From Eledone cirrhosa (Eukaryota): DNA of 64,000 nucleotides. The position numbers were made by a program, and so were the translations under genes. Under the pieces are notes generated by a model. That model did no database searches. It was not told the DNA's origin and worked only from the letters and a program-made list of their open reading frames with translations. The first letter of the stretch is position 1, and the number at the start of each line of letters is the position of its first letter. Below are positions 1 through 64,000 of the stretch, piece after piece. The DNA lies in NCBI GenBank assembly GCA_964016885.1, contig OZ024741.1:238080001-238144000 (forward strand), given 5' to 3'.

Positions 1-18
1 TTATTATTATTATTATAG

Positions 19-1800
19 ATATGTCCTTGAAGGACATTTCTGTCTTAGACAAAGAAGAGAAGAGGGTGTTTAGAAAAGAACAATACAGAGCACTAAAAAG
101 AATGTATATCATTGAAAGAAATATGCCTAAAAGCAGTAATGGAGGACCTTTAGTAACGTCTAATGGCAAAGAAAGCCAAGATAGAAAGATATAACCAAAG
201 AATAATGCAATATCAGCAAAATAGATTTTTCAGAGTAGACCAAATGAGATTTTACCAAGAAATAAATGGAGTGTGTACAGATGAAGTGATGATACCAGAT
301 AGCAATGAAAGTCAAAAGTTTGAAGACACATTTGGAGTAAAGAGAAAGTACACAAGAAAAACGCTAAATGGTTACAAGAACTAAGGGATATGAAGGAAGT
401 CAGAAAAAAGATGAGAATTAGAAGTCTCTGGGACCAGTTGGAGTTCAAGGCCACACTGGATCAAAAGATTTAGTGAATGCCATGTACACATAGCTGAACA
501 ACTCAACACATTGTTAAATGCTGGCCAAGTAATACTAGAGTGGCTGTCAAAGAGGAGGACAGTTCTGTCCTAGAAAGACATCACAAAAGAAACAACTACA
601 CACTGATATCATGCTTACTACATATGTGGAAGTTATTTACTGGAATAATCACTGAGTCAATGTAGAAGCATCTTGAAGAAAATGGAATTTTATCAGACAA
701 GCAGAAAAGGTGCAAGCATAAGTGCAGCGGTACCAAGGACCAATTTTTGATATCAAAACAATATTTAGGGATCGCAAGAGGTATAAAACCAACTTGGTCA
801 TGTCGTAAATTGATTACCTGAAAGCCTATGATATGATCCCACATTATTGGATCATGGAATGTGTGAACCTAGAAACAGAAAACAAAACTGACAGCATGTT
901 AAAGAAGCTTAGAGTGTGTTTGAATTCAAAGGTTGCCAACAGAAGGTTAACCATTTAAGGACCACTTCAAACTTTATAATAAGGATGAATCCCAGGTCAG
1001 TTCCTTCGTTGTTATGGTGTATATGTTTAGTGCTGTCATCAGAATGGAGTTTGGATTGAAAAAGTGAGGTGTGTTAGGTTTGAACAGTAGCAAAATTAAA
1101 CACATGGAGAGGTTGGTGTTGCCATTGGGGAGGTCATGAGGCAAATAGAAGAGGAAATTATACACACTTAGGGATACTGGAAATGGACAAAGTAATGGAG
1201 GAAGAAATGAAAGAAAAAGTTAAGGTGGAATACTTGTGCAGACTTGTCCTCATCTTGAAATTGAATAGACAGAATAGATAGAAGCTATCAACCCAGAGGC
1301 AGTCTCAGCCTTTAGATATGGAACAGCGATGGTACGTGGGCAGTAGAAACACTAAACAGCTTAGACTAAAAGACATTGACTTGATATGGGGTATTTCATC
1401 CAAAGAGTGATACAAACAGATTGCATGTACCAAGAAAAAGATGAGGAAGAGATCTGATTGAGTTTGAGGACAGCATAAGAGCAGAAGAAATCAACATGGC
1501 AGGTTACCTAAAAATGCCACAGAACTGCTAGTGGTGGAAGAAAGAGGGTCAGGGTTGTACAAAATTGAAGATTGCAAACATAAAAGATAGTACAAGTATT
1601 TGAAGATGGATAAAACTGAAAATAATTGGCCAGAAAGAAGAATACATAGACAATTCCATAGATATGTTGAAGATAGGACAGACAGAAAAAAGGTGGTTAT
1701 GAGTGACTAAAAGTAATGTAAAATCTTTGTTGGGATTTGATAGCTGACTAAATACTCCAGTGTATTTTCCATCTACACTGCATGATAAAGTGATAATAAT
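19..1800 (+). mobile_element. Decayed non-LTR retrotransposon relic, R4/Dong-like (RT fragments)
   Basis: Frameshifted RT-like remnants (GP.G.QG..W, ISCLLHMWKLFTGII, DYLKAYDMIPH.WI, RL.VPRK..GR.L) with many stops; ends in a (TAA/TGA)-like tract. Near-identical to 33770-35545. Confidence 0.7.
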
Positions 1801-1969
1801 GATAGTGATGGATAATGGGGTTGGGTAGGGTGGGCTATTTGATGCTTCCATCCTTCATTACTCAGTCAACATGATGTAAAGTGTATTATGGTGGTATTAT
1901 AGAAGAGAGTGGTAACTAAATCCTAACCTTCCCTCTTAAAGCAAGATTTCAATAGTATGAGTTCCTGGT

Positions 1970-2890
1970 CAGAAACATCCTATGCCATCTTTGTCCTTGG
2001 GCTCTCTCTTCCACAGATTTCACTAACTTCAAGCACTTGGCACTTCTTCATACAACTGTTATTCTCCATGTATGTACCATTGTAACTGCCTCTCTTGTAC
2101 ACTACATCTGATTACTCTCATATTCAATTTTCTCTCGGCTACATGTGTTCTGTCATTCACACACACTAATATTACACACCCAGTAGAGTATACATGTTTC
2201 ATTTCTTTCTAGCCATCACAAATCTGTATTCAAGCACCATGTCCCACTACCATGAAGCATGGCAGTTCAAATAAAAGCCTTATACAATGTATAAAAATGT
2301 GAAGCACTTTATTGCCAGCAGAGGTAACAACTCCCTGATTTTATTCCCCTCTGTAGTCACTTAGGCTAAGCTTTCAGTACACCCCACCCCACTGTTAATG
2401 AGGTTACCTAAACAGAAGCAGCTATCAACTACTTCTAGAGAAGCTTCGGAATGTCTGAGGGAGTTTATTTCATAAAGAATGAGTAATGTTGTTGTTGACT
2501 TCTGTACATCTATCACATACAGCAATATATTCATCCACAAGGTTCTCCATAACCCACCTGAGCCTAATGTAGGCTGTGAATATTAGATGGTACAGATTGT
2601 TTGGGTTAACAATGGCCTCACTATCATCAGTACACAGCTTACCAACATGATTAAGACAATATCAAATGTAGTTGAACCAATATGAGGTAGGCCGTTTTCT
2701 TCAACAACACCATCTCACATATGTTTGGATTATATTGGAACTAAACAGAGGTGTGTGGGTCAAAATAGTAAGTTCATCATGATTCAGCACACTTCACAAT
2801 AATAAGTACACATGGATGAAAGTTACACAGCATCTTGGCCTCCATGTATAGACCACATAAATGCCGCTGTTTTGTATCACAGAGCAAGGT
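1970..2890 (-). mobile_element. Decayed RTE-like LINE relic
   Basis: Reverse strand near 2230-2290 reads LYKAFI*TAMLHGSGTW, matching the RTE-type motif at 6720-6775. Paralogous copies at ~13850-14790, ~25500-26470 and ~35600-35900. Boundaries approximate. Confidence 0.55.
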
Positions 2891-4046
2891 TTTTCCGAAA
2901 AGGGTTAAGGTGATGTAATTCATTCATCTAGGATACGAGGTGTTGTATTACATTCTTCAGTGTCAACCATGATGCTTTGGTCATAAACCTAGGTGTTGCC
3001 ACATGCAATTCAGGAGAGTAAACTGATTAAATACCAGCCATTAATGGTCAAATTCCATTTTACACTAGCTACTGTTAAGACCTCCAATGTTCTTGGTTCC
3101 TAGACTACCGGCTTCTTATGCTAAATTAGAATGAGGGGATCACCATCGAGGAAGGATCCCTTTTGTAGTGGAATGGCTGATAAAATGGATACCAGTACCT
3201 GGTTTGTTATGCCAAGGCTTTTGACATCTGATATGTAGCTATGATATACTGTTCAACCAACATTTTCTTTTCTGATTGAAAAATTAAATAAATTTCATAA
3301 TGTTTAAAAAAAATGTGTAAATGTTATTTATTTCTAAATACACTTTATTAGACTCATGTGAATAATTTTTAATATATCATCTCTTCTGATGTGATAATGG
3401 TTACATGCCTATGGCTAGATGTGGTAGCTGAATGATACAGGAGGAAAACAAACTGTACTAAAACATGGACATTTCCTACTTGCTTAAATGCTGGATGAAA
3501 TATACTGAAATTGTATTAAACTGCATTTATTGTTGTCAGAGTTAACATATTTTAACAATACACGACAATATCATTAGTTTCTATCTCACAATAAATATAG
3601 TAAGATATATAAACTACATTATATTTATGAACATTTTTATAATGCTAAATATTCTGTTAGATATCATTAAAGCCAGAGAAAGATTAAGATATAATTACTG
3701 AATTATTATGACAATAGCTATGAACTATATTAACATGCATTACAAACATTCAGTCTTATTGGCTATCAAACAATATATTCTAATAGTTAAATATATACAC
3801 CTAGTTTGAACTGTCACATCAATATTGTATATAAAATATATAGTAGCAATATATACAGTTTAATATTATAGTGTGTTTTATATGACTCTGATATTACAAT
3901 ATGTAGTCTATCTAGAGGTAATTGTACTACTACTACTACAGCAGCAGTTGTTGTTGTTAATGGTGGAAGTGATGGCAAGATCTCTCTATTTCACATGAGC
4001 CCATTTCTTGTAGGTGTATATATGTGTCTACAAATATATATATATA

Positions 4047-4146
4047 CAGGGTATCCCCAAAAATGTTTATACACTTTGATTACCTGTAGAGGCATTATTT
4101 ATTAGAATGCTGTTGAAGTGAGTATACATTATTGGGGGACACCTTG
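4047..4146. mobile_element. 100-bp Tc1/mariner-type MITE
   Basis: Imperfect ~30-bp TIRs (CAGGGTATCCCCAAAAATGTTTATACACTT / AAGTGAGTATACATTATTGGGGGACACCTTG) with TA flanks; absent from paralogous sites near 27800 and 37190. Confidence 0.75.
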
Positions 4147-4168
4147 TATATATATTTATATATATATA

Positions 4169-4575
4169 TCTGAGTCTCTCTCCACGTATTGACCTGCTGA
4201 TAGGTGGTATATTGCCATAGAGATCCTTATTTGTTGGGTGTTCCCTCCAAGAAACGTTTAAAGCAGCGCGGAGCATATGTGTGTATGCCCCGTCTAGCTT
4301 TTTCTCCAGTTTCGACGTTAGCGTCAATACGTGGACAGAGACTCAGATTTGCTGGCCACTGTTGGCGCAGCAAGGAAGAAATAGCAGGTGATGTGTTGTT
4401 ATGGAGTCCATCTTATGGAGCAAGAAACGCTGGTCGTCCCAAGAAGACATACGTCAAGCAACGTGAGGACGATACTGGATGCACTGCGGAAGAACTGGCA
4501 AACGCTATGAGAGACAGAGATGGATGGAGGAAATGTGTCGTAGAAAGCCGAGCAAGCTCGACCTGATGATGATGA
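4169..4575 (+). mobile_element. 5'-truncated, 5'-inverted RTE-like LINE 3' end
   Basis: Minus segment encodes LEKKLDGAYT.MLRAALNVSW...ISRSIRGERLR; plus segment continues SIRGQRLRFAGHCWR...GRPKKTY...RDGWRK..*, then a (TGA)n tail. Inserted in a (TA)n tract. Confidence 0.8.
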
Positions 4576-4794
4576 TATATATATATATATATATATCATA
4601 ATTATCATTTAATGGCTGTTTTCTCATACATATATATATAGCACACATTTTTAATTTTGTGTTAGCCTGTTTCACTATAAACATATCATCATTCTCATCA
4701 CCTTTTAGTGATAAGGCTGATGTGTTTATAATGAAACACAGGCTAAAGACAATATAAATGTTATGATTATGAACAAGAGGGAGACAAAGGGAAA

Positions 4795-4920
4795 AAGAGA
4801 GAGATAGGTATATAGATAGACAGATAAATAGAGAGATAGATAGACAGACAGATAGATAGAGAGGGAGAGAGATAGATAGACAAACAGATAGATAGAGAGA
4901 GAGAGATAGAGCAAGAGAGA
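4795..4920. repeat. Compound (GA)n/(GATA)n microsatellite next to the leader-exon donor
   Basis: Directly visible. Paralogous tracts at ~16690-16797, ~28010-28126, ~37405-37520, shorter at ~46365-46391 and ~55425-55450. Confidence 0.9.
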
Positions 4921-4925
4921 CTTAC

Positions 4926-5300
4926 CTTCATTGTTTAATCCTTATCCTTCACTGTAGTAGCATGTAATGGATGATGTGTATCCTGCTGTAGTGTTCCAGT
5001 ATGATGGCTGCTACTGCTGTAGTTGTGTTATAGTGTAACTGCTGCTACTGTAGTGTCCCATAATAATTGCTTCACTGCTGTAGTGTTTCAGTGTAACTGC
5101 TGCTGCTGCTGCTATGGTGTTCCTGTGTAACTGCTGATATTGCTGTGTCCCTGTGTAACTGCTGGTGTGACAGTAGCTATATGTAGTGGGAGGAGGGATG
5201 TTAACTAGATGGTGTTGTGTGAGTTATATCCCTATATCTTCCACACACACAAAAGTGTGTATTATGAACAAAGAAAAAAGCTATCAGCCTCATTTTGAAT
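4926..5300 (-). other. Putative leader exon of a seventh protocadherin gene left of the window
   Basis: Ends in CAATGAAG|GTAAG (donor at 4925-4924); paralogous to five other leader blocks. 5' boundary estimated. Confidence 0.6.
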
Positions 5301-5400
5301 ATTGAAAGAAATATATAAAATCTTCCTTAACCAATAGGAAATTACTGCAATGTTGTCTGTGTAACAGAAACACAGGAAATAATAGAATCCATGTCAAACA
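5265..5400 (-). promoter_or_regulatory. Conserved putative promoter block (CCAAT plus TATA-like)
   Basis: CCAAT at 5331-5335, ATATATAAAA at 5311-5320; block retained in all six units even where neighbouring spacer DNA has diverged. Confidence 0.45.
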
Positions 5401-6104
5401 GAAATAGTTTGATAGTTTATGTTATAATACTAATTCAAGTTAAATTTAATGACAATAATCCAGAATTCTTTACTTTGCAGCTAATTATTTTAAAATTATA
5501 AACTATTTTTTATTATATTTTAATATTAAAATTAATTATTATAATTAATTACATATTTTAAGATATAGCTGCTTATAATTTATGTATTATCTCTTTTTAA
5601 CAGAAATGCCAAACTCCTAGCTTTTGATACAATTTACTCTAACTTGTAGTTAAATATTAACGTTGCTCTCCTATTTCTAAATGTTATAATGCAGTAAAGG
5701 AATTATATTATATTTCTTGAAATTTTTCTATATAGTCTTATATCTAAGTTAAACAATATTGTATAAAACATCCATTAAATGATTCACAATCTAAATAGTT
5801 TCATGATCAAAATAGGAAAATTATAAATATATTTAAAAAAATGAATGTTAAAATGGAAATTAAAAGATTTAATAAAAATAAACAAAACATATTTTAAACT
5901 ATAATAATATTATAGTGTACTATATTTATATTATTTAAGTGTCTGAGGTGTAAATTAGGGGACATAGTATATGACACTGCAGGTAAGACATTTTGTGTAA
6001 TGATGGGGAAGTAGTTATAGGTTTGATATTCTCATATCACTATAAAGTATTCTATAACGTTTGGTGTGTGAGAGAATCATTTAACAATAGTGATGGGACA
6101 TCTA

Positions 6105-6184
6105 CTATGTTGGCTGTAGATAGGTATCTTGTACTTGTTGTCCCTTTTGTATTGTGGCTGGAACTGTATTGTCATTGGTATATT
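6105..6184 (-). CDS. Pcdh: Protocadherin gene 1, terminal coding exon ((E)YTNDNTVPATIQKGQQVQDTYLQPT*)
   Basis: Pyrimidine tract ...tattttccag| acceptor; phase 1 matches the previous exon; TAG stop; conserved in six copies. Confidence 0.8.
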
Positions 6185-6261
6185 CTGGAAAATAGAAAAT
6201 ATAGAAATAGAAATTATATTTCAATATAACAACTCTGTAAAGATAAAAACATTGTTAAACA

Positions 6262-7393
6262 TAACATGGCCTAATCAAAAACCTTAAAGTTAACTTGTCT
6301 AAGACTAAAGTTCTAGTATGTAGAAAGGAAAATAGAGTACAGGTGCCCTCTGGGAAATGGCCATGCTCAGTGTAGGTAGAAATTCAGGAGTAGGTAGAAA
6401 TTCCATTCTATGCCCCAAATGCAAACTCTGGGTACATAAAAGATGTAGTGGGATCACAGGCAAACTATCTAAGACTGTAGATTTTATATGTGGCCGATGC
6501 TAAGGTGCAATAAGTAGCAAGTCCACAGGATACTAGCCTTTTCTACTGCCCAGATGGTTCTATAGAAATAGTAGACACTTTCCGTTACCTGGGTGACGAA
6601 ATCAGCAGTGGTGGAGGGTACTCTGAAGTACAGTAGCCAGAGTTAGAATGGGATGGAAAAAGTTCAGAGAGCTTATACCGCTGTTGGCCACAAAAGGTTT
6701 CTCTCTAAAAATGAAAGGCAGATTGTATGATGCCTGTATACGAACAGCAATGTTACATGGCAGTGAGACATGGGCATTGTGTGCAGAGGACCTGCGCAGA
6801 TTGGAAAGGAACGAAACATGCATGCTCCATTGGAGTGTAATAGTAATATACATGAACGGCAAAACATATACGAACTAAGTGAGAAATTAGGAATAAGAGG
6901 GATCAGATGCTGCTTACTTGAGAGAAGATTATGTTGGTATGGTCATGTGATGCGCATGAAAGACGACAGCTGTATAAAAAAATGCAAGGCGATCAAAATT
7001 GATGGAAGTTACGGAGTAGTTGACCCAGAAAAACCTAGGATGACATGATAAAATCTGACCTTGCACACTTACACCTCTCTAAGACAATGTTATTGGATCG
7101 AGATCTTTGGCGCCACACAGTAATACAGAACCCGCCATCCCTACGTGCAAAGTTAACCCACAGTCAGTAGGCCCTTCTTAACCAAATATACATCCCAGCC
7201 CATTACCCCAACTCCCACCAACACCGCCCCTTCTCTGTAAAGTCATGTTCGTACCATAACATCCAGTCCAAACTAAAGAGGTCATGTAGCAGTCACTACA
7301 AAATACAAGCGAGACATGGCCACTCGATCAATCTTGCCTCAAGTGGGACAATTCCTGTCTAACTCATGTTGGCGTTGAAGATAGATGTTAAAC

Positions 7394-7428
<35 letters not shown>
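6262..7428 (+). mobile_element. RTE-clade LINE 3' fragment in the last intron of gene 1
   Basis: KGRLYDACIRTAMLHGSETW and RRLCWYGHVMRM motifs, (GAT)n tail; this intron is 1311 nt against ~160 nt in genes 3-6. Confidence 0.85.
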
Positions 7429-7429
<1 letters not shown>

Positions 7430-7495
7430 AATATTACATATTATCTAACAGTAATAAAAGGAATTACATTTCTGTTATGTTTAGGTAAAGGTTAC

Positions 7496-7643
7496 CTGGT
7501 TGTGAAGGTATCTCTTCATATGGTTTAGTCTTGCCAATACTCTTGTAACCTTCTCTGCTTTTTTGTGATGTTAAGGTGTCACTGTTGTAGTTAGACATGC
7601 TGAGACTGGTGCGACCTTCATGACTATGGATTGAATCACATCT
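7496..7643 (-). CDS. Pcdh: Protocadherin gene 1, second coding exon (148 nt, RCDSIHSHEG...KPYEEIPSQP)
   Basis: ctaatccacag| acceptor, CCAG|GTAAC donor, phase 0 to phase 1, open frame, conserved in six copies. Confidence 0.85.
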
Positions 7644-8162
7644 CTGTGGATTAGAAAAGATGTCAGAAACATGATTTTAACTAGAGTAACTGTTTACATT
7701 TATTAGTTAAATTGATCTTTCTATGAAACAAGAAAGGAGTAATTTTATGCAATGTCATTAAACATCCACAAAATCAGTAGAAACTGCACATATTGAACAA
7801 ATAATATTAATATCGTAAACAATGCAAAAAAAAAAAAGAAACACTGATTTTCAATACAAACTGGAGACTGTGTTGAAAACCTTCCACCAAATGACAATAT
7901 TACTGTGTTCTATTAAATATGATGTAATATGCCATTTATTCATGTCTCAAATATATTAGGATACTTGTAGATTTATAGTAATGATTCTATAGGATTTCAG
8001 TGATGTTTTTATCCAAGAAATCTCAAAATATTGTAGTTTGTAATTTTAAAATGAAAACCAATACTCATCTTCTTTTTAAGAGTGAATAATAAAGCAACAA
8101 TAAATTATGAATAAAAATTGACAAAACAAATATAACATCTAACAATTAAATGTAATATTCAC

Positions 8163-10556
8163 CTGAGGGACTGGTGGAAGTCTCCTTTGTGTTGTTGAGA
8201 ATTTCCACTCATCTGGTAGCTGTTCCATCTCTGGATAAAACTGACTTTTAGATTTTATTGTCTGAAGATTTCTGTTAAATATTTCTTCTGCATTTCTCGT
8301 TATTGCCACAGGATTGTTGGTATGATACAGTAATTGTCTCATCTCAGTCTGAGACAGAAAGTTTGGTGGATTATCTGCTGTTGTAGGTGAGTTATTGGTG
8401 TGATTAATACATCTGAAAACACACAGTGTTATTGACACTACAATAGCCACAGATATTATTACAGCTGCTGCTACAATGATAATTACCCAAGTCATATTGA
8501 GGTTGTTACCAGTCTGTAAGTGGACAGCATTCAACATTGGAGATGTATCATTACTAACAAACAGTGTTAGTATGATAACAGTTGTTGCTGATTGAACTGG
8601 AGTACCACCATCTTTCACTATAAACTGTAGGTCATATGTTCCTGCATCATTTTGGTAAACTGTCCGAGAGAAAGATAAGACACCAGTGTGGGAGTTGACT
8701 GTAAACAGGTTTTTATCATTAGATCTCAGTATTCCATATGTGAGGAAAGCATTGTTTCCAGTGTCTTTGTCAGAGGCTTTCAGAATTGTGATGTCTTTTT
8801 TACTGTGTGGATGGTAGTGGACATCTAGATTGTAAGGGTCATTAATAGGAAAGGTAAAATAGGGAGCATTATCATTTTTATCTAGAATCTCAATAACAAT
8901 ATTGGCAGTGTCATTCAGAGAAGGTGTTCCATTATCTTTGACTAAAACCTGGAATTTATAGATGTCTTTTACTTCCCGATCTATTGATTGTGATGTAGAA
9001 ATAAATCCATATTTTGTAAGTTGGAAAGGAATGTTATCATTGTTGTTATCATTGATGATAGAATATGTAAGTTGACCTCCATCTCCAAGATCAGGGTCTG
9101 TAGCATTGATGAAGCCAATAGGGAAGTCAACTTTCTGGTTTTCATAGGTGAGGAATTGGAATGTATCTTTGGTAAAATGTGGCTGTACATCATTGACATC
9201 AGTTACTTTGACAGAGAAATACTTCTTAGTTTCTAGTTGAGGTGATCCCATGTCATGACATAAAATAGATACTTTATAGTGGTCGTTTATTTCTCTATCA
9301 AGATGTCCCTTAACCATCATTTTATATTCTTTAGAATCTATTTTGGCAAGTTTAAATTTATCATGTTTTAAGTCACAGCTAACCTCACCATTAGGTCCAA
9401 CATCAGTGTCAGTGACTATAACATAAGCTATAAAACTATCAATTTTACTTGCTTCTGAAACTCCTGTGGAACTTTCTGTTAAAGGTGATACAAAATCTAT
9501 ATTTATCACTGGAGCATTATTTTGGTTATTGATTACACGAATTTGAACTGCAGTTACTGAACTCAAAGGAGGTTTCCCTCCATCACGTGCTTCAATAAAT
9601 AATTTATAAAACTCAATCTTACTAAAGTGAAAATTATCATGTAAAAATATCTCTCCAGTTTTCTTATTCAATACAAAATATTTCTGGGAATTTCGAGATG
9701 TTTTATGGTTGAAATGATAAGAAATCTTTCCATTGTCTCCAGAATCTAGATCTGTAGCTTTTACTGTAATAATTGGTAAATGCCTTTGATGTGAATTATT
9801 TATAGATATGTTGTAGACTTTCTGTGAAAATACAGGTGTGTTATCATTAACATCTGTCACAGCTATGTGTACCTTGAGGGTAGCTGTTTGGGGAGGGTTC
9901 CCTCCATCTTTAGCTTCAAGTGTCAACATATATGAGTCTTTTATTTCCCTGTCTAATTTGCCTTCTAAAGATAATTCAGGTATGTAGACTCCATCATGTC
10001 GCCTTATGACAGACAGGGCAAATGGTTCTCTCTTACCTTTCTTGATCATGTACATAAGCTGAGAATTTTTTATTGAAATATCTTGATCAATGGCATTTGG
10101 AAGAGAGATTTTTGCTCCTTTTGTGTCTCTCTCAAAAAATTCAATTTTAACTTCATTGTCTGGAAATTCTGGTGGATGGTCATTGATGTCTTCTATTACT
10201 ATTTTTATTTTCAATATCTTCATAAATGTTTCTGCTTTCCTCACTGCTACTTTAACAATTCTGGAACATTCCTTGTTATATGTACACAGTGACTCAGCAT
10301 CCAGTGTCTGTGTAGTGTATAGTTTTCCTGTGTTGGTGACATTGAATAAGTGAGAACCACTTGACACTGTCCTTTGTAGTTGTGTAAATGTAATGAGAGT
10401 GTGTTGTTGATGTGTAAGAGAGTGTGTTAAGTTAGAATCAACAGCAATGTCTCCTATATAGGTGTGAGGACTGCCTTCTTCATTGAGATGGTAAGTAATG
10501 TCTATAGACAGTACAATGTTTATCAGTAGACAGAGTAGACCAATATATGTTGTCAT
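8163..10556 (-). CDS. Pcdh: Protocadherin gene 1, large coding exon (signal peptide, EC1-6, TM, juxtamembrane; 798 codons, ~873 aa spliced)
   Basis: Cadherin motifs DINDH, LDRE, DVNDN, DxDxG; EC1 C-x5-C (CTYNKEC); TM WVIIIVAAAVIISVAIVVSITLCVF; donor CAG|GTGAAT; acceptor ttttgtag 38 nt before ATG. Confidence 0.95.
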
Positions 10557-11599
10557 GTCTGGAATTCTTCATCACACTTTAGCAGTATCAATTTCTACAA
10601 AAGACATAAGAAATATTTAAAGTTGAAATATGAGTAAATCATCATGATCGTTATGGTTTTAACAATTTAATTGTTATTAGGAGGTACTGTCCTCCTGGAT
10701 GGGCCAGGGAAACTTACTTGTTACTAATGTTCCACTAGTCTATTCAAATTTTGTCTTAGTTTTTATAGTTGGATGCCTTCCCTAACATCAACTATTCTAC
10801 AGTGTATCCTGATAAAATGCTTTTAGCAACAATAGTAGCGAGGTTACCATGTCACTAACTAAAGAGTCCTGTCTAGCCTACATTATTTATTTGTGCCTAA
10901 CGTAGAAACAATTATTTACTTTCAATAGTCAACCCTTTTTCAGAGTTTATTTATTGCATTTTATAATAGCACCAGTATTGAAGAGGTTGTCAAGTCCTCA
11001 ACAAGACTAAAGAGTCCTCCCAATTTTACATTGTCTCCATTTGCTCATCAGTTACTTTACATGACAAGGTACCTCTTCACTCCATGTGGTTTCCATCATT
11101 TCAAGGCAAATGTAACAGAGATGGTGTTTGAAGTGTGTATGTTTGTGTGTAAGGGTAGAAGATGATAACCTAGAGTTGAATGTAGATAAGCTAGAGTGTG
11201 AAAGTGACAGTAATGGGTAGGAGGTTGAATAAGAAAACAGTATGAGCAATGCCAATAGGAATGAGTCATGATATGAAAGAGTGAATAATGGGTTTCACAG
11301 AGAACAAAGTGACAGATTTCAGTCATATGGTTCTTATGGAATTAGGAGAAGTTAAGCTCTGAATTTTTGCAAATAATGGGTGAAGTAGGAGAGGAAAGCA
11401 GTTCTATGAAGAAGGTGGCAATAGAAAATTATATGAATATGTTCATATCTGTTGCCAGGTATGGGTGATTAAGACAATAGTAGCAACAGCAGTAGCAGTA
11501 GTAATAATGAGGAATAGGAAACTAGTAGAGAACAGGGGCTGAAGAGATCTCTGGTAACCCACAGAAAAGTGGCAGTGATAGTTTGTCCAGTGAAAGAAA

Positions 11600-13690
11600 T
11601 AGAGATGATTTTTCAGAGTAGACCAAATGAGATTTTACCAAGAAATAAATGGAGTGTGTACAGATGAAGTGATGATACCAGATAGCAATGAAAGTCAAAA
11701 GTTTGAAGACACATTTGGAGTAAAGAGAAAGTACACAAGAAAAACGCTAAATGGTTACAAGAACTGTAATAAACAACAGTTTGCCCACAACAGAACTAGA
11801 TAATTCACTAAGGGATATGAAGGAAGTCAGAAAATTAGCAATTGGAAGTCTCCAGGACCAGACAGAATTCAAGGCTACTGGATCAAAAGATTTAGTGAAT
11901 GCCATGTACAAATAGCTGAACAATTCAACACATTGTTAAATGCTGGCCAAGTAATACTAGAGTGGCTGTCAAAGAGGAGGACAGTTCTGTCCTTGAAAGA
12001 CATCAGAAAAGAAACAACTACACACTGATATTATGCTTACTACATATGTGGAAGTTATTCACTGGAATAATCGCTGAGTCAATGTAGAAGTATCCTGAAG
12101 AAAATGGAGTTTTATCAGACAAGGTACCAAGGACCAATATTTGATATCAAAACAATATTTAGTGATTACAAGAGGAAGAAAACCAACTTGGCCATGTCGT
12201 GAATTGATCACCGGAAAGCCTATAATATGATCCCACATTCTAGGACCATGGAATGTGTGAACCTATTTGGTTTATTAGAAAAAGTATGGAGAAGCAGAAA
12301 ACAAAACTGACAGCATGTTAAAGAAGCTTAGAGTGTGTTTGGATTCAAAGGTTGCCAACAAAAGGTTAACCATTTAAGGACAACCTCAAGCTTTATGATA
12401 AGGATGAATCCCAGGTCAGTTCCTTCGTTGTTATGGTGTATATGTTTAGTGCTGACGTCAGAATGGAGTTTGGATTGAAAAAGTGAGGTGTGTTAGGTTT
12501 GAACAGTAACAAAATTAAACACATGGAGAGGTTGGTGTTGCCATTGGGGAGGTCATGAAGCAAATAGAAGAGGAAATTATACACACTTAGGGATACTGGA
12601 AATGGACAAAGTAATGGAGGAGGAAATGAAAGAAAAAGTTAAGGAGGAATACTTGTGCAGACTTGTCCTCATCTTGAAATTGAATAGACAGAATAGATAG
12701 AAGCTATCAACCCAGAGGCAGTCTCAGCCTTTAGGTATGGAACAGCGATGGTACGTGGGCAGTAGAAACACTAAACAGCTTAGATCAAAAGACATTGACT
12801 TGGCATGGAGTATTTCATCCAAAGAGTGATACAAACAGATTATATGTACCAAGAAAAAGACGAGGAAGAGATCTGATTGAGTTCGAAGACAGCATAAGAG
12901 CAAGCAGAAGAAAACAACATGGCAGGTTACCGAAAAATGCCACAGAACTGCTAGTGGTGGAAGTAAGAAGGTCAGGGTTGTGCAAAACTGAAGATTGAAA
13001 AGATAAAACACAGTACAAGTATTTGAAGATGGATAAAACTGAAAATAATTTGTGGGTAGGAGTATCAATAATAGTTGGTGCCTTAGAAACTGTAAGTAGA
13101 GATCTTAAAAAGAACATTGAACAAAGAGGGGTTGCAATGTGTGCAGAGCATTTGCAGAAAACAGCACTGCTTGGAACAGCTTGAATACTCTGGATGGTGC
13201 TGAAAAAATAAGGGCTGAAAAAATAAGAGCTGTTCACTGGCAGTAAACAGCTGACATTGTAATACATTTCCAGCATTAGAAGCTGAGTGAAGAAAACAAA
13301 AATAAAAATACCAATACAAAGCAATAGAGAACAGGAATGAGCATGTGGCTTGGAAGGTAATGCAGGAGGATGGGATTATGAATGTTTGACTGGCAGAGTA
13401 ACTGAGCATTGAAAGTGGAGATGACAAGACTGTTTGAAATGAGAGTATAATGTGAAAGTGATACCAGTTGTGATTGGGCATTAGGGTCAATCCCATTGAA
13501 ACTCCAAGTCTTCTTAAAACAGTTGGGAATACCATGCAAGATTGGTGTCATACAAAAATCGGCCTTGCCAGACACTATGCACATTTTAAGGAAAGCATTA
13601 TGTCTGAAGCCCTTGCTGGGATTTGATAGCTGACTAAATACTCCAGTGCTTTTTCCATCTACACTGCAAGACAAAGTAATAATAATGATA
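11600..13690 (+). mobile_element. Decayed R4/Dong-like non-LTR relic with two C-terminal remnants
   Basis: KSPGPDRIQGYWIKRF, TNRLYVPRKRRGRDL, IIVGAL...LQKTALLGTA*IL (~13070-13200) and VIPVVIG...IQKSALPDTMHILRKAL (~13460-13600). Confidence 0.7.
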
Positions 13691-15941
13691 GTGATGGATA
13701 ATGGGGTTGGGTAGGGTGGGCTATTTGATGCTTCCCTCCTTCATTACTCAGTCAACATGATGTAAAGTGTATTATGGTGGTATTATAGAAGAGAGTGGTA
13801 ACTAAATCCTAACCTTCCCTCTTAAAGCAAGATTTCAATAGTATGAGTTCCCGGTCAGAACCATCCTATGCCATCTTTGTCCTATGTCTTCCTTGGGCTC
13901 TCTCTTCCACAGATTTTGCTAACTTCAAGCACTTGGTACTTTTGCATACAACTGTCTTTCTCCATGTATGTACCATTGTAACTGCCTCTCTTGTACACTA
14001 ACTCTGATTACTCTCATATTCAATTTTCTCTCGGCTACATGTGTTCTGTCATTCACACACACTAATATTACACACCCAGTAGAGTATACATGTTTCATTT
14101 CTTTCTAGCCATCACAAATCTGCATTCAAGCACCATGTCCCACTACCATGAAGCATGGCAGTTCAAATAAAAGCCTTATACAATGTATAAAAATGTGAAG
14201 CACTTTATTGCCAGCAGAGGTAACAAATCCTGATTTTATTCCCCTCTGTAGTCACTTAGGCTAAGCTTTCAGTACACCCCACCCCACTGTTAATGAGGTT
14301 ACCTAAACAGAAGCAGCTATCAACTACTTCTAGTGAATCTTCTGAATATCTGAGGGAGCTTATTTCATAAAGAATGAGTAATGTTGTTGTTGACTTCTGT
14401 ACATCTATCACATACAGCAATATATTCATCCACAAGGTTCTCTATAACCCACCTGAGCCTAATGTAGGCTGTGAATATTAGATGGTACAGATTGTTTGGG
14501 TTAACAATGGCCTCACTGTCATCAATACACAGCTTACCAACATGACTAAGACAATATCAAATGTAGTTGAACCAACATGAGGAAGGACTTTTCCTTCAAC
14601 AACACCATCTCACATATGTTTGGATTATATTGGAACTAAACAGAGGTGTATGGGTCAAAATAGTAAGTTCATCATGATTCAGCACACTTCACAATAATAA
14701 GTACACATGAATGAAAGTTACACAGCATCTTGGCCTCCATGTATAGACCACATAAATGCCGCTGTTTTGTATCACAGAGCAAGGTTTTTCCGAAAAGGGT
14801 TAAGGTGATGTAATTCATTCATCTAGGATATGAGGTGTTGTATTACATTCTTCAGTGTCAACCATGATGCTTTGGTCATAAACCTAGGTGTTGCCACATG
14901 CAATTCAGGAGAGTAAACTGATTAAATACCAGCCATTAATGGTCAAATTCCATTTCACACTAGCTACTGTTAAGACCTCCAATGTTCTTGGTTCCTAGAC
15001 TACCGGCTTCTTATGCTAAATTAGAATGAGGGGATCACCATCGAAGAAGGATCCCTTTTGCAGTGGAATGGCTGATAAAATGGATACCAGTGGCTGGTTT
15101 GTTATGCCAAGGCTTTTGACATCTGATATGTAGCTATGATATACTGTTCAACCAACATTTTCTTTTCTGATTGAAAAATTAAATAAATTTCATAATGTTT
15201 AAAAAAAATGTGTAAATGTTATTTATTTCTAAATACACTTTATTAGACTCATGTGAATAATTTTTAATATATCATCTCTTCTGATGTGATAATGGTTACA
15301 TGCCTATGGCTAGATGTGGTAGCTGAATGATACAGGAGGAAAACAAACTGTACTAAAACATGGACATTTCCTACTTGCTTAAATGCTGGATGAAATATAC
15401 TGAAATTGTATTAAACTGCATTTATTGTTGTCAGAGTTAACATATTTTAACAATACACGACAATATCATTAGTTTCTATCTCACAATAAATATAGTAAGA
15501 TATATAAACTACATTATATTCATGAACATTTTTATAATGCTAAATATTCTGTTAGATATCATTAAAGCCAGAGAAAGATTAAGATATAATTACTGAATTA
15601 TTATGACAATAGCTATAAACTATATTAACATGCATTACAAACATTCAGTCTTATTGGCTATCAAACAACATATTCTAATAGTTAAATATATACACCTAGT
15701 TTGAACTGTCACATCAATATTGTATGTAAAATATATAGTAGCAATATATACAGTTTAATATTATAGTGTGTTTTATATGACTCTGATATTACAATATGTA
15801 GTCTATCTAGAGGTAATTGTACTACTACTACTACAGCAGCAGTTGTTGTTGTTAATGGTGGAAGTGATGGCAAGATCCCTCTATTTCACATGAGCCCATT
15901 TCTTGTAGGTGTATATGTGTGTCTATAAATATATATATATA

Positions 15942-16041
15942 CAGGGTATCCCCAAAAATGTTTATACACTTTGATTACCTGTAGAGGCATTATTTATTAG
16001 AATGCTGTTGAAGTGAGTATACATTTTTGGGGGACACCTTG
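15942..16041. mobile_element. 100-bp Tc1/mariner-type MITE (duplicate of 4047-4146)
   Basis: Same TIRs and TA flanks. Confidence 0.75.
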
Positions 16042-16063
16042 TATATATATTTATATATATATA

Positions 16064-16470
16064 TCTGAGTCTCTCTCCACGTATTGACCTGCTGATAGGT
16101 GGTATATTGCCATAGAGATCCTTATTTGTTGGGTGTTCCCTCCAAGAAACGTTTAAAGCAGCGCGGAGCATACGTGTGTATGCCCCGTCTAGCTTTTTCT
16201 CCAGTTTCGACGTTAGCGTCAATACGTGGACAGAGACTCAGATTTGCTGGCCACTGTTGGCGCAGCAAGGAAGAAATAGCAGGTGATGTGTTGTTATGGA
16301 GTCCATCTTATGGAGCAAGAAACGCTGGTCGTCCCAAGAAGACATACGTCAAGCAACTTGAGGACGATACTGGATGCACTGCGGAAGAACTGGCAAACGC
16401 TATGAGAGACAGAGATGGATGGAGGAAACGTGTCGTAGAAAGCCGAGCAAGCTGGACCTGATGATGGTGA
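16064..16470 (+). mobile_element. 5'-inverted RTE-like LINE 3' end (duplicate of 4169-4575)
   Basis: ORF-track pieces 15962..16222(-) and 16099..16461(+) are consecutive parts of one LINE C-terminus. Confidence 0.8.
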
Positions 16471-16801
16471 TATATATATATATATATATATCATAATTAT
16501 CATTTAATGGCTGTTTTCTCATACATATATATATAGCACACATTTTTAATTTTGTGCTTAGCCTGTTTCACTATAAACATATCATCATTCTCATCACCTT
16601 TTAGTGATAAGGCTGATGTGTTTATAATGAAACACAGGCTAAAGACAATATAAATGTTATGATTATGAACAAGACGGAGACAAAGGGAAAAAGAGAGAGA
16701 TAGGTATATAGATAGACAGATAAATAGAGAGATAGACAGACAGATAGATAGAGAGGGAGAGAGATAGATAGAGAGAGAGAGATAGAGCAAGAGAGACTTA
16801 C

Positions 16802-17175
16802 CTTCATTGTTTAATCCTTATCCTTCACTGTAGTAACATGTAATGGATGATGTGTATCCTGCTGTAGTGTTCCAGTATGACAGCTGCTACTGCTGTAGTT
16901 GTGTTATAGTGTAACTGCTGCTACTGTAGTGTCCCATAATAATTGCTTCACTGCTGTAGTGTTTCAGTGTAACTGCTGCTGCTGCTATGGTGTTCCTGTG
17001 TAACTGCTGATATTGCTGTGTCCCTGTGTAACTGCTGGTGTGACTGTAGCTATATGTAGTGGGAGGAGGGATGTTAACTAGATGGTGTTGTGTGAGTTAT
17101 ATCCCTATATCTTCCACACACACAAAAGTGTGTATTATGAACAAAGAAAAAAGCTATCAGCCTCATTTTGAATAT
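16802..17175 (-). other. Putative leader exon of protocadherin gene 1
   Basis: CAATGAAG|GTAAG donor; would splice over 6207 nt to the acceptor at 10595. 5' end estimated. Confidence 0.65.
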
Positions 17176-17270
17176 TGAAAGAAATATATAAAATCTTCCT
17201 TAACCAATAGGAAATTACTGCAATGTTGTCTGTGTAACAGAAACACAGGAAATAATAGAATCCATGTCAA
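17138..17270 (-). promoter_or_regulatory. Conserved putative promoter block, gene 1
   Basis: CCAAT at 17204-17208 within the conserved block. Confidence 0.45.
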
Positions 17271-17978
17271 ACAGAAATAGTTTGATAGTTTATGTTATAA
17301 TACTAATTCAAGTTAAATTTAATGACAATAATCCAGAATTCTTTACTTTGCAGCTAATTATTTTAAAATTATAAAACTATTTTTTATTATATTTTAATAT
17401 TAAAATGAATTATTATAATTAATTACATATTTTAAGATATAGCTGTTTATATTTCATGTATTATCTCTTTTTAACAGAAATGCCAAACTCCTAGCTTTTG
17501 ATACAATTTACTCTAACTTGTAGTTAAATATTAACGTTGCTCTCCTATTTCTAAATGTTATAATGCAGTAAAGGAATTATATTATATTTCTTGAAATTTT
17601 TCTATATAGTCTTATATCTAAGTTAAACAATATTGTGTAAAACATCCATTAAATGATTCACAATCTAAATAGTTTCATGATCAAAATAGGAAAATTATAA
17701 ATATATTTAAAAAAATGAATGTTAAAATGGAAATTAAAAGATTTAATAAAAATAAACAAAACATATTTTAAACTATAATAATATTATAGTGTACTATATT
17801 TATATTATTTAAGTGTCTGAGGTGTAAATTAGGGGACATAGTATATGACACTGCAGGTAAGACATTTTGTGTAATGATGGGGAAGTAGTTATAGGTTTGA
17901 TATTCTTATATCAATATAAAGTATTCTATAAGGTTTGGTGTGTGAGAGAATCATTTAACAATAGTGATGGGACATCTA

Positions 17979-18058
17979 CTATGTTGGCTGTAAATAGGTA
18001 TCTTGTACTTGTTGTCCCTTTTGTATTGTGGCTGGAACTGGATTGTCATTGGTATATT
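17979..18058 (-). CDS. Pcdh: Protocadherin gene 2, terminal coding exon
   Basis: ttttccag| acceptor, (E)YTNDNPVPATIQKGQQVQDTYLQPT*. Confidence 0.8.
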
Positions 18059-18127
18059 CTGGAAAATAGAAATTATATTTCAATATAACAACTCTGTAAA
18101 GATAAAAACATTGTTATATTACACTAA

Positions 18128-19403
18128 ACATAACATGGACTAATCAAAAGCCTTAAAGTTAGCTTGTCTAAGACTAAAGTTCTAGTATGTAGAAAGGAAA
18201 ATAGAGTACAGGTGCCCTCTGGGAAATGGCCATGCTCAGTGTGTAGGAAAGGAGTAGGTAGAAATTCCATTCTATGCCCCAAATGCAAACTCTGGGTACA
18301 TAAAAGATGTAGTGGGATCACAGGCAAACTATCTATACTGTAGATTTTATATGTGGCCGATGCTAAGGTGCAATAAGTAGCAAGTGTCCACAGGATACTA
18401 GCTCCTTCTACTGCCCAGATGGTTCTATAGAAATAGTGGACACTTTCTGTTACCTGGATGACAAAATCAGCAGTGGTGGAGGTACTCTGAAAGTACAGTA
18501 GCCAGAGTCAGAACGAGATGGAAAAAGTTCAGAGAATTAATAACAGTGCTGGCCACAAAAGGTTTCTCTCTAAAAATGTAAGGCAGATTGTATGATGTCT
18601 GTATACGAACAGCAATGTTACATGGCAGTGAGACATGGGCATTGTGTGCAGAGGACCTGCGCAGATTGGAAAGGAACGAAACATGCATGCTCCATTGGAA
18701 TGTAATAGTAATATATGCAAACGGCAAAACAAACGAACTAAGTGAGAAATTAGGAATAAGAGGGATCAGATGCTGTTTACTTGAGAGAAGATTATGTTGG
18801 TATGGTCATGTGATGCACATGAAAGACGACAGCTGTATAAAATAGTGCAAGGCGATCAAAATTGATGGAAGTTACGGAGTAGTTGACCCAGAAAAACCTA
18901 GGATAACATGATAAAATCTGACCTTGCACACTTACACCTCTCTAAGACAATGTTATTGGATCGAGATCTTTGGCGCCACACAGTAATACAGAACCCGCCA
19001 TCCCAAAGTTAACCTACAGTCAGTAGGTCACTCTTAACCAAACATACACCCCAACCCACTACCACCAACATCACCCCTTCTCTGGAAAGTAATGTTTGCA
19101 CCACAATATCCAGTCCAAACTAAAGAGGTCATGTAGCTGTCACTACAAAAAAAACAGGGTCCAAGCTGTAAAGTGGTCGTGTAGGCTCCCAGTCCACACT
19201 GTAAATGTGGTTCGTGTTAGGGAAGTGCATCCAGCCATAGAAAACTTGCCAGATACAGTCCTATACGAGTGAGACAGCCACCCGATCAATCTTGCCTCAA
19301 GTCGAGTGGGACAATATCCGTCTAACTCATGTCGTCGTGGAAGATAGACGTTAAATGATGATGATGATGACGTTGACGATGACGATAACGATGATGATGA
19401 TGA
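18128..19403 (+). mobile_element. RTE-clade LINE 3' fragment in the last intron of gene 2
   Basis: Same insertion as 6262-7428; CIRTAMLHGSETW motif; (GAT/GAC)n tail. Confidence 0.85.
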
Positions 19404-19466
19404 TATATATTATCTGATAGTAATAAAAAGAATTACATTTCTATGTTATGTTTAGATAAAAGTTAC

Positions 19467-19614
19467 CTGGTTGTGCAGATATCTCTTCATATGGTTTAGT
19501 CTTGCCAATACTCTTGTAACCTTCTCTGCTTTTTTGTGATGTTAAGGTGTCACTGTTGTAGTTAGACATGCTGAGACTGGTGCGACCTTCATGACTATGG
19601 ATTGAATCACATCT
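19467..19614 (-). CDS. Pcdh: Protocadherin gene 2, second coding exon
   Basis: 148 nt, AG/GT bounded, RCDSIH...PYEEISAQP. Confidence 0.85.
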
Positions 19615-20151
19615 CTGTGGATTAGAAAAGATTTCAGAAACATGATTTTAACTAGAGTAACTTTTTAACATTTATTAGCTAAATTGATCTTTCTATGAAA
19701 CAAGGAAGGAGTAATTTTGTACAATGTCATTAAACATCCACAAAATCAGTAGAAACTGTACATATTGAACAAATAATATTAATATTGTAAACAATGCAAA
19801 AAAAAAAAACATTGATTTTCAATACAAACTGGAGACTGTGTTGAAAACCTTCCACCAAATGACAATATTACTGTGTTCTATTAAATATGATGTAATATGC
19901 CATTTATTCATGTCTCAAATATATGAGGTTGCTCGTATATTTTTAGCAATGATTCTGTAGGATTTCAGTGATGTTTTTATCAAAGAAATATGAGAAATTC
20001 CGTATCAAGTCACAAAATATTGTAGCTTGTAATTTTAAAATGAAAACCAATACTCATCTTCTATTGAAGAGTGAATAATAAAATAACAATAAATTATAAA
20101 TAAAAATTGGCAAAACCAATATAATATCTAACAATTAAATGTAATATTTAC

Positions 20152-22551
20152 CTGAGGAACTGGTGGAAGTCTCCTTTGTGTTGTTGAGAATTTCCACTCA
20201 TCTGGTAGCTGTTCCATCTCTGGATAAAACTGACTTTTAGATTTTATTGTCTGAAGATTTCTGTTAAATATTTCTTCTGCATTTCTCGTTATTGCAACAG
20301 GATTGTTAGTCTGATACAGTAATTGTCTCATCTCAGTTTGGGACAGAAAGTTTGGATTATCTGCTGTTGTAGATGAGTTACTGGTGTGATTAATACATCT
20401 GAAAACACACAGTGTTATTGACACTACAATAGCCACAGATATTATTACAGCTGCTGCTACAATGATAATTACCCAAGTCATATTGAGGTTGTTACCAGAC
20501 TGTAAGTGGACAGCATTCAACATTGGAGATGTATCATTACTAACAAACAGTGTTAGTATGATAACAGTTGTTGCTGATTGAACTGGAGTGCCACCATCTT
20601 TCACTATAAACTGTAGGTCATATGTTCCTGCATCATTTTGGTAAACTGTCCGAGAGAAAGATAAGACACCAGTGTGAGAGTTGACTGTAAACAGGTTTTT
20701 ATCATTAGATCTCAGTATTCCATATGTGAGGAAAGCATTGTTTCCAGTGTCTTTGTCAGAGGCTTTTAGTATTGTGATGTCTTTCTTACTGTGAGGATGG
20801 TAGTGGACATCTAGATTGTAAGGGTCATTAATAGGAAAGGTAAAATAGGGAGCATTATCATTTTTATCTAGAATCTCAATAACAATATTGGCAGTGTCAT
20901 TCAGAGAAGGTGTTCCATTATCTTTGACTAAAACCTGGAATTTATAGATGTCTTTCACTTCCCGATCTATTGATTGTGATGTAGAAATAAATCCATATTT
21001 TGTAAGTTGGAAAGGAATGTTATCATTGTTGTTATCATTAATGATAGAATATGTAAGTTGACCTCCATCTCCAAGATCAGGGTCTGTAGCATTGATGAAG
21101 CCAATAGGGAAGTCAACTTTCTGGTTTTCATAGGTGAGGAATTGGAATGTATCTTTGGTAAAATGTGGCTGTACATCATTGACATCAGTTACTTTGACAG
21201 AGAAATATTTCTTAGTTTCTAGTTGAGGTGATCCCATGTCATGACATACAATAGATACTTTATAGTGGTCTATAGTTTCTCTATCAAGATGTCCCTTAAC
21301 AATCATTTTATATTCTTTAGATTCTATTTTGGCAAGTTTAAATTTATCATGTTTTAAATCACAGCTAACCTCACTATTAGGTCCAACATCAGTGTCAGTG
21401 ACCATAACATAAGCTATAAAACTACCAATTTTACTTGCTTCTGAAACTGCTGTGGAACTTTCTGTTAAAGGTGATACAAAATCTATATTTATCACTGGAG
21501 CATTATTTTGGTTATTGATTACATGAATTTGAACTGCAGTTACTGAACTCAAAGGAGGTTTTCCTTCATCACGTGCATCAATAAATAATTTATAAGATTT
21601 CATCTTACTAAAGCTAAAATTATCATGTAAAAATATCTCTCCAGTTTTCTTATTCAATACAAAATATTTCTGGGAATTTCGAGATGTTTTATGGTTGAAT
21701 TGATAAGAAATCTTTCCATTGTCTCCAGAATCTAGATCTGTGGCTTTTAATGTAAGAATTGGTAAATGTCTTTGATGTGAATTATTTATAGATATGTTGT
21801 AGACTTTCTGTGAAAATACAGGTGTGTTATCATTAACATCTGTCACAGCTATGTGTACTTTGAGGGTAGCTGTTTGGGGAGGGTTCCCTCCATCTTTGGC
21901 TTCAAGTGTCAACATATATGAGTCTTTTATTTCCCTGTCTAATTTGCCTTCTAAAGATAATTCAGGTATGAAGACTCCATCATGTTGCCTTGTGACAGAG
22001 AGGGCAAATGGTTCTCTCTTACCTTTCTTGACCATGTACATAAGGTGAGAATTTTTTATTGAAATATCTTGATCAATGGCATTTGGAAGAGAGATTTTTG
22101 CTCCTTTTGTGTCTCTCTCGAAAAATTCAATTTTAACTTCATTGTCTGGAAATTCTGGAGAATGGTCATTGATGTCTTCTATAACTATTTTTATCTTCAA
22201 TATCTTCATAAATGTTTCTGCTTTCCTCACTGCAAATTTGACAATTCTGGAACATTCCTTGTTATATGTACACAGTGATTCAGCATCCAGTGTCTGTGTA
22301 GTGTATAGTTTTCCTGTGTTGGTGACATTGAATAAGTAAGAACCGCTTGACACCGTCCTTTGTAGTTGTGTAAATGTAATGAGAGTGTGTTGTTGATGTG
22401 TAAGAGAGTGTGTTAAGTTGGAATCAACAGCAATGTCTCCTATATAGGTGTGAGGACTGTCTTCTTCATTGACATGGTATGTAATGTCTATAGACAGTAC
22501 AAGGGTCATCAGTAAATGTAGTAGACAGAGTAGACCAATATATGTTGTCAT
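20152..22551 (-). CDS. Pcdh: Protocadherin gene 2, large coding exon (800 codons, ~875 aa spliced)
   Basis: Six cadherin repeats plus TM; donor CAG|GTAAAT after PPVPQ; acceptor 38 nt before ATG. Confidence 0.95.
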
Positions 22552-22934
22552 GTCTGGAATTCTTCATCACACTTTAGCAGTAGAAATTTCTACAAAAGAC
22601 AAGAAATATTTTAAGTTGAAATATGAGTAAATCATCATGATCATTATGGTTTTTACATCCACTTTCCATACAGACATGGCTTACGTGGGCTGTTTTACTC
22701 CAATTTAATTGTTATTAGGAGGTACTTTCCTCCTGGATGGGTCAGAGAAACTTACTTGTTACTAATGTTCCACTAGTCTATTCAAATTTTGTCTTAGTTT
22801 TTATAGTTGGATGTCTTCCCTAACATCAATTATTCTACAGTGTGTCCTGATAAAATGCTTGTAGCAACAGTAGTAGCGAGGTTGCCATGTTACTAACTAA
22901 AGAGTCCTGTCTATCCTACATTATTTACTTTCAA

Positions 22935-23300
22935 GGGCGGTGGATTGGCAGTATCGGTAGAGAGTCGGACGCCATACTTTCCAGCATAGTTACGTCCCTT
23001 TACGATCTGAGTTCAAATCCCGCCGAGGTTGACTTTGCCTTTCATCCTTACGGGGTCGATAAAATAAAGTACCAGTAATGCACTGGGTAATTGCTGGCCT
23101 TGTGCCTAAAGTAGAAACAATTATTTACTTTCAAGGGCAGTGGATTGGCAGTATCGGTAGAGGATCGGACGCTATGCTTTGACGCATAGAGTTACGGCTC
23201 TTGCCATGTTGAGTTCGAATCCCTTATGGGGTCGATAAAATAAAGTACCGGTAATGCACTGGGTAATTGCTGGCCTTGTGCCAAAAAGTAGAAACAATTA
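22935..23300 (+). mobile_element. Two tandem tRNA-derived SINEs
   Basis: A-box-like TGGCAGTATCGG, B-box GTTCAAATCCC/GTTCGAATCCC, core GCCTTTCATCCTTACGGGGTCGATAAAATAAAGTACCAG; separated and flanked by ATTATTTACTTTCAA. Confidence 0.8.
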
Positions 23301-23679
23301 TTTACTTTCAATAGTCAACCCTTTTTCAGAGTTTATTTATTGCATTTTATATTAGCACCAGTATTGAAGAGGTTGTCAAGTCCTCAACAAGACTAAAGAG
23401 TCCTCCCAATCTTACATTGTCTCCATTTACATGACAAGGTACCTCTTCACTCCATGTGGTTTCCAGTATTTCAAGGCAAATGGTGCTTAAAGTGTGTATG
23501 TTGTATGTAAGGGCGGAAGATGATAACCTAGAGTTAGATAAGCTAGAGTGTGAAGGTGACAGTAATGGGTAGGAGGTTGAATAAGAAAACAGTATGAACA
23601 ATGTCAATAGGAATGAGTCATGATATGAAAGAGTGAATAATGGGTTTCACAGAGAAAGTGACAGATTTCATTCATACAG

Positions 23680-25345
23680 ACGGATATCATGCTTACTACA
23701 TATGTTGAAGTTATTCACTGGAATAATCGCTGAGTCAATGTATAAGTATCCTGAAGAAAATGGAGTTTTATCAGACGAGGTACCAAGGACCAATATTTGA
23801 TATCAAAACAATATTTAGGGATTGCATGAGGAGAAAACCAACTTGGCCATGTCGGGAATTGATCACCGGAAAACCTATAATATGATCCCACATTCTAGGA
23901 CCATGGAATGTGTGAACTTATTTGGTTTATTAGGAAAAGTATGGAGAAGCAGAAAACAAAACTGACAGCATGTTAAAGAAGCTTAGAGTGTGTTTGGATT
24001 CAAAGGTTGCCAACAAAAGGTTAACCATTTAAGGACAACCTCAAGCTTTATGATAAGGATGAATCCCAGGTCAGTTCCTTCATTGTTATGGTGTATATAT
24101 TTAGTGCTGACGTCAGAATGGAGTTTGGATTGAAAAAGTGAGGTGTGTTAGGTTTGAACAGTAGCAAAATTAAACACATGGAAAGGTTGGTGTTGCCATT
24201 GGGGAGGTCATGAAGCAAAAAGAAGAGGAAATTATACACACTTAGGGATACTGGAAATGGACAAAGTAATGGAGGAGTAAATGAAAGAAAAAGTTAAGGT
24301 GGAATACTTGTGCAGACTTGTCCTCATCTTGAAATTGAATAGACAGAATAGATAGAAGCTATCAACCCAGAGGCAGTCTCAGCCTTTAGGTATGGAACAG
24401 CGATGGTACGTGGGCAGTAGAAACACTAAACAGCTTAGATCAAAAGACATTGACTTGGCATGGGGTATTTCATCCAAAGAGTGATACAAACAGATTATAT
24501 GTACCAAGAAAAAGATGAGGAAGAGATCTGATTGAGTTCGAAGACAGCATAAGAGCAAGCAGAAGAAAACAACATGGCAGGTTACCGAAAAATGCCACAG
24601 AACTGCTAGTGGTGGAAGTAAGAAGGTCAGGGTTGTGCAAAACTGAAGATTGAAAAGATAAAACACAGTACAAGTATTTGAAGATGGATAAAACTGAAAA
24701 TAATTTGTGGGTAGGAGTATCAATAATAGTTGGTGCCTTAGAAACTGTAAGTAGAGATCTTAAAAAGAACATTGAACAAAGAGGGGTTGCAATGTGTGCA
24801 GAGCATTTGCAGAAAACAGCACTGCTTGGAACAGCTTGAATACTCTGGATGGTGCTGAAAAAATAAGGGCTGAAAAAATAAGAGCTGTTCACTGGCAGTA
24901 AACAGCTGACATTGTAATACATTTCCAGCATTAGAAGCTGAGTGAAGAAAACAAAAATAAAAATACCAATACAAAGCAATAGAGAACAGGAATGAGCATG
25001 TGGCTTGGAAGGTAATGCAGGAGGATGGGATTATGAATGTTTGACTGGCAGAGTAACTGAGCATTGAAAGTGGAGATGACAAGACTGTTTGAAATGAGAG
25101 TATAATGTGAAAGTGATACCAGTTGTGATTGGGCATTAGGGTCAATCCCATTGAAACTCCAAGTCTTCTTAAAACAGTTGGGAATACCATGCAAGATTGG
25201 TGTCATACAAAAATCGGCCTTGCCAGACACTATGCACATTTTAAGGAAAGCATTATGTCTGAAGCCCTTGCTGGGATTTGATAGCTGACTAAATACTCCA
25301 GTGCTTTTTCCATCTACACTGCAAGACAAAGTAATAATAATGATA
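23680..25345 (+). mobile_element. Decayed R4/Dong-like non-LTR relic (duplicate of ~12025-13690)
   Basis: Near-identical sequence and shadow ORFs. Confidence 0.7.
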
Positions 25346-25743
25346 GTGATGGATAATGGGGTTGGGTAGGGTGGGCTATTTGATGCTTCCCTCCTTCATT
25401 ACTCAGTCAACATGATGTAAAGTGTATTATGGTGGTATTATAGAAGAGAGTGGTAACTAAATCCTAACCTTCCCTCTTAAAGCAAGATTTCAATAGTATG
25501 AGTTCCCGGTCAGAACCACCCTATGTCATCTTTGTCCTATGTCTTCCTTGGGCTCTCTCTTCCACAGATTTTGCTAACTTCAAGCACTTGGCACTTTTGC
25601 CTACAACTGTCTTTCTCCATGTATGTACCATTGTAACTGCCTCTCTTTTACACTACATCTGATTACTCTCATATTCAATTTTCTCTCGGCTACATGTGTT
25701 CTGTCATTCACACACACTAATATTACACACCCAGTAGAGTATA

Positions 25744-25803
25744 CATGTTTCATTTCTTTCTAGCCATCACAAATCTGTGATGGCTAGAAAGAAATGAAAC
25801 ATG
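25744..25803. repeat. Perfect 28-bp inverted repeat with 4-nt loop
   Basis: CATGTTTCATTTCTTTCTAGCCATCACA-AATC-TGTGATGGCTAGAAAGAAATGAAACATG. Confidence 0.95.
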
Positions 25804-28131
25804 GCAGTTCAAATAAAAGCCTTATACAATGTATAAAAATGTGAAGCACTTTATTGCCAGCAGAGGTAACAAATCCTGATTTTATTCCCCTCTGTAGTCA
25901 CTTAGGCTAAGCTTTCAGTACACCCCACCCCACTGTTAATGAGGTTACCTAAACAGAAGCAGCTATCAACTACTTCTAGTGAATCTTCTGAATATCTGAG
26001 GGAGCTTATTTCATAAAGAATGAGTAATGTTGTTGTTGACTTCTGTACATCTATCACATACAGCAATATATTCATCCACAAGGTTCTCTATAACCCACCT
26101 GAGTCTAATGTAGGCTGTGAATATTAGATGGTACAGATTGTTTTGGTTAACAATGGCCTCACTGTCATCAGTACACAGCTTACCAACATGACTAAGACAA
26201 TATCAAATGTAGTTGAACCAACATGAGGAAGGACTTTTCCTTCAACAACACCATCTCACCTGCATTTGGACTATATCGGAACTAAACAAAGGTGTGTGGC
26301 TCAAAACAGTCAGTTAATCATGATTTGGCGACTTGACAATAAGTACACATGGATCAAAGTTACACAGCATCTTGGCCTCCATGTGTATGGACCACATAAA
26401 TGCCGCTGTTTTGTATCACAGAGCAAGGTGTTTCCTTCATCACACTGCTCTGAGAGAAGAGATGACATTAAACAAAGACTAATGCTACTGGATTTTCATC
26501 ACAACTGAAGTCAATTAGCTTTGTAAATGGCAATGATAGGTGCTTAGACAGAACAACTCGAGTTCTATTAAACCTTTCTGATACCAAACCACCTGAAAAT
26601 GTACCTGGTTCTCAAATACAAAGCTGTTTGTTTTAAATGTTTATATCTATCTAAAACTTTCCATTGCAATTGTATTTAAGAATCGTTGCAGTTGTGTGCT
26701 AAATACCAAATTAATAATGAGAAAGTCAGATATTTTTCTAAATTCATCCAAATTCTTTATTATATAAAATCATATTTGAAAATCATAGGCAGTGGATTTT
26801 ATTAGAAATATGGTAATGAAAGGGTTATGGTGATGTAATTCATTCATCTAGGATACCAGGTGTTGTATTACATTCTTCAGTGTCAACCATGATGCTTTGG
26901 TCATAAACCTAGGTGTTGCCACATGCAATTCAGGAGAGTAAACTGATTAAATACCAGCCATTAATGGTCAAATTCCATTTCACACTAGTTACTGTTAAGA
27001 CCTCCAATGTCCTTAGTTCCCAGACTACCAGTTTCTTATGCTAAATTAGAATGAGAGCATCACTACAGAGGAAGGAGCCCTTTTGTGGTATAATGACTGA
27101 TAAAATGGATACCACTGGCTGGTTTGTTATGGCAAGGCTTTTGACATCTGATCTTTTAACTATTTTTGCTAATTGAAAAACTAAATAAATTTCATAATCT
27201 TTAAAAAAATGTGTAAATGTTATTTATCTCTAAATAGACTTTATTAGACTCATGTGAATAATTCATAATATATCTCTTCTGATGTGATAATGACGACATA
27301 CCTATGGCTAGATGTGGTAGCTGAATGATACAGGAGGAAAACAAAATGTACTAAAGTGTATGTTAAAACATGGACAATAATATTCTGTTATGACTTCATT
27401 AAAGCCAGAGAAAGATTAAGATTTAATTACTAAAATTATTACGACAATAGATATAAACTATATTAACATGCATTACAAACATTCAGTCTTATTGGCTATC
27501 AAATAATATATTCCAAGAGTTAAATATATACACCTAGTTTGAACTGTTACACCAATATTGTATATAAAATATATAGTAGCAATATATACAGTTTAATATT
27601 ATAGTGTGTTTTATATGACTCTGATATTACAATATGTAGTCTATCTAGAGGTAATTGTACTACTACTTCTACTACTACTAATACTACTACAGCAGTTGTT
27701 GTTGTTAATGGTGGAAGTGATGGCAAGATCTCTCTATCCTACAAGGCCCTATTTCTTGTTGGTGTATATGTGTGTGCGTGTGTGTGTCTATATATATACA
27801 TATATATATATCATTATTATCATTTAATGGCTGTTTTCTCATACATATATATATAGCACACATTTTTAATTTTGTGCTTAGCCTGTTTCACTATAAACAT
27901 ATCATCATTCTCATCACCTTTTAGTGATAAGGCTGATGTGTTTATAATGAAACACAGGCTAAAGACAATATAAATGTTATGATTATGAACAAGAGGGAGA
28001 CAAAGGGAAAAAGAGAGAGATAGATAGACAGACAGATAGATAGAGAGGGAGAGAGATAGATAGACAAACAGATAGATAGAGAGAGAGATAGAGATAGAGA
28101 TAGAGATAGAGATAGAGCAAGAGAGACTTAC

Positions 28132-28475
28132 CTTCATTGTTTAATCCTTATCCTTCACTGTAGTAGCATGTAATGGATGATGTGTATCCTGCTGTAGTGT
28201 TCCAGTATGATGGCTGCTACTGCTGTAGTTGTGTTATAGTGTAACTGCTGCTACTGTAGTGTCCCATAATAATTGCTTCACTGCTGTAGTGTTTCAGTGT
28301 AACTGCTGCTGCTGCTATGGTGTTCCTGTGTAACTGCTGGTGTGACAGTAGCTATATGTAGTGGGAGGAGGGATGTTAACTAGATGGTGTTGTGTGAGTT
28401 ATATCCCTATATCTTCCACACACACAAAAGTGTGTATTATGAACAAAGAAAAAAGCTATCAGCCTCATTTTGAAT
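28132..28475 (-). other. Putative leader exon of protocadherin gene 2
   Basis: CAATGAAG|GTAAG donor; 5542-nt intron to the acceptor at 22590; CCAAT at 28506-28510 upstream. Confidence 0.65.
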
Positions 28476-29319
28476 ATTGAAAGAAATATATAAAATCTTC
28501 CTTAACCAATAGGAAATTACTGCAATGTTGTCTGTGTAACAGAAACACAGGAAATAATAGAATCCATGTCAAACAGAAATAGTTTGATAGTTTATGTTAT
28601 AATACTAATTCAAGTTAAATTTAATGACAATAATCCAGAATTCTTTACTTTGCAGCTAATTATTTTAAAATTATAAAACTATTTTTTATTATATTTTAAT
28701 GTTAAAATTAATTATTATAATTAATTACATATTTTAAAATATAACTGCTTATAATTTATGTATTATCTCTTTTTAACAGAAATGCCAAACTCCTAGCATT
28801 TGATATATAATGTAGCAAAGGAAAATGGGAAGAAATATGTTTGAATGAAGTAATTTTGAGGAAATATATTTAGGAATAAAATTTACTCTAACTTGTAGTT
28901 AAATATTAACATTGCTCTCCTATTTCTAACTTTCTAAATGTTATAATGCAGTAAAGGAATTATATTATTTTTCTTGAAATTTTTCTATAGTCTTATATCT
29001 AAAGGAAACAATATTGTGTAAAACATCCATTAAATGATTCACAATCTAAATAGTTTCGTGATCAAAATAGAAAAAAATTATAAATATATTTAAAAAAAAT
29101 AATATTAAAACAGAAATTAAAATAGTTAATAAAAAATAAACAAAACATTTTAAACTATAATAATATTATAGTGTACTATATTTAAGTGTCTGAGATGTAA
29201 ATTAGGGGTCATAGTATATGACACTACAGGTAAGACATTTTGTGTAATTATGGGGAAGTGGTTATAGGTTTGATATTTTTATATATAAGAATCATTTAAC
29301 AACTGTGATGGGATATCAA

Positions 29320-29399
29320 CTACGTTGGCTGTAGATAGGTATCTTGTACTTGTTGTCCCTTTTGTATTGTGGCTGGAACTGGATTGTCATTGGTATATT
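29320..29399 (-). CDS. Pcdh: Protocadherin gene 3, terminal coding exon
   Basis: ttttccag| acceptor, ...DTYLQPT*. Confidence 0.8.
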
Positions 29400-29557
29400 C
29401 TGGAAAATAGAAAATATAGAAATAGAATTATATTTCAATATAACGACTCTGTAAAGATATAAACATTGATGTTATATTACACTAACTATAACATTACATA
29501 TTGTCTTACAGTAATAAAGGGAATTATATTTATATGTTACGTTTAGGTAAAAGTTAC

Positions 29558-29705
29558 CTGGTTGTGAAGGTATCTCTTCATATGGTTTAGTCTTGCCAAT
29601 ACTTTTGTAACCTTCTCTGCTTCTTTGTGATGTTAAGGTGTCACTGTTGTAGTTAGACATGCTGAGACTGGTGCGACCTTCATGACTATGGATTGAATCA
29701 CATCT
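29558..29705 (-). CDS. Pcdh: Protocadherin gene 3, second coding exon
   Basis: 148 nt, AG/GT bounded; overlaps ORF-track 29472..29660. Confidence 0.85.
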
Positions 29706-30240
29706 CTGTTGAATATAAAAGATATCAGAAACATGATTTTAACTAGAGTAACTGTTTTCATTTATTAGCTAAATTGATCTTTCTATGAAACAAGAAAAGA
29801 GTCATTTTATTCAATGTCATTAAACATTCACAGAATCAGTAGATAGCTGTACACATTGAACAAATGATGTTAATATCATAAACATTGCAAACAAAAAAAG
29901 AAAAAACTTGATTTTCAATACAAACTGGAGACTGTGTTGAAAAACTTCCACTAAATGACAATATTACTGTGTTATGAAATATGATGTATTATGCCATTTA
30001 TTCATGTCTCAAATATAATAGGCTACATATACACTCCTTGAAATGATTTTGTATGGTTTCAGTGATATTTTACCAAAGAAATATGAGAAATTCCATGTCA
30101 AACCTCAAAATATTGTTGTAATTTTAAAATGAAAACCAATACTCATCTTCTTTTTATGAGTGAATAATAAAGCAATAATAAATTATGAATAAAAATTGAC
30201 AAAACCAATATAATATCAAACAATTAAATGTAATATTTAC

Positions 30241-32640
30241 CTGAGGAACTGGTGGAAGTCTCCTTTGTGTTGTTGAGAATTTCCACTCGTCTGGTAGCTG
30301 TTCCATCTCTGGATAAAACTGACTTTTAGATTTTATTGTCTGAAGATTTCTGTTAAATATTTCTTCTGCATTTCTGGTTATTGCAACAGGATTGTTAGTC
30401 TGATGCAGTAATTGTCTCATCTCAGTTTGAGACAGAAAGTTTGGATTATCTGCTGTTGTAGGTGAGTTATTGGTGTGATTAATACATCTGAAAACACACA
30501 GTGTTATTGACACTACAATAGCCACAGATATTATTACAGCTGCTGCTACAATGATAATTACCCAAGTCATATTGAGGTTGTTACCAGTTTGTAAGTGGAC
30601 AGCATTCAACATTGGAGATGTATCATTACTAACAAACAATGTTAGTATGATAACAGTTGTTGCTGATTGAACTGGAGTACCACCATCTTTCACTATAAAC
30701 TGTAGGTCATATGTTCCTGCATCATTTTGGTAAACTGTCCGAGAGAAAGATAAGACACCAGTATGGGAGTTGACTGTAAACAGGTTTTTATCATTAGATC
30801 TCAGTATTCCATATGTGAGGAAAGCATTGTTTCCAGTGTCTTTGTCAGAGGCTTTCAGAATTGTGATGTCTTTCTTACTGTGTGGATGGTAGTGGACATC
30901 TAGATTGTAAGGGTCATTAATAGGAAAGGTAAAATAGGGAGCATTATCATTTTTATCTAGAATCTCAATAACAATATTGGCAGTGTCATTCAGAGAAGGT
31001 GTTCCATTATCTTTGACTAAAACCTGGAATTTATAGATGTCTTTCACTTCCCGATCTATTGATTGTGATGTAGAAATAAATCCATATTTTGTAAGTTGGA
31101 AAGGAATGTTATCATTGTTGTTATCATTGATGATAGAATATGTAAGTTGACCTCCATCTTCAAGATCAGGGTCTGTAGCATTGATGAAGCCAATAGGGAA
31201 GTCAACTTTCTGGTTTTCATAAGTGAGGAATTGGAATGTATCTTTGGTAAAATGTGGCTGTACATCATTGACATCAGTTACTTTGACAGAGAAATATTTC
31301 TTAGTTTCTAGTTGAGGTGATCCCATATCATGACATACAATAGATACTTTATAGTGGTCTATAGTTTCTCTATCAAGATGACCCTTAACAATCATTTTAT
31401 ATTCTTTAGAATCTATTTTGGCAAGTTTAAATTTATCATGTTTTAAATCACAGCTAACCTCACCATTAGGTCCAACATCAGTGTCAGAGACTATAACATA
31501 AGCTATAAAACTATCTATTTCACTGTCTTCTGAAACTGCTGTGGAACTTTCTGTTAAAGGAGATACAAAATCTATATTTATCACTGGAGCACTATTCTGG
31601 TTATTAATTACATTAATTTGAACTGTTGTTACAGAACTAAGTTGAGGATCACCTCCATCTCGTGCTTCAATAAATAATAAATAGGATTGCATCTTACTAA
31701 AGTTAAAATTATCATGTATAAATATCTCTCCAGTTTTCTTATCTAATACAAAATATTTCAGTGCATTTCGAGATGTTTTATGGTTGAAATGGTAAGAAAT
31801 CTTTCCGTTGTGTCCAGAATCTAAATCTGTGGCTTTTAAAGTAAGAATTGGTAAATGTCTTTGATGTGAATTATTTATAGATATGTTGTAGACTTTCTGT
31901 GAAAATACAGGTGTGTTATCATTAACATCTGTCACAGATATGTGTACCTTGAGTGTAGCTGTTTGGGGAGGGTTCCCTCCATCTTTAGATTCAAGAGCCA
32001 ACATGTATGTGTCTTTCATTTCCCTGTCTAATCTGTCTTCTAAAGTTAATTCAGGTACGAAAACACCATCATGTCGTCTTGTGACAGAGAGGGCAAATGG
32101 TTCTCTTTTACCTTTCTTTATCATGTATGTAATTTGAGAATTTTGTATTGAAATGTCTTTATCAATAGCATTTGGAAGAGGAATTGTAGTCCCTTTACTA
32201 TCTCTCTCTAGAAAATTAACTGTAACTTCATTCCTTGGAAATTCTGGTGAATGATCATTGATGTCTTCTATAATTATTTTTATCTTAAGAATTTTCATAA
32301 AAGTTTTTCCTTTCCTCACTGCTACTTTAACGATTCTGGAACATTCCTTGTTATATATACACAGAGACTCAGCATCCAGTGTCTGTGTAGTGTATAGTTT
32401 TCCTGTGTTGGTGACATTAAATAAGTGAGAACCACTTGACACTGTCCTTTGTAGTTGTGTAAATGTTATGAGAGTGTGTTGTTGATGTGTAAGAGAGTGT
32501 GTTAAGTTAGAATCAACAGCAATGTCACCTATATAGGTGTGAGGACTGTCTTCTTCATTGACATGATATGTAATGTCTATAGACAGTACAAGAGTCATCA
32601 GTAAATGTAGTAGACAGAGTAGACCAATATATGTTGTCAT
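30241..32640 (-). CDS. Pcdh: Protocadherin gene 3, large coding exon (800 codons, ~875 aa spliced)
   Basis: Six cadherin repeats plus TM; donor CAG|GTAAAT; acceptor 35 nt before ATG. Confidence 0.95.
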
Positions 32641-33334
32641 GTCTGGAATTCTTCACACTTTAGCTGTAGAAATTTCTACAAAAGACAAAAGAAATATTTT
32701 AAGTTGAAATATGAATAAATCATCATGATCATTATGGTTCTACATCCACTTTCCACACAGACATGGGTTAGGTGGGCTGTTATACTCCAATTTAATTGTT
32801 ATTAGGAAGTACTGTCCTCCTGGATGAGTCAGGAAACTTACTTTTTACTTAATGTTACATTAATCTATTCAAATTTTGTTTTTATAGTTGGATGCCTTCC
32901 CTAACATCAACTATTCTACAGTATGTACTGATAAAATGCTCGTAGCAACAGTAGTAGAAAGGTTGCCATGTCTTGACCAAAAGAGTCCTCTCTAGACTAC
33001 TTAATTTTGTGAAATTCTTTTCAGAGTGTATTTGTTACATTTTATAGTGACACCAGTACTGACGAGGTTGTCAAGTCCTCAATATGACTAAAGAGTCCTT
33101 TAAGGGTCACACATGGAGAAAGCCCACAAAAAACCATGGTCACCCTGATCACTAAGGCAAGTGCCCTCTGTCAGTTGTCTTCCTCCAATCTACAGGTTCA
33201 TACTCAGAGTAGGACTATTAGGAAAGGGAAAGTACAGTAGAGGACAGGGGTAAAGAAATTTCTGGTAACCTACAGAAAAGAGACAGTGATATTTTGTTCA
33301 CCGAAAGAAATATAGTTGATCTGGAAGACAATGT

Positions 33335-33525
33335 AATTAATTGTTTCTACTTTAGGCACAAGGCTAGCAATTACCCAGTGCATTACTGGTACTTTATTTT
33401 ATCGACCCCGTAAGGATGAAAGGCAAAGTCAACCTCGGCGGGATTTGAACTCAGATCGTAAAGGGACGTAACTATGCTGGAATGCATGCTGTCCGACCCC
33501 TCTACCGATACTGCCAATCCATGTA
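33335..33525 (-). mobile_element. tRNA-derived SINE
   Basis: Reverse complement of the 22935 family; flanked by an ATGTAATTAAT direct repeat. Confidence 0.8.
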
Positions 33526-33529
33526 ATTA

Positions 33530-35545
33530 ATGGAGACATGACAGATGAACAGAAGGTAATATATGACAGAATAAAGGCAAGGTTACATGAGGACAATAGA
33601 AGCTGAACCTAGACACAAAAAAGATGAATGAAATTCTAAAATACATCAGAACAATTAACATCATAGAAACAAATAATCTGATAAAGTCTGCAAGCTTTGT
33701 TGTAGCAGAAAACATGGAGGTAGATATCAAGAAGAAGAAAAGTAGAATACAGGCTAGCATAGATATGTCCTTGAAGGACATTTCTGTCTTAGATAAAGAA
33801 GAGAAGAGGGTGTTTAGAAAGGAACAATACAGAGCACTAAAAAGAATGTATATCATTGAAAGAAATATGCCTAAAAGCAGTAATGGAGGACCTCTAGTAA
33901 CGTCTTATGGCAAAAAAGCTAAGATAGCAAGATATAACCAAAGAATAATGCAATATCAGCAAAATAGATTTTTCAGAGTAGACCAAATGAGATTTTACCA
34001 AGAAATAAATGGAGTGTGTACAGATGAAGTGATGATACCAGATAGCAATGAAAGTCAAAAGGTTGAAGACACATTTGGAGTAAAGCGAAAGTACACAAGA
34101 AAAACGCTAAATGGTTACAAGAACTAAGGGATATGAAGGAAGTCAGAAAAAAGATGAGAATTGGAAGTCTCTGGGACCAGTTGGAGTTCAAGGCCACACT
34201 GGATCAAAAGATTTAGTGAATGCCATGTACACATAGCTGAACAACTCAACACATTGTTAAATGCTGGCCAAGTAATACTAGAGTAGATGTCAAAGAGGAG
34301 GACAGTTCTGTCCTTGAAAGATATCACAAAAGAAACAACTAAACACTGATATCATGCTTACTACATATGTGGAAGTTATTTACTGGAATAATCACTGAGT
34401 CAATGTAGAAGCATCTTGAAGAAAATGGAATTTTACCAGACAAGCAGAAAAGGTGCAAGCATAAGTGCAGCGGTACCAAGGACCAATTTTTGATATCAAA
34501 ACAATATTTAGGGATTGCAAGAGGTATAAAACCAACTTGGTCATGTCGTAAATTGATTACCTGAAAGCCTATGATATGATCCCACATTCTTGGATCATGG
34601 AATGTGTGAACCTAGAAACAGAAAACAAAACTGACAGCATGTTAAAGAAGCTTAGAGTGTGTTTGGATTCAAAGGTTGCCAACAGAAGGTTAACCATTTA
34701 AGGACAAGCTCAAACTTTATGATAAGGATGAATCCCAGGTCAGTTACTTCGTTGTTATGGTGTATATGTTTAGTGCTGACGTCAGAATGGAGTTTGGATT
34801 GAAAAAGTGAGGTGTGTTAGGTTTGAACAGTAGCAAAATTAAACACATGAGGAGGTTGGTGTTGCCATTGGGGAGGTCATGAAGCAAATAGAAGAGGAAA
34901 TTATACACACTTAGGGATACTGTAAATGGACAAAGAAATGGAGGAGGAAATGAAAGAAAAAGTTAAGGTGGAATACTTGTGCAGTCTTGTCCTCATCTTG
35001 AAATTGAATAGACAGAATAGATAGAAGCTATCAACCTAGAGGCAGTCTCACCCTTTAGGTATGGAACAGCGATGGTACGTGGGCAGTAGAAGCACTAAAC
35101 AGCTTAGACTAAAAGACATTGACTTGATATGGGGTATTTCATCCAAAGAGTGATACAAACAGATTGCATGTACCAAGAAAAAGATGAGGAAGAGATCTAA
35201 TTGAGTTTGAAGACAGCATAAGAGCAGAAGAAATCAACATGGCAGGTTACCTAAAAATGCCACAGAACTGCTAGTGGTGGAAGAAAGAGGGTCAGGGTTG
35301 TACAAAATTGAAGATTGCAAACATAAAAGATAGTACAAGTATTTGAAGATGGATAAAACTGAAAATAATTGGCCAGAAAGAAGAATACATAGACAATTCC
35401 ATAGATATGTTGAAGATAGGACAGACAGAAAAAAGGTGGTTATGAGTGACTAAAAGTAATGTAAAATCTTTGTTGGGATTTGATAGCTGACTAAATACTC
35501 CAGTGTATTTTCCATCTACACTGCATGATAAAGTGATAATAATGA
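33530..35545 (+). mobile_element. Decayed R4/Dong-like non-LTR relic
   Basis: Includes ORF 33624..34127 and RT remnants; near-identical to 19-1800. Confidence 0.7.
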
Positions 35546-37524
35546 TAGTGATGGATAATGGGGTTGGGTAGGGTGGGCTATTTGATGCTTCCATCCTTCA
35601 TGTAGTTGAACCAATATGAGGAAGGACTTTTCCTTCAACAACACCATCTCACCTGCATTTTGACTATATCGGAACTAAACAAAGGTGTGTGGCTCAAAAC
35701 AGTCAGTTAATCATGATTTGGCGACTTGACAATAAGTACACATGGATCAAAGTTGCACAGCATCTTGGCCTCCATGTGTATGGACCACATAAATGCCGCT
35801 GTTTTGTATCACAGAGCAAGGTGTTTCCTTCATCACACTGCTCTTAGAAAAGAGATGACATTAAACAAAGACTAATGCTACTGGATTTTCATCACAACTG
35901 AAGTCAATTAGCTTTGTAAATGGCAATGATAGGTGCTTAGACAGAACAACTCTAGTTCTATTAAACCTTTCTGATACCAAACCACCTGAAAATGTACCTG
36001 GTTCTCAAATACAAAGCTGTTTGTTTTAAATGTTTATATCTATCTAAAACTTTCCATTGCAATTGTATTTAAGAATCGTTGCAGTTGTGTGCTAAATACC
36101 AGATTAATAATGAGAAAGTCAGATATTTTTCTAAATTCATCCAAATTCTTGATTATATAAAATCATATTTGAAAATCATAGGCAGTGGATTTTATTAGAA
36201 ATATGGTAATGAAAGGGTTATGGTGATGTAATTCATTCATCTAGGATACCAGGTGTTGTATTACATTCTTCAGTGTCAACCATGATGCTTTGGTCATAAA
36301 CCTAGGTGTTGCCACGTGCAATTCAGGAGAGTAAACTGATTAAATACCAGCCATTAATGGTCAAATTCCATTTCACACTAGTTACTGTTAAGACCTCCAA
36401 TGTCCTTAGTTCCCAGACTACCAGTTTCTTATGCTAAATTAGAATGAGAGCATCACTACAGAGGAAGGATCCCTTTTGTGGTATAATGGCTGATAAAATG
36501 GATACCACTGGCTGGTTTGTTATGGCAAGGCTTTTGACATCTGATCTTTTAACTATTTTTGCTAATTGAAAAACTAAATAAATTTCATAATCTTTAAAAA
36601 AATGTGTAAATTTTATTTATCTCTAAATAGACTTTATTAGACTCATGTGAATAATTCATAATATATCTCTTCTGATGTGATAATGACGACATACCTATGG
36701 CTAGATGTGGTAGCTGAATGATACAGGAGGAAAACAAAATGTACTAAAGTGTATGTTAAAACATGGACAATAATATTCTGTTATGACTTCATTAAAGCCA
36801 GAGAAAGATTAAGATTTAATTACTAAAATTATTACGACAATAGATATAAACTATATTAACATGCATTACAAACATTCAGTCTTATTGGCTATCAAATAAT
36901 ATATTCCAAGAGTTAAATATATACACCTAGTTTGAACTGTTACACCAATATTGTATATAAAATATATAGTAGCAATATATACAGTTTAATATTATAGTGT
37001 GTTTTATATGACTCTGACATTACAATATGTAGTCTATCTAGAGGTAATTGTACTACTACTTCTACTACTACTAATACTACTACAGCAGTTGTTGTTGTTA
37101 ATGGTGGAAGTGATGGCAAGATCTCTCTATCCTACAAGGCCCTATTTCTTGTTGGTGTATATGTGTGTGCGTGTGTGTGTCTATATATATACATATATAT
37201 ATATCATTATTATCATTTAATGGCTGTTTTCTCATACATATATATATAGCACACATTTTAAATTTTGTGCTTAGCCTGTTTCACTATAAACATATCATCA
37301 TTCTCATCACCTTTTAGTGATAAGGCTGATGTGTTTATAATGAAACACAGGCTAAAGACAATATAAATGTTATGATTATGAACAAGAGGGAGACAAAGGG
37401 AAAAAGAGAGAGATAGGTATATAGATAGACAGATAAATAGAGAGATAGATAGACAGACAGATAGATAGAGAGGGAGAGAGAGAGATAGAGAGAGAGAGAT
37501 AGAGATAGAGCAAGAGAGACTTAC

Positions 37525-37897
37525 CTTCATTGTTTAATCCTTATCCTTCACTGTAGTAGCATGTAATGGATGATGTGTATCCTGCTGTAGTGTTCCAGTA
37601 TGATGGCTGCTACTGCTGTAGTTGTGTTATAGTGTAACTGCTGCTACTGTAGTGTCCCATAATAATTGCTTCACTGCTGTAGTGTTTCAGTGTAACTGCT
37701 GCTGCTGCTATGGTGTTCCTGTGTAACTGCTGATATTGCTGGGTCCCTGTGTAACTGCTGGTGTGACTGTAGCTATATGTAGTGGGAGGAGGGATGTTAA
37801 CTAGATGGTGTTGTGTGAGTTATATCCCTATATCTTCCACACACACAAAAGTGTGTATTATGAACAAAGAAAAAAAGCTATCAGCCTCATTTTGAAT
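37525..37897 (-). other. Putative leader exon of protocadherin gene 3
   Basis: CAATGAAG|GTAAG donor; 4849-nt intron to the acceptor at 32676; CCAAT at 37928-37932. Confidence 0.65.
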
Positions 37898-38651
37898 ATT
37901 GAAAGAAATATATAAAATCTTCCTTAACCAATAGGAAATTACTGCAATGTTGTCTGTGTAACAGAAACACAGGAAATAATAGAATCCATGTCAAACAGAA
38001 ATAGTTTGATAGTTTATGTGATAATACTAATTCAAGTAAAATTTAATGACAATAATCCAGAATTCTTTACTTTGCAGCTAATTATTTAAAAATGATAAAA
38101 CTATTTTTTATTATATTTTAATGTTAAAATTAATTATTATAATTAATTACACATTTTAATATATAGCTACTTATATTTTATGTATTATCTCTTTTTAACA
38201 GAAATGCCAAACTCCTAGCTTTTGATACAATGTATACTAAAAAAAAAATGGGAAGAAATATGTTAGAATGAAGTAATTTTGAGGAAATATATTTAGGAAT
38301 AAAATTTACTCTAATTTGTAGTTAAATATTAACGTTGCTCTCCTATTATAAATATATTTTACAAAATGAATGTTAAAATGGAAATTAAAAGATTTAATAA
38401 AAATAAACAAAACATATTTTAAACTATAATATTATAGTGCACTATATTTATATTATTTAAGTGTCTAACCCATGCTAGCATGGAAGATGGACGTTAAATG
38501 AAGGTGATGAGATGATGATGTCTGAGATGTAAATTAGGGGTCATAGTATATTACACTAGAGATAAGACATTTTGTGTAATTAAGGGGAAGTAGTTATAGG
38601 TTTGATATTTTTATATATAAGAATCATTTAACAACTGTGACGGGACATCTA

Positions 38652-38731
38652 CTACGTTGGCTGTAGATAGGTATCTTGTACTTGTTGTCCCTTTTGTATT
38701 GTGGCTGGAACTGGATTGTCATTGGTATATT
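38652..38731 (-). CDS. Pcdh: Protocadherin gene 4, terminal coding exon
   Basis: ttttccag| acceptor, ...DTYLQPT*. Confidence 0.8.
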
Positions 38732-38890
38732 CTGGAAAATATAAAATATAGAAATAGAAATTATATTTCAATATAACAACTTTGTAAAGATATAAACATT
38801 GATGTTATATTACACTAACCATAACAATATATATTGTCTTACAGTAATAAAGGGAATTTCATTTCTGTGTTATATTTAGATAAAAGTTAC

Positions 38891-39038
38891 CTGGTTGTGC
38901 AGATATCTCTTCATATGGTTTAGTCTTGCCAATACTCTTGTAACCTTCTCTGCTTTTTTGTGATGTTAAGGTGTCACTGTTGTAGTTAGACATGCTGAGA
39001 CTGGTGCGACCTTCATGACTATGGATTGAATCACATCT
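38891..39038 (-). CDS. Pcdh: Protocadherin gene 4, second coding exon
   Basis: 148 nt, AG/GT bounded, open frame. Confidence 0.85.
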
Positions 39039-39524
39039 CTGTTGAATATAAAAGATATCAGAAACATGAGTTTAACTAGAGTAACTGTTTTCATTTATTA
39101 GCTAAATTGATCTTTCTATGAAACAAGAAAAGAGTAATTTTATACAATATCATTAAACATCCACAGAATCAGTAGATAACTGTACACATGGAACACATGA
39201 TGTTAATATAAACATTAAAAAAAAACCGCATTGATTTTCAATACAAACTGGAGACTGTGTTGAAAAACTTCCACTAAATGACAATATTACTGTGTTATGA
39301 AAAATAATAGGCTACATATACACTCCTTGAAATGATTTTGTATGGTTTCAGTGATATTTTATCAAAGAAATGCCATGTCAAACTTCAAAATATTGTTGTT
39401 TATAATTTTAAAATGAAAAACAATACTCATCTTCTTTTTATGAGTGAATAATAAAGCAACAATAAATTATGAATAAAAATTGGCAAAACCAATATAATAT
39501 CTAACAATTAAATGTAATATTTAC

Positions 39525-41924
39525 CTGAGGAACTGGTGGAAGTCTCCTTTGTGTTGTTGAGAATTTCCACTCATCTGGTAACTGTTCCATCTCTGGATAA
39601 AACTGACTTTTAGATTTTATTGTCTGAAGATTTCTGTTAAATATCTCTTCTGCATTTCTAGTTATAGCCACAGGGTTGTTAGTCTGATACAATAATTGTC
39701 TCATCTCAGTTGGAGACAGAAAGTTTGGATTATCTGCTGTTGTAGGTGAGTTATTGGTGTGATTAATACATCTGAAAACACACAGTGTTATTGACACTAC
39801 AATAGCCACAGATATTATTACAGCTGCTGCTACAATGATAATTACCCAAGTCATATTGAGGTTGTTACCAGACTGTAGGTGGACAGCATTCAACATTGGA
39901 GATGTATCATTACTAACAAACAGTGTTAGTATGATAACAGTTGTTGCTGATTGAACTGGAGTACCACCATCTTTCACTATAAACTGTAGGTCATATGTTC
40001 CTGCATCATTTTGGTAAACTGTCCGAGAGAAAGATAAGACACCAGTGTGGGAGTTGACTGTAAACAGGTTTTTATCATTAGATCTCAGTATTCCATATGT
40101 GAGGAAAGCATTGTTTCCAGTGTCTTTGTCAGAGGCTTTCAGAATTGTGATGTCTTTCTTACTGTGTGGATGGTAGTGGACATCTAGATTGTAAGGGTCA
40201 TTAATAGGAAAGGTAAAATAGGGAGCATTATCATTTTTATCTAGAATCTCAATAACAATATTGGCAGTGTCATTCAGAGAAGGTGTTCCATTATCTTTGA
40301 CTAAAGCCTGGAATTTATAGATGTCTTTCATTTCCCGATCTATTGACTGTGATGTAGAAATAAATCCATATTTTGTAAGTTGGAAAGGAATGCTATCCTT
40401 GTTGTTATCATTGATGATAGAATATGTAAGTTGACCTCCATCTCCCAGATCAGGGTCTGTAGCATTGATGAAGCCAATAGGGAAGTCAACTTTCTGGTTT
40501 TCATAGGTGAGGAATTGGAATGTATCTTTGGTAAAATGTGGCTGTACATCATTGACATCAGTTACTTTCACTGAGAAATATTTCTTAGTTTCTAGTGGAG
40601 GTGATCCCATGTCATGACATACAATAGATACTTTATAGTGGTCCTTTATTTCTCTATCAAGATGTCCCTTAATAATCATTTTATATTCCTTAGACTCTAT
40701 TTTGGTAAGTTTAAATTTATCATGTTTTAAATCACAGCTAACCTCACCATTAGGTCCAACATCAGTATCAGAGACTATAACATAAGCTATAAAACTACCA
40801 ACTTTACTTGCTTCTGAAACTGCTGTGGAACTTTCTGTTAAAGGTGATACAAAATCTATATTTATTACTGGAGCACTATTCTGGTTATTAACTATATAAA
40901 TATGAACTGTAGTAACAGATTTTAGGGGAGGTTTCCCCTCATCCTGTGCATCGATGAATAATTTATAAGATTGCATCTTACTAAAGTGAAAATTCTCATG
41001 TAAAAATATCTCTCCAGTTTTCTTATCTAGTATAAAATATTTCTGGGCAATTTGAGATGTTTTATGGTTGAAATGATAAGAAATCTTTCCATTGTCTCCA
41101 GAATCTAAATCTGTGGCTTTTAAAGTTAGAATTGGTAAATGTCTTTGATGTGAATTATTTATAGATATGTTGTAGACTTTCTGTGAAAATACAGGTGTGT
41201 TATCATTAACATCTGTCACAGCTATGTGTACCTTGAGTGTAGCTGTTTGGGGAGGGTTCCCTCTATCTTTTGCTTCTAGTGTCAACATATATGACTCCTT
41301 TAGTTCTCTGTCTAGTTTGTCTCTTAAATTTAGCTCTGGTATGAAGACACCATCATGCTGTTTTGCAATAGAGAGAGAAAATGGGTCTCTCTTATCTTTT
41401 TTAATCATGTATGTAATTTGAGAATTCTTTATTGACACATCATGATCAATGGCATTTGGAAGAGAGATTTTATCTCCTTTACTGTCTCTCTCAAAAAATT
41501 CAATTTTCACTTCATTTTGTGGAAATTCTGGAGAATGGTCATTGATGTCTTCTATAATTATTTTAATCTTCAATATCTTCAGAAATGTTTCTGCTTTCCT
41601 CACTGCTACTTTAACAATTCTGGAACATTCCTTGTTATATGTACACAGAGATTCAGCATCCAGTGTCTGTGTAGTGTATAGTTTTCCTGTGTTGGTGACA
41701 TTGAACAAGTGAGAACCACTTGACACTGTCCTTTGCAGTTGTGTAAATGTAATGAGAGTGTGTTGTTGATGTGTAAGAGAGTGTGTTAAGTTAGAATCAA
41801 CAGCAATGTCTCCTATATAGGTGTGAGGACTGTCTTCTTCATTGACATGATATGTAATGTCTATAGACAGTACAATGTTTATCAGTAAATTTAGTAGACA
41901 GAGTAGACCAATATATGTTGTCAT
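39525..41924 (-). CDS. Pcdh: Protocadherin gene 4, large coding exon (800 codons, ~875 aa spliced)
   Basis: Six cadherin repeats plus TM; donor CAG|GTAAAT; acceptor 38 nt before ATG. Confidence 0.95.
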
Positions 41925-42332
41925 GTCTGGAATTCTTCCTCACACTTTAGCTGTAGAAATTTCTACAAAAAACAACAGAAATATTTATAGTCGAAAATTA
42001 AACAATAATTGTGTAAATGCTTTTTCTACTTTCAATATGTCTTCATGAGAACCAACTAAACATTTAAAAATATATCATTTGACAAACTATAATACAGTAT
42101 ATAGGTAGAGTTATTTCCCTGTAATAAATATATCGTCAAAGATACGAGATGACCCTTTTCGAATTACTTAACAAAAATCCCAAGAAACCTTCTTTGAGAT
42201 GCAACCTTATAGTAATTCAATTAAATCATCATAAGTGTGAGCTTTAAATTAAATTTTTATATCAATTACCAATATGGAAACTTTTGGTTTATTAAAAGAA
42301 ACCAAATTTTCAATATTCTCTTTTAATTACCG

Positions 42333-42436
42333 TGAAGGTGCATAGCTTAGTGCTTAGAGAATTTGATGCAGAATCGTGAAGTCGCAAGTTCGATTCCTGG
42401 ATCGTACTTGAGCAAGATACTTTATTTCACGTTGCT
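42333..42436 (+). mobile_element. Decayed tRNA-derived SINE head (also ~51885-52000 and ~60085-60200)
   Basis: TAGCTTAGTG A-box, GTTCGATTCC B-box, followed by CTTGAGCAAGATACTTTATTTCAC. Confidence 0.6.
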
Positions 42437-42844
42437 TTTTCTGTCAGGAGTTGTGACCAGAAGATAGTATCAGCAATAGAAAGACCAATGGAAACATTGT
42501 TTCCTAGGTCTGATTTGAAGAGTTCCACTCCACACCATAAGCAAACGAGGTCTGGGATCTTGTTGATTATTTGATTTTTAATTTACCCTTGAGAGAAAAG
42601 AAACAGTTGTAAACTTTCATGTTACCATGAGGTACATTTAGAAGGAAATATTTAGAATTTATTTGTAACAGATTAATTAAATAATACACCAAATGTCTGG
42701 AATACAATTCAAATGATACAGTATGATGTTTAGTATTGAATAACAAATAAACATATATTGTTTAGCATGGAATCATCATCATCAACACCACTGTTTAACG
42801 TCTATTTTTCCATGCTTGCATAGTTTAGATGGGTCTCCCACGTC

Positions 42845-43385
42845 ATGAGACAAGTTTGGCCAGCTGGTCGCGCTGCACCTTGCTTAGATAGAACTATATT
42901 TTGGTTGGGATTTTTAGAGCTGGATGCCCTATATAACACCAGCCACGTTAACAGTGTGGAACTGGAATGCATCGGCATGAGGGTCTGGCCAGTTGGCTGC
43001 ACCAAACTTTGCTCATATCGGAACCATAGTTTTATGAGCTGGGTGGCCCCATCCTGTTATAAGACAAGTCTGGCCAGAAGGCCACAGTGTACCTTGCACT
43101 TATTGGGACTGTGTGTTGGCTAGTGGGACTGTATTTTGGGATTTTGGTGATCTCATTGTGAGAGAGGTCTGGCCAGTTGGCCGTGGCATGCCTTGCTCAA
43201 AGTGGGGCTGTGTTACTGAGTGGTCCCATTATGAGACAAGTCTGGACAGATGGCAGCACTGTACCTTGTACATATCAGTACACTGCTTACAGCGGAACTG
43301 TAATTTGGGGACTGGATAGACTCATTATGAGGGAAGTCGGGCCAGTTGCCGCACCAGGCCTTGCTCATAGTGGAGCCATGTTTGG
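42845..43385. repeat. Degenerate GC-richer tandem repeat (alternating subunits, ~170-215 bp period)
   Basis: GTCTGGCCAG(T/A)..GC...CCTTGC motif recurs six times; absent from the paralogous spacers near 52300 and 60520. Confidence 0.6.
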
Positions 43386-43789
43386 GCTGATACAAAAATA
43401 TAATCCAAGTCTTCAGGTAAGTTATGTTTCATAAAAAATTAATGTATCCAGCTTCAAATATATGTTAGCTACTATAGTCCAACAACTACCACAAGATTTT
43501 GAAGAGGAGTATTGTGTATTAATTCAATCCCTATAACTTGACTGTTATTTGCTTGAGTTAATTAGAACACCCCTGTGTGGTTGCTACTTTGTAAATAACA
43601 AAGGACAAATATCACTCAGATCAAACCATAGAATTTTGAAAATAGAAGATACACTGGTTATTGACGTTGTATATTTGCTATACCTAAGAAAAGGTTGGGA
43701 TGGTCATGACTTGAAAGGTTTTGTCCATAGATCTGCTCACTTAAGCCTGATTTGTGGTTATTCAAAATCATTATTTACTCACAGAGCAC

Positions 43790-43970
43790 TGTATTGGAAG
43801 TATTGGTAGAGTGTCTGACAGCATACTTTGTGGCATATAGTTGCAGCCCTAAATGTTCTGAGTTCAAATCCCCCTGAGGTTAGATTTACCTTTCATACTT
43901 ATGGGTTTGATAACATAAAGTACCAGTAATGCACTGGTGTTGGTTCAATCGACTTGCCCCTTCTCTGAAA
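43790..43970 (+). mobile_element. Older tRNA-derived SINE (also ~52690-52840 and ~60920-61110)
   Basis: GAGTTCAAATCCC B-box plus degenerate ...GATAA..TAAAGTACCAG core. Confidence 0.7.
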
Positions 43971-46397
43971 ATAGCATTATTTTGTCACAGGTGGAGTAGC
44001 AATGCCTATAATCATTGTAAGCTCTTTGTGACTAATGAAGATGAAGTAGTTAATGTTAAGCCTGGGTTTGATTCCCCCAGTGTGTACTCTAGCCAACAAG
44101 AGTACTATCTACAGTTTCTTTATCTGCTAGAAACAGCAGCTACGTTTCTCTTATATCACAGCCTACCATTTATTCTAAGAACATACATATTAAAATAAAT
44201 GATCATGACTGGAATGCATTTAACCTGGGCTTAAAAAAGACTGCAGCTCCGAGTAGGAGATCTAGAGAAAAGTGTTTAGTGTGAGGTTGTGCTGGGGTAA
44301 GAAACTGTAATGATGAGAACTTTAGGAGGGGATAATGCTCTAGGTAAAGACGGTAAAGAGTATGGTAATCCAAAGAAAATAAAACCATTACAGTAATAAT
44401 AATAATAATGATTTCTTATATGGGCAGAAGGCAAATGAAATCATTACAGTAGTAGTAACATGTCTGCCTGTATGGTATGTCTGTAAGACTGAGTAGTACT
44501 CCAATGTAGGATGCACTTAAGGTTTATATAGGTCATTTTAAAGTAATATAGTGTAGCATTTGGGATATAATTTTGGTAATACTATATGCAGTTGGAGAGA
44601 GAGAGAGAGAAAGGAAGAGAGAGAGAGAGAGAGATAGAGAGATGGCGTTGTTCATATCTTGATAGAATGAGGTACAGACATGTTTTCTTGAAAAGTGTAG
44701 AGATTGTATCTTTGTATTGTAAAACAAGACTAGTGTCTCTTTTCCTCACTGTAGCATGTGTTGGAGATTTCTAAGTTGTATGTGACCTGCTTATCTAACA
44801 ACTTAAGAAAGTATAAATATGCCGTACAGATCTCCAGATACAGTACACCAAGAACAGTTAGAGATAAAACTACATGTGGTTATTGCATATGTATTTTTGC
44901 AGTAAATATTACACACATTAGCAGTTAATTGAAGGAGAATATGAGCCAATAATTCCACTTGGCTTTAGTTTGTACAGAAAGATTAGATGGCCTGGTTGAT
45001 AAAATACTAGAAAACCAGTTGAGCAATCATTAGTTCATACTATGTCACAAACACATCATTTCTCTATGATCAAGGTACTTCATTCCCTATACAATGTAGC
45101 TAGCACAGGAGATGTAACTTACCCCTATAGGTAGAGGTTGTATCGTGGTATTTATGAGTAATTTATTACCTTTCAACGTCTCTTGCCAAGAGAGCTATGT
45201 AATCTTAAAGAAACTGGAGATAAGGACCAACACAATGGATACTTGCTATTACAAAAAGGTTTAGCTCTCATTAAATTAACTATGTAAATGTGTAGGGAAA
45301 ACTGAGCTTAGACAAAATTTAAAAAAAAGATGTTTGATGTTGAAGCTGATCAAAATTCATTTAATAGAGCTATGTTTGTGATGGGAAGTTATAGGGAATA
45401 ATGAAATTACAGAATAAAACAATTCTTTAGAATGAGAGTAAATCACAGTAAACCTATTATATTGTGTTCTAATGAAATTTAATTAAAGGTGTTTCGGCTT
45501 ACAAAACTAAAGATTGACAGCCTAGATGGAGGATATTTTATAGAATTATTCAACTAATATCTTCATGTAATACTTTATATTAAACTTAACTAACATACAG
45601 AGGCATTAATAACAGTGGCACAATAGTTTACAAATTATGTGGAAATATTTTACAATGTTATATTTTCTAGAGACAAAAAATGTTGAAAATAAAATTAATT
45701 GTAATAAAAATAATTTTGATGACAATATCATCATCAATTTATATCTAACAATAAACATAGTAAGATACCAAGATTGAATTCTATTTATCAACATTTAAAT
45801 AAAAAAACCTTCTGAATATCTTATTCACATAGAAATATAAAATGGATATTTAACAAGATATATATAGGGATAGTAATAAACTCGTAGACTTCATTAAAGC
45901 CATAGAAAGATTAAGATTTAAATATTCAATTATTACGGCAACACAGATATAAATTATAATGGCACAAATTATTCATAAACAGTTATATAGTCTATCAATA
46001 AATATATATCCAACAGTTGAATAAATATATAGATGTAATATATATATCATAATAATATCGTGTTTGATTCTAATATTCAAATATGTAGTCTATTTAGTGG
46101 TAATTATATGACAACTACTGCTGTTGTTTTTAATGGTGGAAAAGATAGCTAGATCCCTCTTGTCTCCAGTTCCTACAGGGGATACAGATATTAAATGTTT
46201 ATGATGATGATGAAGATATGTATCGAGAGAGAGATGGATAGATAGATATACAAGATGGTAGACATTTTAGCTATTATGCTTACTCTGTAATTCAGTATAA
46301 TACATTTATATTTATATTATAAATATATTTGCTGTAATGACTATGAAAAGGAAAGAAAAATACATAGAGAGAGGAAGAGAAAGAGAGAGAGTCTTAC

Positions 46398-46690
46398 CTT
46401 CATTGTTTAATCCTTCACTGAAGTTGTGTATAATGTATGTTGTGTATCCTGCTGTAGTGTTCCAGTGTGACTGCTGCTACTGTGTTCAAGCATTACTGCT
46501 GCTGCTGTGGTGTTCCAGTGTAACAGCTGCTTCTGTAGAAGTGTAACTGCTGATGTGACAGTGGTTGTATGTAGTGGGAGGAGAGTTGTTAGCCAGATGG
46601 TGTTGGGGTGGTAGTTACAACATGATGTCTTCCACACACACAATAGTTTGTATGATGAACAAAGAAAAAAGCTATCAGCCTCATTTTGAA
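46398..46690 (-). other. Putative leader exon of protocadherin gene 4
   Basis: CAATGAAG|GTAAG donor; 4435-nt intron to the acceptor at 41963; CCAAT at 46722-46726. Confidence 0.65.
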
Positions 46691-47584
46691 TATTGAAAGA
46701 AATATATAAAATCTCTCTCATCCAATAGGAAATTACTGTAATGTTATCAGTGTTACACAAACACATGAAATAATAGAATTCACATGTAAATGAAGCTACT
46801 TCATAGTATATATATAACAGCACAACATTAGAAGTTTACTAAGAATAATGAAAAAAATTTCATTATTGATTTGATATTAATTATTTAAAAATTCTTTACA
46901 TTTTATCTATTATTACTTTATTTTGAATTTATGTAACAAACTCTTAATGTTTTACAAGAAATATGTTAGAATACCATAATTTTGAGTAAGTATATTTAAA
47001 ATTAATCCCTCCTGATGTAAATATTGGATATATAAAAGAAAGTCATTAATAAAATATTTAGCCATTATTTATGTCAATGTAATTATTTCTAATTTATATT
47101 TAACCTTTAGCATTTACCTTACTTTATATTTACAATTGTATTTTCACGGTAAACACCTTACCTCACATAATATCGAATTTATGAGATTGATATTATCTGT
47201 TTTGAGAACAATACTTTAACATAAGTATGAGCAGCTGGTTACAGCCAGTTTGCTAAAGGGTTAAATGATAAGGTCTTTTTCATAACTAACTTTCTAAACA
47301 TTGTAATATATGAGAACTGAGTGGTATCAATAGAGTAAGGATATTAACCCTAAAATAGGAGGTAAATTAGAAGAATTAATAAAGAAATATATTTGACCTA
47401 TGGTAATATAACAGTACTTATATTATTTATGTATTAAAATGTAAAATTAGGGAATATAAAGGTTGACATTGGTAATCCCTTATAAGTGAAGCATAGAGGT
47501 GATATATAGACATCAATATAAAGTATTCTATAACATTTGGTGTGTGAGAGAGAGAATCATTTAACAATAGTGATGGGACATCTA

Positions 47585-47664
47585 CTACGTTGGCTGTAGA
47601 TAGGTATCTTGTACTTGTTGTCCCTTTTGTATTGTGGCTGGAACTGGATTGTCATTGGTATATT
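47585..47664 (-). CDS. Pcdh: Protocadherin gene 5, terminal coding exon
   Basis: ttttccag| acceptor, ...DTYLQPT*. Confidence 0.8.
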
Positions 47665-47823
47665 CTGGAAAATATAAAATATAGAAACAGAAATTATATT
47701 TCAATATAACAACTCTGTAAAGATATAAACATTGATGTTATATTTTAATAAACATAACATTAAATATTGTGTTACAGTAATAAAGAGAATTACATTTATA
47801 TGTTATGATTAGATAAAAGTTAC

Positions 47824-47971
47824 CTGGTTGTGCAGATATCTCTTCATATGGTTTAGTCTTGCCAATACTTTTGTACCCTTCTCTGCTTTTTTGTGATGTT
47901 AAGGTGTCACTGTTGTAGTTAGACATGCTGAGACTGGTGCGACCTTCATGACTATGGATTGAATCACATCT
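47824..47971 (-). CDS. Pcdh: Protocadherin gene 5, second coding exon
   Basis: 148 nt, AG/GT bounded; lies inside ORF-track 47738..48109. Confidence 0.85.
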
Positions 47972-48084
47972 CTGTGGATTATAAAAGTCAGTAGAGTGAA
48001 TCATAATATTCAATAGAAAAAGGTTTATATTTGTTATATAAAATATTTCACATACAACATAAGAGAGAAATTTTATAATAAATA

Positions 48085-49008
48085 CTAGCAGTGGTACCCG
48101 GCATTGCACGGGAAAAGGTATTTTGGAACGCGGGCCACCAGCAGACCTAATCGCGGAAAAACTGCATGCCTGGACAATATGTAAAGAAAATATACCGAAT
48201 ACTCTGATGGCTGGATAATCTTTAGGATTTTCCTCGATGAAGCAGGAAAAATACAGGTTTTCACCTCATGCTTATTTTCTTGATCCCTAGGGGATCAAGA
48301 AAATAAATATATTTTTATGTGCATAATATGCCTTTAAATTTCGGGAAAAGCGGCTAGACGTAACGCCTCCAAAAAGCCCTAAAAAGCTGGAAAAATGAAG
48401 CTTTTCACCTAATGCGGGCCCTAGGCCATAAAAAAGTTGGATTTTCTTTGCTCACAGTATGAAGAAGAGACTGACTAATACATAGTTACAATTTCAAGGA
48501 TATCGGTCTGACGTAACACCTCAAATAACCCCTAAAAACCTGAAAAAACGCAGTTTTTCACCTAAAGCGGGCCCTAGGAGATAAATTGAATTTTTTTATG
48601 TGCATAATACTCCCTGAAACATAAGTAATACACATGTAGAGTTTGAAAAGAATCGGTTGGGTACTTCTCAAGTTTTAGGGATTCAAACTCACAGACACAC
48701 ACACACACACACATCCTCAGAGAAGTGACGCAATGCAGACAGTCAGACATACAGACAGATATTATAAGGCCGCGACGTTATATGTATGTATCTATCTAAA
48801 AAGAGAAAGACTAAGAATTATAGAGAGAGATCGTTAAATCGCCTAATGTGGTCCCTATTGCATTGAAATTTTGGAATTTATTTTGCTCAGAACGTTCCCT
48901 GAAACAAGTATTACATGTGTAAAGTTTGAAAACAGTCGGTTGAGTGCTTCTCCAGTTTTAGGGATTCAAACTCACACAGACAGACATCCTCAGTTTTAGA
49001 TATATAGA
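48085..49008 (-). mobile_element. Non-autonomous Helitron (924 bp) in an intron of gene 5
   Basis: Minus strand starts TC(TATATATC), ends CCCGTGCAATGCCGGG hairpin + 8 nt + CTAG; sits between A and T without TSD; empty site at ~57139 in gene 6. Confidence 0.85.
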
Positions 49009-49133
49009 TTATTCATTAAATTCTACAAGTGGAGAGATGCTATACTGAAAAATCAGAGAACAGCAGATGTAAAATGATGATGAGAACGATGATGTTCAGA
49101 ACAATAACAGAAATATTTAAAAATAATATTTAC

Positions 49134-51530
49134 CTGAGGAACTGGTGGAAGTCTCCTTTGTGTTGTTGAGAATTTCCACTCATCTGGTAGCTGTTCCATC
49201 TCTGGATAAAACTGACTTTTAGATTTTATTGTCTGAAGATTTCTGTTAAATATCTCTTCCGCATTTCTGGTTATTGCAACAGGGTTGTTGGTCTGATACA
49301 GTAATTGTCTCATCTCAGTCTGAGAGAGAAAGTTTGGATTATCTGCTGTTGTAGGTGAGTTATTGGTGTGATTAATACATCTGAAAACACACAGTGTTAT
49401 TGACACTACAATAGCCACAGATATTATTACAGCTGCTGCTACAATGATAATTACCCAAGTCATATTGAGGTTGTTACCAGTCTGTAAATGGACAGCATTC
49501 AACATTGGAGATGTATCATTACTAACAAACAATGTCAGTATGATAACAGTTGTTGCTGATTGAATTGGAGTACCACCATCTTTCACTATAAACTGTAGGT
49601 CATATGTTCCTGCATCATTTTGGTAAACTGCTCGAGAGAAAGATAAGACACCAGTGTGGGAGTTGACTGTAAACAGGTTTTTATCATTAGATCTCAGTAT
49701 TCCATATGTGAGGAAAGCATTGTTTCCAGTGTCTTTGTCAGAGGCTTTCAGAATTGTGATGTCTTTCTTACTGTGTGGATGGTAGTGGACATCTAGATTG
49801 TAAGGGTCATTAATAGGAAAGGTAAAATAGGGAGCATTATCATTTTTATCTAGAATCTCAATAACAATATTGGCAGTGTCATTCAGAGAAGGTGCTCCAT
49901 TATCTTTGACTAAAACCTGGAATTTATAGATGTCTTTCACTTCCCGATCTATTGATTGTGATGTAGAAATAAATCCATATTTTGTAAGTTGGAAAGGAAT
50001 GTTATCATTGTTGTTATTGATGATAGAATATGTAAGTTGACCTCCATCTCCCAGATCAGGGTCTGTAGCATTGATGAAGCCAATAGGGAAGTCAACTTTC
50101 TGGTTTTCATAGGTGAGGAATTGGAATGTATCTTTAGTAAAATGTGGCTGTACATCATTGACATCAGTTACTTTCACTGAGAAATATTTCTTAGTTTCTA
50201 GTTGAGGTGATCCCATGTCGTGACATACAATAGATACTTTATAGTGGTCTATAGTTTCTCTATCAAGTTGCCCCTTAATAATTAAATTGTATTCTTTAGA
50301 ATCTATTTTATTAAGTTTAAATTTATCATGTTTTAAATCACAGCTAACCTCACCATTAGGTCCAACATCAGTGTCAGTGACCATAACATAAGCTATAAAA
50401 CTACCAACTTTACTTGCTTCTGAAACTGCTGTGGAACTTTCTGTTAAGGGTGATACAAAATCTATATTTATCAATGGTTCATTATTATGGTTATCAATTA
50501 CATAAATATGAACTGTGGTAACAGACTTTAGAGGAGGTTTCCCCTCATCTTGTGCATCAATGAATAATTTGTATGATTGTTTCTTACTAAAGTGAAAATT
50601 ATCATGTGAAAATATCTCTCCAGTTTTCTTATTTAATATAAAATATTTCTGGGCACTTTGAGATGTTTTATGGTTGAAATGATAAGAAATCTTTCCATTG
50701 TGTCCAGAATCTAGATCTGTGGCTTTTACTGTAAGAATTGGTAAATGTCTTTGATGTGAATTATTTATAGATATGTTGTAGACTTTCTGTGAAAATACAG
50801 GTGTGTTATCATTAACATCTGTCACAGTTATGTGTACCTTGAGTGTAGCTTTTTGGGGAGGGTTTCCTCCATCTTTGGCTTCAAGTGTCAACATATATGT
50901 GTCTTTTATTTCCCTATCTAATCTGCTTTCCAAAGTTAATTCTGGTATGAAGACACCATCATGTTGTTTTGTGACAGAGAGAGAAAATGGTTCTCTCTTA
51001 CTTTTCTTTATCATGTATGTAATTTGAGAATTTCTTATTGAAATATCTTTATCAATAGCATTTGGAAGAAGTATTTTATCACCTTTTCTAGCTATCTCAA
51101 AAAATTCCATTTCCACTTCATTTTGTGGAAATTTTGGTGAATGGTCATTAATGTCTTCTATTAATATTTTAATTTTTAAGATCTTCATAAACATTTCTGC
51201 TTTCCTCACTGCTACTTTAACAATTCTGGAACATTCCTTGTTATATGTACACAATGACTCAGCATCCAGTGTCTGTGTAGTGTATAGTTTTCCTGTGTTG
51301 GTGACATTGAACAAGTGAGAACCACTTGACACTGTCCTTTGTAGTTGTGTAAATGTTATGAGAGTGTGTTGTTGATGTGTAAGAGAGTGTGTTAAGTTAG
51401 AATCAACAGCAATGTCTCCTATATAGGTGTGAGGACTGTCTTCTTCATTGACATGATATGTAATGTCTATAGACAGTACAAATGTCATCAGTAAATATAG
51501 TAGACAAAGTAGACCAATATATGTTGTCAT
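49134..51530 (-). CDS. Pcdh: Protocadherin gene 5, large coding exon (799 codons, ~874 aa spliced)
   Basis: Six cadherin repeats plus TM; donor CAG|GTAAAT; acceptor 38 nt before ATG. Confidence 0.95.
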
Positions 51531-53239
51531 GTCTGGAATTCTTCATTAAACTTTAGCAGTAGAAATTTCTACAAAAGATAGAAATATTTAAATAAAACAT
51601 CTTATACTTAAAATAACAAATGTGTAAATGCTTTTTCTGCTTTTAATATACCTTCATTAGAACCAACTAAACAACTGAAAATATATCATTTGACTAACTA
51701 TAATAAAGTATATAGTTTATATATATTTCCTTGGAATATATATTATATGCCAAAGATTCAAGATAATGTATATATTACTATAAGTGTCAGCTGTAAATTT
51801 AATTTTTTCTCTCAATTGTTTATATGGAAACTTTTGTTTATTATTATAAGAAAACTAATTTTGAATGTTCTACTTTAAATTTTTATGCAGGTATGTAGCT
51901 TAGTGGTTACAGCATTAGATTCGCAATCATGAAGTTTTGAGTTCGATTGCTGGACAGGCAATGAGTTACGTCTTTGAGCAAACACTTATTTCACCTTGCT
52001 CTTTCTGCAATGGAAAGAAACATTGTTTCCTAAGTCTGTTTTGAAGAATTCCACGTCACACAATAAGCAAATGAGGTCTGGAATCTTGTTGATTGATCGA
52101 TTTTAAATTTACCATTGACAGGAAAGAAACAGTTATAACTTTTCAAGTTACAATGAGGTATTTTTAGACGGAAATATTTAGCATCTATTTGTAACAGATT
52201 AATTAAATAATACACCAAATGTCTAGAATACAATTCAAATGATACAATATGATAATGTTTAGTATTGAATAACAAATAAATATATATCGTCCAGTGTGGA
52301 ATATAAAAATCTAATCAGAGTTTTCAGGTAAGTTATGTTTCTTAGAAAGCTAATAAAACCAGCTTCAAATACACATTGTCTAATATAGTCAGAGTACCAC
52401 AAGATTTTGAAGAGGAGTATTGTGCATTAATTCAATCCACAGAACCTGACTGTAAATTGCTTGAGTTAATTAGAACACCCCTGTGTGGTTGCTACTTTGT
52501 TAATAACAAAAGTTAAATATCACTCAGATCAAACCATAGAATCTTGAAAATAAAAGATACACAAGTTGTATATTTGCTATACCTAAGAAAAAGTTGGGAT
52601 GGTCATGATTAAAAGGTTTTGTCAATATATCTGCTCAATTAAGCCTGTTTGTTGTTATTTAAAGACATCATTCTTTAGTCACTGGGCACTGTATTGGAAG
52701 AATCGGTAGAGTGTCTGACAGCATACTTTGTGGCATATAGCCCTTAACGTTCTGAGTTCCAATTTGTATTTTATGCTTACGGGTTTGATAAAATAAAGTA
52801 CCAGTAATGCACTGGGGTTGTTCAATCGTCTTGCCCCTTCTCTGTTACTAATGAAGATGAAGTAGTTAGTGTTAAGCCTGAGTTTGATTCCCCCAGTGTG
52901 TACTCTAGCCAACAAGAGTACTATCTACAGTTTCTTTATCTGCTAGAAACAGCAGCTACGTTTCTCTTATATCACAACCTATCATATATTCTAAGAACAT
53001 ACATATTAAAATAAATGATCATGACTGGAATGCGTTTAACATGGGCTTAAAAAAGACTGCAGCTCTGAGTAGGAGATCTAGAGAAAAGTGTTTAGTGTGG
53101 GGTTGTGCTGGGGTAAGAAACTGTAATGATGAGAACTTTAGGAGGGGATAATGCTCTAAGTAAAGATGGTAAAGAGTATGGTAATCCAAAGAAAATAAAA
53201 CCATTACAGTAATAATAATAATAATAATGATTTCTTAAA

Positions 53240-53460
53240 TAGGCACAAGGCCAGCAATTATAATAATAATTGTTTCTACTTTTGGCACAAGGCCAGCAAT
53301 TACCCAGTGTATTACTGGTACTTTATTTTATCGACACTGTAAGGATGAAAGGCAAAGTTAACCTCGGTGAGATTTGAACTCAGACCATAAAGGGCTGTAA
53401 CTCTTTGCTGCAAAGCATGGCGTCCGACCTTCTACCAATACTGCCAATCCATCGCCCTCA
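53240..53460 (-). mobile_element. tRNA-derived SINE in a (TAA)n tract
   Basis: Reverse complement of the SINE core and B-box; absent from the paralogous site near 44410. Confidence 0.75.
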
Positions 53461-55456
53461 TAATAATAATAATAATGATTTCTTATATGGGCAGAAGGCA
53501 AATGAAACCATTACAGTAGTAGTAGTAACATGTCTGCCTGTATGGTATGTCTGTAAGACTGAGTAGTACTCCAATGTAGGATGCACTTAAGGTTTATATA
53601 GTTCCTTTTAAAGTAATATAGTGTAGCATTTGGAATATAATTTTGGTAATACTATATGCAGTTGGAGAGAGAGAGAGAGAGATGGCGTTGTTCATATCTT
53701 GATAGAATGAGGTACAGACATGTTTTCTTGAAAAGTGTAGAGATTGTATCTTTGTATTGTAAAACAAGACTAGTGTCTCTTTTCCTCACTGTAGCATGTG
53801 TTGGAGATTTCTAAGTTGTATGTGACCTGCTTATCTAACAACTTAAGAAAGTGTAAATATGCCGTACAGATCTCCAGATACAGTACATCAAGAACAGTTA
53901 GAGATAAAACTACATGTGGTTATTGCATATGTATTTTTGCAGTAAATATTACACACATTAGCAGTTAATTGAAGGAGAATATGAGCCAATAATTCCACTT
54001 GGCTTTAGTTTGTACAGAAAGATTAGATGGCCTGGTTCATAAAATACTAGAAAACCAGTTGAGCAATCATTAGTTCATACTATGTCACAAACACATCATG
54101 TCTCTATGATCAAGGTACTTCATTCCCTATAGACAGGTACACCTAACAATGTAGCTAGCACAGGAGATGTAACTCACCCCTATAGGTAGAGGTTGTATCG
54201 TGGAATTTATGAGTAATTTATTACCTTTGAACGTCTCTTGCCAAGAGAGCTATGTAATCTTAAAGAAACTGGAGATAAGGACCAACACAATGGATACTTG
54301 CTATTACAAAAAGGTTTAGCTCTCATTAAATTAACTATGTAAATGTGTAGGGAAAACTGAGCTTAGACAAAATAAAAAAAGAGACGTTTGATGTTGAAGC
54401 TGATCAATATTCATTTAATAGAGCTATGATTGTGATGGGAAGTTATTATAGGGAATAATGAAATTACAGAATAAAACAATTCCTTAGAATGAGAGTAAAT
54501 CACAGTAAACCTATTATATTGTGTTCTAATGAAATTTAATTAAAGGTGTTTCGGCTTACAAAACTAAAGATTGACAGCCTAGATGGAGGATATTTTATAG
54601 AATTATTCAACTAATATCTTCATGTAATACTTTATATTAAACTCAACTAACATACAGAGGCATTAATAACAGTGGCACAATAGTTTACAAATTATGTGGA
54701 AATATTTTACAATATTATATTTTCTAGAGACAAAAAATGTTGAAAATATAATTAACTGTAATAAAAATAATTTTGATGACAATATCATCATCAATTTATA
54801 TCTAACAATAAACATAGTAAGATACCAAGATTAAATTCTATTTATCAACATTTAAATAAAAAACCTTCTGAATATCTTATTTACATAGAAATATAAAATG
54901 GATATTTAACAAGATATATATAGGGATAGTAATAATCTCGTAGACTTCATTAAAGCCATAGAAAGATTAAGATTTAAATATTCAATTATTACGGCAACAC
55001 AGATATAAATTATAATGGCATAAATTATTCATAAACAGTTATATAGTCTATCAATAAATATATATCCAACAGTTGAATAAATATATAGATGTAATATATA
55101 TATCTTAATAATATCGTGTTTGATTCTAATATTCAAATATGTAATCTATTTAGTGGTAATTATATGACAACTACTGCTGTTGTTTTTAATGGTGGAAAAG
55201 ATAGCTAGAGCCCTCTTGTCTCCAGTTCCTACAGGGCATACAGATATTAAAATGTTTATGATGATGATGAAGATATGTATCGAGAGAGATGGATAGATAG
55301 ATAGATATACAAGATGGTAGACATTTTAGCTATTATGCTTACTCTGTAATTCAGTATAATACATTTATATTTATATTATAAATATATTTGCTGTAATGAC
55401 TATGAAAAGGAAAGAAAAAGACATAGAGAGAGGAAGAGAAAGAGAGGGAGTCTTAC

Positions 55457-55750
55457 CTTCATTGTTTAATCCTTTACTGTAGTTGTGTATTATGGATGTT
55501 GTGTATCCTGCTGTAGTGTTCCAGTGTGACTGCTGCTACTGTGTTCAAGCATTACTGCTGCTGCTGTGGTGTTCCAGTGTAACAGCTGCTTCTGTAGAAG
55601 TGTAACTGCTGATGTGACAGTGGTTGTATGTAGTGGGAGGAGAGTTGTTAACCAGATGGTGTTGGGGTGGTAGTTACAACATGATGTCTTCCACACACAC
55701 AATAGTGTGTATGATGAACAAAGAAAAAATCTATCAGCCTCACTTTGAAT
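55457..55750 (-). other. Putative leader exon of protocadherin gene 5
   Basis: CAATGAAG|GTAAG donor; 3888-nt intron to the acceptor at 51569; CCAAT at 55781-55785. Confidence 0.65.
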
Positions 55751-56639
55751 ATTGAAAGAAATATATAAAATCTCTCTCATCCAATAGGAAATTACTGTAA
55801 TGTTATCAGTGTTACACAAACACATGAAATAATAGAATTCACATGTAAATGAAGCTACTTCATAGTATATATATAACAGCACAACATTAGAAGTTTACTA
55901 AGAATAATGAAATGATTTTCATTATTGATTTGGTATTAATTATTTAAAAATTCTTTACATTTTTACTTATTATTACTTATTTTGAATTTATGTAACAAAC
56001 TCTTAATGTTTTACAAGAAATATGTTAGAATATCATAATTTTGGGTAAGTATATTTAAGATTTATCCCTCCTGATGTAAATATTGGATATATAAAAGAAA
56101 GTCATTAATAAAATATTTCGCCATTAATTATGTCAATGTAATTACTTCTAATTTATATTTAACCCTTTAGCATTTAGCTTACTTTATATTTACAATTGTA
56201 TTTTCACGGTAAACACCTTACCTCACATAATATCGAATTTATGAGATTGATATTATCTGTTTTGAGAACAATACTTTAACATAAGGATGAGCAGCTGGTT
56301 ACAGCCAGTTTGCTAAAGGGTTAAATAATTAGGTCTTTTTCATAACTAACTTTCTAAACATTGTAATATATGAGAATTGAGTGGTATCAATAAAGTAAGG
56401 ATATTAACCCTAAAATAGGAGGTAAATTAGAAGAATTAATAAAGAAATATATTTGACCTATGGTAATATAACAGTACTTATAATATTTATGTATTAAAAT
56501 GTAAAATTAGGGAATATAAATGTTGACATTGGTGATCCTTTAAGAGTGAAGCATAGAGGTGATATATTTTTATATCAATATAAAGTATTCTATAACATTT
56601 GGTGTGTGAGAGAATCATTTAATAGTGATGGGACATCTA

Positions 56640-56719
56640 CTACGTTGGCTGTAGATAGGTATCTTGTACTTGTTGTCCCTTTTGTATTGTGACTGGAACT
56701 GGATTGTCATTGGTATATT
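56640..56719 (-). CDS. Pcdh: Protocadherin gene 6, terminal coding exon
   Basis: ttttccag| acceptor, (E)YTNDNPVPVTIQKGQQVQDTYLQPT*. Confidence 0.8.
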
Positions 56720-56878
56720 CTGGAAAATATAAAATATAGAAACAGAAATTATATTTCAATATAACAACTCTGTAAATATATAAACATTGATGTTATATTT
56801 TAATAAACATAACATTAAATATTGTGTTACAGTAATAAAGAGAATTACATTTATATGTTATGATTAGATAAAAGTTAC

Positions 56879-57026
56879 CTGGTTGTGCAGATATCTCTTC
56901 ATATGGTTTAGTCTTGCCAATACTCTTGTAACCTTCTCTGCTTTTTTGTGATGTTAAGGTGTCACTGTTGTAGTTAGACATGCTGAGACTGGTGCGACCT
57001 TCATGACTATGGATTGAATCACATCT
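56879..57026 (-). CDS. Pcdh: Protocadherin gene 6, second coding exon
   Basis: 148 nt, AG/GT bounded; lies inside ORF-track 56793..57068. Confidence 0.85.
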
Positions 57027-57261
57027 CTGTGGATTATAAAAGTCAGTAGAGTGAATCACAATATTCAATAGAAAAAGGTTTATATTTGTTATATAAAATA
57101 TTTCACGTACAACATAAGAGAGAAATTTTATAATAAATATTATTTATTAAATTCTACAAGTGGAGAGATGCTGCACTGAAATCTCACAGAACAGATGTAA
57201 AATGATGATGAGAATGACGATGATCAGATCAATAACAGAAATATTAAAAAATAATATTTAC

Positions 57262-59652
57262 CTGTGGAACTGGTGGAAGTCTCCTTTGTGTTGTTGAGAA
57301 TTTCCACTCATCTGGTAACTGTTCCATCTCTGGATAAAACTGACTTTTAGATTTTATTGTCTGAAGATTTCTGTTAAATATCTCTTCTGCATTTCTAGTT
57401 ATTGCAACAGGATTGTTAGTCTGATACAGTAATTGTCTCATCTCAGTCTGAGACAGAAAGTTTGAATTATCTGCTGTTGTAGGTGAGTTATTGGTGTGAT
57501 TAATACATCTGAAAACACACAGTGTTATTGACACTACAATAGCCACAGATATTATTACAGCTGCTGCTACAATGATAATTACCCAAGTCATATTGAGATT
57601 GTCACCAGTCTGTAAGTGGACAGCATTCAACATTGGAGATGTATCATTACTAACAAATAGTGTTAGTATGATAACACTTGTTGCTGATTGAACTGGACTA
57701 CCACCATCTTTCACTATAAACTGTAGGTCATATGTTCCTGCATCATTTTGGTAAACTGTCCGAGAGAAAGATAAGACACCAGTGTGGGAGTTGACTGTAA
57801 ACAGGTTTTTATCATTAGATCTCAGTATTCCATATGTGAGGAAAGCATTGTTTCCAGTGTCTTTGTCAGAGGCTTTCAGAATTGTGATGTCTTTCTTACT
57901 GTGTGGATGGTAGTGGACATCTAGATTGTAAGGGTCATTAATAGGAAAGGTAAAATAGGGAGCATTATCATTTTTATCTAGAATCTCAATAACAATATTG
58001 GCAGTGTCATTCAGAGAAGGTGTTCCATTATCTTTGACTAAAACCTGGAATTTATAGATGTCTTTCACTTCCCGATCTATTGATTGTGATGTAGAAATAA
58101 ATCCATATTTTGTAAGTTGGAAAGGAATGTTATCATTGTTGTTATCATTGATGATAGAATATGTAAGTTGACCTCCATCTTCAAGATCAGGGTCTGTAGC
58201 ATTGATGAAGCCAATAGGAAAGTCAACTTTCTGGTTTTCATAGGTGAGGAATTGGAATGTATCTTTGGTAAAATGTGGCTGTACATCATTTACATCAGTT
58301 ACTTTGACAGAGAAATATTTCTTAGTTTCTAGATGAGGTGATCCCATATCATGACATACAATGGATACTTTATAGTGATCTATAATTTCTCTATCAAGAT
58401 GTCCCTTAACAATCATTTTATATTCTTTAGAATCTATTTTGGCAAGTTTAAATTTATCATGTTTTAAGTCACAGCTAACCTCACCATTAGGTCCAACATC
58501 AGTGTCAGTGACCATAACATAAGCTATAAAACTATCAATTTTACTTGCTTCTGAAACTCCTGTGGAACTTTCTGTTAAAGGAGATACAAAATCTATATTT
58601 ATCACTGGAGCATTATTCTGGTTATTAATTATGTGAATTTGAACTGTGGTTACAGAACTAAGTTGAGGATTCCCTCCATCTCTGGCTTCAATAAATAATT
58701 TGTAAGATTTCATCTTACTAAAGTGAAAATTATCATGTAAAAATATCTCTCCAGTTTTCTTATCTAATACAAAATATTTTTGGGCATTTCGAGATGTTTT
58801 ATGGTTGAAATGATAAGAAATCTTTCTATTGTTTCCAGAATCTAGATCTGTGGCTTTTAAAGTAAGAATTGGTAAATGTCTTTGATGTGAATTATTTATA
58901 GATATGTTGTAGACTTTCTGTGAAAATACAGGTGTGTTATCATTAACATCTGTCACAGTTATGTGTACCTTGAGGGTAGCTGTTTGGGGAGGGTTACCTT
59001 TATCTTTAGCTTCAAGTGTCAACATATAGGAATCTTGTAATTCCCTGTCTAATTTCTCTTCTAAAGTTAATTCAGGTATGAAAACGCCATCATGTCGCCT
59101 TGTGATGGAGAGAGAGAATGGTTCTCTCTTACTTTTTCTAATAGTGTATGTAATTTGTGAATTTCTCATTGAAATGTCTTGATCAATGGCATTTGGAAGA
59201 GGAATTGTAGTCCCTTTACTATCTCTCTCTAGAAAATTAACCGTAACTTCATTCCTTGGAAATTCTGGTGGATGGTCATTGATGTCTTCTATAATTATTT
59301 TTATCTTCAATACCATCATAAATGTTTCTGCTTTCCTCACTGCTACTTTAACAATTCTGGAACATTCCTTGTTATATGTACACAGTGACTCAGCATCCAG
59401 TGTCTGTGTGGTGTATAGTTTTCCTGTGTTGGTGACATTGAATAAGTGAGAACCACTTGATACTGTCCTTTGTAGTTGTGTAAATGTAATGAGAGTGTGT
59501 TGTTGATGTGTAAGAGAGTGTGTTAAGTTAGAATCAACAGCAATGTCTCCTATATATGTGTAAAGACTGTCTTCTTCATTGACATGGTATGTAATGTCTA
59601 TAGACAGTACAATGTTTATCAGTAGACAGAGTAGACCAATATATGTTGTCAT
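57262..59652 (-). CDS. Pcdh: Protocadherin gene 6, large coding exon (797 codons, ~872 aa spliced); its leader exon is expected just beyond the right edge
   Basis: Six cadherin repeats plus TM; donor CAG|GTAAAT; acceptor 38 nt before ATG. Confidence 0.95.
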
Positions 59653-61549
59653 GTCTGGAATTCTTCATCACACTTTAGCTGTAGAAAATTCTACAAAAGA
59701 TATCAGACATGTATACAGATGAAGGAAAATTAAATAAAACAGCTGATAACTATAATAATAATTATGTAAATTCTACTTCTACTCCTTTTATACCTTCATG
59801 AGAACCAACTAAATTTAGAATATATCATTTGACAAGCTAGAATATAATATAGAGGTAGAGTTATTTCACTGGAATAAATATTACATTGTCAATGATATGA
59901 GATAATGTGCTTACTGTAAACCTTAAAAAACCCAGAGAAACCATCATTGAGATCAAAACTCATATTAGTTCAGTTAAATCATCATATGTCTAAGCTGTAA
60001 ATTTAATTTTTTCTTTCAATTACTTATATAAAAACTTTTAGTTGATTACAAGAACCATATTTTGAATGCTTTATTTTACATTTTCGTGAAGGCTTGTGGT
60101 TAGAGAATTGGATTCACTTATTGTGCAGTTGCAAGCTGTATTCCTGAATCAAGGGAATTGTTATGTCTTTGAGCAAGACACTTTATTTTTATGTTGCTCT
60201 TTTTACAAAGAGTTGAGACTGGTATATAGTATCAGTAATGGAAAGAAACATTGTTTCCTAAGTCTGATTTGATGAATTCCACACCACACAATAAGTAAAT
60301 GAGGTCTGGAATCTTGTTCATTGATCGATTTTAAATTTACCATTGACAGGAAATAAACAGTTGTAACTTTTCAAGTTACAATGAGGTATATTTAGACGGA
60401 AATATTTAGCATTTATTTGTAACAGATTAGTTAAATAACACACCAAATGTCTGGAATACAATTCAAATGATACAATATGATAATGTTTAGTATTGAATAA
60501 CAAATATATATCGTCCTGTGTGGAATACAAAAATACAATCAAAGTTTTCAGGTAAGTTATGTTTCTTAGAAAGCTAATGAAACCAGCTTCAAATACACAT
60601 TGTCTAATATAGTCCGAGTACCACAAGATTTTGAAGAGGAGTATTGTGTATTAATTCAATCCCTAGAACTTGACTGTTAATTGCTTGAGTTAATTAGAAC
60701 ACCCCTGTGTGGTTGCTACTTTGTAAATAACAAAGGACAAATATCACTCAGATCAAACCATAGAATCTTGAAAATAGAAGATACACTGGTTATTGGCGTT
60801 GTATATTTGCTATACCTAAGAAAAGGTTGGGATGGTCATGACTTGAAAGGTTTTGTCTACAGATCTACTCACTTAAGCCTGATTTGTTGTTATTTAAAGA
60901 CATCATTCTTTAATCACAAGGCAATGTATTGGAAGTATTTGTAGAGTGTCTGACAGCATACTTTGTGGCATATAGTTACAACCCTTAACGTTCTGAGTTC
61001 AAATTCCACTGAGGTTAGTTTTGTCTTTCAAGCTTACGGGTTTGATAAAATAAAGTACCAGTAATGCACTGGGGTTGATTTAATCGTCTTGCCCCTTCTC
61101 TGAAAATAGCATTATTTTGTCACAGGTGGAGTAGCAATGCCTATAATCATTGTAAGCTCTTTGTGACTAATGAAGATGAAGTAGTTAATGTTAAGCCTGG
61201 GTTTGATTCCCCCAGTGTGTACTCTAGCCAACAAGAGTACTATCTACAGTTTCTTTATCTGCTAGAAACAGCAGCTACGTTTCTCTTATATCACAGCCTA
61301 CCATTTATTCTAAGAACATACATATTAAAATAAATGATCATGACTGGAATGCGTTTAACCTGGGCTTAAAAAAGACTGCAGCTCCGAGTAGGAGATCTAG
61401 AGAAAAGTGTTTAGTGTGAGGTTGTGCTGGGGTAAGAAACTGTAATGATGAGAACTTTAGGAGGGGATAATGCTCTAGGTAAAGACGGTAAAGAGTATGG
61501 TAATCCAAAGAAAATGAAACCTTTACAGTAATAATAATAAAAATGATTT

Positions 61550-61757
61550 CTTAAATAGGCACAAGGCCAGCAATTTTGGGGAAGGGGAAATTCCATCAAA
61601 TCAACCCCAGTGCGTGACTGGTACTTTATTTTATCGATCCCGTAAGGGTGAAAGGCAAAGTTAACCTCGGTGGGATTTGAACTCAAATCATAAAGAACCA
61701 CATACTGAAAAGCATGGCGTCAGACGCTCGACCGATACTGCCAATCCACTGCCCTCA
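61550..61757 (-). mobile_element. tRNA-derived SINE
   Basis: Reverse complement of the core (CTGGTACTTTATTTTATCGA) and B-box (GGGATTTGAACTC). Confidence 0.75.
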
Positions 61758-61758
<1 letters not shown>

Positions 61759-61794
<36 letters not shown>

Positions 61795-62545
61795 AAATTA
61801 TTGTGTACAGTGCCCAGGTGCACTACAACTCATCAAAGGTGCATGTATAGTACATAGAATAATGTACAAATGTCAGGAAAGTGAACAGTGTATTAGTCAT
61901 GATATAAACACAGACAGACACACATGTGTGCATTTGTATGGAGGGGTAATATCAGGTGTAGTGTTGGCGAATGTCGGGAAGCATGTAAGTTTTGAAGGAT
62001 GCAGTGTCCTGACATCAATCAACTGATGCAGGTAGTTTGTTCCATACTTCAGGAATTCTGAGCATGAAAAAATGTTTTCGAAAATCATAGGAGCTGTACT
62101 GTTTTCTCATTCTGTAAGCATGTCCTCAGGTATTAGACATATAGAATTCAAAAAGGTGCTCAAGGTTGTTGGAAAGATGTTTAATAATCAACCAAGTCAG
62201 TTGTCAGGCGTTGCATCTTTAATGAATCCATGCCCAGTTACGTAAGGTGTTCATAGTATGGTAGATGTGTGATGGAAGGTATTTGTTTAGTTGCACATCT
62301 CTGAACAGTTTCCAGGACATCAATATTCTGAGCAAGATAGAGGTCCCAGACTAGTGATGCAAATTCTAAGTGTGGATGCACCATAGCTATATACAGCTTT
62401 AAAAAGATAGCTGGAAAGTGGCTGATAACAGCCTTACTGAGTGATGCTAAAACACTCTTGGCCTTCTTGACAATTTTAGAGATGTGCTTTGTCTAACACA
62501 AATCGCTGCAGACAATAATGCCCAGGTCACGTAAAGATGTTGCAG
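61759..62545 (-). mobile_element. LINE 3' relic (CR1/L2-like) with (ATT)n tail
   Basis: Minus strand reads RDLGIIVCSD near 62505-62535, decayed downstream, ending in (ATT)n; not present in the paralogous spacers. Confidence 0.5.
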
Positions 62546-64000
62546 AGATCTCGAGATACAGTACATCAACAACAGTTACAGATAAAACTACATGTGGTTA
62601 TTGCATATGAAATAATCTCCCTATTTTTGTAGTAAATATTATATAGATTGGCAGTCAATTGAAGGAAAATATGAGTCAATAATTCCACTTGAATCTGGTT
62701 TGTACTGAAAGATTAGATGGCCTGGTTGATAAAATACTAGAAAACCAGTTGAGCAATCATTAGTTCATACTATGTCACAAACACATCATGTCTCTACGGT
62801 CAAGGTACTTTATTCTCTATAGACAGGTACACCTAACAATGTAGCTAGCACAGAAGATGTAACTCACCCCTATAGGTAGAGGTTGTATAGTGGAATTTAT
62901 GAGTAATTTATTACCTTTCAACATCTCTTGTCCAGAAAGCTATGTTAGAGACTTAGCATCATATTGAGGCAAGGATTGTTTCTCATTCATGTAATCTTAA
63001 AGAAACTGGAGATAAGGACCAACACAATTGATACTTGTAATTATGAAAAGGTTTAGCTGGATGGTTGGTAACCTCTCATTAAATTAACTATGTAAATGTG
63101 TAGGGAAAACTGAGGTTAGACAAAATAAAAACAAAAGACGTTTGATGTTGAAGCTGATCAATATGCATTAGTAGAGCTATGTTTGTGATGGGAAGTCATT
63201 ATAGGGAATAATGATAATTACAGAATAAAACAATTCTTTAGAATGACAGTAAACGACAGAAAATATTGTTTGAATGAAATTTAATTAAAGGTGTTTGAGC
63301 TTACAAAACTAAAGATTCGAGACATCACAACCTAGATAGAGGATATTTTATAGAATTATTTAACCAATATCTTCATGTAATATTTTATATTAAACTTAAC
63401 TAACATACAGAGGCATTAATAACAGTGGCACAATAGTTTACAAATTATATGGAAATATTTTACAATGTTATATTTTCTAGAAACAAAATATGTTGAAAAT
63501 AAAATATTTCAGTGAATGTTGATGAAAAATAATATCTATCAATATACCTCAAAAAATATTTAGATATTTCAATCAAATTAATTGTAATAAAAATAATTTT
63601 GATGACAATATCATCAGTTTATATCTCACAGTAAACATAGTAAGACATCAAGATTAAATTCTATTTATGAACATTTTAATAATAAACATTCTGAATATAT
63701 TATTTACATAGAAATATAAAATGGATATTTAACAAGATATATATATATATAGGGATACAAATAATCTCGTAGACTTCATTAAAGCCATAGAAAGATTAAG
63801 ATTTAAATATTCAATTATTATGGTAACACAGATATAAACTATAATGGCATAAATTATTCACAAACTGTCTTACTGTCTATCAATAAATATATATCCAACA
63901 GTTAAATAAATATAGACAATTTGAACTATGTTACAGCAATATTGTATATAAAATATATAGATGTAATATATATAGCTTAATAATATCATGTTTGATTCTA

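What the first reader, a model, noticed from the sequence alone, without database searches (positions are those of the whole stretch)
4926..59690. Clustered protocadherin array of self-contained genes: variable EC2-EC3 on a near-constant chassis, with no shared constant exons
Seen: six head-to-tail genes, each with its own two tail exons; substitutions concentrate in EC2-EC3 and early EC4, while EC1 and especially EC5-EC6, TM and tail are almost identical. Established: vertebrate clustered protocadherins encode homophilic specificity largely in EC2-EC3 and alpha/gamma isoforms share constant exons; cephalopods expanded protocadherins independently. Inference: this array reaches the same variable-recognition/constant-signalling design by homogenising separate gene copies, i.e. 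a convergent neuronal identity code.
Basis: partly seen in the sequence, partly recalled or inferred. Interest (0 to 1): 0.8.

Follow-up and report, generated by a model that had tools for sequence, protein, structure and literature searches.

The report
Octopus protocadherin array with homogenised chassis
Six complete octopus cell-adhesion genes, part of a run of about fifty, have near-identical membrane-side parts while two outer domains stay old and different, which likely lets each protein act as a distinct cell tag on a common base; a predicted hinge also sets them apart from their vertebrate counterparts.

Summary
Observation confirmed. The window holds six intact protocadherin genes, each with its own two tail exons, inside an octopod array of about 50 genes. 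Complete genes without shared exons, and gene conversion, are already published for cephalopods (PMC9068888). Added here: the pattern is one of age, not of faster protein change. Silent divergence is about tenfold higher in EC2-3 than in EC5-6 in four sub-arrays, while dN/dS is similar and positive selection is inconsistent. Across three octopod lineages EC5-6 groups by species and EC2-3 by sub-array, so EC5-6 is repeatedly overwritten by conversion and EC2-3 largely escapes, as reported for vertebrates (PMC4978886). Two further features: EC3's calcium motifs (DRE, DxNDN) are absent in 247 of 247 coleoid records but present in 15 of 15 vertebrate units, predicting an EC3-4 hinge; and each gene has its own non-coding first exon with a short upstream ORF. 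Isoform-specific homophilic binding and stochastic expression, the 'identity code', remain untested. A known kind of array with a testable, apparently unreported domain-level and structural twist.

The parts
6105..17264 (-). Gene G1 (873 aa): non-coding exon 0 ~17264-16802; exon 1 10594-8163 (ATG 10556); exon 2 7643-7496; exon 3 coding 6184-6105
   Evidence: 5' end of exon 0 inferred from the end of the conserved block
17979..28566 (-). Gene G2 (875 aa): exon 0 ~28566-28132; exon 1 22589-20152 (ATG 22551); exon 2 19614-19467; exon 3 coding 18058-17979
29320..37988 (-). Gene G3 (875 aa): exon 0 ~37988-37525; exon 1 32675-30241 (ATG 32640); exon 2 29705-29558; exon 3 coding 29399-29320
   Evidence: a contig of run X5 matches 37525-37957 and leaves the window exactly at the donor
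38652..46782 (-). Gene G4 (875 aa): exon 0 ~46782-46398; exon 1 41962-39525 (ATG 41924); exon 2 39038-38891; exon 3 coding 38731-38652
   Evidence: both tail introns are skipped in contigs laid here, which may come from paralogs or relatives
47585..55841 (-). Gene G5 (874 aa): exon 0 ~55841-55457; exon 1 51568-49134 (ATG 51530); exon 2 47971-47824; exon 3 coding 47664-47585
56640..59690 (-). Gene G6 (872 aa): exon 1 59690-57262 (ATG 59652); exon 2 57026-56879; exon 3 coding 56719-56640; its exon-0 donor lies just outside the window (G000:C2:238144308)
4926..5391 (-). Non-coding exon 0 of the next gene, whose large exon lies outside the window (near G000:C2:238078390); 4926 is its donor
21502..22161 (-). 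EC2-EC3 of G2, example of the old, variable region (same region in G1 9516-10175, G3 31591-32250, G4 40875-41534, G5 50481-51140, G6 58612-59271)
20539..21171 (-). EC5-EC6 of G2, example of the homogenised region (G1 8553-9185, G3 30628-31260, G4 39912-40544, G5 49521-50150, G6 57649-58281)
21495..21525 (-). EC3-EC4 junction of G2: NNQNN in place of DxNDN; EC3 also lacks DRE and xE; predicted hinge binding one calcium
   Evidence: analogy to PCDH15 EC5-6 (PMC7547225 passages)

Best explanation
This is a sub-array of complete octopod protocadherin genes in which EC5-6, the membrane region and the tail exons are near-identical, likely through repeated DNA-level gene conversion, while EC2-3 stays old and distinct, likely because selection removes conversions that would erase isoform-specific cell-cell binding. 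Shown: gene structure, domain-wise silent divergence, opposite groupings of EC2-3 and EC5-6 across species, loss of EC3 calcium motifs. Inferred (about 0.9): conversion as the cause. Inferred (about 0.55): EC2-3 carries binding specificity, and the uniform EC5-6 and tail allow promiscuous same-cell pairing and one common signal, as in vertebrate clustered protocadherins. Predicted: the EC3-4 junction binds one calcium and flexes, so contact would centre on EC2:EC3 and depend less on a rigid EC1:EC4 contact. Each gene likely has its own promoter and non-coding first exon, so diversity would come from which genes a cell switches on, not from splicing.
For: dS in sub-array A1 (26 genes): EC2 0.52, EC3 0.40, EC1 0.19, EC5 0.041, EC6 0.047; the same shape in A2 (20), B (16) and C (25), which are only ~55% identical to A1 for B and C. 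The 48 A1 pairs most divergent in EC2-3 (39% of bases differ) differ by 1.5% in EC5-6, the same as the 48 closest pairs; rho between the two distances is about 0. Crossed test on 115 proteins from G000, Argonauta and Octopus sinensis/vulgaris: the EC5-6 tree needs 2 species changes (the minimum) and 13 sub-array changes; the EC2-3 tree needs 12 and 1. Fourfold sites A1 vs A2: EC2-3 0.55, EC5-6 0.038; EC5-6 against B/C 0.32-0.37, so silent sites there can change. Near-fixed species differences: 15-34 in EC5-tail, 0-1 in EC2-3. Recombination test p=0.003. The short intron 2 is also homogeneous (7.9% mismatch, 18 genes), pointing to DNA-level tracts. The peak is bounded by low dS on both sides, so it is not a 3' gradient. 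The same dS shape and EC2-3 specificity are reported for vertebrates (PMC4978886 passages). The EC1-4 model (pLDDT 86.7) matches protocadherin EC1-4 structures.
Against: No binding or expression data for these proteins. No consistent positive selection: M2a reaches only p=0.009 and 0.027 in A1 EC2 and EC3, nothing in EC2-3 of A2, B or C, and the two lowest p values of 28 tests fall in constant regions (A2 EC5, C tail), so the test is noisy under recombination. Within A1 alone the EC2-3 tree still groups mostly by species (4 changes, minimum 2): EC2-3 turns over too and isoforms are not one-to-one orthologs. 6 of 325 A1 pairs exceed 93% identity in EC2-3 and may share specificity; the window's six are closer to each other (EC2 79%, EC3 85%) than mouse alpha isoforms (69%, 59%; Table 1 of PMC4978886). 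The degenerate EC3-4 linker may mean the vertebrate binding mode does not carry over. Single-cell data show octopus PCDHs that are ubiquitous or cell-type enriched, about 21 per neuron (PMC9712504 passages), which does not show stochastic choice. GC at fourfold sites is higher in EC5-6 than EC2-3 in 3 of 4 sub-arrays only.
Confidence: 0.6

Rival explanations
1. Conversion is real but EC2-3 escaped by a self-reinforcing divergence barrier: once it drifted, it became too different to convert. The genes are largely redundant adhesion molecules kept for dosage or cell-type regulation, with no isoform code.
For: dN/dS is below 1 and similar across domains; variable positions correlate only moderately between sub-arrays (rho 0.29-0.55); pseudogenes and very recent duplicates show birth and death.
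Against: A random barrier should fall in different places, yet EC2-3 is the peak in all four sub-arrays, in Argonauta and Octopus and in vertebrates. EC2-3 remains under purifying selection and 26 of 27 A1 copies are intact.
Confidence: 0.25
2. EC2-3 is driven apart by positive selection, for heterophilic partners or for foreign ligands, on a frame held by purifying selection.
For: NG86 omega is higher in A1 EC2-3 (0.34-0.38) than EC5-6 (0.15-0.20); three A1 EC2-3 sites reach posterior above 0.9.
Against: Silent sites carry the same tenfold contrast; no signal in EC2-3 of A2, B or C; neither A1 value survives correction for 28 tests.
Confidence: 0.1
3. The copies are very recent duplicates or assembly artefacts, and the constant part simply reflects strong purifying selection.
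For: One 14.8 kb stretch is duplicated at 98.6% identity.
Against: No two A1 large exons are identical, intron 1 runs from 226 to 2986 nt and upstream DNA aligns in 11% of pairs; no N in the region; the same two sub-arrays exist in Octopus and Argonauta; purifying selection cannot lower dS tenfold.
Confidence: 0.03
4. Some large exons splice to a shared tail as in vertebrates, or homogenisation is templated by spliced RNA.
For: A2 genes first showed no match to the A1 tail, and an orphan tail lies downstream of them; conservation follows exons, including the non-coding one.
Against: A2, B and C genes have their own, different tail exons; the orphan tail has a remnant of its own large exon; all 26 A1 genes keep both tail introns and intron 2 is itself homogenised.
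Confidence: 0.02

Closest known systems
Coleoid clustered protocadherin arrays (Albertin et al. 2022, PMC9068888; Styfhals 2019, PMC6339937; gold-ringed octopus genome, PMC9795677)
   Same: Head-to-tail multi-exon genes in sub-arrays, full gene duplication without shared final exons, gene conversion proposed; orthologous sub-array in O. sinensis, O. vulgaris and Argonauta hians at 80-87% identity.
   Different: The passages read give no domain-level dS, no cross-species domain trees, no EC3-4 linker loss and no leader exon or uORF. Albertin 2015, Wang and Ragsdale 2017 and the main supplement of PMC9068888 could not be read and may contain some of this.
Vertebrate clustered Pcdh alpha and gamma
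   Same: Six EC plus TM on one exon, small tail exons, one promoter per isoform, dS highest in EC2-3 and lowest in EC5-6 (PMC4978886).
   Different: Independent origin; tails are separate copies, not shared exons; canonical three-calcium junctions in vertebrate structures (PMC5106212) against a degenerate EC3-4 here; no arrayed CTCF-like motif found.
Mammalian Pcdh beta cluster
   Same: Each member is an independent gene with no constant exons (PMC7811963 passages).
   Different: Beta genes are single coding exons with short tails; these genes have two tail exons, ~160-aa tails and a non-coding first exon.
PCDH15 EC5-6 partial calcium-free linker (PMC7547225)
   Same: Modified xE, no DRE, replaced DxNDN, intact DxD and xDx on the next domain; there it binds one calcium at site 3 and is flexible.
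   Different: Unrelated protein and position; only the motif pattern is shared, and flexibility here is predicted.

Membership tests
Coleoid clustered protocadherins | Six EC repeats with protocadherin-type EC1, TM and tail; ectodomain on one exon | tested here: met
   PF08266 plus five PF00028 stretches in the two genes scanned; exon structure; fold matches
Coleoid clustered protocadherins | Head-to-tail sub-arrays of complete multi-exon genes | tested here: met
Coleoid clustered protocadherins | Closest relatives are octopod PCDHs | tested here: met
   119 of the 120 listed hits are named Octopus or Argonauta, one is unnamed
Coleoid clustered protocadherins | Neural expression | tested here: inconclusive
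   Spliced contigs exist in runs X5, X12, X14, but run kind and tissue are not on record and paralogs are not resolved
Vertebrate alpha/gamma clustered Pcdh | Variable exons spliced to shared constant exons | tested here: not met
   own tail exons per gene
Vertebrate alpha/gamma clustered Pcdh | Conversion spares EC2-3 and homogenises EC5-6 | tested here: met
   against PMC4978886
Vertebrate alpha/gamma clustered Pcdh | Canonical calcium motifs at every EC1-4 junction | tested here: not met
   EC3 DRE and DxNDN in 0 of 247 coleoid records and 15 of 15 vertebrate units
Vertebrate alpha/gamma clustered Pcdh | CTCF/CSE element at each promoter | tested here: inconclusive
   four recalled CTCF-like patterns gave 0-2 hits each in 944 kb holding about 90 genes; a crude test
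Vertebrate alpha/gamma clustered Pcdh | Strict homophilic antiparallel EC1-4 binding and EC5-6 cis dimers | not testable with these tools
Vertebrate alpha/gamma clustered Pcdh | Stochastic single-neuron isoform choice | not testable with these tools
   needs paralog-resolved single-cell long reads

The most novel reading that the evidence does not exclude
Coleoids built a second protocadherin identity code with different hardware: gene conversion does the job of shared constant exons, selection shields EC2-3 from it, and a clade-wide loss of the EC3-4 calcium clamp uncouples a short EC2:EC3 recognition module from a uniform stalk, giving a binding geometry unlike any solved protocadherin dimer. 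Published dates for 'recent bursts' of octopus PCDHs would then partly measure conversion, not duplication.
Probability: 0.3. Interest if true: 0.8.

Novelty: new member of a known kind. Interest (0 to 1): 0.5.

Why it matters
Whether cephalopod protocadherins form a recognition code is open; PMC6339937 states that nothing is known of their adhesion specificity. These genes are natural chimeras: pairs from 43% to 99% identical in EC2-3 sit on an almost constant frame, so specificity thresholds can be tested without engineering. Independent arrival at the vertebrate pattern (EC2-3 spared, EC5-6 converted) in four sub-arrays suggests a shared functional constraint. The missing EC3-4 calcium motifs give a sharp structural prediction. 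Whole-gene distances used to date expansions at 8-14 Ma (PMC9795677) would be biased young by conversion.

Tried and rejected
Shared-constant-exon idea for the A2 block: rejected. Positive selection as the main cause: not supported (own M0/M1a/M2a code with branch lengths scaled from a nucleotide tree, recombination not modelled). GC-biased conversion signature: GC3 was higher in EC1 and EC5-6 than EC2-3 in all four sub-arrays but GC4 failed in B, so weak. CTCF-like motifs: no array. Homodimer prediction: tool not available, nothing folded, so no verdict. Contig look-up tool: closed, so squid or cuttlefish arrays were not examined at DNA level. Representative search was swamped by giant cadherins and served only for vertebrate controls. 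Atlas search gave generic cadherin clusters. Run search: no RNA holder listed on record. The exon 0 to exon 1 joint was not among the joints displayed (26 hidden); support is indirect. EC1 identities for Octopus are spoiled by truncated gene models and were not used. Three candidate transposon fragments had no Pfam hit. Papers not held: Albertin 2015, Noonan 2004, Rubinstein 2015, Wang and Ragsdale 2017. Earlier findings of the scan: none.
Full report
OBSERVATION. Six long minus-strand frames encode cadherin-repeat proteins; the two scanned in Pfam carry a protocadherin-type first domain and five further repeats. Each has a large exon ending in phase 0, a 148-nt exon and an 80-nt terminal coding exon, with canonical splice ends and open 872-875 aa products. 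Contigs of public runs skip intron 2 (X5, X12, X14) and intron 1 (X12, X14) at exactly these places, and one X12 contig runs through all three exons. These contigs differ from the window by some letters, so they support the exon model for the family, not expression of each copy. Domain identities and the non-uniformity test are in the observation check.

SURROUNDINGS. The window is G000:C2:238080001-238144000. The tail exon has 28 matches within 260 kb. I read 584 kb around it and parts of two further arrays. Sub-array A1 has 27 large-exon copies, 26 intact; A2 follows with 20 intact genes in the part read; 16 genes of array B and 25 of array C were sampled. A2 first showed no match to the A1 tail, which raised a vertebrate-like shared tail. 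Searching with relatives' tails showed that A2, B and C genes have their own tail exons. Relatives of A1 and A2 are present in Octopus sinensis, O. vulgaris and Argonauta hians. The copies are not artefacts: none is identical, introns differ widely in length, and upstream DNA mostly does not align.

WHAT MAKES THE PATTERN. Silent divergence (NG86, bootstrap over codons) in A1 is 0.52 [0.43-0.64] in EC2 and 0.40 in EC3, against 0.041 [0.021-0.065] in EC5 and 0.047 in EC6; EC1 is 0.19 and EC4 0.10-0.18. A2, B and C show the same peak (EC2/EC3 0.34/0.48, 0.49/0.32, 0.66/0.57; EC5/EC6 0.035-0.065). Protein-level selection cannot produce this. Pair distances in EC2-3 and EC5-6 are uncorrelated, and the most divergent EC2-3 pairs are as close in EC5-6 as the least divergent (1.5% both). 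The clearest test is crossed. A1 and A2 predate the three lineages compared (EC2-3 identity 46-49% between sub-arrays, 66-74% between species within one), yet EC5-6 is 96-98% identical between sub-arrays within a species and 88-95% between species. On 115 proteins (two flanking G000 genes, their two orthologs and two O. bimaculoides rows left out) the EC5-6 tree changes species 2 times and sub-array 13 times; the EC2-3 tree 12 and 1. This is concerted evolution limited to part of the gene. The short intron 2 is homogenised too and no A1 gene has lost a tail intron, which favours DNA-level conversion. Against a simple story: within A1 the EC2-3 tree is still mostly species-grouped (4 changes), although one older lineage crosses species and 40-54 polymorphic columns are shared between species. 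EC2-3 is slower to homogenise, not immune.

SELECTION. M0 omega is 0.13-0.31 in EC2-3 and 0.10-0.54 in other domains. M2a beats M1a at p<0.05 in 7 of 28 domain tests: two in EC2-3 (both A1), three in EC4 and two in constant regions; only A2 EC5 survives correction. I read these as weak and partly recombination noise. That selection keeps EC2-3 distinct is an inference from the fixed position of the peak in four sub-arrays, two other genera and vertebrates.

STRUCTURE. An AlphaFold model of G2 EC1-4 (95 sequences, pLDDT 86.7, pTM 0.54) matches vertebrate protocadherin EC1-4 structures, TM up to 0.86; it says nothing reliable about inter-domain angles. EC3 lacks the calcium motifs of the EC3-4 junction. 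DRE-type and DxND motifs occur in 0 of 247 records (of 264 given; those aligning over the region; redundant, mostly octopod, two named cuttlefish, many unnamed), while the other DRE, DxND, DxD and xD motifs tested occur in 233-247 of 247; a loose xE test passes in 71. All 87 array genes of G000 lack DxNDN there, as do 18 of 20 dispersed G000 protocadherins; two distant ones on other contigs keep it. 15 of 15 lungfish, manta and coelacanth units keep it. Vertebrate clustered structures have three ions at each junction (PMC5106212 passages); the same motif pattern in PCDH15 EC5-6 binds one ion and flexes (PMC7547225 passages). A hinge is therefore predicted just where the variable zone ends. Variable residues favour EC2 A-B and D-E and EC3 C-D, E-F and F-G regions (strand letters are my reading of the model); that these face a partner is recalled from vertebrate work, not tested.

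LEADER EXON. A ~400-nt block is conserved in about 27 units, ends in a donor and lies 0.5-10 kb upstream of each A1 start codon. Joined to the acceptor 34-38 nt before the ATG, it yields a 14-15 codon uORF whose stop overlaps the main ATG in 25 of 26 intact A1 genes; in A2 it is mostly absent or a start-stop. Support for the join is indirect: an X5 contig leaves the window at the donor with 96 letters to spare, and contigs of equal depth cover both sides in X5 and X14. The copies are related, so this is not 25 independent cases.

MECHANISM. Most likely: tandem duplication makes complete genes; conversion keeps EC5-6, TM, tail and leader alike, so all isoforms would traffic, pair in cis and signal alike; conversions that overwrite EC2-3 are likely lost because they merge specificities; cells would differ by which promoters fire. 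The first step is shown by the sequence, the second strongly inferred, the rest by analogy.

WHAT IS KNOWN. PMC9068888 (passages; its one held supplement had no match) states full gene duplication without shared final exons and suggests conversion. PMC6339937 (parts 1-2 of 5 and a supplement search) notes very similar clustered sequences and unknown specificity. PMC4978886 (passages) gives the vertebrate dS pattern, citing Noonan 2004, which I could not read. PMC9712504, PMC9795677, PMC10084454 and PMC7811963 were seen as passages. Searches for a cephalopod domain-level or calcium-linker analysis listed none by title or abstract start. The library lacks Albertin 2015 and Wang and Ragsdale 2017 and their supplements, so absence from print is not established.

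VERDICT. A real, correctly described feature of a known kind of array. The added value is the demonstration of domain-limited conversion, the predicted EC3-4 hinge and a ready test set for specificity. Interest 0.5.

Noticed in passing
window 4926-5391, 16802-17264, 28132-28566, 37525-37988, 46398-46782, 55457-55841 (-): Conserved non-coding first exon with a CAG-rich minisatellite; spliced, it gives a 14-15 codon uORF whose stop overlaps the main ATG in 25 of 26 intact A1 genes.
   Followed up: partly
G000:C2:238155057-238156815: Broken A1 copy lacking about 176 codons across EC4-EC5, with a frame change.
   Followed up: partly
G000:C2:238297446-238299188: Orphan pair of tail exons with only a 47-codon remnant of its large exon.
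   Followed up: partly
G000:C2:238445229-238447600: A2 copy split into two frames in EC4.
   Followed up: no
G000:C2:238057492-238072202 vs 238080015-238094791: Very recent 14.8 kb duplication at 98.6% identity that includes G1; G1 and its twin are 99% identical in EC2-3.
   Followed up: partly
window 6255-7430 and 18136-19400: Intron 2 of G1 and G2 is 1.3-1.4 kb against 158-159 nt in the other four, through a shared insertion; it looks like a decayed mobile element (my impression, no Pfam hit).
   Followed up: partly
window 4204-4563, 16099-16458, 33600-34124: Short frames resembling retrotransposon remnants in the first intron (recalled resemblance; the two scanned had no Pfam hit).
   Followed up: partly
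G000:C2:239.1-240.9, 251-253, 331-339 Mb; C7:2-9 Mb: Many more protocadherin genes and sub-arrays, on two large contigs rather than one.
   Followed up: partly
L091 (G000:C6) and L092 (G000:C4): Two unlinked protocadherins keep a canonical EC3-end motif and a DRE in EC1; candidates for the ancestral type.
   Followed up: partly
P0127, P0137, P0151, P0155, P0159, P0166, P0168: Public gene models of 1,500-5,800 aa that fuse several neighbouring protocadherin genes; likely annotation errors that distort family counts.
   Followed up: no
G000:C2:238029549 and 238327731: The genes flanking A1 have their own tail types and single orthologs in Argonauta (P0019) and O. sinensis (P0036), reminiscent of vertebrate C-type members.
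   Followed up: partly

Follow-up and report, generated by a model that had tools for sequence, protein, structure and literature searches.

The question of what the cytoplasmic tails of octopus protocadherins may bind is raised by a stretch of 64,000 nt from Eledone cirrhosa (hereafter the window). The window carries six protocadherin genes on the minus strand, all built on one three-exon plan (one large exon followed by exons of 148 nt and 80 nt), with GT-AG borders at 12/12 introns, no internal stops and products of 872-875 aa. Four short motifs, RRLPPVP, PYEEI, EYTND and TYLQPT, were each counted six times on the minus strand of the window and never on the plus strand, in agreement with the preliminary description of this DNA, which had placed all four in the spliced tail of all six genes. 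The gene at the left end of the six is organized as follows:

8163..10556, minus strand: exon 1, predicted borders, with open reading frame, translation and Pfam Cadherin matches
8166..8186, minus strand: RRLPPVP, class I SH3-ligand-type motif ([RK]xLPPxP), one residue short of the end of exon 1
7496..7643, minus strand: exon 2, 148 nt (49 codons + 1 base), AG/GT borders
7506..7520, minus strand: YEEIP, Src-family SH2-ligand-type motif within exon 2, also fitting YxxPhi
6105..6184, minus strand: exon 3, 80 nt with the stop codon counted, AG in front

The five other genes, each encoding all four motifs, are:

17979..22551, minus strand: exon 1 22551-20152, exon 2 19614-19467, exon 3 18058-17979
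29320..32640, minus strand: exon 1 32640-30241, exon 2 29705-29558, exon 3 29399-29320
38652..41924, minus strand: exon 1 41924-39525, exon 2 39038-38891, exon 3 38731-38652
47585..51530, minus strand: exon 1 51530-49134, exon 2 47971-47824, exon 3 47664-47585
56640..59652, minus strand: exon 1 59652-57262, exon 2 57026-56879, exon 3 56719-56640

In the first of these genes, the large open reading frame spans 8139-10568 (minus strand) and exon 1 encodes a signal peptide, six cadherin repeats, a transmembrane helix and the initial 83 residues of the cytoplasmic tail, ending in TTQRRLPPVPQ before a GT donor (PVPQ/GT, last base 8163). Pfam Cadherin was matched in 6 stretches (E 9e-71), together with Cadherin_2, the translation shows the hydrophobic stretch WVIIIVAAAVIISVAIVVSITLCVF as the candidate transmembrane helix, and the best matches are annotated protocadherins. 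With its cadherin repeats and single transmembrane helix, and with no match to a classical catenin-binding domain, the predicted product is a protocadherin of the cadherin superfamily. A Pfam search of the tail returned no cytoplasmic cadherin family, Cadherin_tail included, nor any other Pfam domain. The segment under study, 6105-8190 (minus strand), runs from the TAG stop codon (6107-6105) up to RRLPPVP (8186-8166). Exon 2, flanked by AG at its 5' and GT at its 3' end, is entered in phase 0 and left in phase 1, and its product reads RCDSIHS...NYNSDTLTSQK...KTKPYEEIPSQP; exon 3 encodes (E)YTNDNTVPATIQKGQQVQDTYLQPT followed by the stop, with Y-T-N at 6182-6174 and Y-L-Q-P at 6122-6111. The resulting tail is 157 aa long, RRLPPVP being located 42 residues N-terminal to the YEEI tyrosine.

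It had been proposed that three of the four motifs reside in the small exons and that these are spliced in. Indeed, RRLPPVP belongs to exon 1 and the three others to exons 2 and 3, and the small exons are real and spliced in. Besides the GT-AG borders, this is supported by the orthologues in Octopus vulgaris, O. sinensis, O. bimaculoides and Argonauta hians, whose NCBI gene models have identical exon 1/2/3 joins. Moreover, a 497-nt contig from public run X4, whose record does not state RNA or DNA, joins three exons: its pieces 57262-57349, 56879-57026 and 56564-56719, contiguous in the contig, coincide with the predicted borders of the gene 56640-59652. On the gene described above, the same contig gives the join 6184/7496. 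Exon 2 and exon 3 are private to each of the six genes, at 0.4-2.6 kb from their own large exon, and at least 136 separate copies of exon 2 are found in the genome. A vertebrate-type clustered protocadherin with shared constant exons was rejected, as each gene owns its exon 2 and exon 3.

The motifs had been described as matches to SH3 and SH2 consensus sequences and as invariant among the six genes. The matches are exact, and from 200,000 shuffles of the 157-aa tail the chance probability was 0.0017 for YEEI and 0.0006 for [RK].LPP.P but 0.48 for both Y.N and Y..P. Hence, chance is an improbable source of the YEEI and [RK].LPP.P matches, but not of YxN and YxxP, which are low in information. 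The invariance is equally true, but it says little because the cytoplasmic domains of the six genes are 97.4% identical overall. DNA identity among the six genes was 0.985 for exon 2 and 0.981 for exon 3, and 0.69-0.82 for most flanking intron segments, with the exception of the 3'-terminal 70 nt of intron 2 (95% identical). In the cytoplasmic part of exon 1, the ratio of non-synonymous to synonymous codon differences was 0.30, versus 1.19 in the ectodomain, which shows that this part is under strong purifying selection. Within the window, exons 2 and 3 gave no protein-level purifying signal (31 non-synonymous versus 26 synonymous codon differences), and their synonymous divergence was 0.023 versus 0.075-0.081 in exon 1.

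More divergent sequences were therefore more informative than the six genes themselves. Own-genome homologues of the exon were collected with a query that itself contained YEEIP, and the set is thus subject to ascertainment bias. In an anchored profile over 16 non-redundant homologues, conservation was 1.00 for Y, E and E and 0.94 for I and P, with flanks at or below 0.75. YEE[IL] was present in 20/20 diverse own-genome exon homologues and 30/30 of one array, PYEEI in 26/28 exon copies of the local array, and many own-genome paralogues read QYEEIP. When 10 divergent octopod tail segments were aligned, the only columns conserved at 90% or more were the T of DT[LM] and, in the motif itself, Y, E(+2) and P(+4). 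Over 98 unique tails, Y[ED][EDT][IL] occurred in 59, versus 1.4 expected from shuffles, and was carried by most members of 9 of the 16 tail clusters. From these alignments, conservation in octopod protocadherin tails is highest at YEE[IL]P. Its sequence is not fixed everywhere: 22 of the 23 closest orthologues (proteins P0002-P0024) have YDEI, the motif is lost in tail cluster 3 (0/17 tails), and in an adjacent 22-gene array 12/12 loci read EGDI[TS][HQ]QT, with no tyrosine at the YEEI position. That array retains RRLPPVP, EYSN and TYLEP. Two immunoreceptor-type assignments were also rejected. An ITAM consists of two YxxL/I elements 6-12 residues apart and an ITIM reads [SIVL]xYxx[ILV]; here the next tyrosine, 9 residues on, belongs to YTND, and residue -2 of YEEI is K.

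The other motifs are distributed more narrowly. [RK].LPP.P was found in 39/98 unique tails versus 0.0 expected, all in tail clusters 1, 3, 14 and 16 in the form [RK][RK]LPP[VILT]P, which is absent from the other clusters, and 10/12 loci of the neighboring array have a PRRLPPVP-type motif. The C-terminal [DE][TS]YL[EQA]P was found in 40/98 tails versus 0.6 expected (clusters 1, 3, 14, 15 and 16). RxLPPxP and YLxP are thus confined to the group of the window and its closest relatives, which consistently keep YxN too, and both [RK].LPP.P and YL[EQA]P are retained in Argonauta and Octopus orthologues and in the neighboring array. Y-x-N as such occurs in 67/98 tails versus 45.7 expected; tail clusters 1 and 3 conserve both EY[STG]N and [DE][TS]YL[EQA]P, and they are the only clusters in which the specific EY[STGD]N position is conserved. 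YEEI(P) over divergent paralogues, and [RK].LPP.P and [DE][TS]YL.P within the group of the window and its relatives, are better conserved than their flanks, the opposite of what the preliminary description had named as a refuting outcome. Instead, an obligate pairing of SH3 and SH2 ligands is weakened. The pair is restricted to tail clusters 1 and 14 (the group of the window and one relative); most YEEIP-bearing groups lack RxLPPxP, clusters 2, 10, 11 and 12 among them, and other octopod groups have a different C-terminal proline motif, KP.LP.VPK. Because the two motifs are not co-conserved, an obligate paired SH3+SH2 switch in the manner of FAK or p130Cas is not a property of the family. The separate conservation and losses rather describe a tail made of separable conserved short motifs, which on the aligned tails are predicted to act as modules and not as one obligate pair.

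An AlphaFold2 model of an orthologue (P0007) gave pLDDT values below 50 for residues 673-874, with a short helix at 758-764 as sole secondary structure; the underlying alignment held 13 sequences only and the transmembrane helix was also unmodelled, so that these low values point only weakly to disorder. Further islands of the tail are conserved equally well, namely EMRQLLYQTNNP, QFYPEME..EWKFSTT and NY.SDTL.SQK, and a docking model leaves these without explanation.

Taken together, the spliced octopod protocadherin tail may be considered as a series of conserved short linear motifs along a probably unstructured chain, predicted to form a phosphotyrosine/proline docking platform. We put this reading forward tentatively, with a confidence that stops slightly short of even. 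Src-family SH2/SH3 docking is the best reading at the sequence level because YEEIP is a classic high-affinity Src-family SH2 ligand, it being assumed that SH2 and SH3 specificities are those of the vertebrate domains. The family-wide YEE[IL]P, once phosphorylated on tyrosine, would bind an SH2 domain of Src-family type; in the group of the window and its close relatives, RRLPPVP upstream would probably contribute a class I SH3 contact, and EY[ST]N, together with TYL[QE]P at the C-terminus, could provide further phosphotyrosine sites for Grb2- and Crk/Nck-type adaptors. Tyrosine phosphorylation, SH2/SH3 domains as readers and a Src-family member as kinase are all three what we infer from these motifs. 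A preprint describes EPQpYEEIPIYL as cognate to the SH2 domain of Fyn, which it binds with a KD of 327 nM (bioRxiv 10.1101/2020.10.30.361790), and Src-family kinase tails engineered to YEEIP bind tightly to their own SH2 domain (PMC5547543; PMC4140816). Y-E-E-I-P is identical in the polyomavirus middle-T peptide, in the engineered tails and in the octopod motif, and QYEEIP paralogues share six consecutive residues with the peptide; unlike these ligands, the octopod motif is a predicted one, sits in the tail of an adhesion receptor and reads YDEIP in the closest orthologues. RRLPPVP is in register with VSLARRPLPPLP, the canonical class I c-Src SH3 ligand in use (PMC4509517), and 6/6 genes carry the class I pattern [RK]xxPxxP, its L and P placed as they are in RPLPPLP. 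A literature search found no publication describing the octopod YEEIP tail motif.

Other readings of the same motifs were weighed against this one. YEE[IL] could be an unphosphorylated YxxPhi sorting signal, read by clathrin-adaptor mu subunits and steering endocytosis or endolysosomal trafficking, the proline motif and the other tyrosines being unrelated. YEEI, YEEL and YETL are all compatible with YxxPhi, and the absence of YEEI from one whole array is what a trafficking variant might display. However, YxxPhi signals constrain only Y and Phi, whereas here E(+1) and E(+2) are fully conserved and P(+4) at 94%, beyond the needs of a sorting signal, and YLQP and YTN fall outside the pattern. Hence, we regard sorting as an unlikely explanation, although it would suit the need for endocytosis in the proteolytic processing of vertebrate protocadherins (PMC7811963). 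Of comparably low probability is a phosphotyrosine/proline docking function for readers other than Src, such as Nck/Dock, Crk, Csk, Syk/Shark-type proteins, Shc, the PI3K p85 SH2 domain or a non-Src SH3 protein. The YDEIP of the closest orthologues is near the Nck SH2 preference (pYDE[PV]), the conserved YPEM in the exon 1 product fits the p85 SH2 pattern (pYxxM), and KP.LP.VPK offers an alternative proline motif in other groups; against such readers, the QYEEIP of many paralogues reproduces six consecutive residues of a cognate Src-family SH2 ligand, and RRLPPVP matches the Src-type class I register.

The islands might also belong to a phosphorylation-independent module for another partner, their likeness to SH2 and SH3 ligands being coincidental. 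YEEIP indeed ends a longer conserved block in most groups (SDT[LM]..S.[KR]..G..W), RRLPPVP ends another (QFYPE.E..EWK.STT) that recurs several times within a single isoform family (cluster 5), and the tail is matched by no Pfam model. Yet the residues between the islands vary freely, as expected of separate short motifs, and the tail model is devoid of confident structure, so that this explanation appears decidedly improbable. Finally, the motifs could be functionless, inherited by recent tandem duplication and homogenized by gene conversion, with which the near identity of the six tails and the low synonymous divergence of exons 2 and 3 are compatible. Such an origin is hardly credible, for it is contradicted by the retention of the motifs between Octopus and Argonauta and over groups of paralogues that otherwise have a tail identity of just 21-45%.

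Returning to Src-family docking, FAK and p130Cas are known to recruit and activate Src through paired SH3 and SH2 ligands. As in these proteins, the class I proline motif of the window's genes is N-terminal to a Src-type tyrosine motif within one predicted unstructured stretch, but the sister groups of tail clusters 1 and 14 retain one motif alone. By analogy only, the octopod tails may also be likened to nephrin-type adhesion receptors, in which tyrosine motifs recruit SH2/SH3 adaptors: an adhesion receptor with a probably unstructured tail carrying several tyrosine motifs, possibly read in the same way. As for the vertebrate clustered protocadherins, the alpha and gamma members have a constant cytoplasmic domain and are connected with Fyn, FAK/Pyk2 and the WAVE complex. 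They share with the octopod genes large tandem arrays, one large exon spanning ectodomain plus transmembrane helix, and a diversified ectodomain followed by a conserved cytoplasmic end; the octopod genes differ in having neither shared constant exons nor a Pfam Cadherin_tail match. It has been reported that c-Src engages FAK through both its SH3 and SH2 domains (PMC4140816), and vertebrate clustered protocadherins link to Fyn (Styfhals 2019, PMC6339937) and to Pyk2/FAK (PMC7811963). The octopus expansion has been reported to be independent of the vertebrate one (PMC10084454), and the vertebrate tail motifs are reported as absent from octopus protocadherins (PMC6339937).

A wider proposal would be that octopods have more than 100 clustered protocadherin genes with private YEEIP mini-exons and no shared constant exons, that the group of the window, with its added SH3 ligand, forms a FAK-like bipartite Src switch, and that any isoform would feed into one Src-family kinase, convergently with vertebrate Fyn/FAK/Pyk2 signaling. 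This proposal is possible but rather doubtful as a whole, and functional convergence with vertebrate protocadherins is something we infer from motif likeness. If true, one Src-family kinase would receive the signal of cell-cell recognition directly, whichever isoform is engaged, and many ectodomains would thereby share one signal. Vertebrates obtain a common tail by splicing to shared exons, whereas in octopods it is carried on private exons and would be maintained there by selection, perhaps also by homogenization. The near-invariant YEEIP over arrays of dozens of genes offers a concrete hypothesis, open to mutation testing, on how an independently expanded recognition family signals: it singles out a tyrosine, a proline motif and a candidate kinase family. 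A natural control is provided by the neighboring array, in which the tyrosine is missing and the three other motifs are intact.

The window lies at 238.08-238.14 Mb of contig 2 in the 3.0 Gb genome of Eledone cirrhosa and holds six large ORFs of 806-832 codons, all on the minus strand. The ORF of the gene at 6105-10556 encodes a signal peptide, six cadherin repeats (six stretches with Pfam Cadherin, E 9e-71), a transmembrane stretch and a cytoplasmic start that terminates in ..TTQRRLPPVPQ. Its best database matches were annotated protocadherins, at 90% over the 143 residues queried in Octopus vulgaris and O. sinensis and at 84-86% in Argonauta hians. Reading of the minus strand, together with a script, gave an identical three-exon layout in all six genes: exon 1 ends in ..CAG followed by GT, exon 2 has 148 nt with AG before and GT after, and exon 3 has 80 nt, stop included, with AG before. 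The spliced products have 872-875 residues and no internal stop. In the gene at 6105-10556, the exons are as follows.

10556-8163, minus strand: exon 1, GT border
7643-7496, minus strand: exon 2, AG and GT borders
6184-6105, minus strand: exon 3, AG border

The minus strand of the window has six copies each of RRLPPVP, PYEEI, EYTND and TYLQPT, and the plus strand none; the preliminary description, in which these motifs were seen after splicing in all six genes, was therefore correct. That the small exons are spliced in, as it assumed, is supported by gene models from four further octopods, where the same residues are joined. Besides, one 497-nt contig of the public run X4 matches the window in three pieces (57262-57349, 56879-57026 and 56564-56719) that follow one another without a gap on the contig and agree exactly with the borders predicted for the gene at 56640-59652, and the same contig jumps from 6184 to 7496 on the gene at 6105-10556. 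Of the four public runs listed for the window, X4 included, none is labelled as RNA and the kind is unrecorded; the contig is therefore taken to show the existence of the spliced form rather than its expression level. Splicing is also supported by the small exons sharing 98% DNA identity among the six genes, against 69-82% for most of the adjoining intron sequence, the exception being the final 70 nt of intron 2 at 95%.

Under chance alone, the four motifs are not equally remarkable. When the 157-residue tail of the gene at 6105-10556 was shuffled 200,000 times, YEEI appeared in 0.17% and [RK].LPP.P in 0.06% of the shuffles, whereas Y.N and Y..P each appeared in 48%, so that the former two are improbable and the latter two ordinary. 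The invariance of the motifs in the six genes, emphasized in the preliminary description, is true but uninformative, since identity over the whole of the cytoplasmic domains is 97.4%. Codon differences between the genes vary along their length.

Codon differences among the six window genes (synonymous; non-synonymous; reading)
Ectodomain: 7.5%; 8.9%; fast-evolving
Exon 1, cytoplasmic portion: 8.1%; 2.5%; purifying selection evident
Exons 2 and 3: 2.3%; 2.8%; changes too few to judge, synonymous unexpectedly low

For the ectodomain of the six large exons, 918 non-synonymous versus 774 synonymous differences over 10,348 codon pairs give a ratio of 1.19, as would be consistent with recognition domains under diversifying or relaxed selection; where these exons encode cytoplasmic sequence, the ratio is 0.30. 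In exons 2 and 3, synonymous divergence (0.023 per codon pair) is about one third of the exon 1 value (0.075-0.081), possibly through short-tract gene conversion or nucleotide-level constraint, e.g., splicing signals in tiny exons.

Conservation was then assessed on the tails of octopod protocadherins, 98 unique sequences taken from annotated proteins and the six window genes and grouped by single linkage at 65% identity into 16 clusters, of which cluster 1 is the group of the window. Shuffle expectations disregard relatedness, and the counts below thus reflect inheritance rather than independent events, the cluster tallies being fairer.

Motifs in the 98 octopod tails (tails with motif; expected from shuffles; distribution)
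Y[ED][EDT][IL]: 59/98; 1.4; most members in 9 of the 16 clusters
[RK].LPP.P: 39/98; 0.0; clusters 1, 3, 14 and 16 only
YL[EQA]P: 40/98; 0.6; clusters 1, 3, 14, 15 and 16
Y.N: 67/98; 45.7; not cluster-specific, every member of clusters 1 and 3
Y..P: 69/98; 43.9

Ten tail segments were aligned, each 21-45% identical to the first segment apart from one close pair at 73%. The only columns that were invariant or conserved at 90% or more were the T of 'DT[LM]' and the Y, E(+2) and P(+4) of YEEIP. In a set retrieved with exon 1 only, and hence blind to YEEI, the motif was found in five of seven clusters (1, 10, 11, 12 and 14) and was missing from two (3 and 16). The closest orthologues, from Octopus and Argonauta, carry YDEI instead of YEEI in 22 of 23 proteins (P0002-P0024). 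Searching longer proteins with a profile of the YEEIP exon gave 72 matches, all octopod (Octopus, Argonauta), and among 8000 word-sharing candidates scored, no match to this profile came from squid, cuttlefish, nautilus or other molluscs; an octopod-specific YEEIP module is weakly suggested by these sequences. With a full-length profile run against 1.84 billion representatives, the best 150 matches were nearly all giant multi-cadherin proteins or vertebrate merged models, only six being usable octopod matches of protocadherin size.

The own genome offers a second view, the window being part of a protocadherin mega-cluster at 238.04-240.80 Mb of contig 2, made of sub-arrays with distinct tails. 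Searches by single exon peptides yielded 28 near-identical copies of the window-type exon 2 at 238.04-238.30 Mb, of which 26 have PYEEI. The two deviant members, L027 (238163106-238163249) and L028 (238154733-238154852), may be decaying copies: one has PNEEI, with asparagine for tyrosine, and the exon 2 of the other shifts frame ahead of the motif. A diverged exon peptide from 239.31 Mb led to 86 further exon-2 copies, most of them at 238.6-240.8 Mb of contig 2, the three outliers being at 225.1 Mb of contig 1 and at 332.1 and 332.6 Mb of contig 2. YEE[IL] was present in 30/30 fetched copies of one array and in 20/20 diverse copies fetched. After removal of near-duplicates, 16 homologues had Y, E and E at 1.00 and I and P at 0.94, with flanks at 0.75 or less, although the query itself held the motif and weak matches were thus partly selected for YEEIP. 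Better conservation than the flanks in divergent relatives, the test named in the preliminary description, holds for YEEIP in both the tail alignment and the own-genome homologues. Beyond the window type, the sub-arrays include 22 YEEI-less genes at 238.35-238.58 Mb, about 45 at 239.28-239.67 Mb, about 35 at 239.97-240.23 Mb and singletons; exon-2 copies in the genome total at least 136, nearly all on the minus strand.

The YEEI-less array directly adjoins that of the window. In all 12 of its loci examined, exon 2 reads ..EGDI[TS][HQ]QT.., the tyrosine being missing at the YEEI position, and 10 of the 12 have PRRLPPVPQ and likewise 10 EYSNY...QDTYLEP. Cluster 3, which comprises its Octopus and Argonauta orthologues, follows the same pattern, with YEEI in 0 of 17 tails. 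Conversely, clusters 2, 10, 11 and 12 have YEE[IL]P without RxLPPxP, clusters 2 and 8 have a different C-terminal proline motif (KP.LP.VPK), and the single tail of cluster 14 combines RxLPPxP and YEEI with loss of the EY.N site. All four motifs occur together in cluster 1 only. Since these groups keep some motifs without others, the four are separable modules, and the proposal of an obligate switch pairing SH3 and SH2 ligands is weakened. In clusters 2 and 8 (P0200, P0204-P0216, P0221-P0223), KP.LP.VPK or KPLPKVP closes the C-terminal end of the protein, after ..SEMST[LM]SS.TDSGHG.S....HYE[ET]LP, and the order of tyrosine and proline motifs is thus opposite to that of the window genes.

Pfam searches of the tail exons and of three full orthologues returned no tail family. 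In the AlphaFold2 model of one orthologue, pLDDT is below 50 at residues 673-874; this is only a weak hint of disorder, as the model also fails to show the transmembrane helix. In the tails, conserved islands alternate with freely varying residues, and are therefore read as short linear motifs. With +1, +2 and +4 invariant, the reader of YEEIP would be more specific than that of a YxxPhi sorting signal, and an ITAM/ITIM reading of the tail was ruled out on sequence. In the window genes, the proline motif precedes the YEEI tyrosine by 42 residues; FAK and p130Cas have their motifs in the same order. Molluscs have Src-family kinases, Grb2, Crk and Nck. A Src-family SH2 domain is the obvious candidate reader: EPQpYEEIPIYL is described as the cognate Fyn SH2 ligand, with a KD of 327 nM (bioRxiv 10.1101/2020.10.30.361790), and Src-family kinases engineered with a YEEIP end are reported to clamp their own SH2 domain (PMC5547543, PMC4140816). 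RRLPPVP is in register with VSLARRPLPPLP, which served as the canonical class I ligand of the c-Src SH3 domain in PMC4509517, and both c-Src domains, SH3 and SH2, are said to engage FAK (PMC4140816). In such a mechanism, a tail tyrosine would be phosphorylated, an SH2 or SH3 domain would bind the predicted motifs, and the recruited kinase would be a Src-family member. Src docking is a reasonable hypothesis, for which the YEEIP results add strength, whereas the idea of an obligate SH3 and SH2 pair is weakened.

Vertebrate alpha- and gamma-protocadherins have shared constant exons and are linked with the WAVE complex and with the kinases Fyn, FAK and Pyk2 (PMC6339937, PMC7811963). In contrast, tail exons are private to each window gene, and these genes are therefore not of the constant-region type. 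The octopus expansion is reported as independent (PMC10084454), and vertebrate tail motifs as absent from octopus protocadherins (PMC6339937). The 'octopus-specific motifs' listed in Table S2 of the supplement to the latter (Styfhals 2019; EC1, EC5, EC6, TM and PP1 [RK][VI]xF) include no tyrosine or proline motif. The idea of kinship between YEEIPG and the vertebrate constant-region end was dropped, the sole vertebrate protocadherin compared (P0264) being without constant region; YEEI matches in vertebrate hits fall in cadherin repeats. Literature searches found no description of a YEEI motif in protocadherins and, among the matches listed, no relevant account of SH2/SH3 or intracellular-domain motifs in cephalopod protocadherins. 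Earlier work may have priority, as Albertin 2015 and Wang & Ragsdale 2017 could list tail motifs.

Other conserved islands are found in the tails of all six genes: EMRQLLYQTNNPVAITRNAEEIF next to the membrane, S.FYPEME..EWKFSTT immediately ahead of RRLPPVP, and NY.SDTL.SQK in exon 2. The YPEM of the second fits the p85 SH2 pattern YxxM. In cluster 5 (P0139, P0224-P0237; Octopus, Argonauta), isoform tails of one locus repeat at least six times the 'SQFYFVLEPQNEWKASTT' block, which is the block ahead of RRLPPVP in the window genes, each repeat being followed by a variable basic/proline stretch.

Finally, intron 2 of the gene at 6105-10556 has 1311 nt versus 158-159 nt in four of the six genes, because a degraded retrotransposon fragment is inserted there (6336-7048, plus strand, antisense to the gene). 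Its broken plus-strand ORFs contain a cysteine-rich finger ..CPKCKLWVHKRCSGI.. and a block ..RRLCWYGHVMRM.., which are typical of the C-terminal part of LINE reverse transcriptases. Contig depth over the fragment is about 1e5 versus 10-900 elsewhere. At its edge, a (GAT)n microsatellite (7395-7427), which reads on the plus strand as a run of Asp codons, was skipped as a repeat in the read mapping.

Follow-up and report, generated by a model that had tools for sequence, protein, structure and literature searches.

Cephalopod protocadherin expansions are a leading candidate for non-vertebrate neuronal identity coding. The protocadherin genes in the stretch of Eledone cirrhosa DNA analysed here (the window; 64,000 nt) raise the question of whether their mRNAs carry an upstream open reading frame (uORF) that is assembled by splicing, ends on the protocadherin start codon and is kept by selection. 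ORF scans of unspliced DNA miss a uORF split in this way, as do gene models that omit a non-coding first exon. Judged from sequence comparisons in the window and the surrounding cluster, the spliced uORF of these genes is real and probably selected.

The window carries six protocadherin genes, all on the minus strand (Table 1). The homologs of the window protein P0001, which go under the name protocadherin in their sources, contain PF08266 and PF00028, and a signal peptide and a transmembrane segment (TM) are visible in the translated protein. The leader exon of each gene terminates in TAA-ACA-ATG-AAG/GT (slash, exon end), the acceptor sits 35–38 nt 5′ of the main ATG in all six, and leader plus exon 2, joined in silico, give a uORF of 14–15 codons that ends in ATGA. 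A 14-base pattern for the leader end matched the minus strand six times (exon ends 4926, 16802, 28132, 37525, 46398 and 55457) against ~1.6 expected, a count reached in 0/100 shuffles, and a 15-base pattern with terminal ATGA fell at exactly the six main starts (6/6; 0.3 expected). The leader of gene 6 was located at C2:238144308 (C2, the contig that includes the window), 308 nt past the right window edge, and yields the in-silico peptide MKNFLQLKCDEEFQT*; the seventh leader inside the window (exon end 4926) belongs to a gene to the left of it. A preliminary description of the window had given the leader ends, the uORF peptides of genes 1–5, a sole 3-nt indel (gene 3) with no premature stop, the overlap of TGA and main ATG, and a gene 6 leader lying outside the window. 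The leader ends agree with the sequence and pattern counts, the five peptides were reproduced by alignment and in-silico splicing, the indel and the lack of stops by alignment, the overlap by the ATGA pattern at all six starts, and the frame of gene 6 is open across its external leader.

Use of the leader ATG as the true protein start, through a different acceptor, was considered and rejected: in gene 1, in-frame TGA codons lie directly 5′ of the main ATG in the main frame, so that the main ATG is not extendable upstream, and no AG downstream of these TGAs restores the main frame.

Table 1 Features of the split uORF and associated exons, in window coordinates
Feature	Position	Strand	Remarks
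Gene 1 leader exon	16802..17233	-	Donor AAG/GTAAGT, preceded by ...TAA ACA ATG; final exon base 16802; X22 paralog contig aligns 17233..16802; 3′ end exact, 5′ end (17233) a minimum, as contigs cannot show transcription start; non-coding except for uATGs
Gene 1 uORF start codon	16805..16807	-	Context ACAATGA; in-frame TAA two codons upstream
Gene 1 intron 1	10595..16801	-	6207 nt, GT..AG; acceptor ...TTTTGTAG/AAATTG
Gene 1 exon-2 5′UTR	10557..10594	-	38 nt, exon 2 begins at base 10594; uORF codons 3–14 and first two bases of codon 15
Gene 1 ATGA	10553..10556	-	Main ATG 10556-10554 overlaps uORF stop TGA 10555-10553
Gene 1 large-exon coding part	8163..10556	-	Signal peptide, cadherin repeats, TM; donor after ..PPVPQ placed by homology to gene 2 (gene 2 junction 20152 observed)
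Gene 2 uATG	28135..28137	-	Leader exon end 28132
Gene 2 exon-2 5′UTR + ATGA	22548..22589	-	UTR 22552-22589; ATGA 22548-22551
Gene 2 third exon	19467..19614	-	Joined to 20152 upstream and 18058 downstream; spliced contigs of runs X22, X1 and X6
Gene 3 uATG	37528..37530	-	Leader exon end 37525
Gene 3 exon-2 5′UTR + ATGA	32637..32675	-	UTR 35 nt, 3-nt deletion
Gene 4 uATG	46401..46403	-	Leader exon end 46398
Gene 4 exon-2 5′UTR + ATGA	41921..41962	-	
Gene 5 uATG	55460..55462	-	Leader exon end 55457
Gene 5 exon-2 5′UTR + ATGA	51527..51568	-	
Gene 6 exon-2 5′UTR + ATGA	59649..59690	-	Leader ATG-AAG/GT outside window, to the right
Seventh leader uATG	4929..4931	-	Exon end 4926; large exon left of window, ATG at C2:238078390

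Joining of leader to exon 2 is seen in one 531-nt contig from a same-species run of unrecorded type (X22). Its leader match runs to exactly 16802 and then leaves the genomic sequence; the 30 letters that follow, once reverse-complemented, equal the opening 30 bases of exon 2 in a paralog just outside the window (C2:238056373); this 30-base variant is present in that paralog only, and the leader part of the contig is a mosaic of paralog variants. The same run also yields spliced 3′ exons, and thus behaves as RNA. Leader contigs of related organisms (X1, X23) break off ~42 nt ahead of the donor, and none from X6 matched the leader. Splice sites and frames are identical in all six window genes, and the splice sites of the paralog are identical to theirs; from its contig we infer the leader-to-exon-2 splice of the window genes themselves. 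A junction of the kind proposed in the preliminary description was thus recovered in a close paralog. The paralog contig, taken with the splice sites and frames of the window, places an AUG with an in-frame stop upstream of the main AUG.

Further 3′, contigs of three runs join the large exon of gene 2 to downstream exons (20152>19614, 19467>18058) that lie upstream of the gene 1 leader; this third exon of its own indicates private 3′ exons for each gene. The uORF stop consequently has two confirmed exon junctions ~2.4 kb downstream, and uORFs can trigger decay, as described in PMC3738444 and 10.1101/2021.09.16.460672. Action at the mRNA level alone, in which termination at the TGA, 5′ of the junctions that join exon 3 to exons 2 and 4, elicits nonsense-mediated decay and trims weakly transcribed cluster members while translational coupling is irrelevant, is nevertheless highly improbable, since any stop position in the 5′UTR would suffice and the avoidance of premature stops and retention of the overlap described below would be unexplained.

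Among the window copies alone, with protein identities of 91–95%, conservation of the uORF may have a chance origin, and the wider cluster is the real test. In this cluster (C2:238.03–238.585 Mb) 49 protocadherin genes were found; for 46 of them a leader could be assigned and a position on a tree obtained. The leader ATG is followed by a sense codon (AAG, CAG, CTG, AAA or TGG) in 34 of the 46, and in 32 of these 34, all paralogs of one genome, no stop interrupts the frame between the acceptor and a TGA or TAA that overlaps the first in-frame ATG. ATGA is present in 34/34, with TAATG additionally in one gene, and uORF length across the cluster is 12–16 codons. The exon-2 UTR, compared in 35 genes with ATG plus sense codon, measures 38 nt in 21, 35 nt in seven, 32 nt in two and 41 or 29 nt in one each, so that length is 2 mod 3 in 32/35; UTRs of 35 nt are found in three separate clades. 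The same design is found in subfamilies with only 76–81% protein identity, compared with 84–87% for the best matches named for other octopods, and would on this comparison be older than the species splits. The design does not extend to protocadherins generally: of 20 5′ ends sampled in other protocadherin clusters, among 39 PF08266 matches in the genome, a start codon was identified in 19, and the start context was mostly ATGT (14; ATGA, 4; ATGG, 1).

Two statements of the preliminary description have to be narrowed on this evidence. Its warning that the copies are young applies within the window, but not to the design as a whole, which spans the more divergent subfamilies, and a uORF "in every gene" holds for all six window genes but not for the 12 of 46 pairable cluster genes that have no usable uATG. 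Conservation of the frame in more divergent paralogs, which it had put forward as a check, was borne out (32/34 intact, length changes in multiples of three, neutral simulation P≤0.03). The function it proposed, translational repression or control by termination-reinitiation, would be a candidate role of the uORF.

The shared design could have arisen neutrally, by tandem duplication and gene conversion spreading an ancestral leader ATG and open frame with no selected role, tolerated because the leaders are full of uATGs anyway. Features in keeping with this are the high identity of the window proteins, a gene pair in the cluster that is a near-identical segmental duplicate, the 3–8 further, non-conserved uATGs in each leader, and the rate of change at most uORF sites, which equals or exceeds that of CDS third positions (2.4 and 3.2 changes per site at uORF codon positions 1 and 3 vs 1.68). 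However, a neutral simulation run on the CDS tree, with rates matched to the change per site that is observed, expects premature stops in 13–16 of 34 tips, whereas one was observed (probability of ≤1 broken tip, 0.028 at the low rate; 0/400 runs at the higher rate). Both the open frame and the restriction of length changes to multiples of three (32/35 genes) go beyond neutral expectation in the cluster. Anchored parsimony, which replaced a tree-free column count, gave 12:2:16 changes at codon positions 1:2:3 of uORF codons -2 to -6, i.e. near-invariance of position 2 over five consecutive codons, and no periodicity at codons -7 and -8 (3:4:3 and 3:4:1). The tree-free count had shown no codon periodicity (21:15:20), owing to misalignment of those rows that carry an indel or a shifted start. 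These patterns, and a design common to subfamilies at 76–81% identity, make the neutral origin unlikely. Conservation of the uORF peptide appears weak, and near-invariance of position 2 in the five codons is suggestive of selection at the peptide level; the avoidance of premature stops suggests that selection has kept either the site of termination, on the main AUG, or the C-terminal sequence [ND]-E-E-[LFI]-Q.

In the 12 genes without a usable uATG, the ATG is lost or followed directly by TAG (four paralogs have a leader ending ATG-TAG), and the protocadherin ORFs are intact, so that these genes at least can do without the uORF. A subclade has lost the uATG or carries ATG-TAG, and its uORF frame has mostly decayed (uATG loss and frame decay coincide in 10/12 genes); retention of genes in a whole subclade lacking the uORF also fits a neutral origin. 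The correspondence between uATG loss and frame decay is not significant over independent pairs (median p 0.5), because uATG state changes only four times on the tree and provides only four contrasts, which likewise leaves room for neutrality.

The leader motif AAGGATTAAAC is retained in 48/48 leaders found, including those with a mutated ATG, and the leader ATG may thus partly ride on some other constraint. Genome-wide, a 19-base degenerate pattern of this motif matched 34 sites, 31 of them in C2:238.03–238.58 Mb, and the reversed pattern, used as control, only one; for five outlying or unexplored sites (two on C1, one on C14, two on C2), a protocadherin ORF follows within 10 kb only after C2:238379212. 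The conserved bases might therefore have a non-translational role, with the uORF incidental: in the leader, AAGGATTAAAC...NAG/GTAAGT as splice-site context or as a protein-binding site in DNA or RNA, and in exon 2 the purine-rich GAAGAA just 5′ of the main ATG as an enhancer for splicing of the large exon. Splicing enhancers include GAA repeats, and a homeodomain site is similar to GGATTA; conservation in exon 2 is highest over a purine-rich stretch, and uORF codon -2 (CAR) doubles as the source of the -3 purine in the main start context. Such a role, with an incidental uORF, is decidedly unlikely, as it accounts neither for the steps of three in the 35–41-nt spacer nor for the avoidance of stops in a single frame when the remaining two both contain them. 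No conserved RNA structure was detected around the start (four pairs, no covariation, -1.69 kcal/mol) and no Rfam family within 10300–17900.

The preliminary description did not mention that the leaders hold further uATGs, or that exon 2 has a second one. The latter, out of frame at -16/-13, is present in 39/49 genes, a spread similar to that of the leader uATG. With a leader of ~430 nt, the length suggested by the X22 contig, 3–8 other uATGs, which are not conserved, precede the AUG of the split uORF, and this would not be the first AUG met; in genes 1–3 other uATGs are located at -403, -174 and -76.

On balance, we consider it somewhat probable that the 14–15-codon uORF, formed from spliced leader and large exon with its TGA on the main ATG, is translated and limits or gates protocadherin synthesis. 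Scanning ribosomes would initiate at the leader AUG, which has A at -3, and elongation would cross the exon junction and the out-of-frame AUG at -16. At termination, UGA would occupy the A site, and the main AUG would lie ahead of the P site by two bases. Since the design leaves no spacer for renewed acquisition of initiator tRNA, the majority of ribosomes would be lost and the uORF would repress. Protocadherin would then be made by a minority of ribosomes, either reinitiating on the overlapping AUG or leaking past both upstream AUGs, and a uORF stop upstream of two exon junctions would in addition expose the mRNA to nonsense-mediated decay. Alternatively, instead of a simple brake the split uORF could be a switch, through which ribosomes have to pass in order to arrive at the main start. 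Its translation would carry ribosomes over the -16 AUG, otherwise a trap for scanning ribosomes, termination at the overlapping UGA would set them onto the main AUG, and the C-terminal [ND]-E-E-[LFI]-Q would slow termination, holding a paused ribosome on the start codon until release. We regard this as very unlikely; if true, about thirty protocadherin genes of one cluster would share one translational on/off control, which might depend on reinitiation factors or neuronal activity and would be layered on promoter choice. Under the favoured reading of a limiting or gating uORF, as under this one, a uORF that about thirty genes of the cluster share, and that ends on their start codon, would bring a level of translational control into this candidate system of neuronal identity, with uAUG, frame and stop position as concrete handles for mutation. 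In the literature on protocadherins and uORFs in cephalopods, judged partly from listings, no paper linking the two was found.

Each component of the design can be set against known systems. Cellular uORFs with a stop overlapping or abutting the main AUG are described in PMC5972666, one being the final uORF (UGAUG) in the long leader of SLAMF1. The likeness lies in a short uORF (<30 codons) within a multi-uORF leader, a stop and main start that share bases and the lack of a spacer, from which little ordinary reinitiation is to be expected. Unlike SLAMF1, the octopus overlap is AUGA, with three shared bases, the two parts of the uORF are brought together by removal of an intron, and the arrangement recurs in ~32 paralogs of one cluster, not just one gene. 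Viral termination-reinitiation at AUGA or UAAUG with TURBS, outlined for caliciviruses and influenza B in PMC10275272 and PMC5972666, has the identical stop/start geometry, and the overlap is present in the cluster genes, but the viral upstream ORF is long and the octopus uORF short. TGGGA, corresponding to the TURBS core UGGGA, was found in 0/48 spliced leaders within 100 nt upstream of the overlap and in 7/48 within ~340 nt.

Conserved-peptide uORFs, in which internal introns are known (Hayden and Jorgensen 2007, PMC2075485), resemble the octopus uORF in the C-terminal concentration of conservation and fixed stop position, although selection on the octopus peptide is only suggestive, and among paralogs of one genome. 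GCN4/ATF4-type leaders, summarised in PMC5972666 as a permissive uORF followed by an inhibitory uORF overlapping the main ORF, share the presence of several uORFs, one of which (from the -16/-13 ATG) runs into the main ORF in a different frame. The octopus uORFs are nested instead of serial, the split uORF reading through the inhibitory AUG to end on the main AUG, and spacer-dependent delayed reinitiation is impossible in this design. Start-stop elements, the subject of the preprint 10.1101/2021.07.26.453809, have their counterpart in the ATG-TAG that replaces the long uORF at the leader end of four cluster paralogs, but of 0/6 window genes.

Octopus PCDHs are reported as arranged head-to-tail (PMC6339937), and like vertebrate clustered protocadherins the genes described here are head-to-tail tandem copies with one large ectodomain exon and an upstream start region each. 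They differ in the absence of shared constant exons, the private 3′ exons of gene 2 lying before gene 1, and in having a separate non-coding leader exon before each large exon.

Six large ORFs (802–828 codons) lie on the minus strand of the window (C2:238080001-238144000; genome size 3.0 Gb). The gene 1 translation comprises a signal peptide, cadherin repeats and a transmembrane segment, and its top database relatives are protocadherin beta-15-like (Octopus sinensis, 87% identity; Argonauta hians, 84%), both with a start methionine identical to that of gene 1. A protein start further upstream is ruled out by TGA codons in the main frame just 5′ of the main ATG. The leader-exon end, with an ATG and one further codon (split uORF), occurs six times in the window (~1.6 expected; six reached in 0/100 shuffles), and an ATGA, in which the uORF stop overlaps the main ATG, is present at 6/6 main starts. 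Read on the minus strand, gene 1 agrees letter by letter with the coordinates and sequence in the preliminary description; alignments and in-silico splicing reproduce its peptides, its sole indel (3 nt, gene 3) and its lack of premature stops. The gene 6 leader was found 308 nt past the right end of the window and completes the gene 6 uORF, while a seventh leader in the window is part of a gene to the left. Leaders carry a CAG/AGC triplet run with 3-nt length variation between paralogs, and two blocks of gene 0–3 leaders are missing from those of genes 4–5. High-copy repeats occupy introns and intergenic segments, with contig depths of hundreds to hundreds of thousands in RNA-like and DNA-like runs alike.

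Features of the window and the surrounding cluster (bare numbers, window positions; C2, contig positions)
Feature	Position	Strand	Basis
Gene 1 leader-exon end, TAA-ACA-ATG-AAG then GTAAGT	last exon base 16802	minus	sequence reading
Gene 1 acceptor, pyrimidine tract and TAG	just before base 10594	minus	sequence reading
Gene 1 ATGA, 38 nt past acceptor	10556-10553	minus	sequence reading
Second exon-2 upstream ATG, same place in genes 2, 5 and 6	10570-10572		sequence
AAGGATTAAAC just 5′ of leader ATG	16811-16821		
CAG/AGC run of leader	16955-16990		
Seventh leader	exon end 4926		
High-copy repeats	15837-16503, 17838-19838, 22507-23840, 26509-27842		
Gene 2 3′ exons	17798-20152	minus	
Gene 1 region and its near-identical copy	8139-17233; C2:238065587-238074300		
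MNDNNSLKF second leader-like segments (loci L031-L036)	C2:238514554, 238540648, 238525527, 238550676, 238562864		
L008	C2:238156820-238161351		
472-codon ORF	C2:238047963-238049381	plus	
542-codon ORF	C2:238322053	minus	

X22, a sequencing run from the same species, accounts for about half of the sampled words among runs containing the gene; its coverage of exons is far above that of introns and it yields intron-skipping contigs, so by its behaviour it is classed as an RNA run. Among contigs over 16780-17800, one of 531 nt follows the leader from 17233 to exactly 16802 and continues with 96 letters mapping elsewhere, of which the initial 30, once reverse-complemented, equal the first 30 exon-2 bases of the paralog with its ATG at C2:238056373, a variant unique to that paralog among 49 genes. 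For this paralog, which lies ~24 kb to the left of the window, the contig therefore takes the leader straight to the predicted acceptor without an intervening exon, giving MKKFLQLKCEEFQT*. The splice junction predicted earlier is thus seen in one contig of one run; for the window's own genes, identical splice sites let the same junction be inferred. In its leader part the contig is a mixture of variants from several paralogs, a pattern expected from allelic variation or from the assembly of near-identical copies; it also sets leader length at no less than ~430 nt, the contigs being unable to place its start. Contigs of three runs splice the gene 2 large exon 20152>19614, then 19467>18058, indicating private 3′ exons for each gene; those of gene 2 sit between its large exon and the gene 1 leader, and only a few hundred bases separate one gene's 3′ exons from the next leader.

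For cluster-wide comparison, 660 kb around the window was fetched, containing 49 protocadherin genes (238.03-238.585 Mb), all on the minus strand. A leader homolog lies upstream of 48/49, best conserved at its end, AAGGATTAAAC-A-ATG-NNG|GTAAGT; AAGGATTAAAC is near-invariant across subfamilies in the 48 leaders, even where the ATG is lost, and GGATTA may resemble a homeodomain site. Both uORF halves could be scored in 46 genes (CDS tree, n = 48), and 34 of these have the leader ATG plus a sense codon (AAG, CAG, CTG, AAA or TGG). The preliminary description had proposed frame conservation in more divergent paralogs as a test; the frame is open across exon 2 to a stop (TGA; TAA once) overlapping the first in-frame ATG in 32 of the 34, the two exceptions having spacers (acceptor to main ATG) of 34 and 37 nt. 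Spacers among 35 ATG-plus-sense genes are 38 (21 genes), 35 (seven), 32 (two), 41 and 29 nt, with 32/35 equal to 2 mod 3, and the 35-nt class is found in three separate clades. In two genes a single substitution made both a new upstream in-frame ATG and a new overlapping TGA via the same base. The earlier caveat that the copies are young holds inside the window but not cluster-wide, where subfamilies sharing the design have 76–81% protein identity to gene 1. As the top hits named for other octopods reach a higher 84–87%, the design would, if rates are comparable, be older than those species splits, as judged from protein identity.

Other features of the cluster include, in the MNDNNSLKF subfamily, a second leader-like segment between leader and large exon; its end reads ATGAAA|GTAAGA, and it could be an additional exon altering the uORF there. 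Gene 1 is near-identical to the gene 22.5 kb to its left (100% over a 171-nt probe; tree branches ~0.003), and the pattern looks like a very recent duplication of a two-gene unit. L008, a probe-matching 5′ end without an ORF of ≥400 codons and with leader end AATTAAG rather than AATGAAG, is probably a decayed member. Two long ORFs of 472 and 542 codons, both unrelated, sit within the cluster and resemble mobile-element genes.

Neutral substitution was simulated on the CDS tree over 12 upstream codons, at rates giving 1.8–2.6 parsimony changes/site (observed, ~2.3 at codons -2 to -8). Premature stops were expected in 13–16 of 34 tips and observed in one (P of at most one broken tip, 0.028 at the lower rate; 0/400 runs at the higher), which is good evidence for retention of both the open frame and the point where it ends. 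Parsimony changes at codons -2 to -6 fall 12:2:16 at positions 1:2:3, both position-2 changes being new-ATG events, and most genes encode the C-terminal tail [KR]-[CS]-[ND]-E-E-[LFI]-Q-x*. Three observations weigh against strong coding: positions 1 and 3 (2.4 and 3.2 changes/site) evolve faster than CDS third positions (1.68), the parsimony count finds no codon periodicity at codons -7 and -8, and codon -2 (CAR) also supplies the purine at -3 in the main start context. That the peptide itself matters is only suggested.

The arrangement had been described as present in every gene, which is true of the six in the window, whereas 12/46 across the cluster have no usable uATG: eight carry ATA-TAG, TTA-TAG or AAA-TAG and four ATG-TAG. 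Of these 12, ten have an exon-2 frame that is either closed or shifted, with spacers of 39 or 42 nt, and six have ATGG in place of ATGA. Decay of one half thus tends to accompany decay of the other, as might be expected of parts kept only as a unit; the test of uATG against frame (median p 0.5) cannot reach significance because the uATG changes state only four times on the tree. Since all 12 genes retain full-length protocadherin ORFs, the uORF is not indispensable. By genome search the leader motif is restricted to this cluster, and the design appears to be absent from protocadherins sampled in other clusters and chromosomes (20 5′ ends; 19 starts obtained: ATGT 14, ATGA 4, ATGG 1).

With a leader of ~430 nt, genes 1–3 have three extra uATGs (~-403, -174 and -76) and genes 4–6 up to eight, none conserved across subfamilies. 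A second exon-2 ATG, 16 or 13 nt before the main ATG, has a purine at -3 and opens an out-of-frame ORF of ~30 codons overlapping the coding region. An ATG in this frame occurs in 39/49 genes, including a clade lacking the leader uATG, with several losses; in frequency it roughly equals the leader uATG, and it is in part a by-product of the [ND]-E codons. No conserved RNA fold was found around the start, and no Rfam family matches the locus.

The sequence design, one junction and frame retention are observed directly; further steps draw on general knowledge of initiation, as summarised in the available text of PMC5972666 and PMC10275272. The split uORF is probably a translated cis-repressor or gate; a minority of ribosomes, those leaking past the two upstream AUGs or restarting at the overlapping one, would then make the protocadherin, and mRNA decay triggered by early termination would be a likely side effect. 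That premature stops are avoided suits a role for the position of termination. Were the uORF a simple brake, stops further upstream should be acceptable; this leaves room for a bolder reading, in which the uORF is a delivery route to the main AUG and a switch, carrying ribosomes over the out-of-frame AUG at -16; we consider this improbable.

Intron-split conserved uORFs and a stop/start overlap in a cellular leader (SLAMF1) are already described in the accessible portions of PMC2075485 and PMC5972666, respectively. Such elements, like uORFs generally, are known; family-wide use in a cephalopod protocadherin cluster is new. Full-text searching, partly judged on titles and abstract openings, found no published description of a uORF on protocadherins. 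UTRs go unmentioned in the available text of PMC6339937 and PMC9795677, where ‘exon’ occurs once (as ‘multi-exonic’) and not at all, respectively. In the available text of PMC5972666 and PMC10275272, stop/start overlaps of the AUGA or UAAUG kind otherwise belong to viral termination-reinitiation, which needs TURBS; the octopus cluster shares the AUGA overlap but lacks this element, its core motif occurring within 100 nt of the overlap in 0 of 48 spliced leaders (within about 340 nt, in 7 of 48). Given the private 3′ exons of gene 2, the cluster is without shared constant exons, unlike vertebrate clustered protocadherins, which have them.
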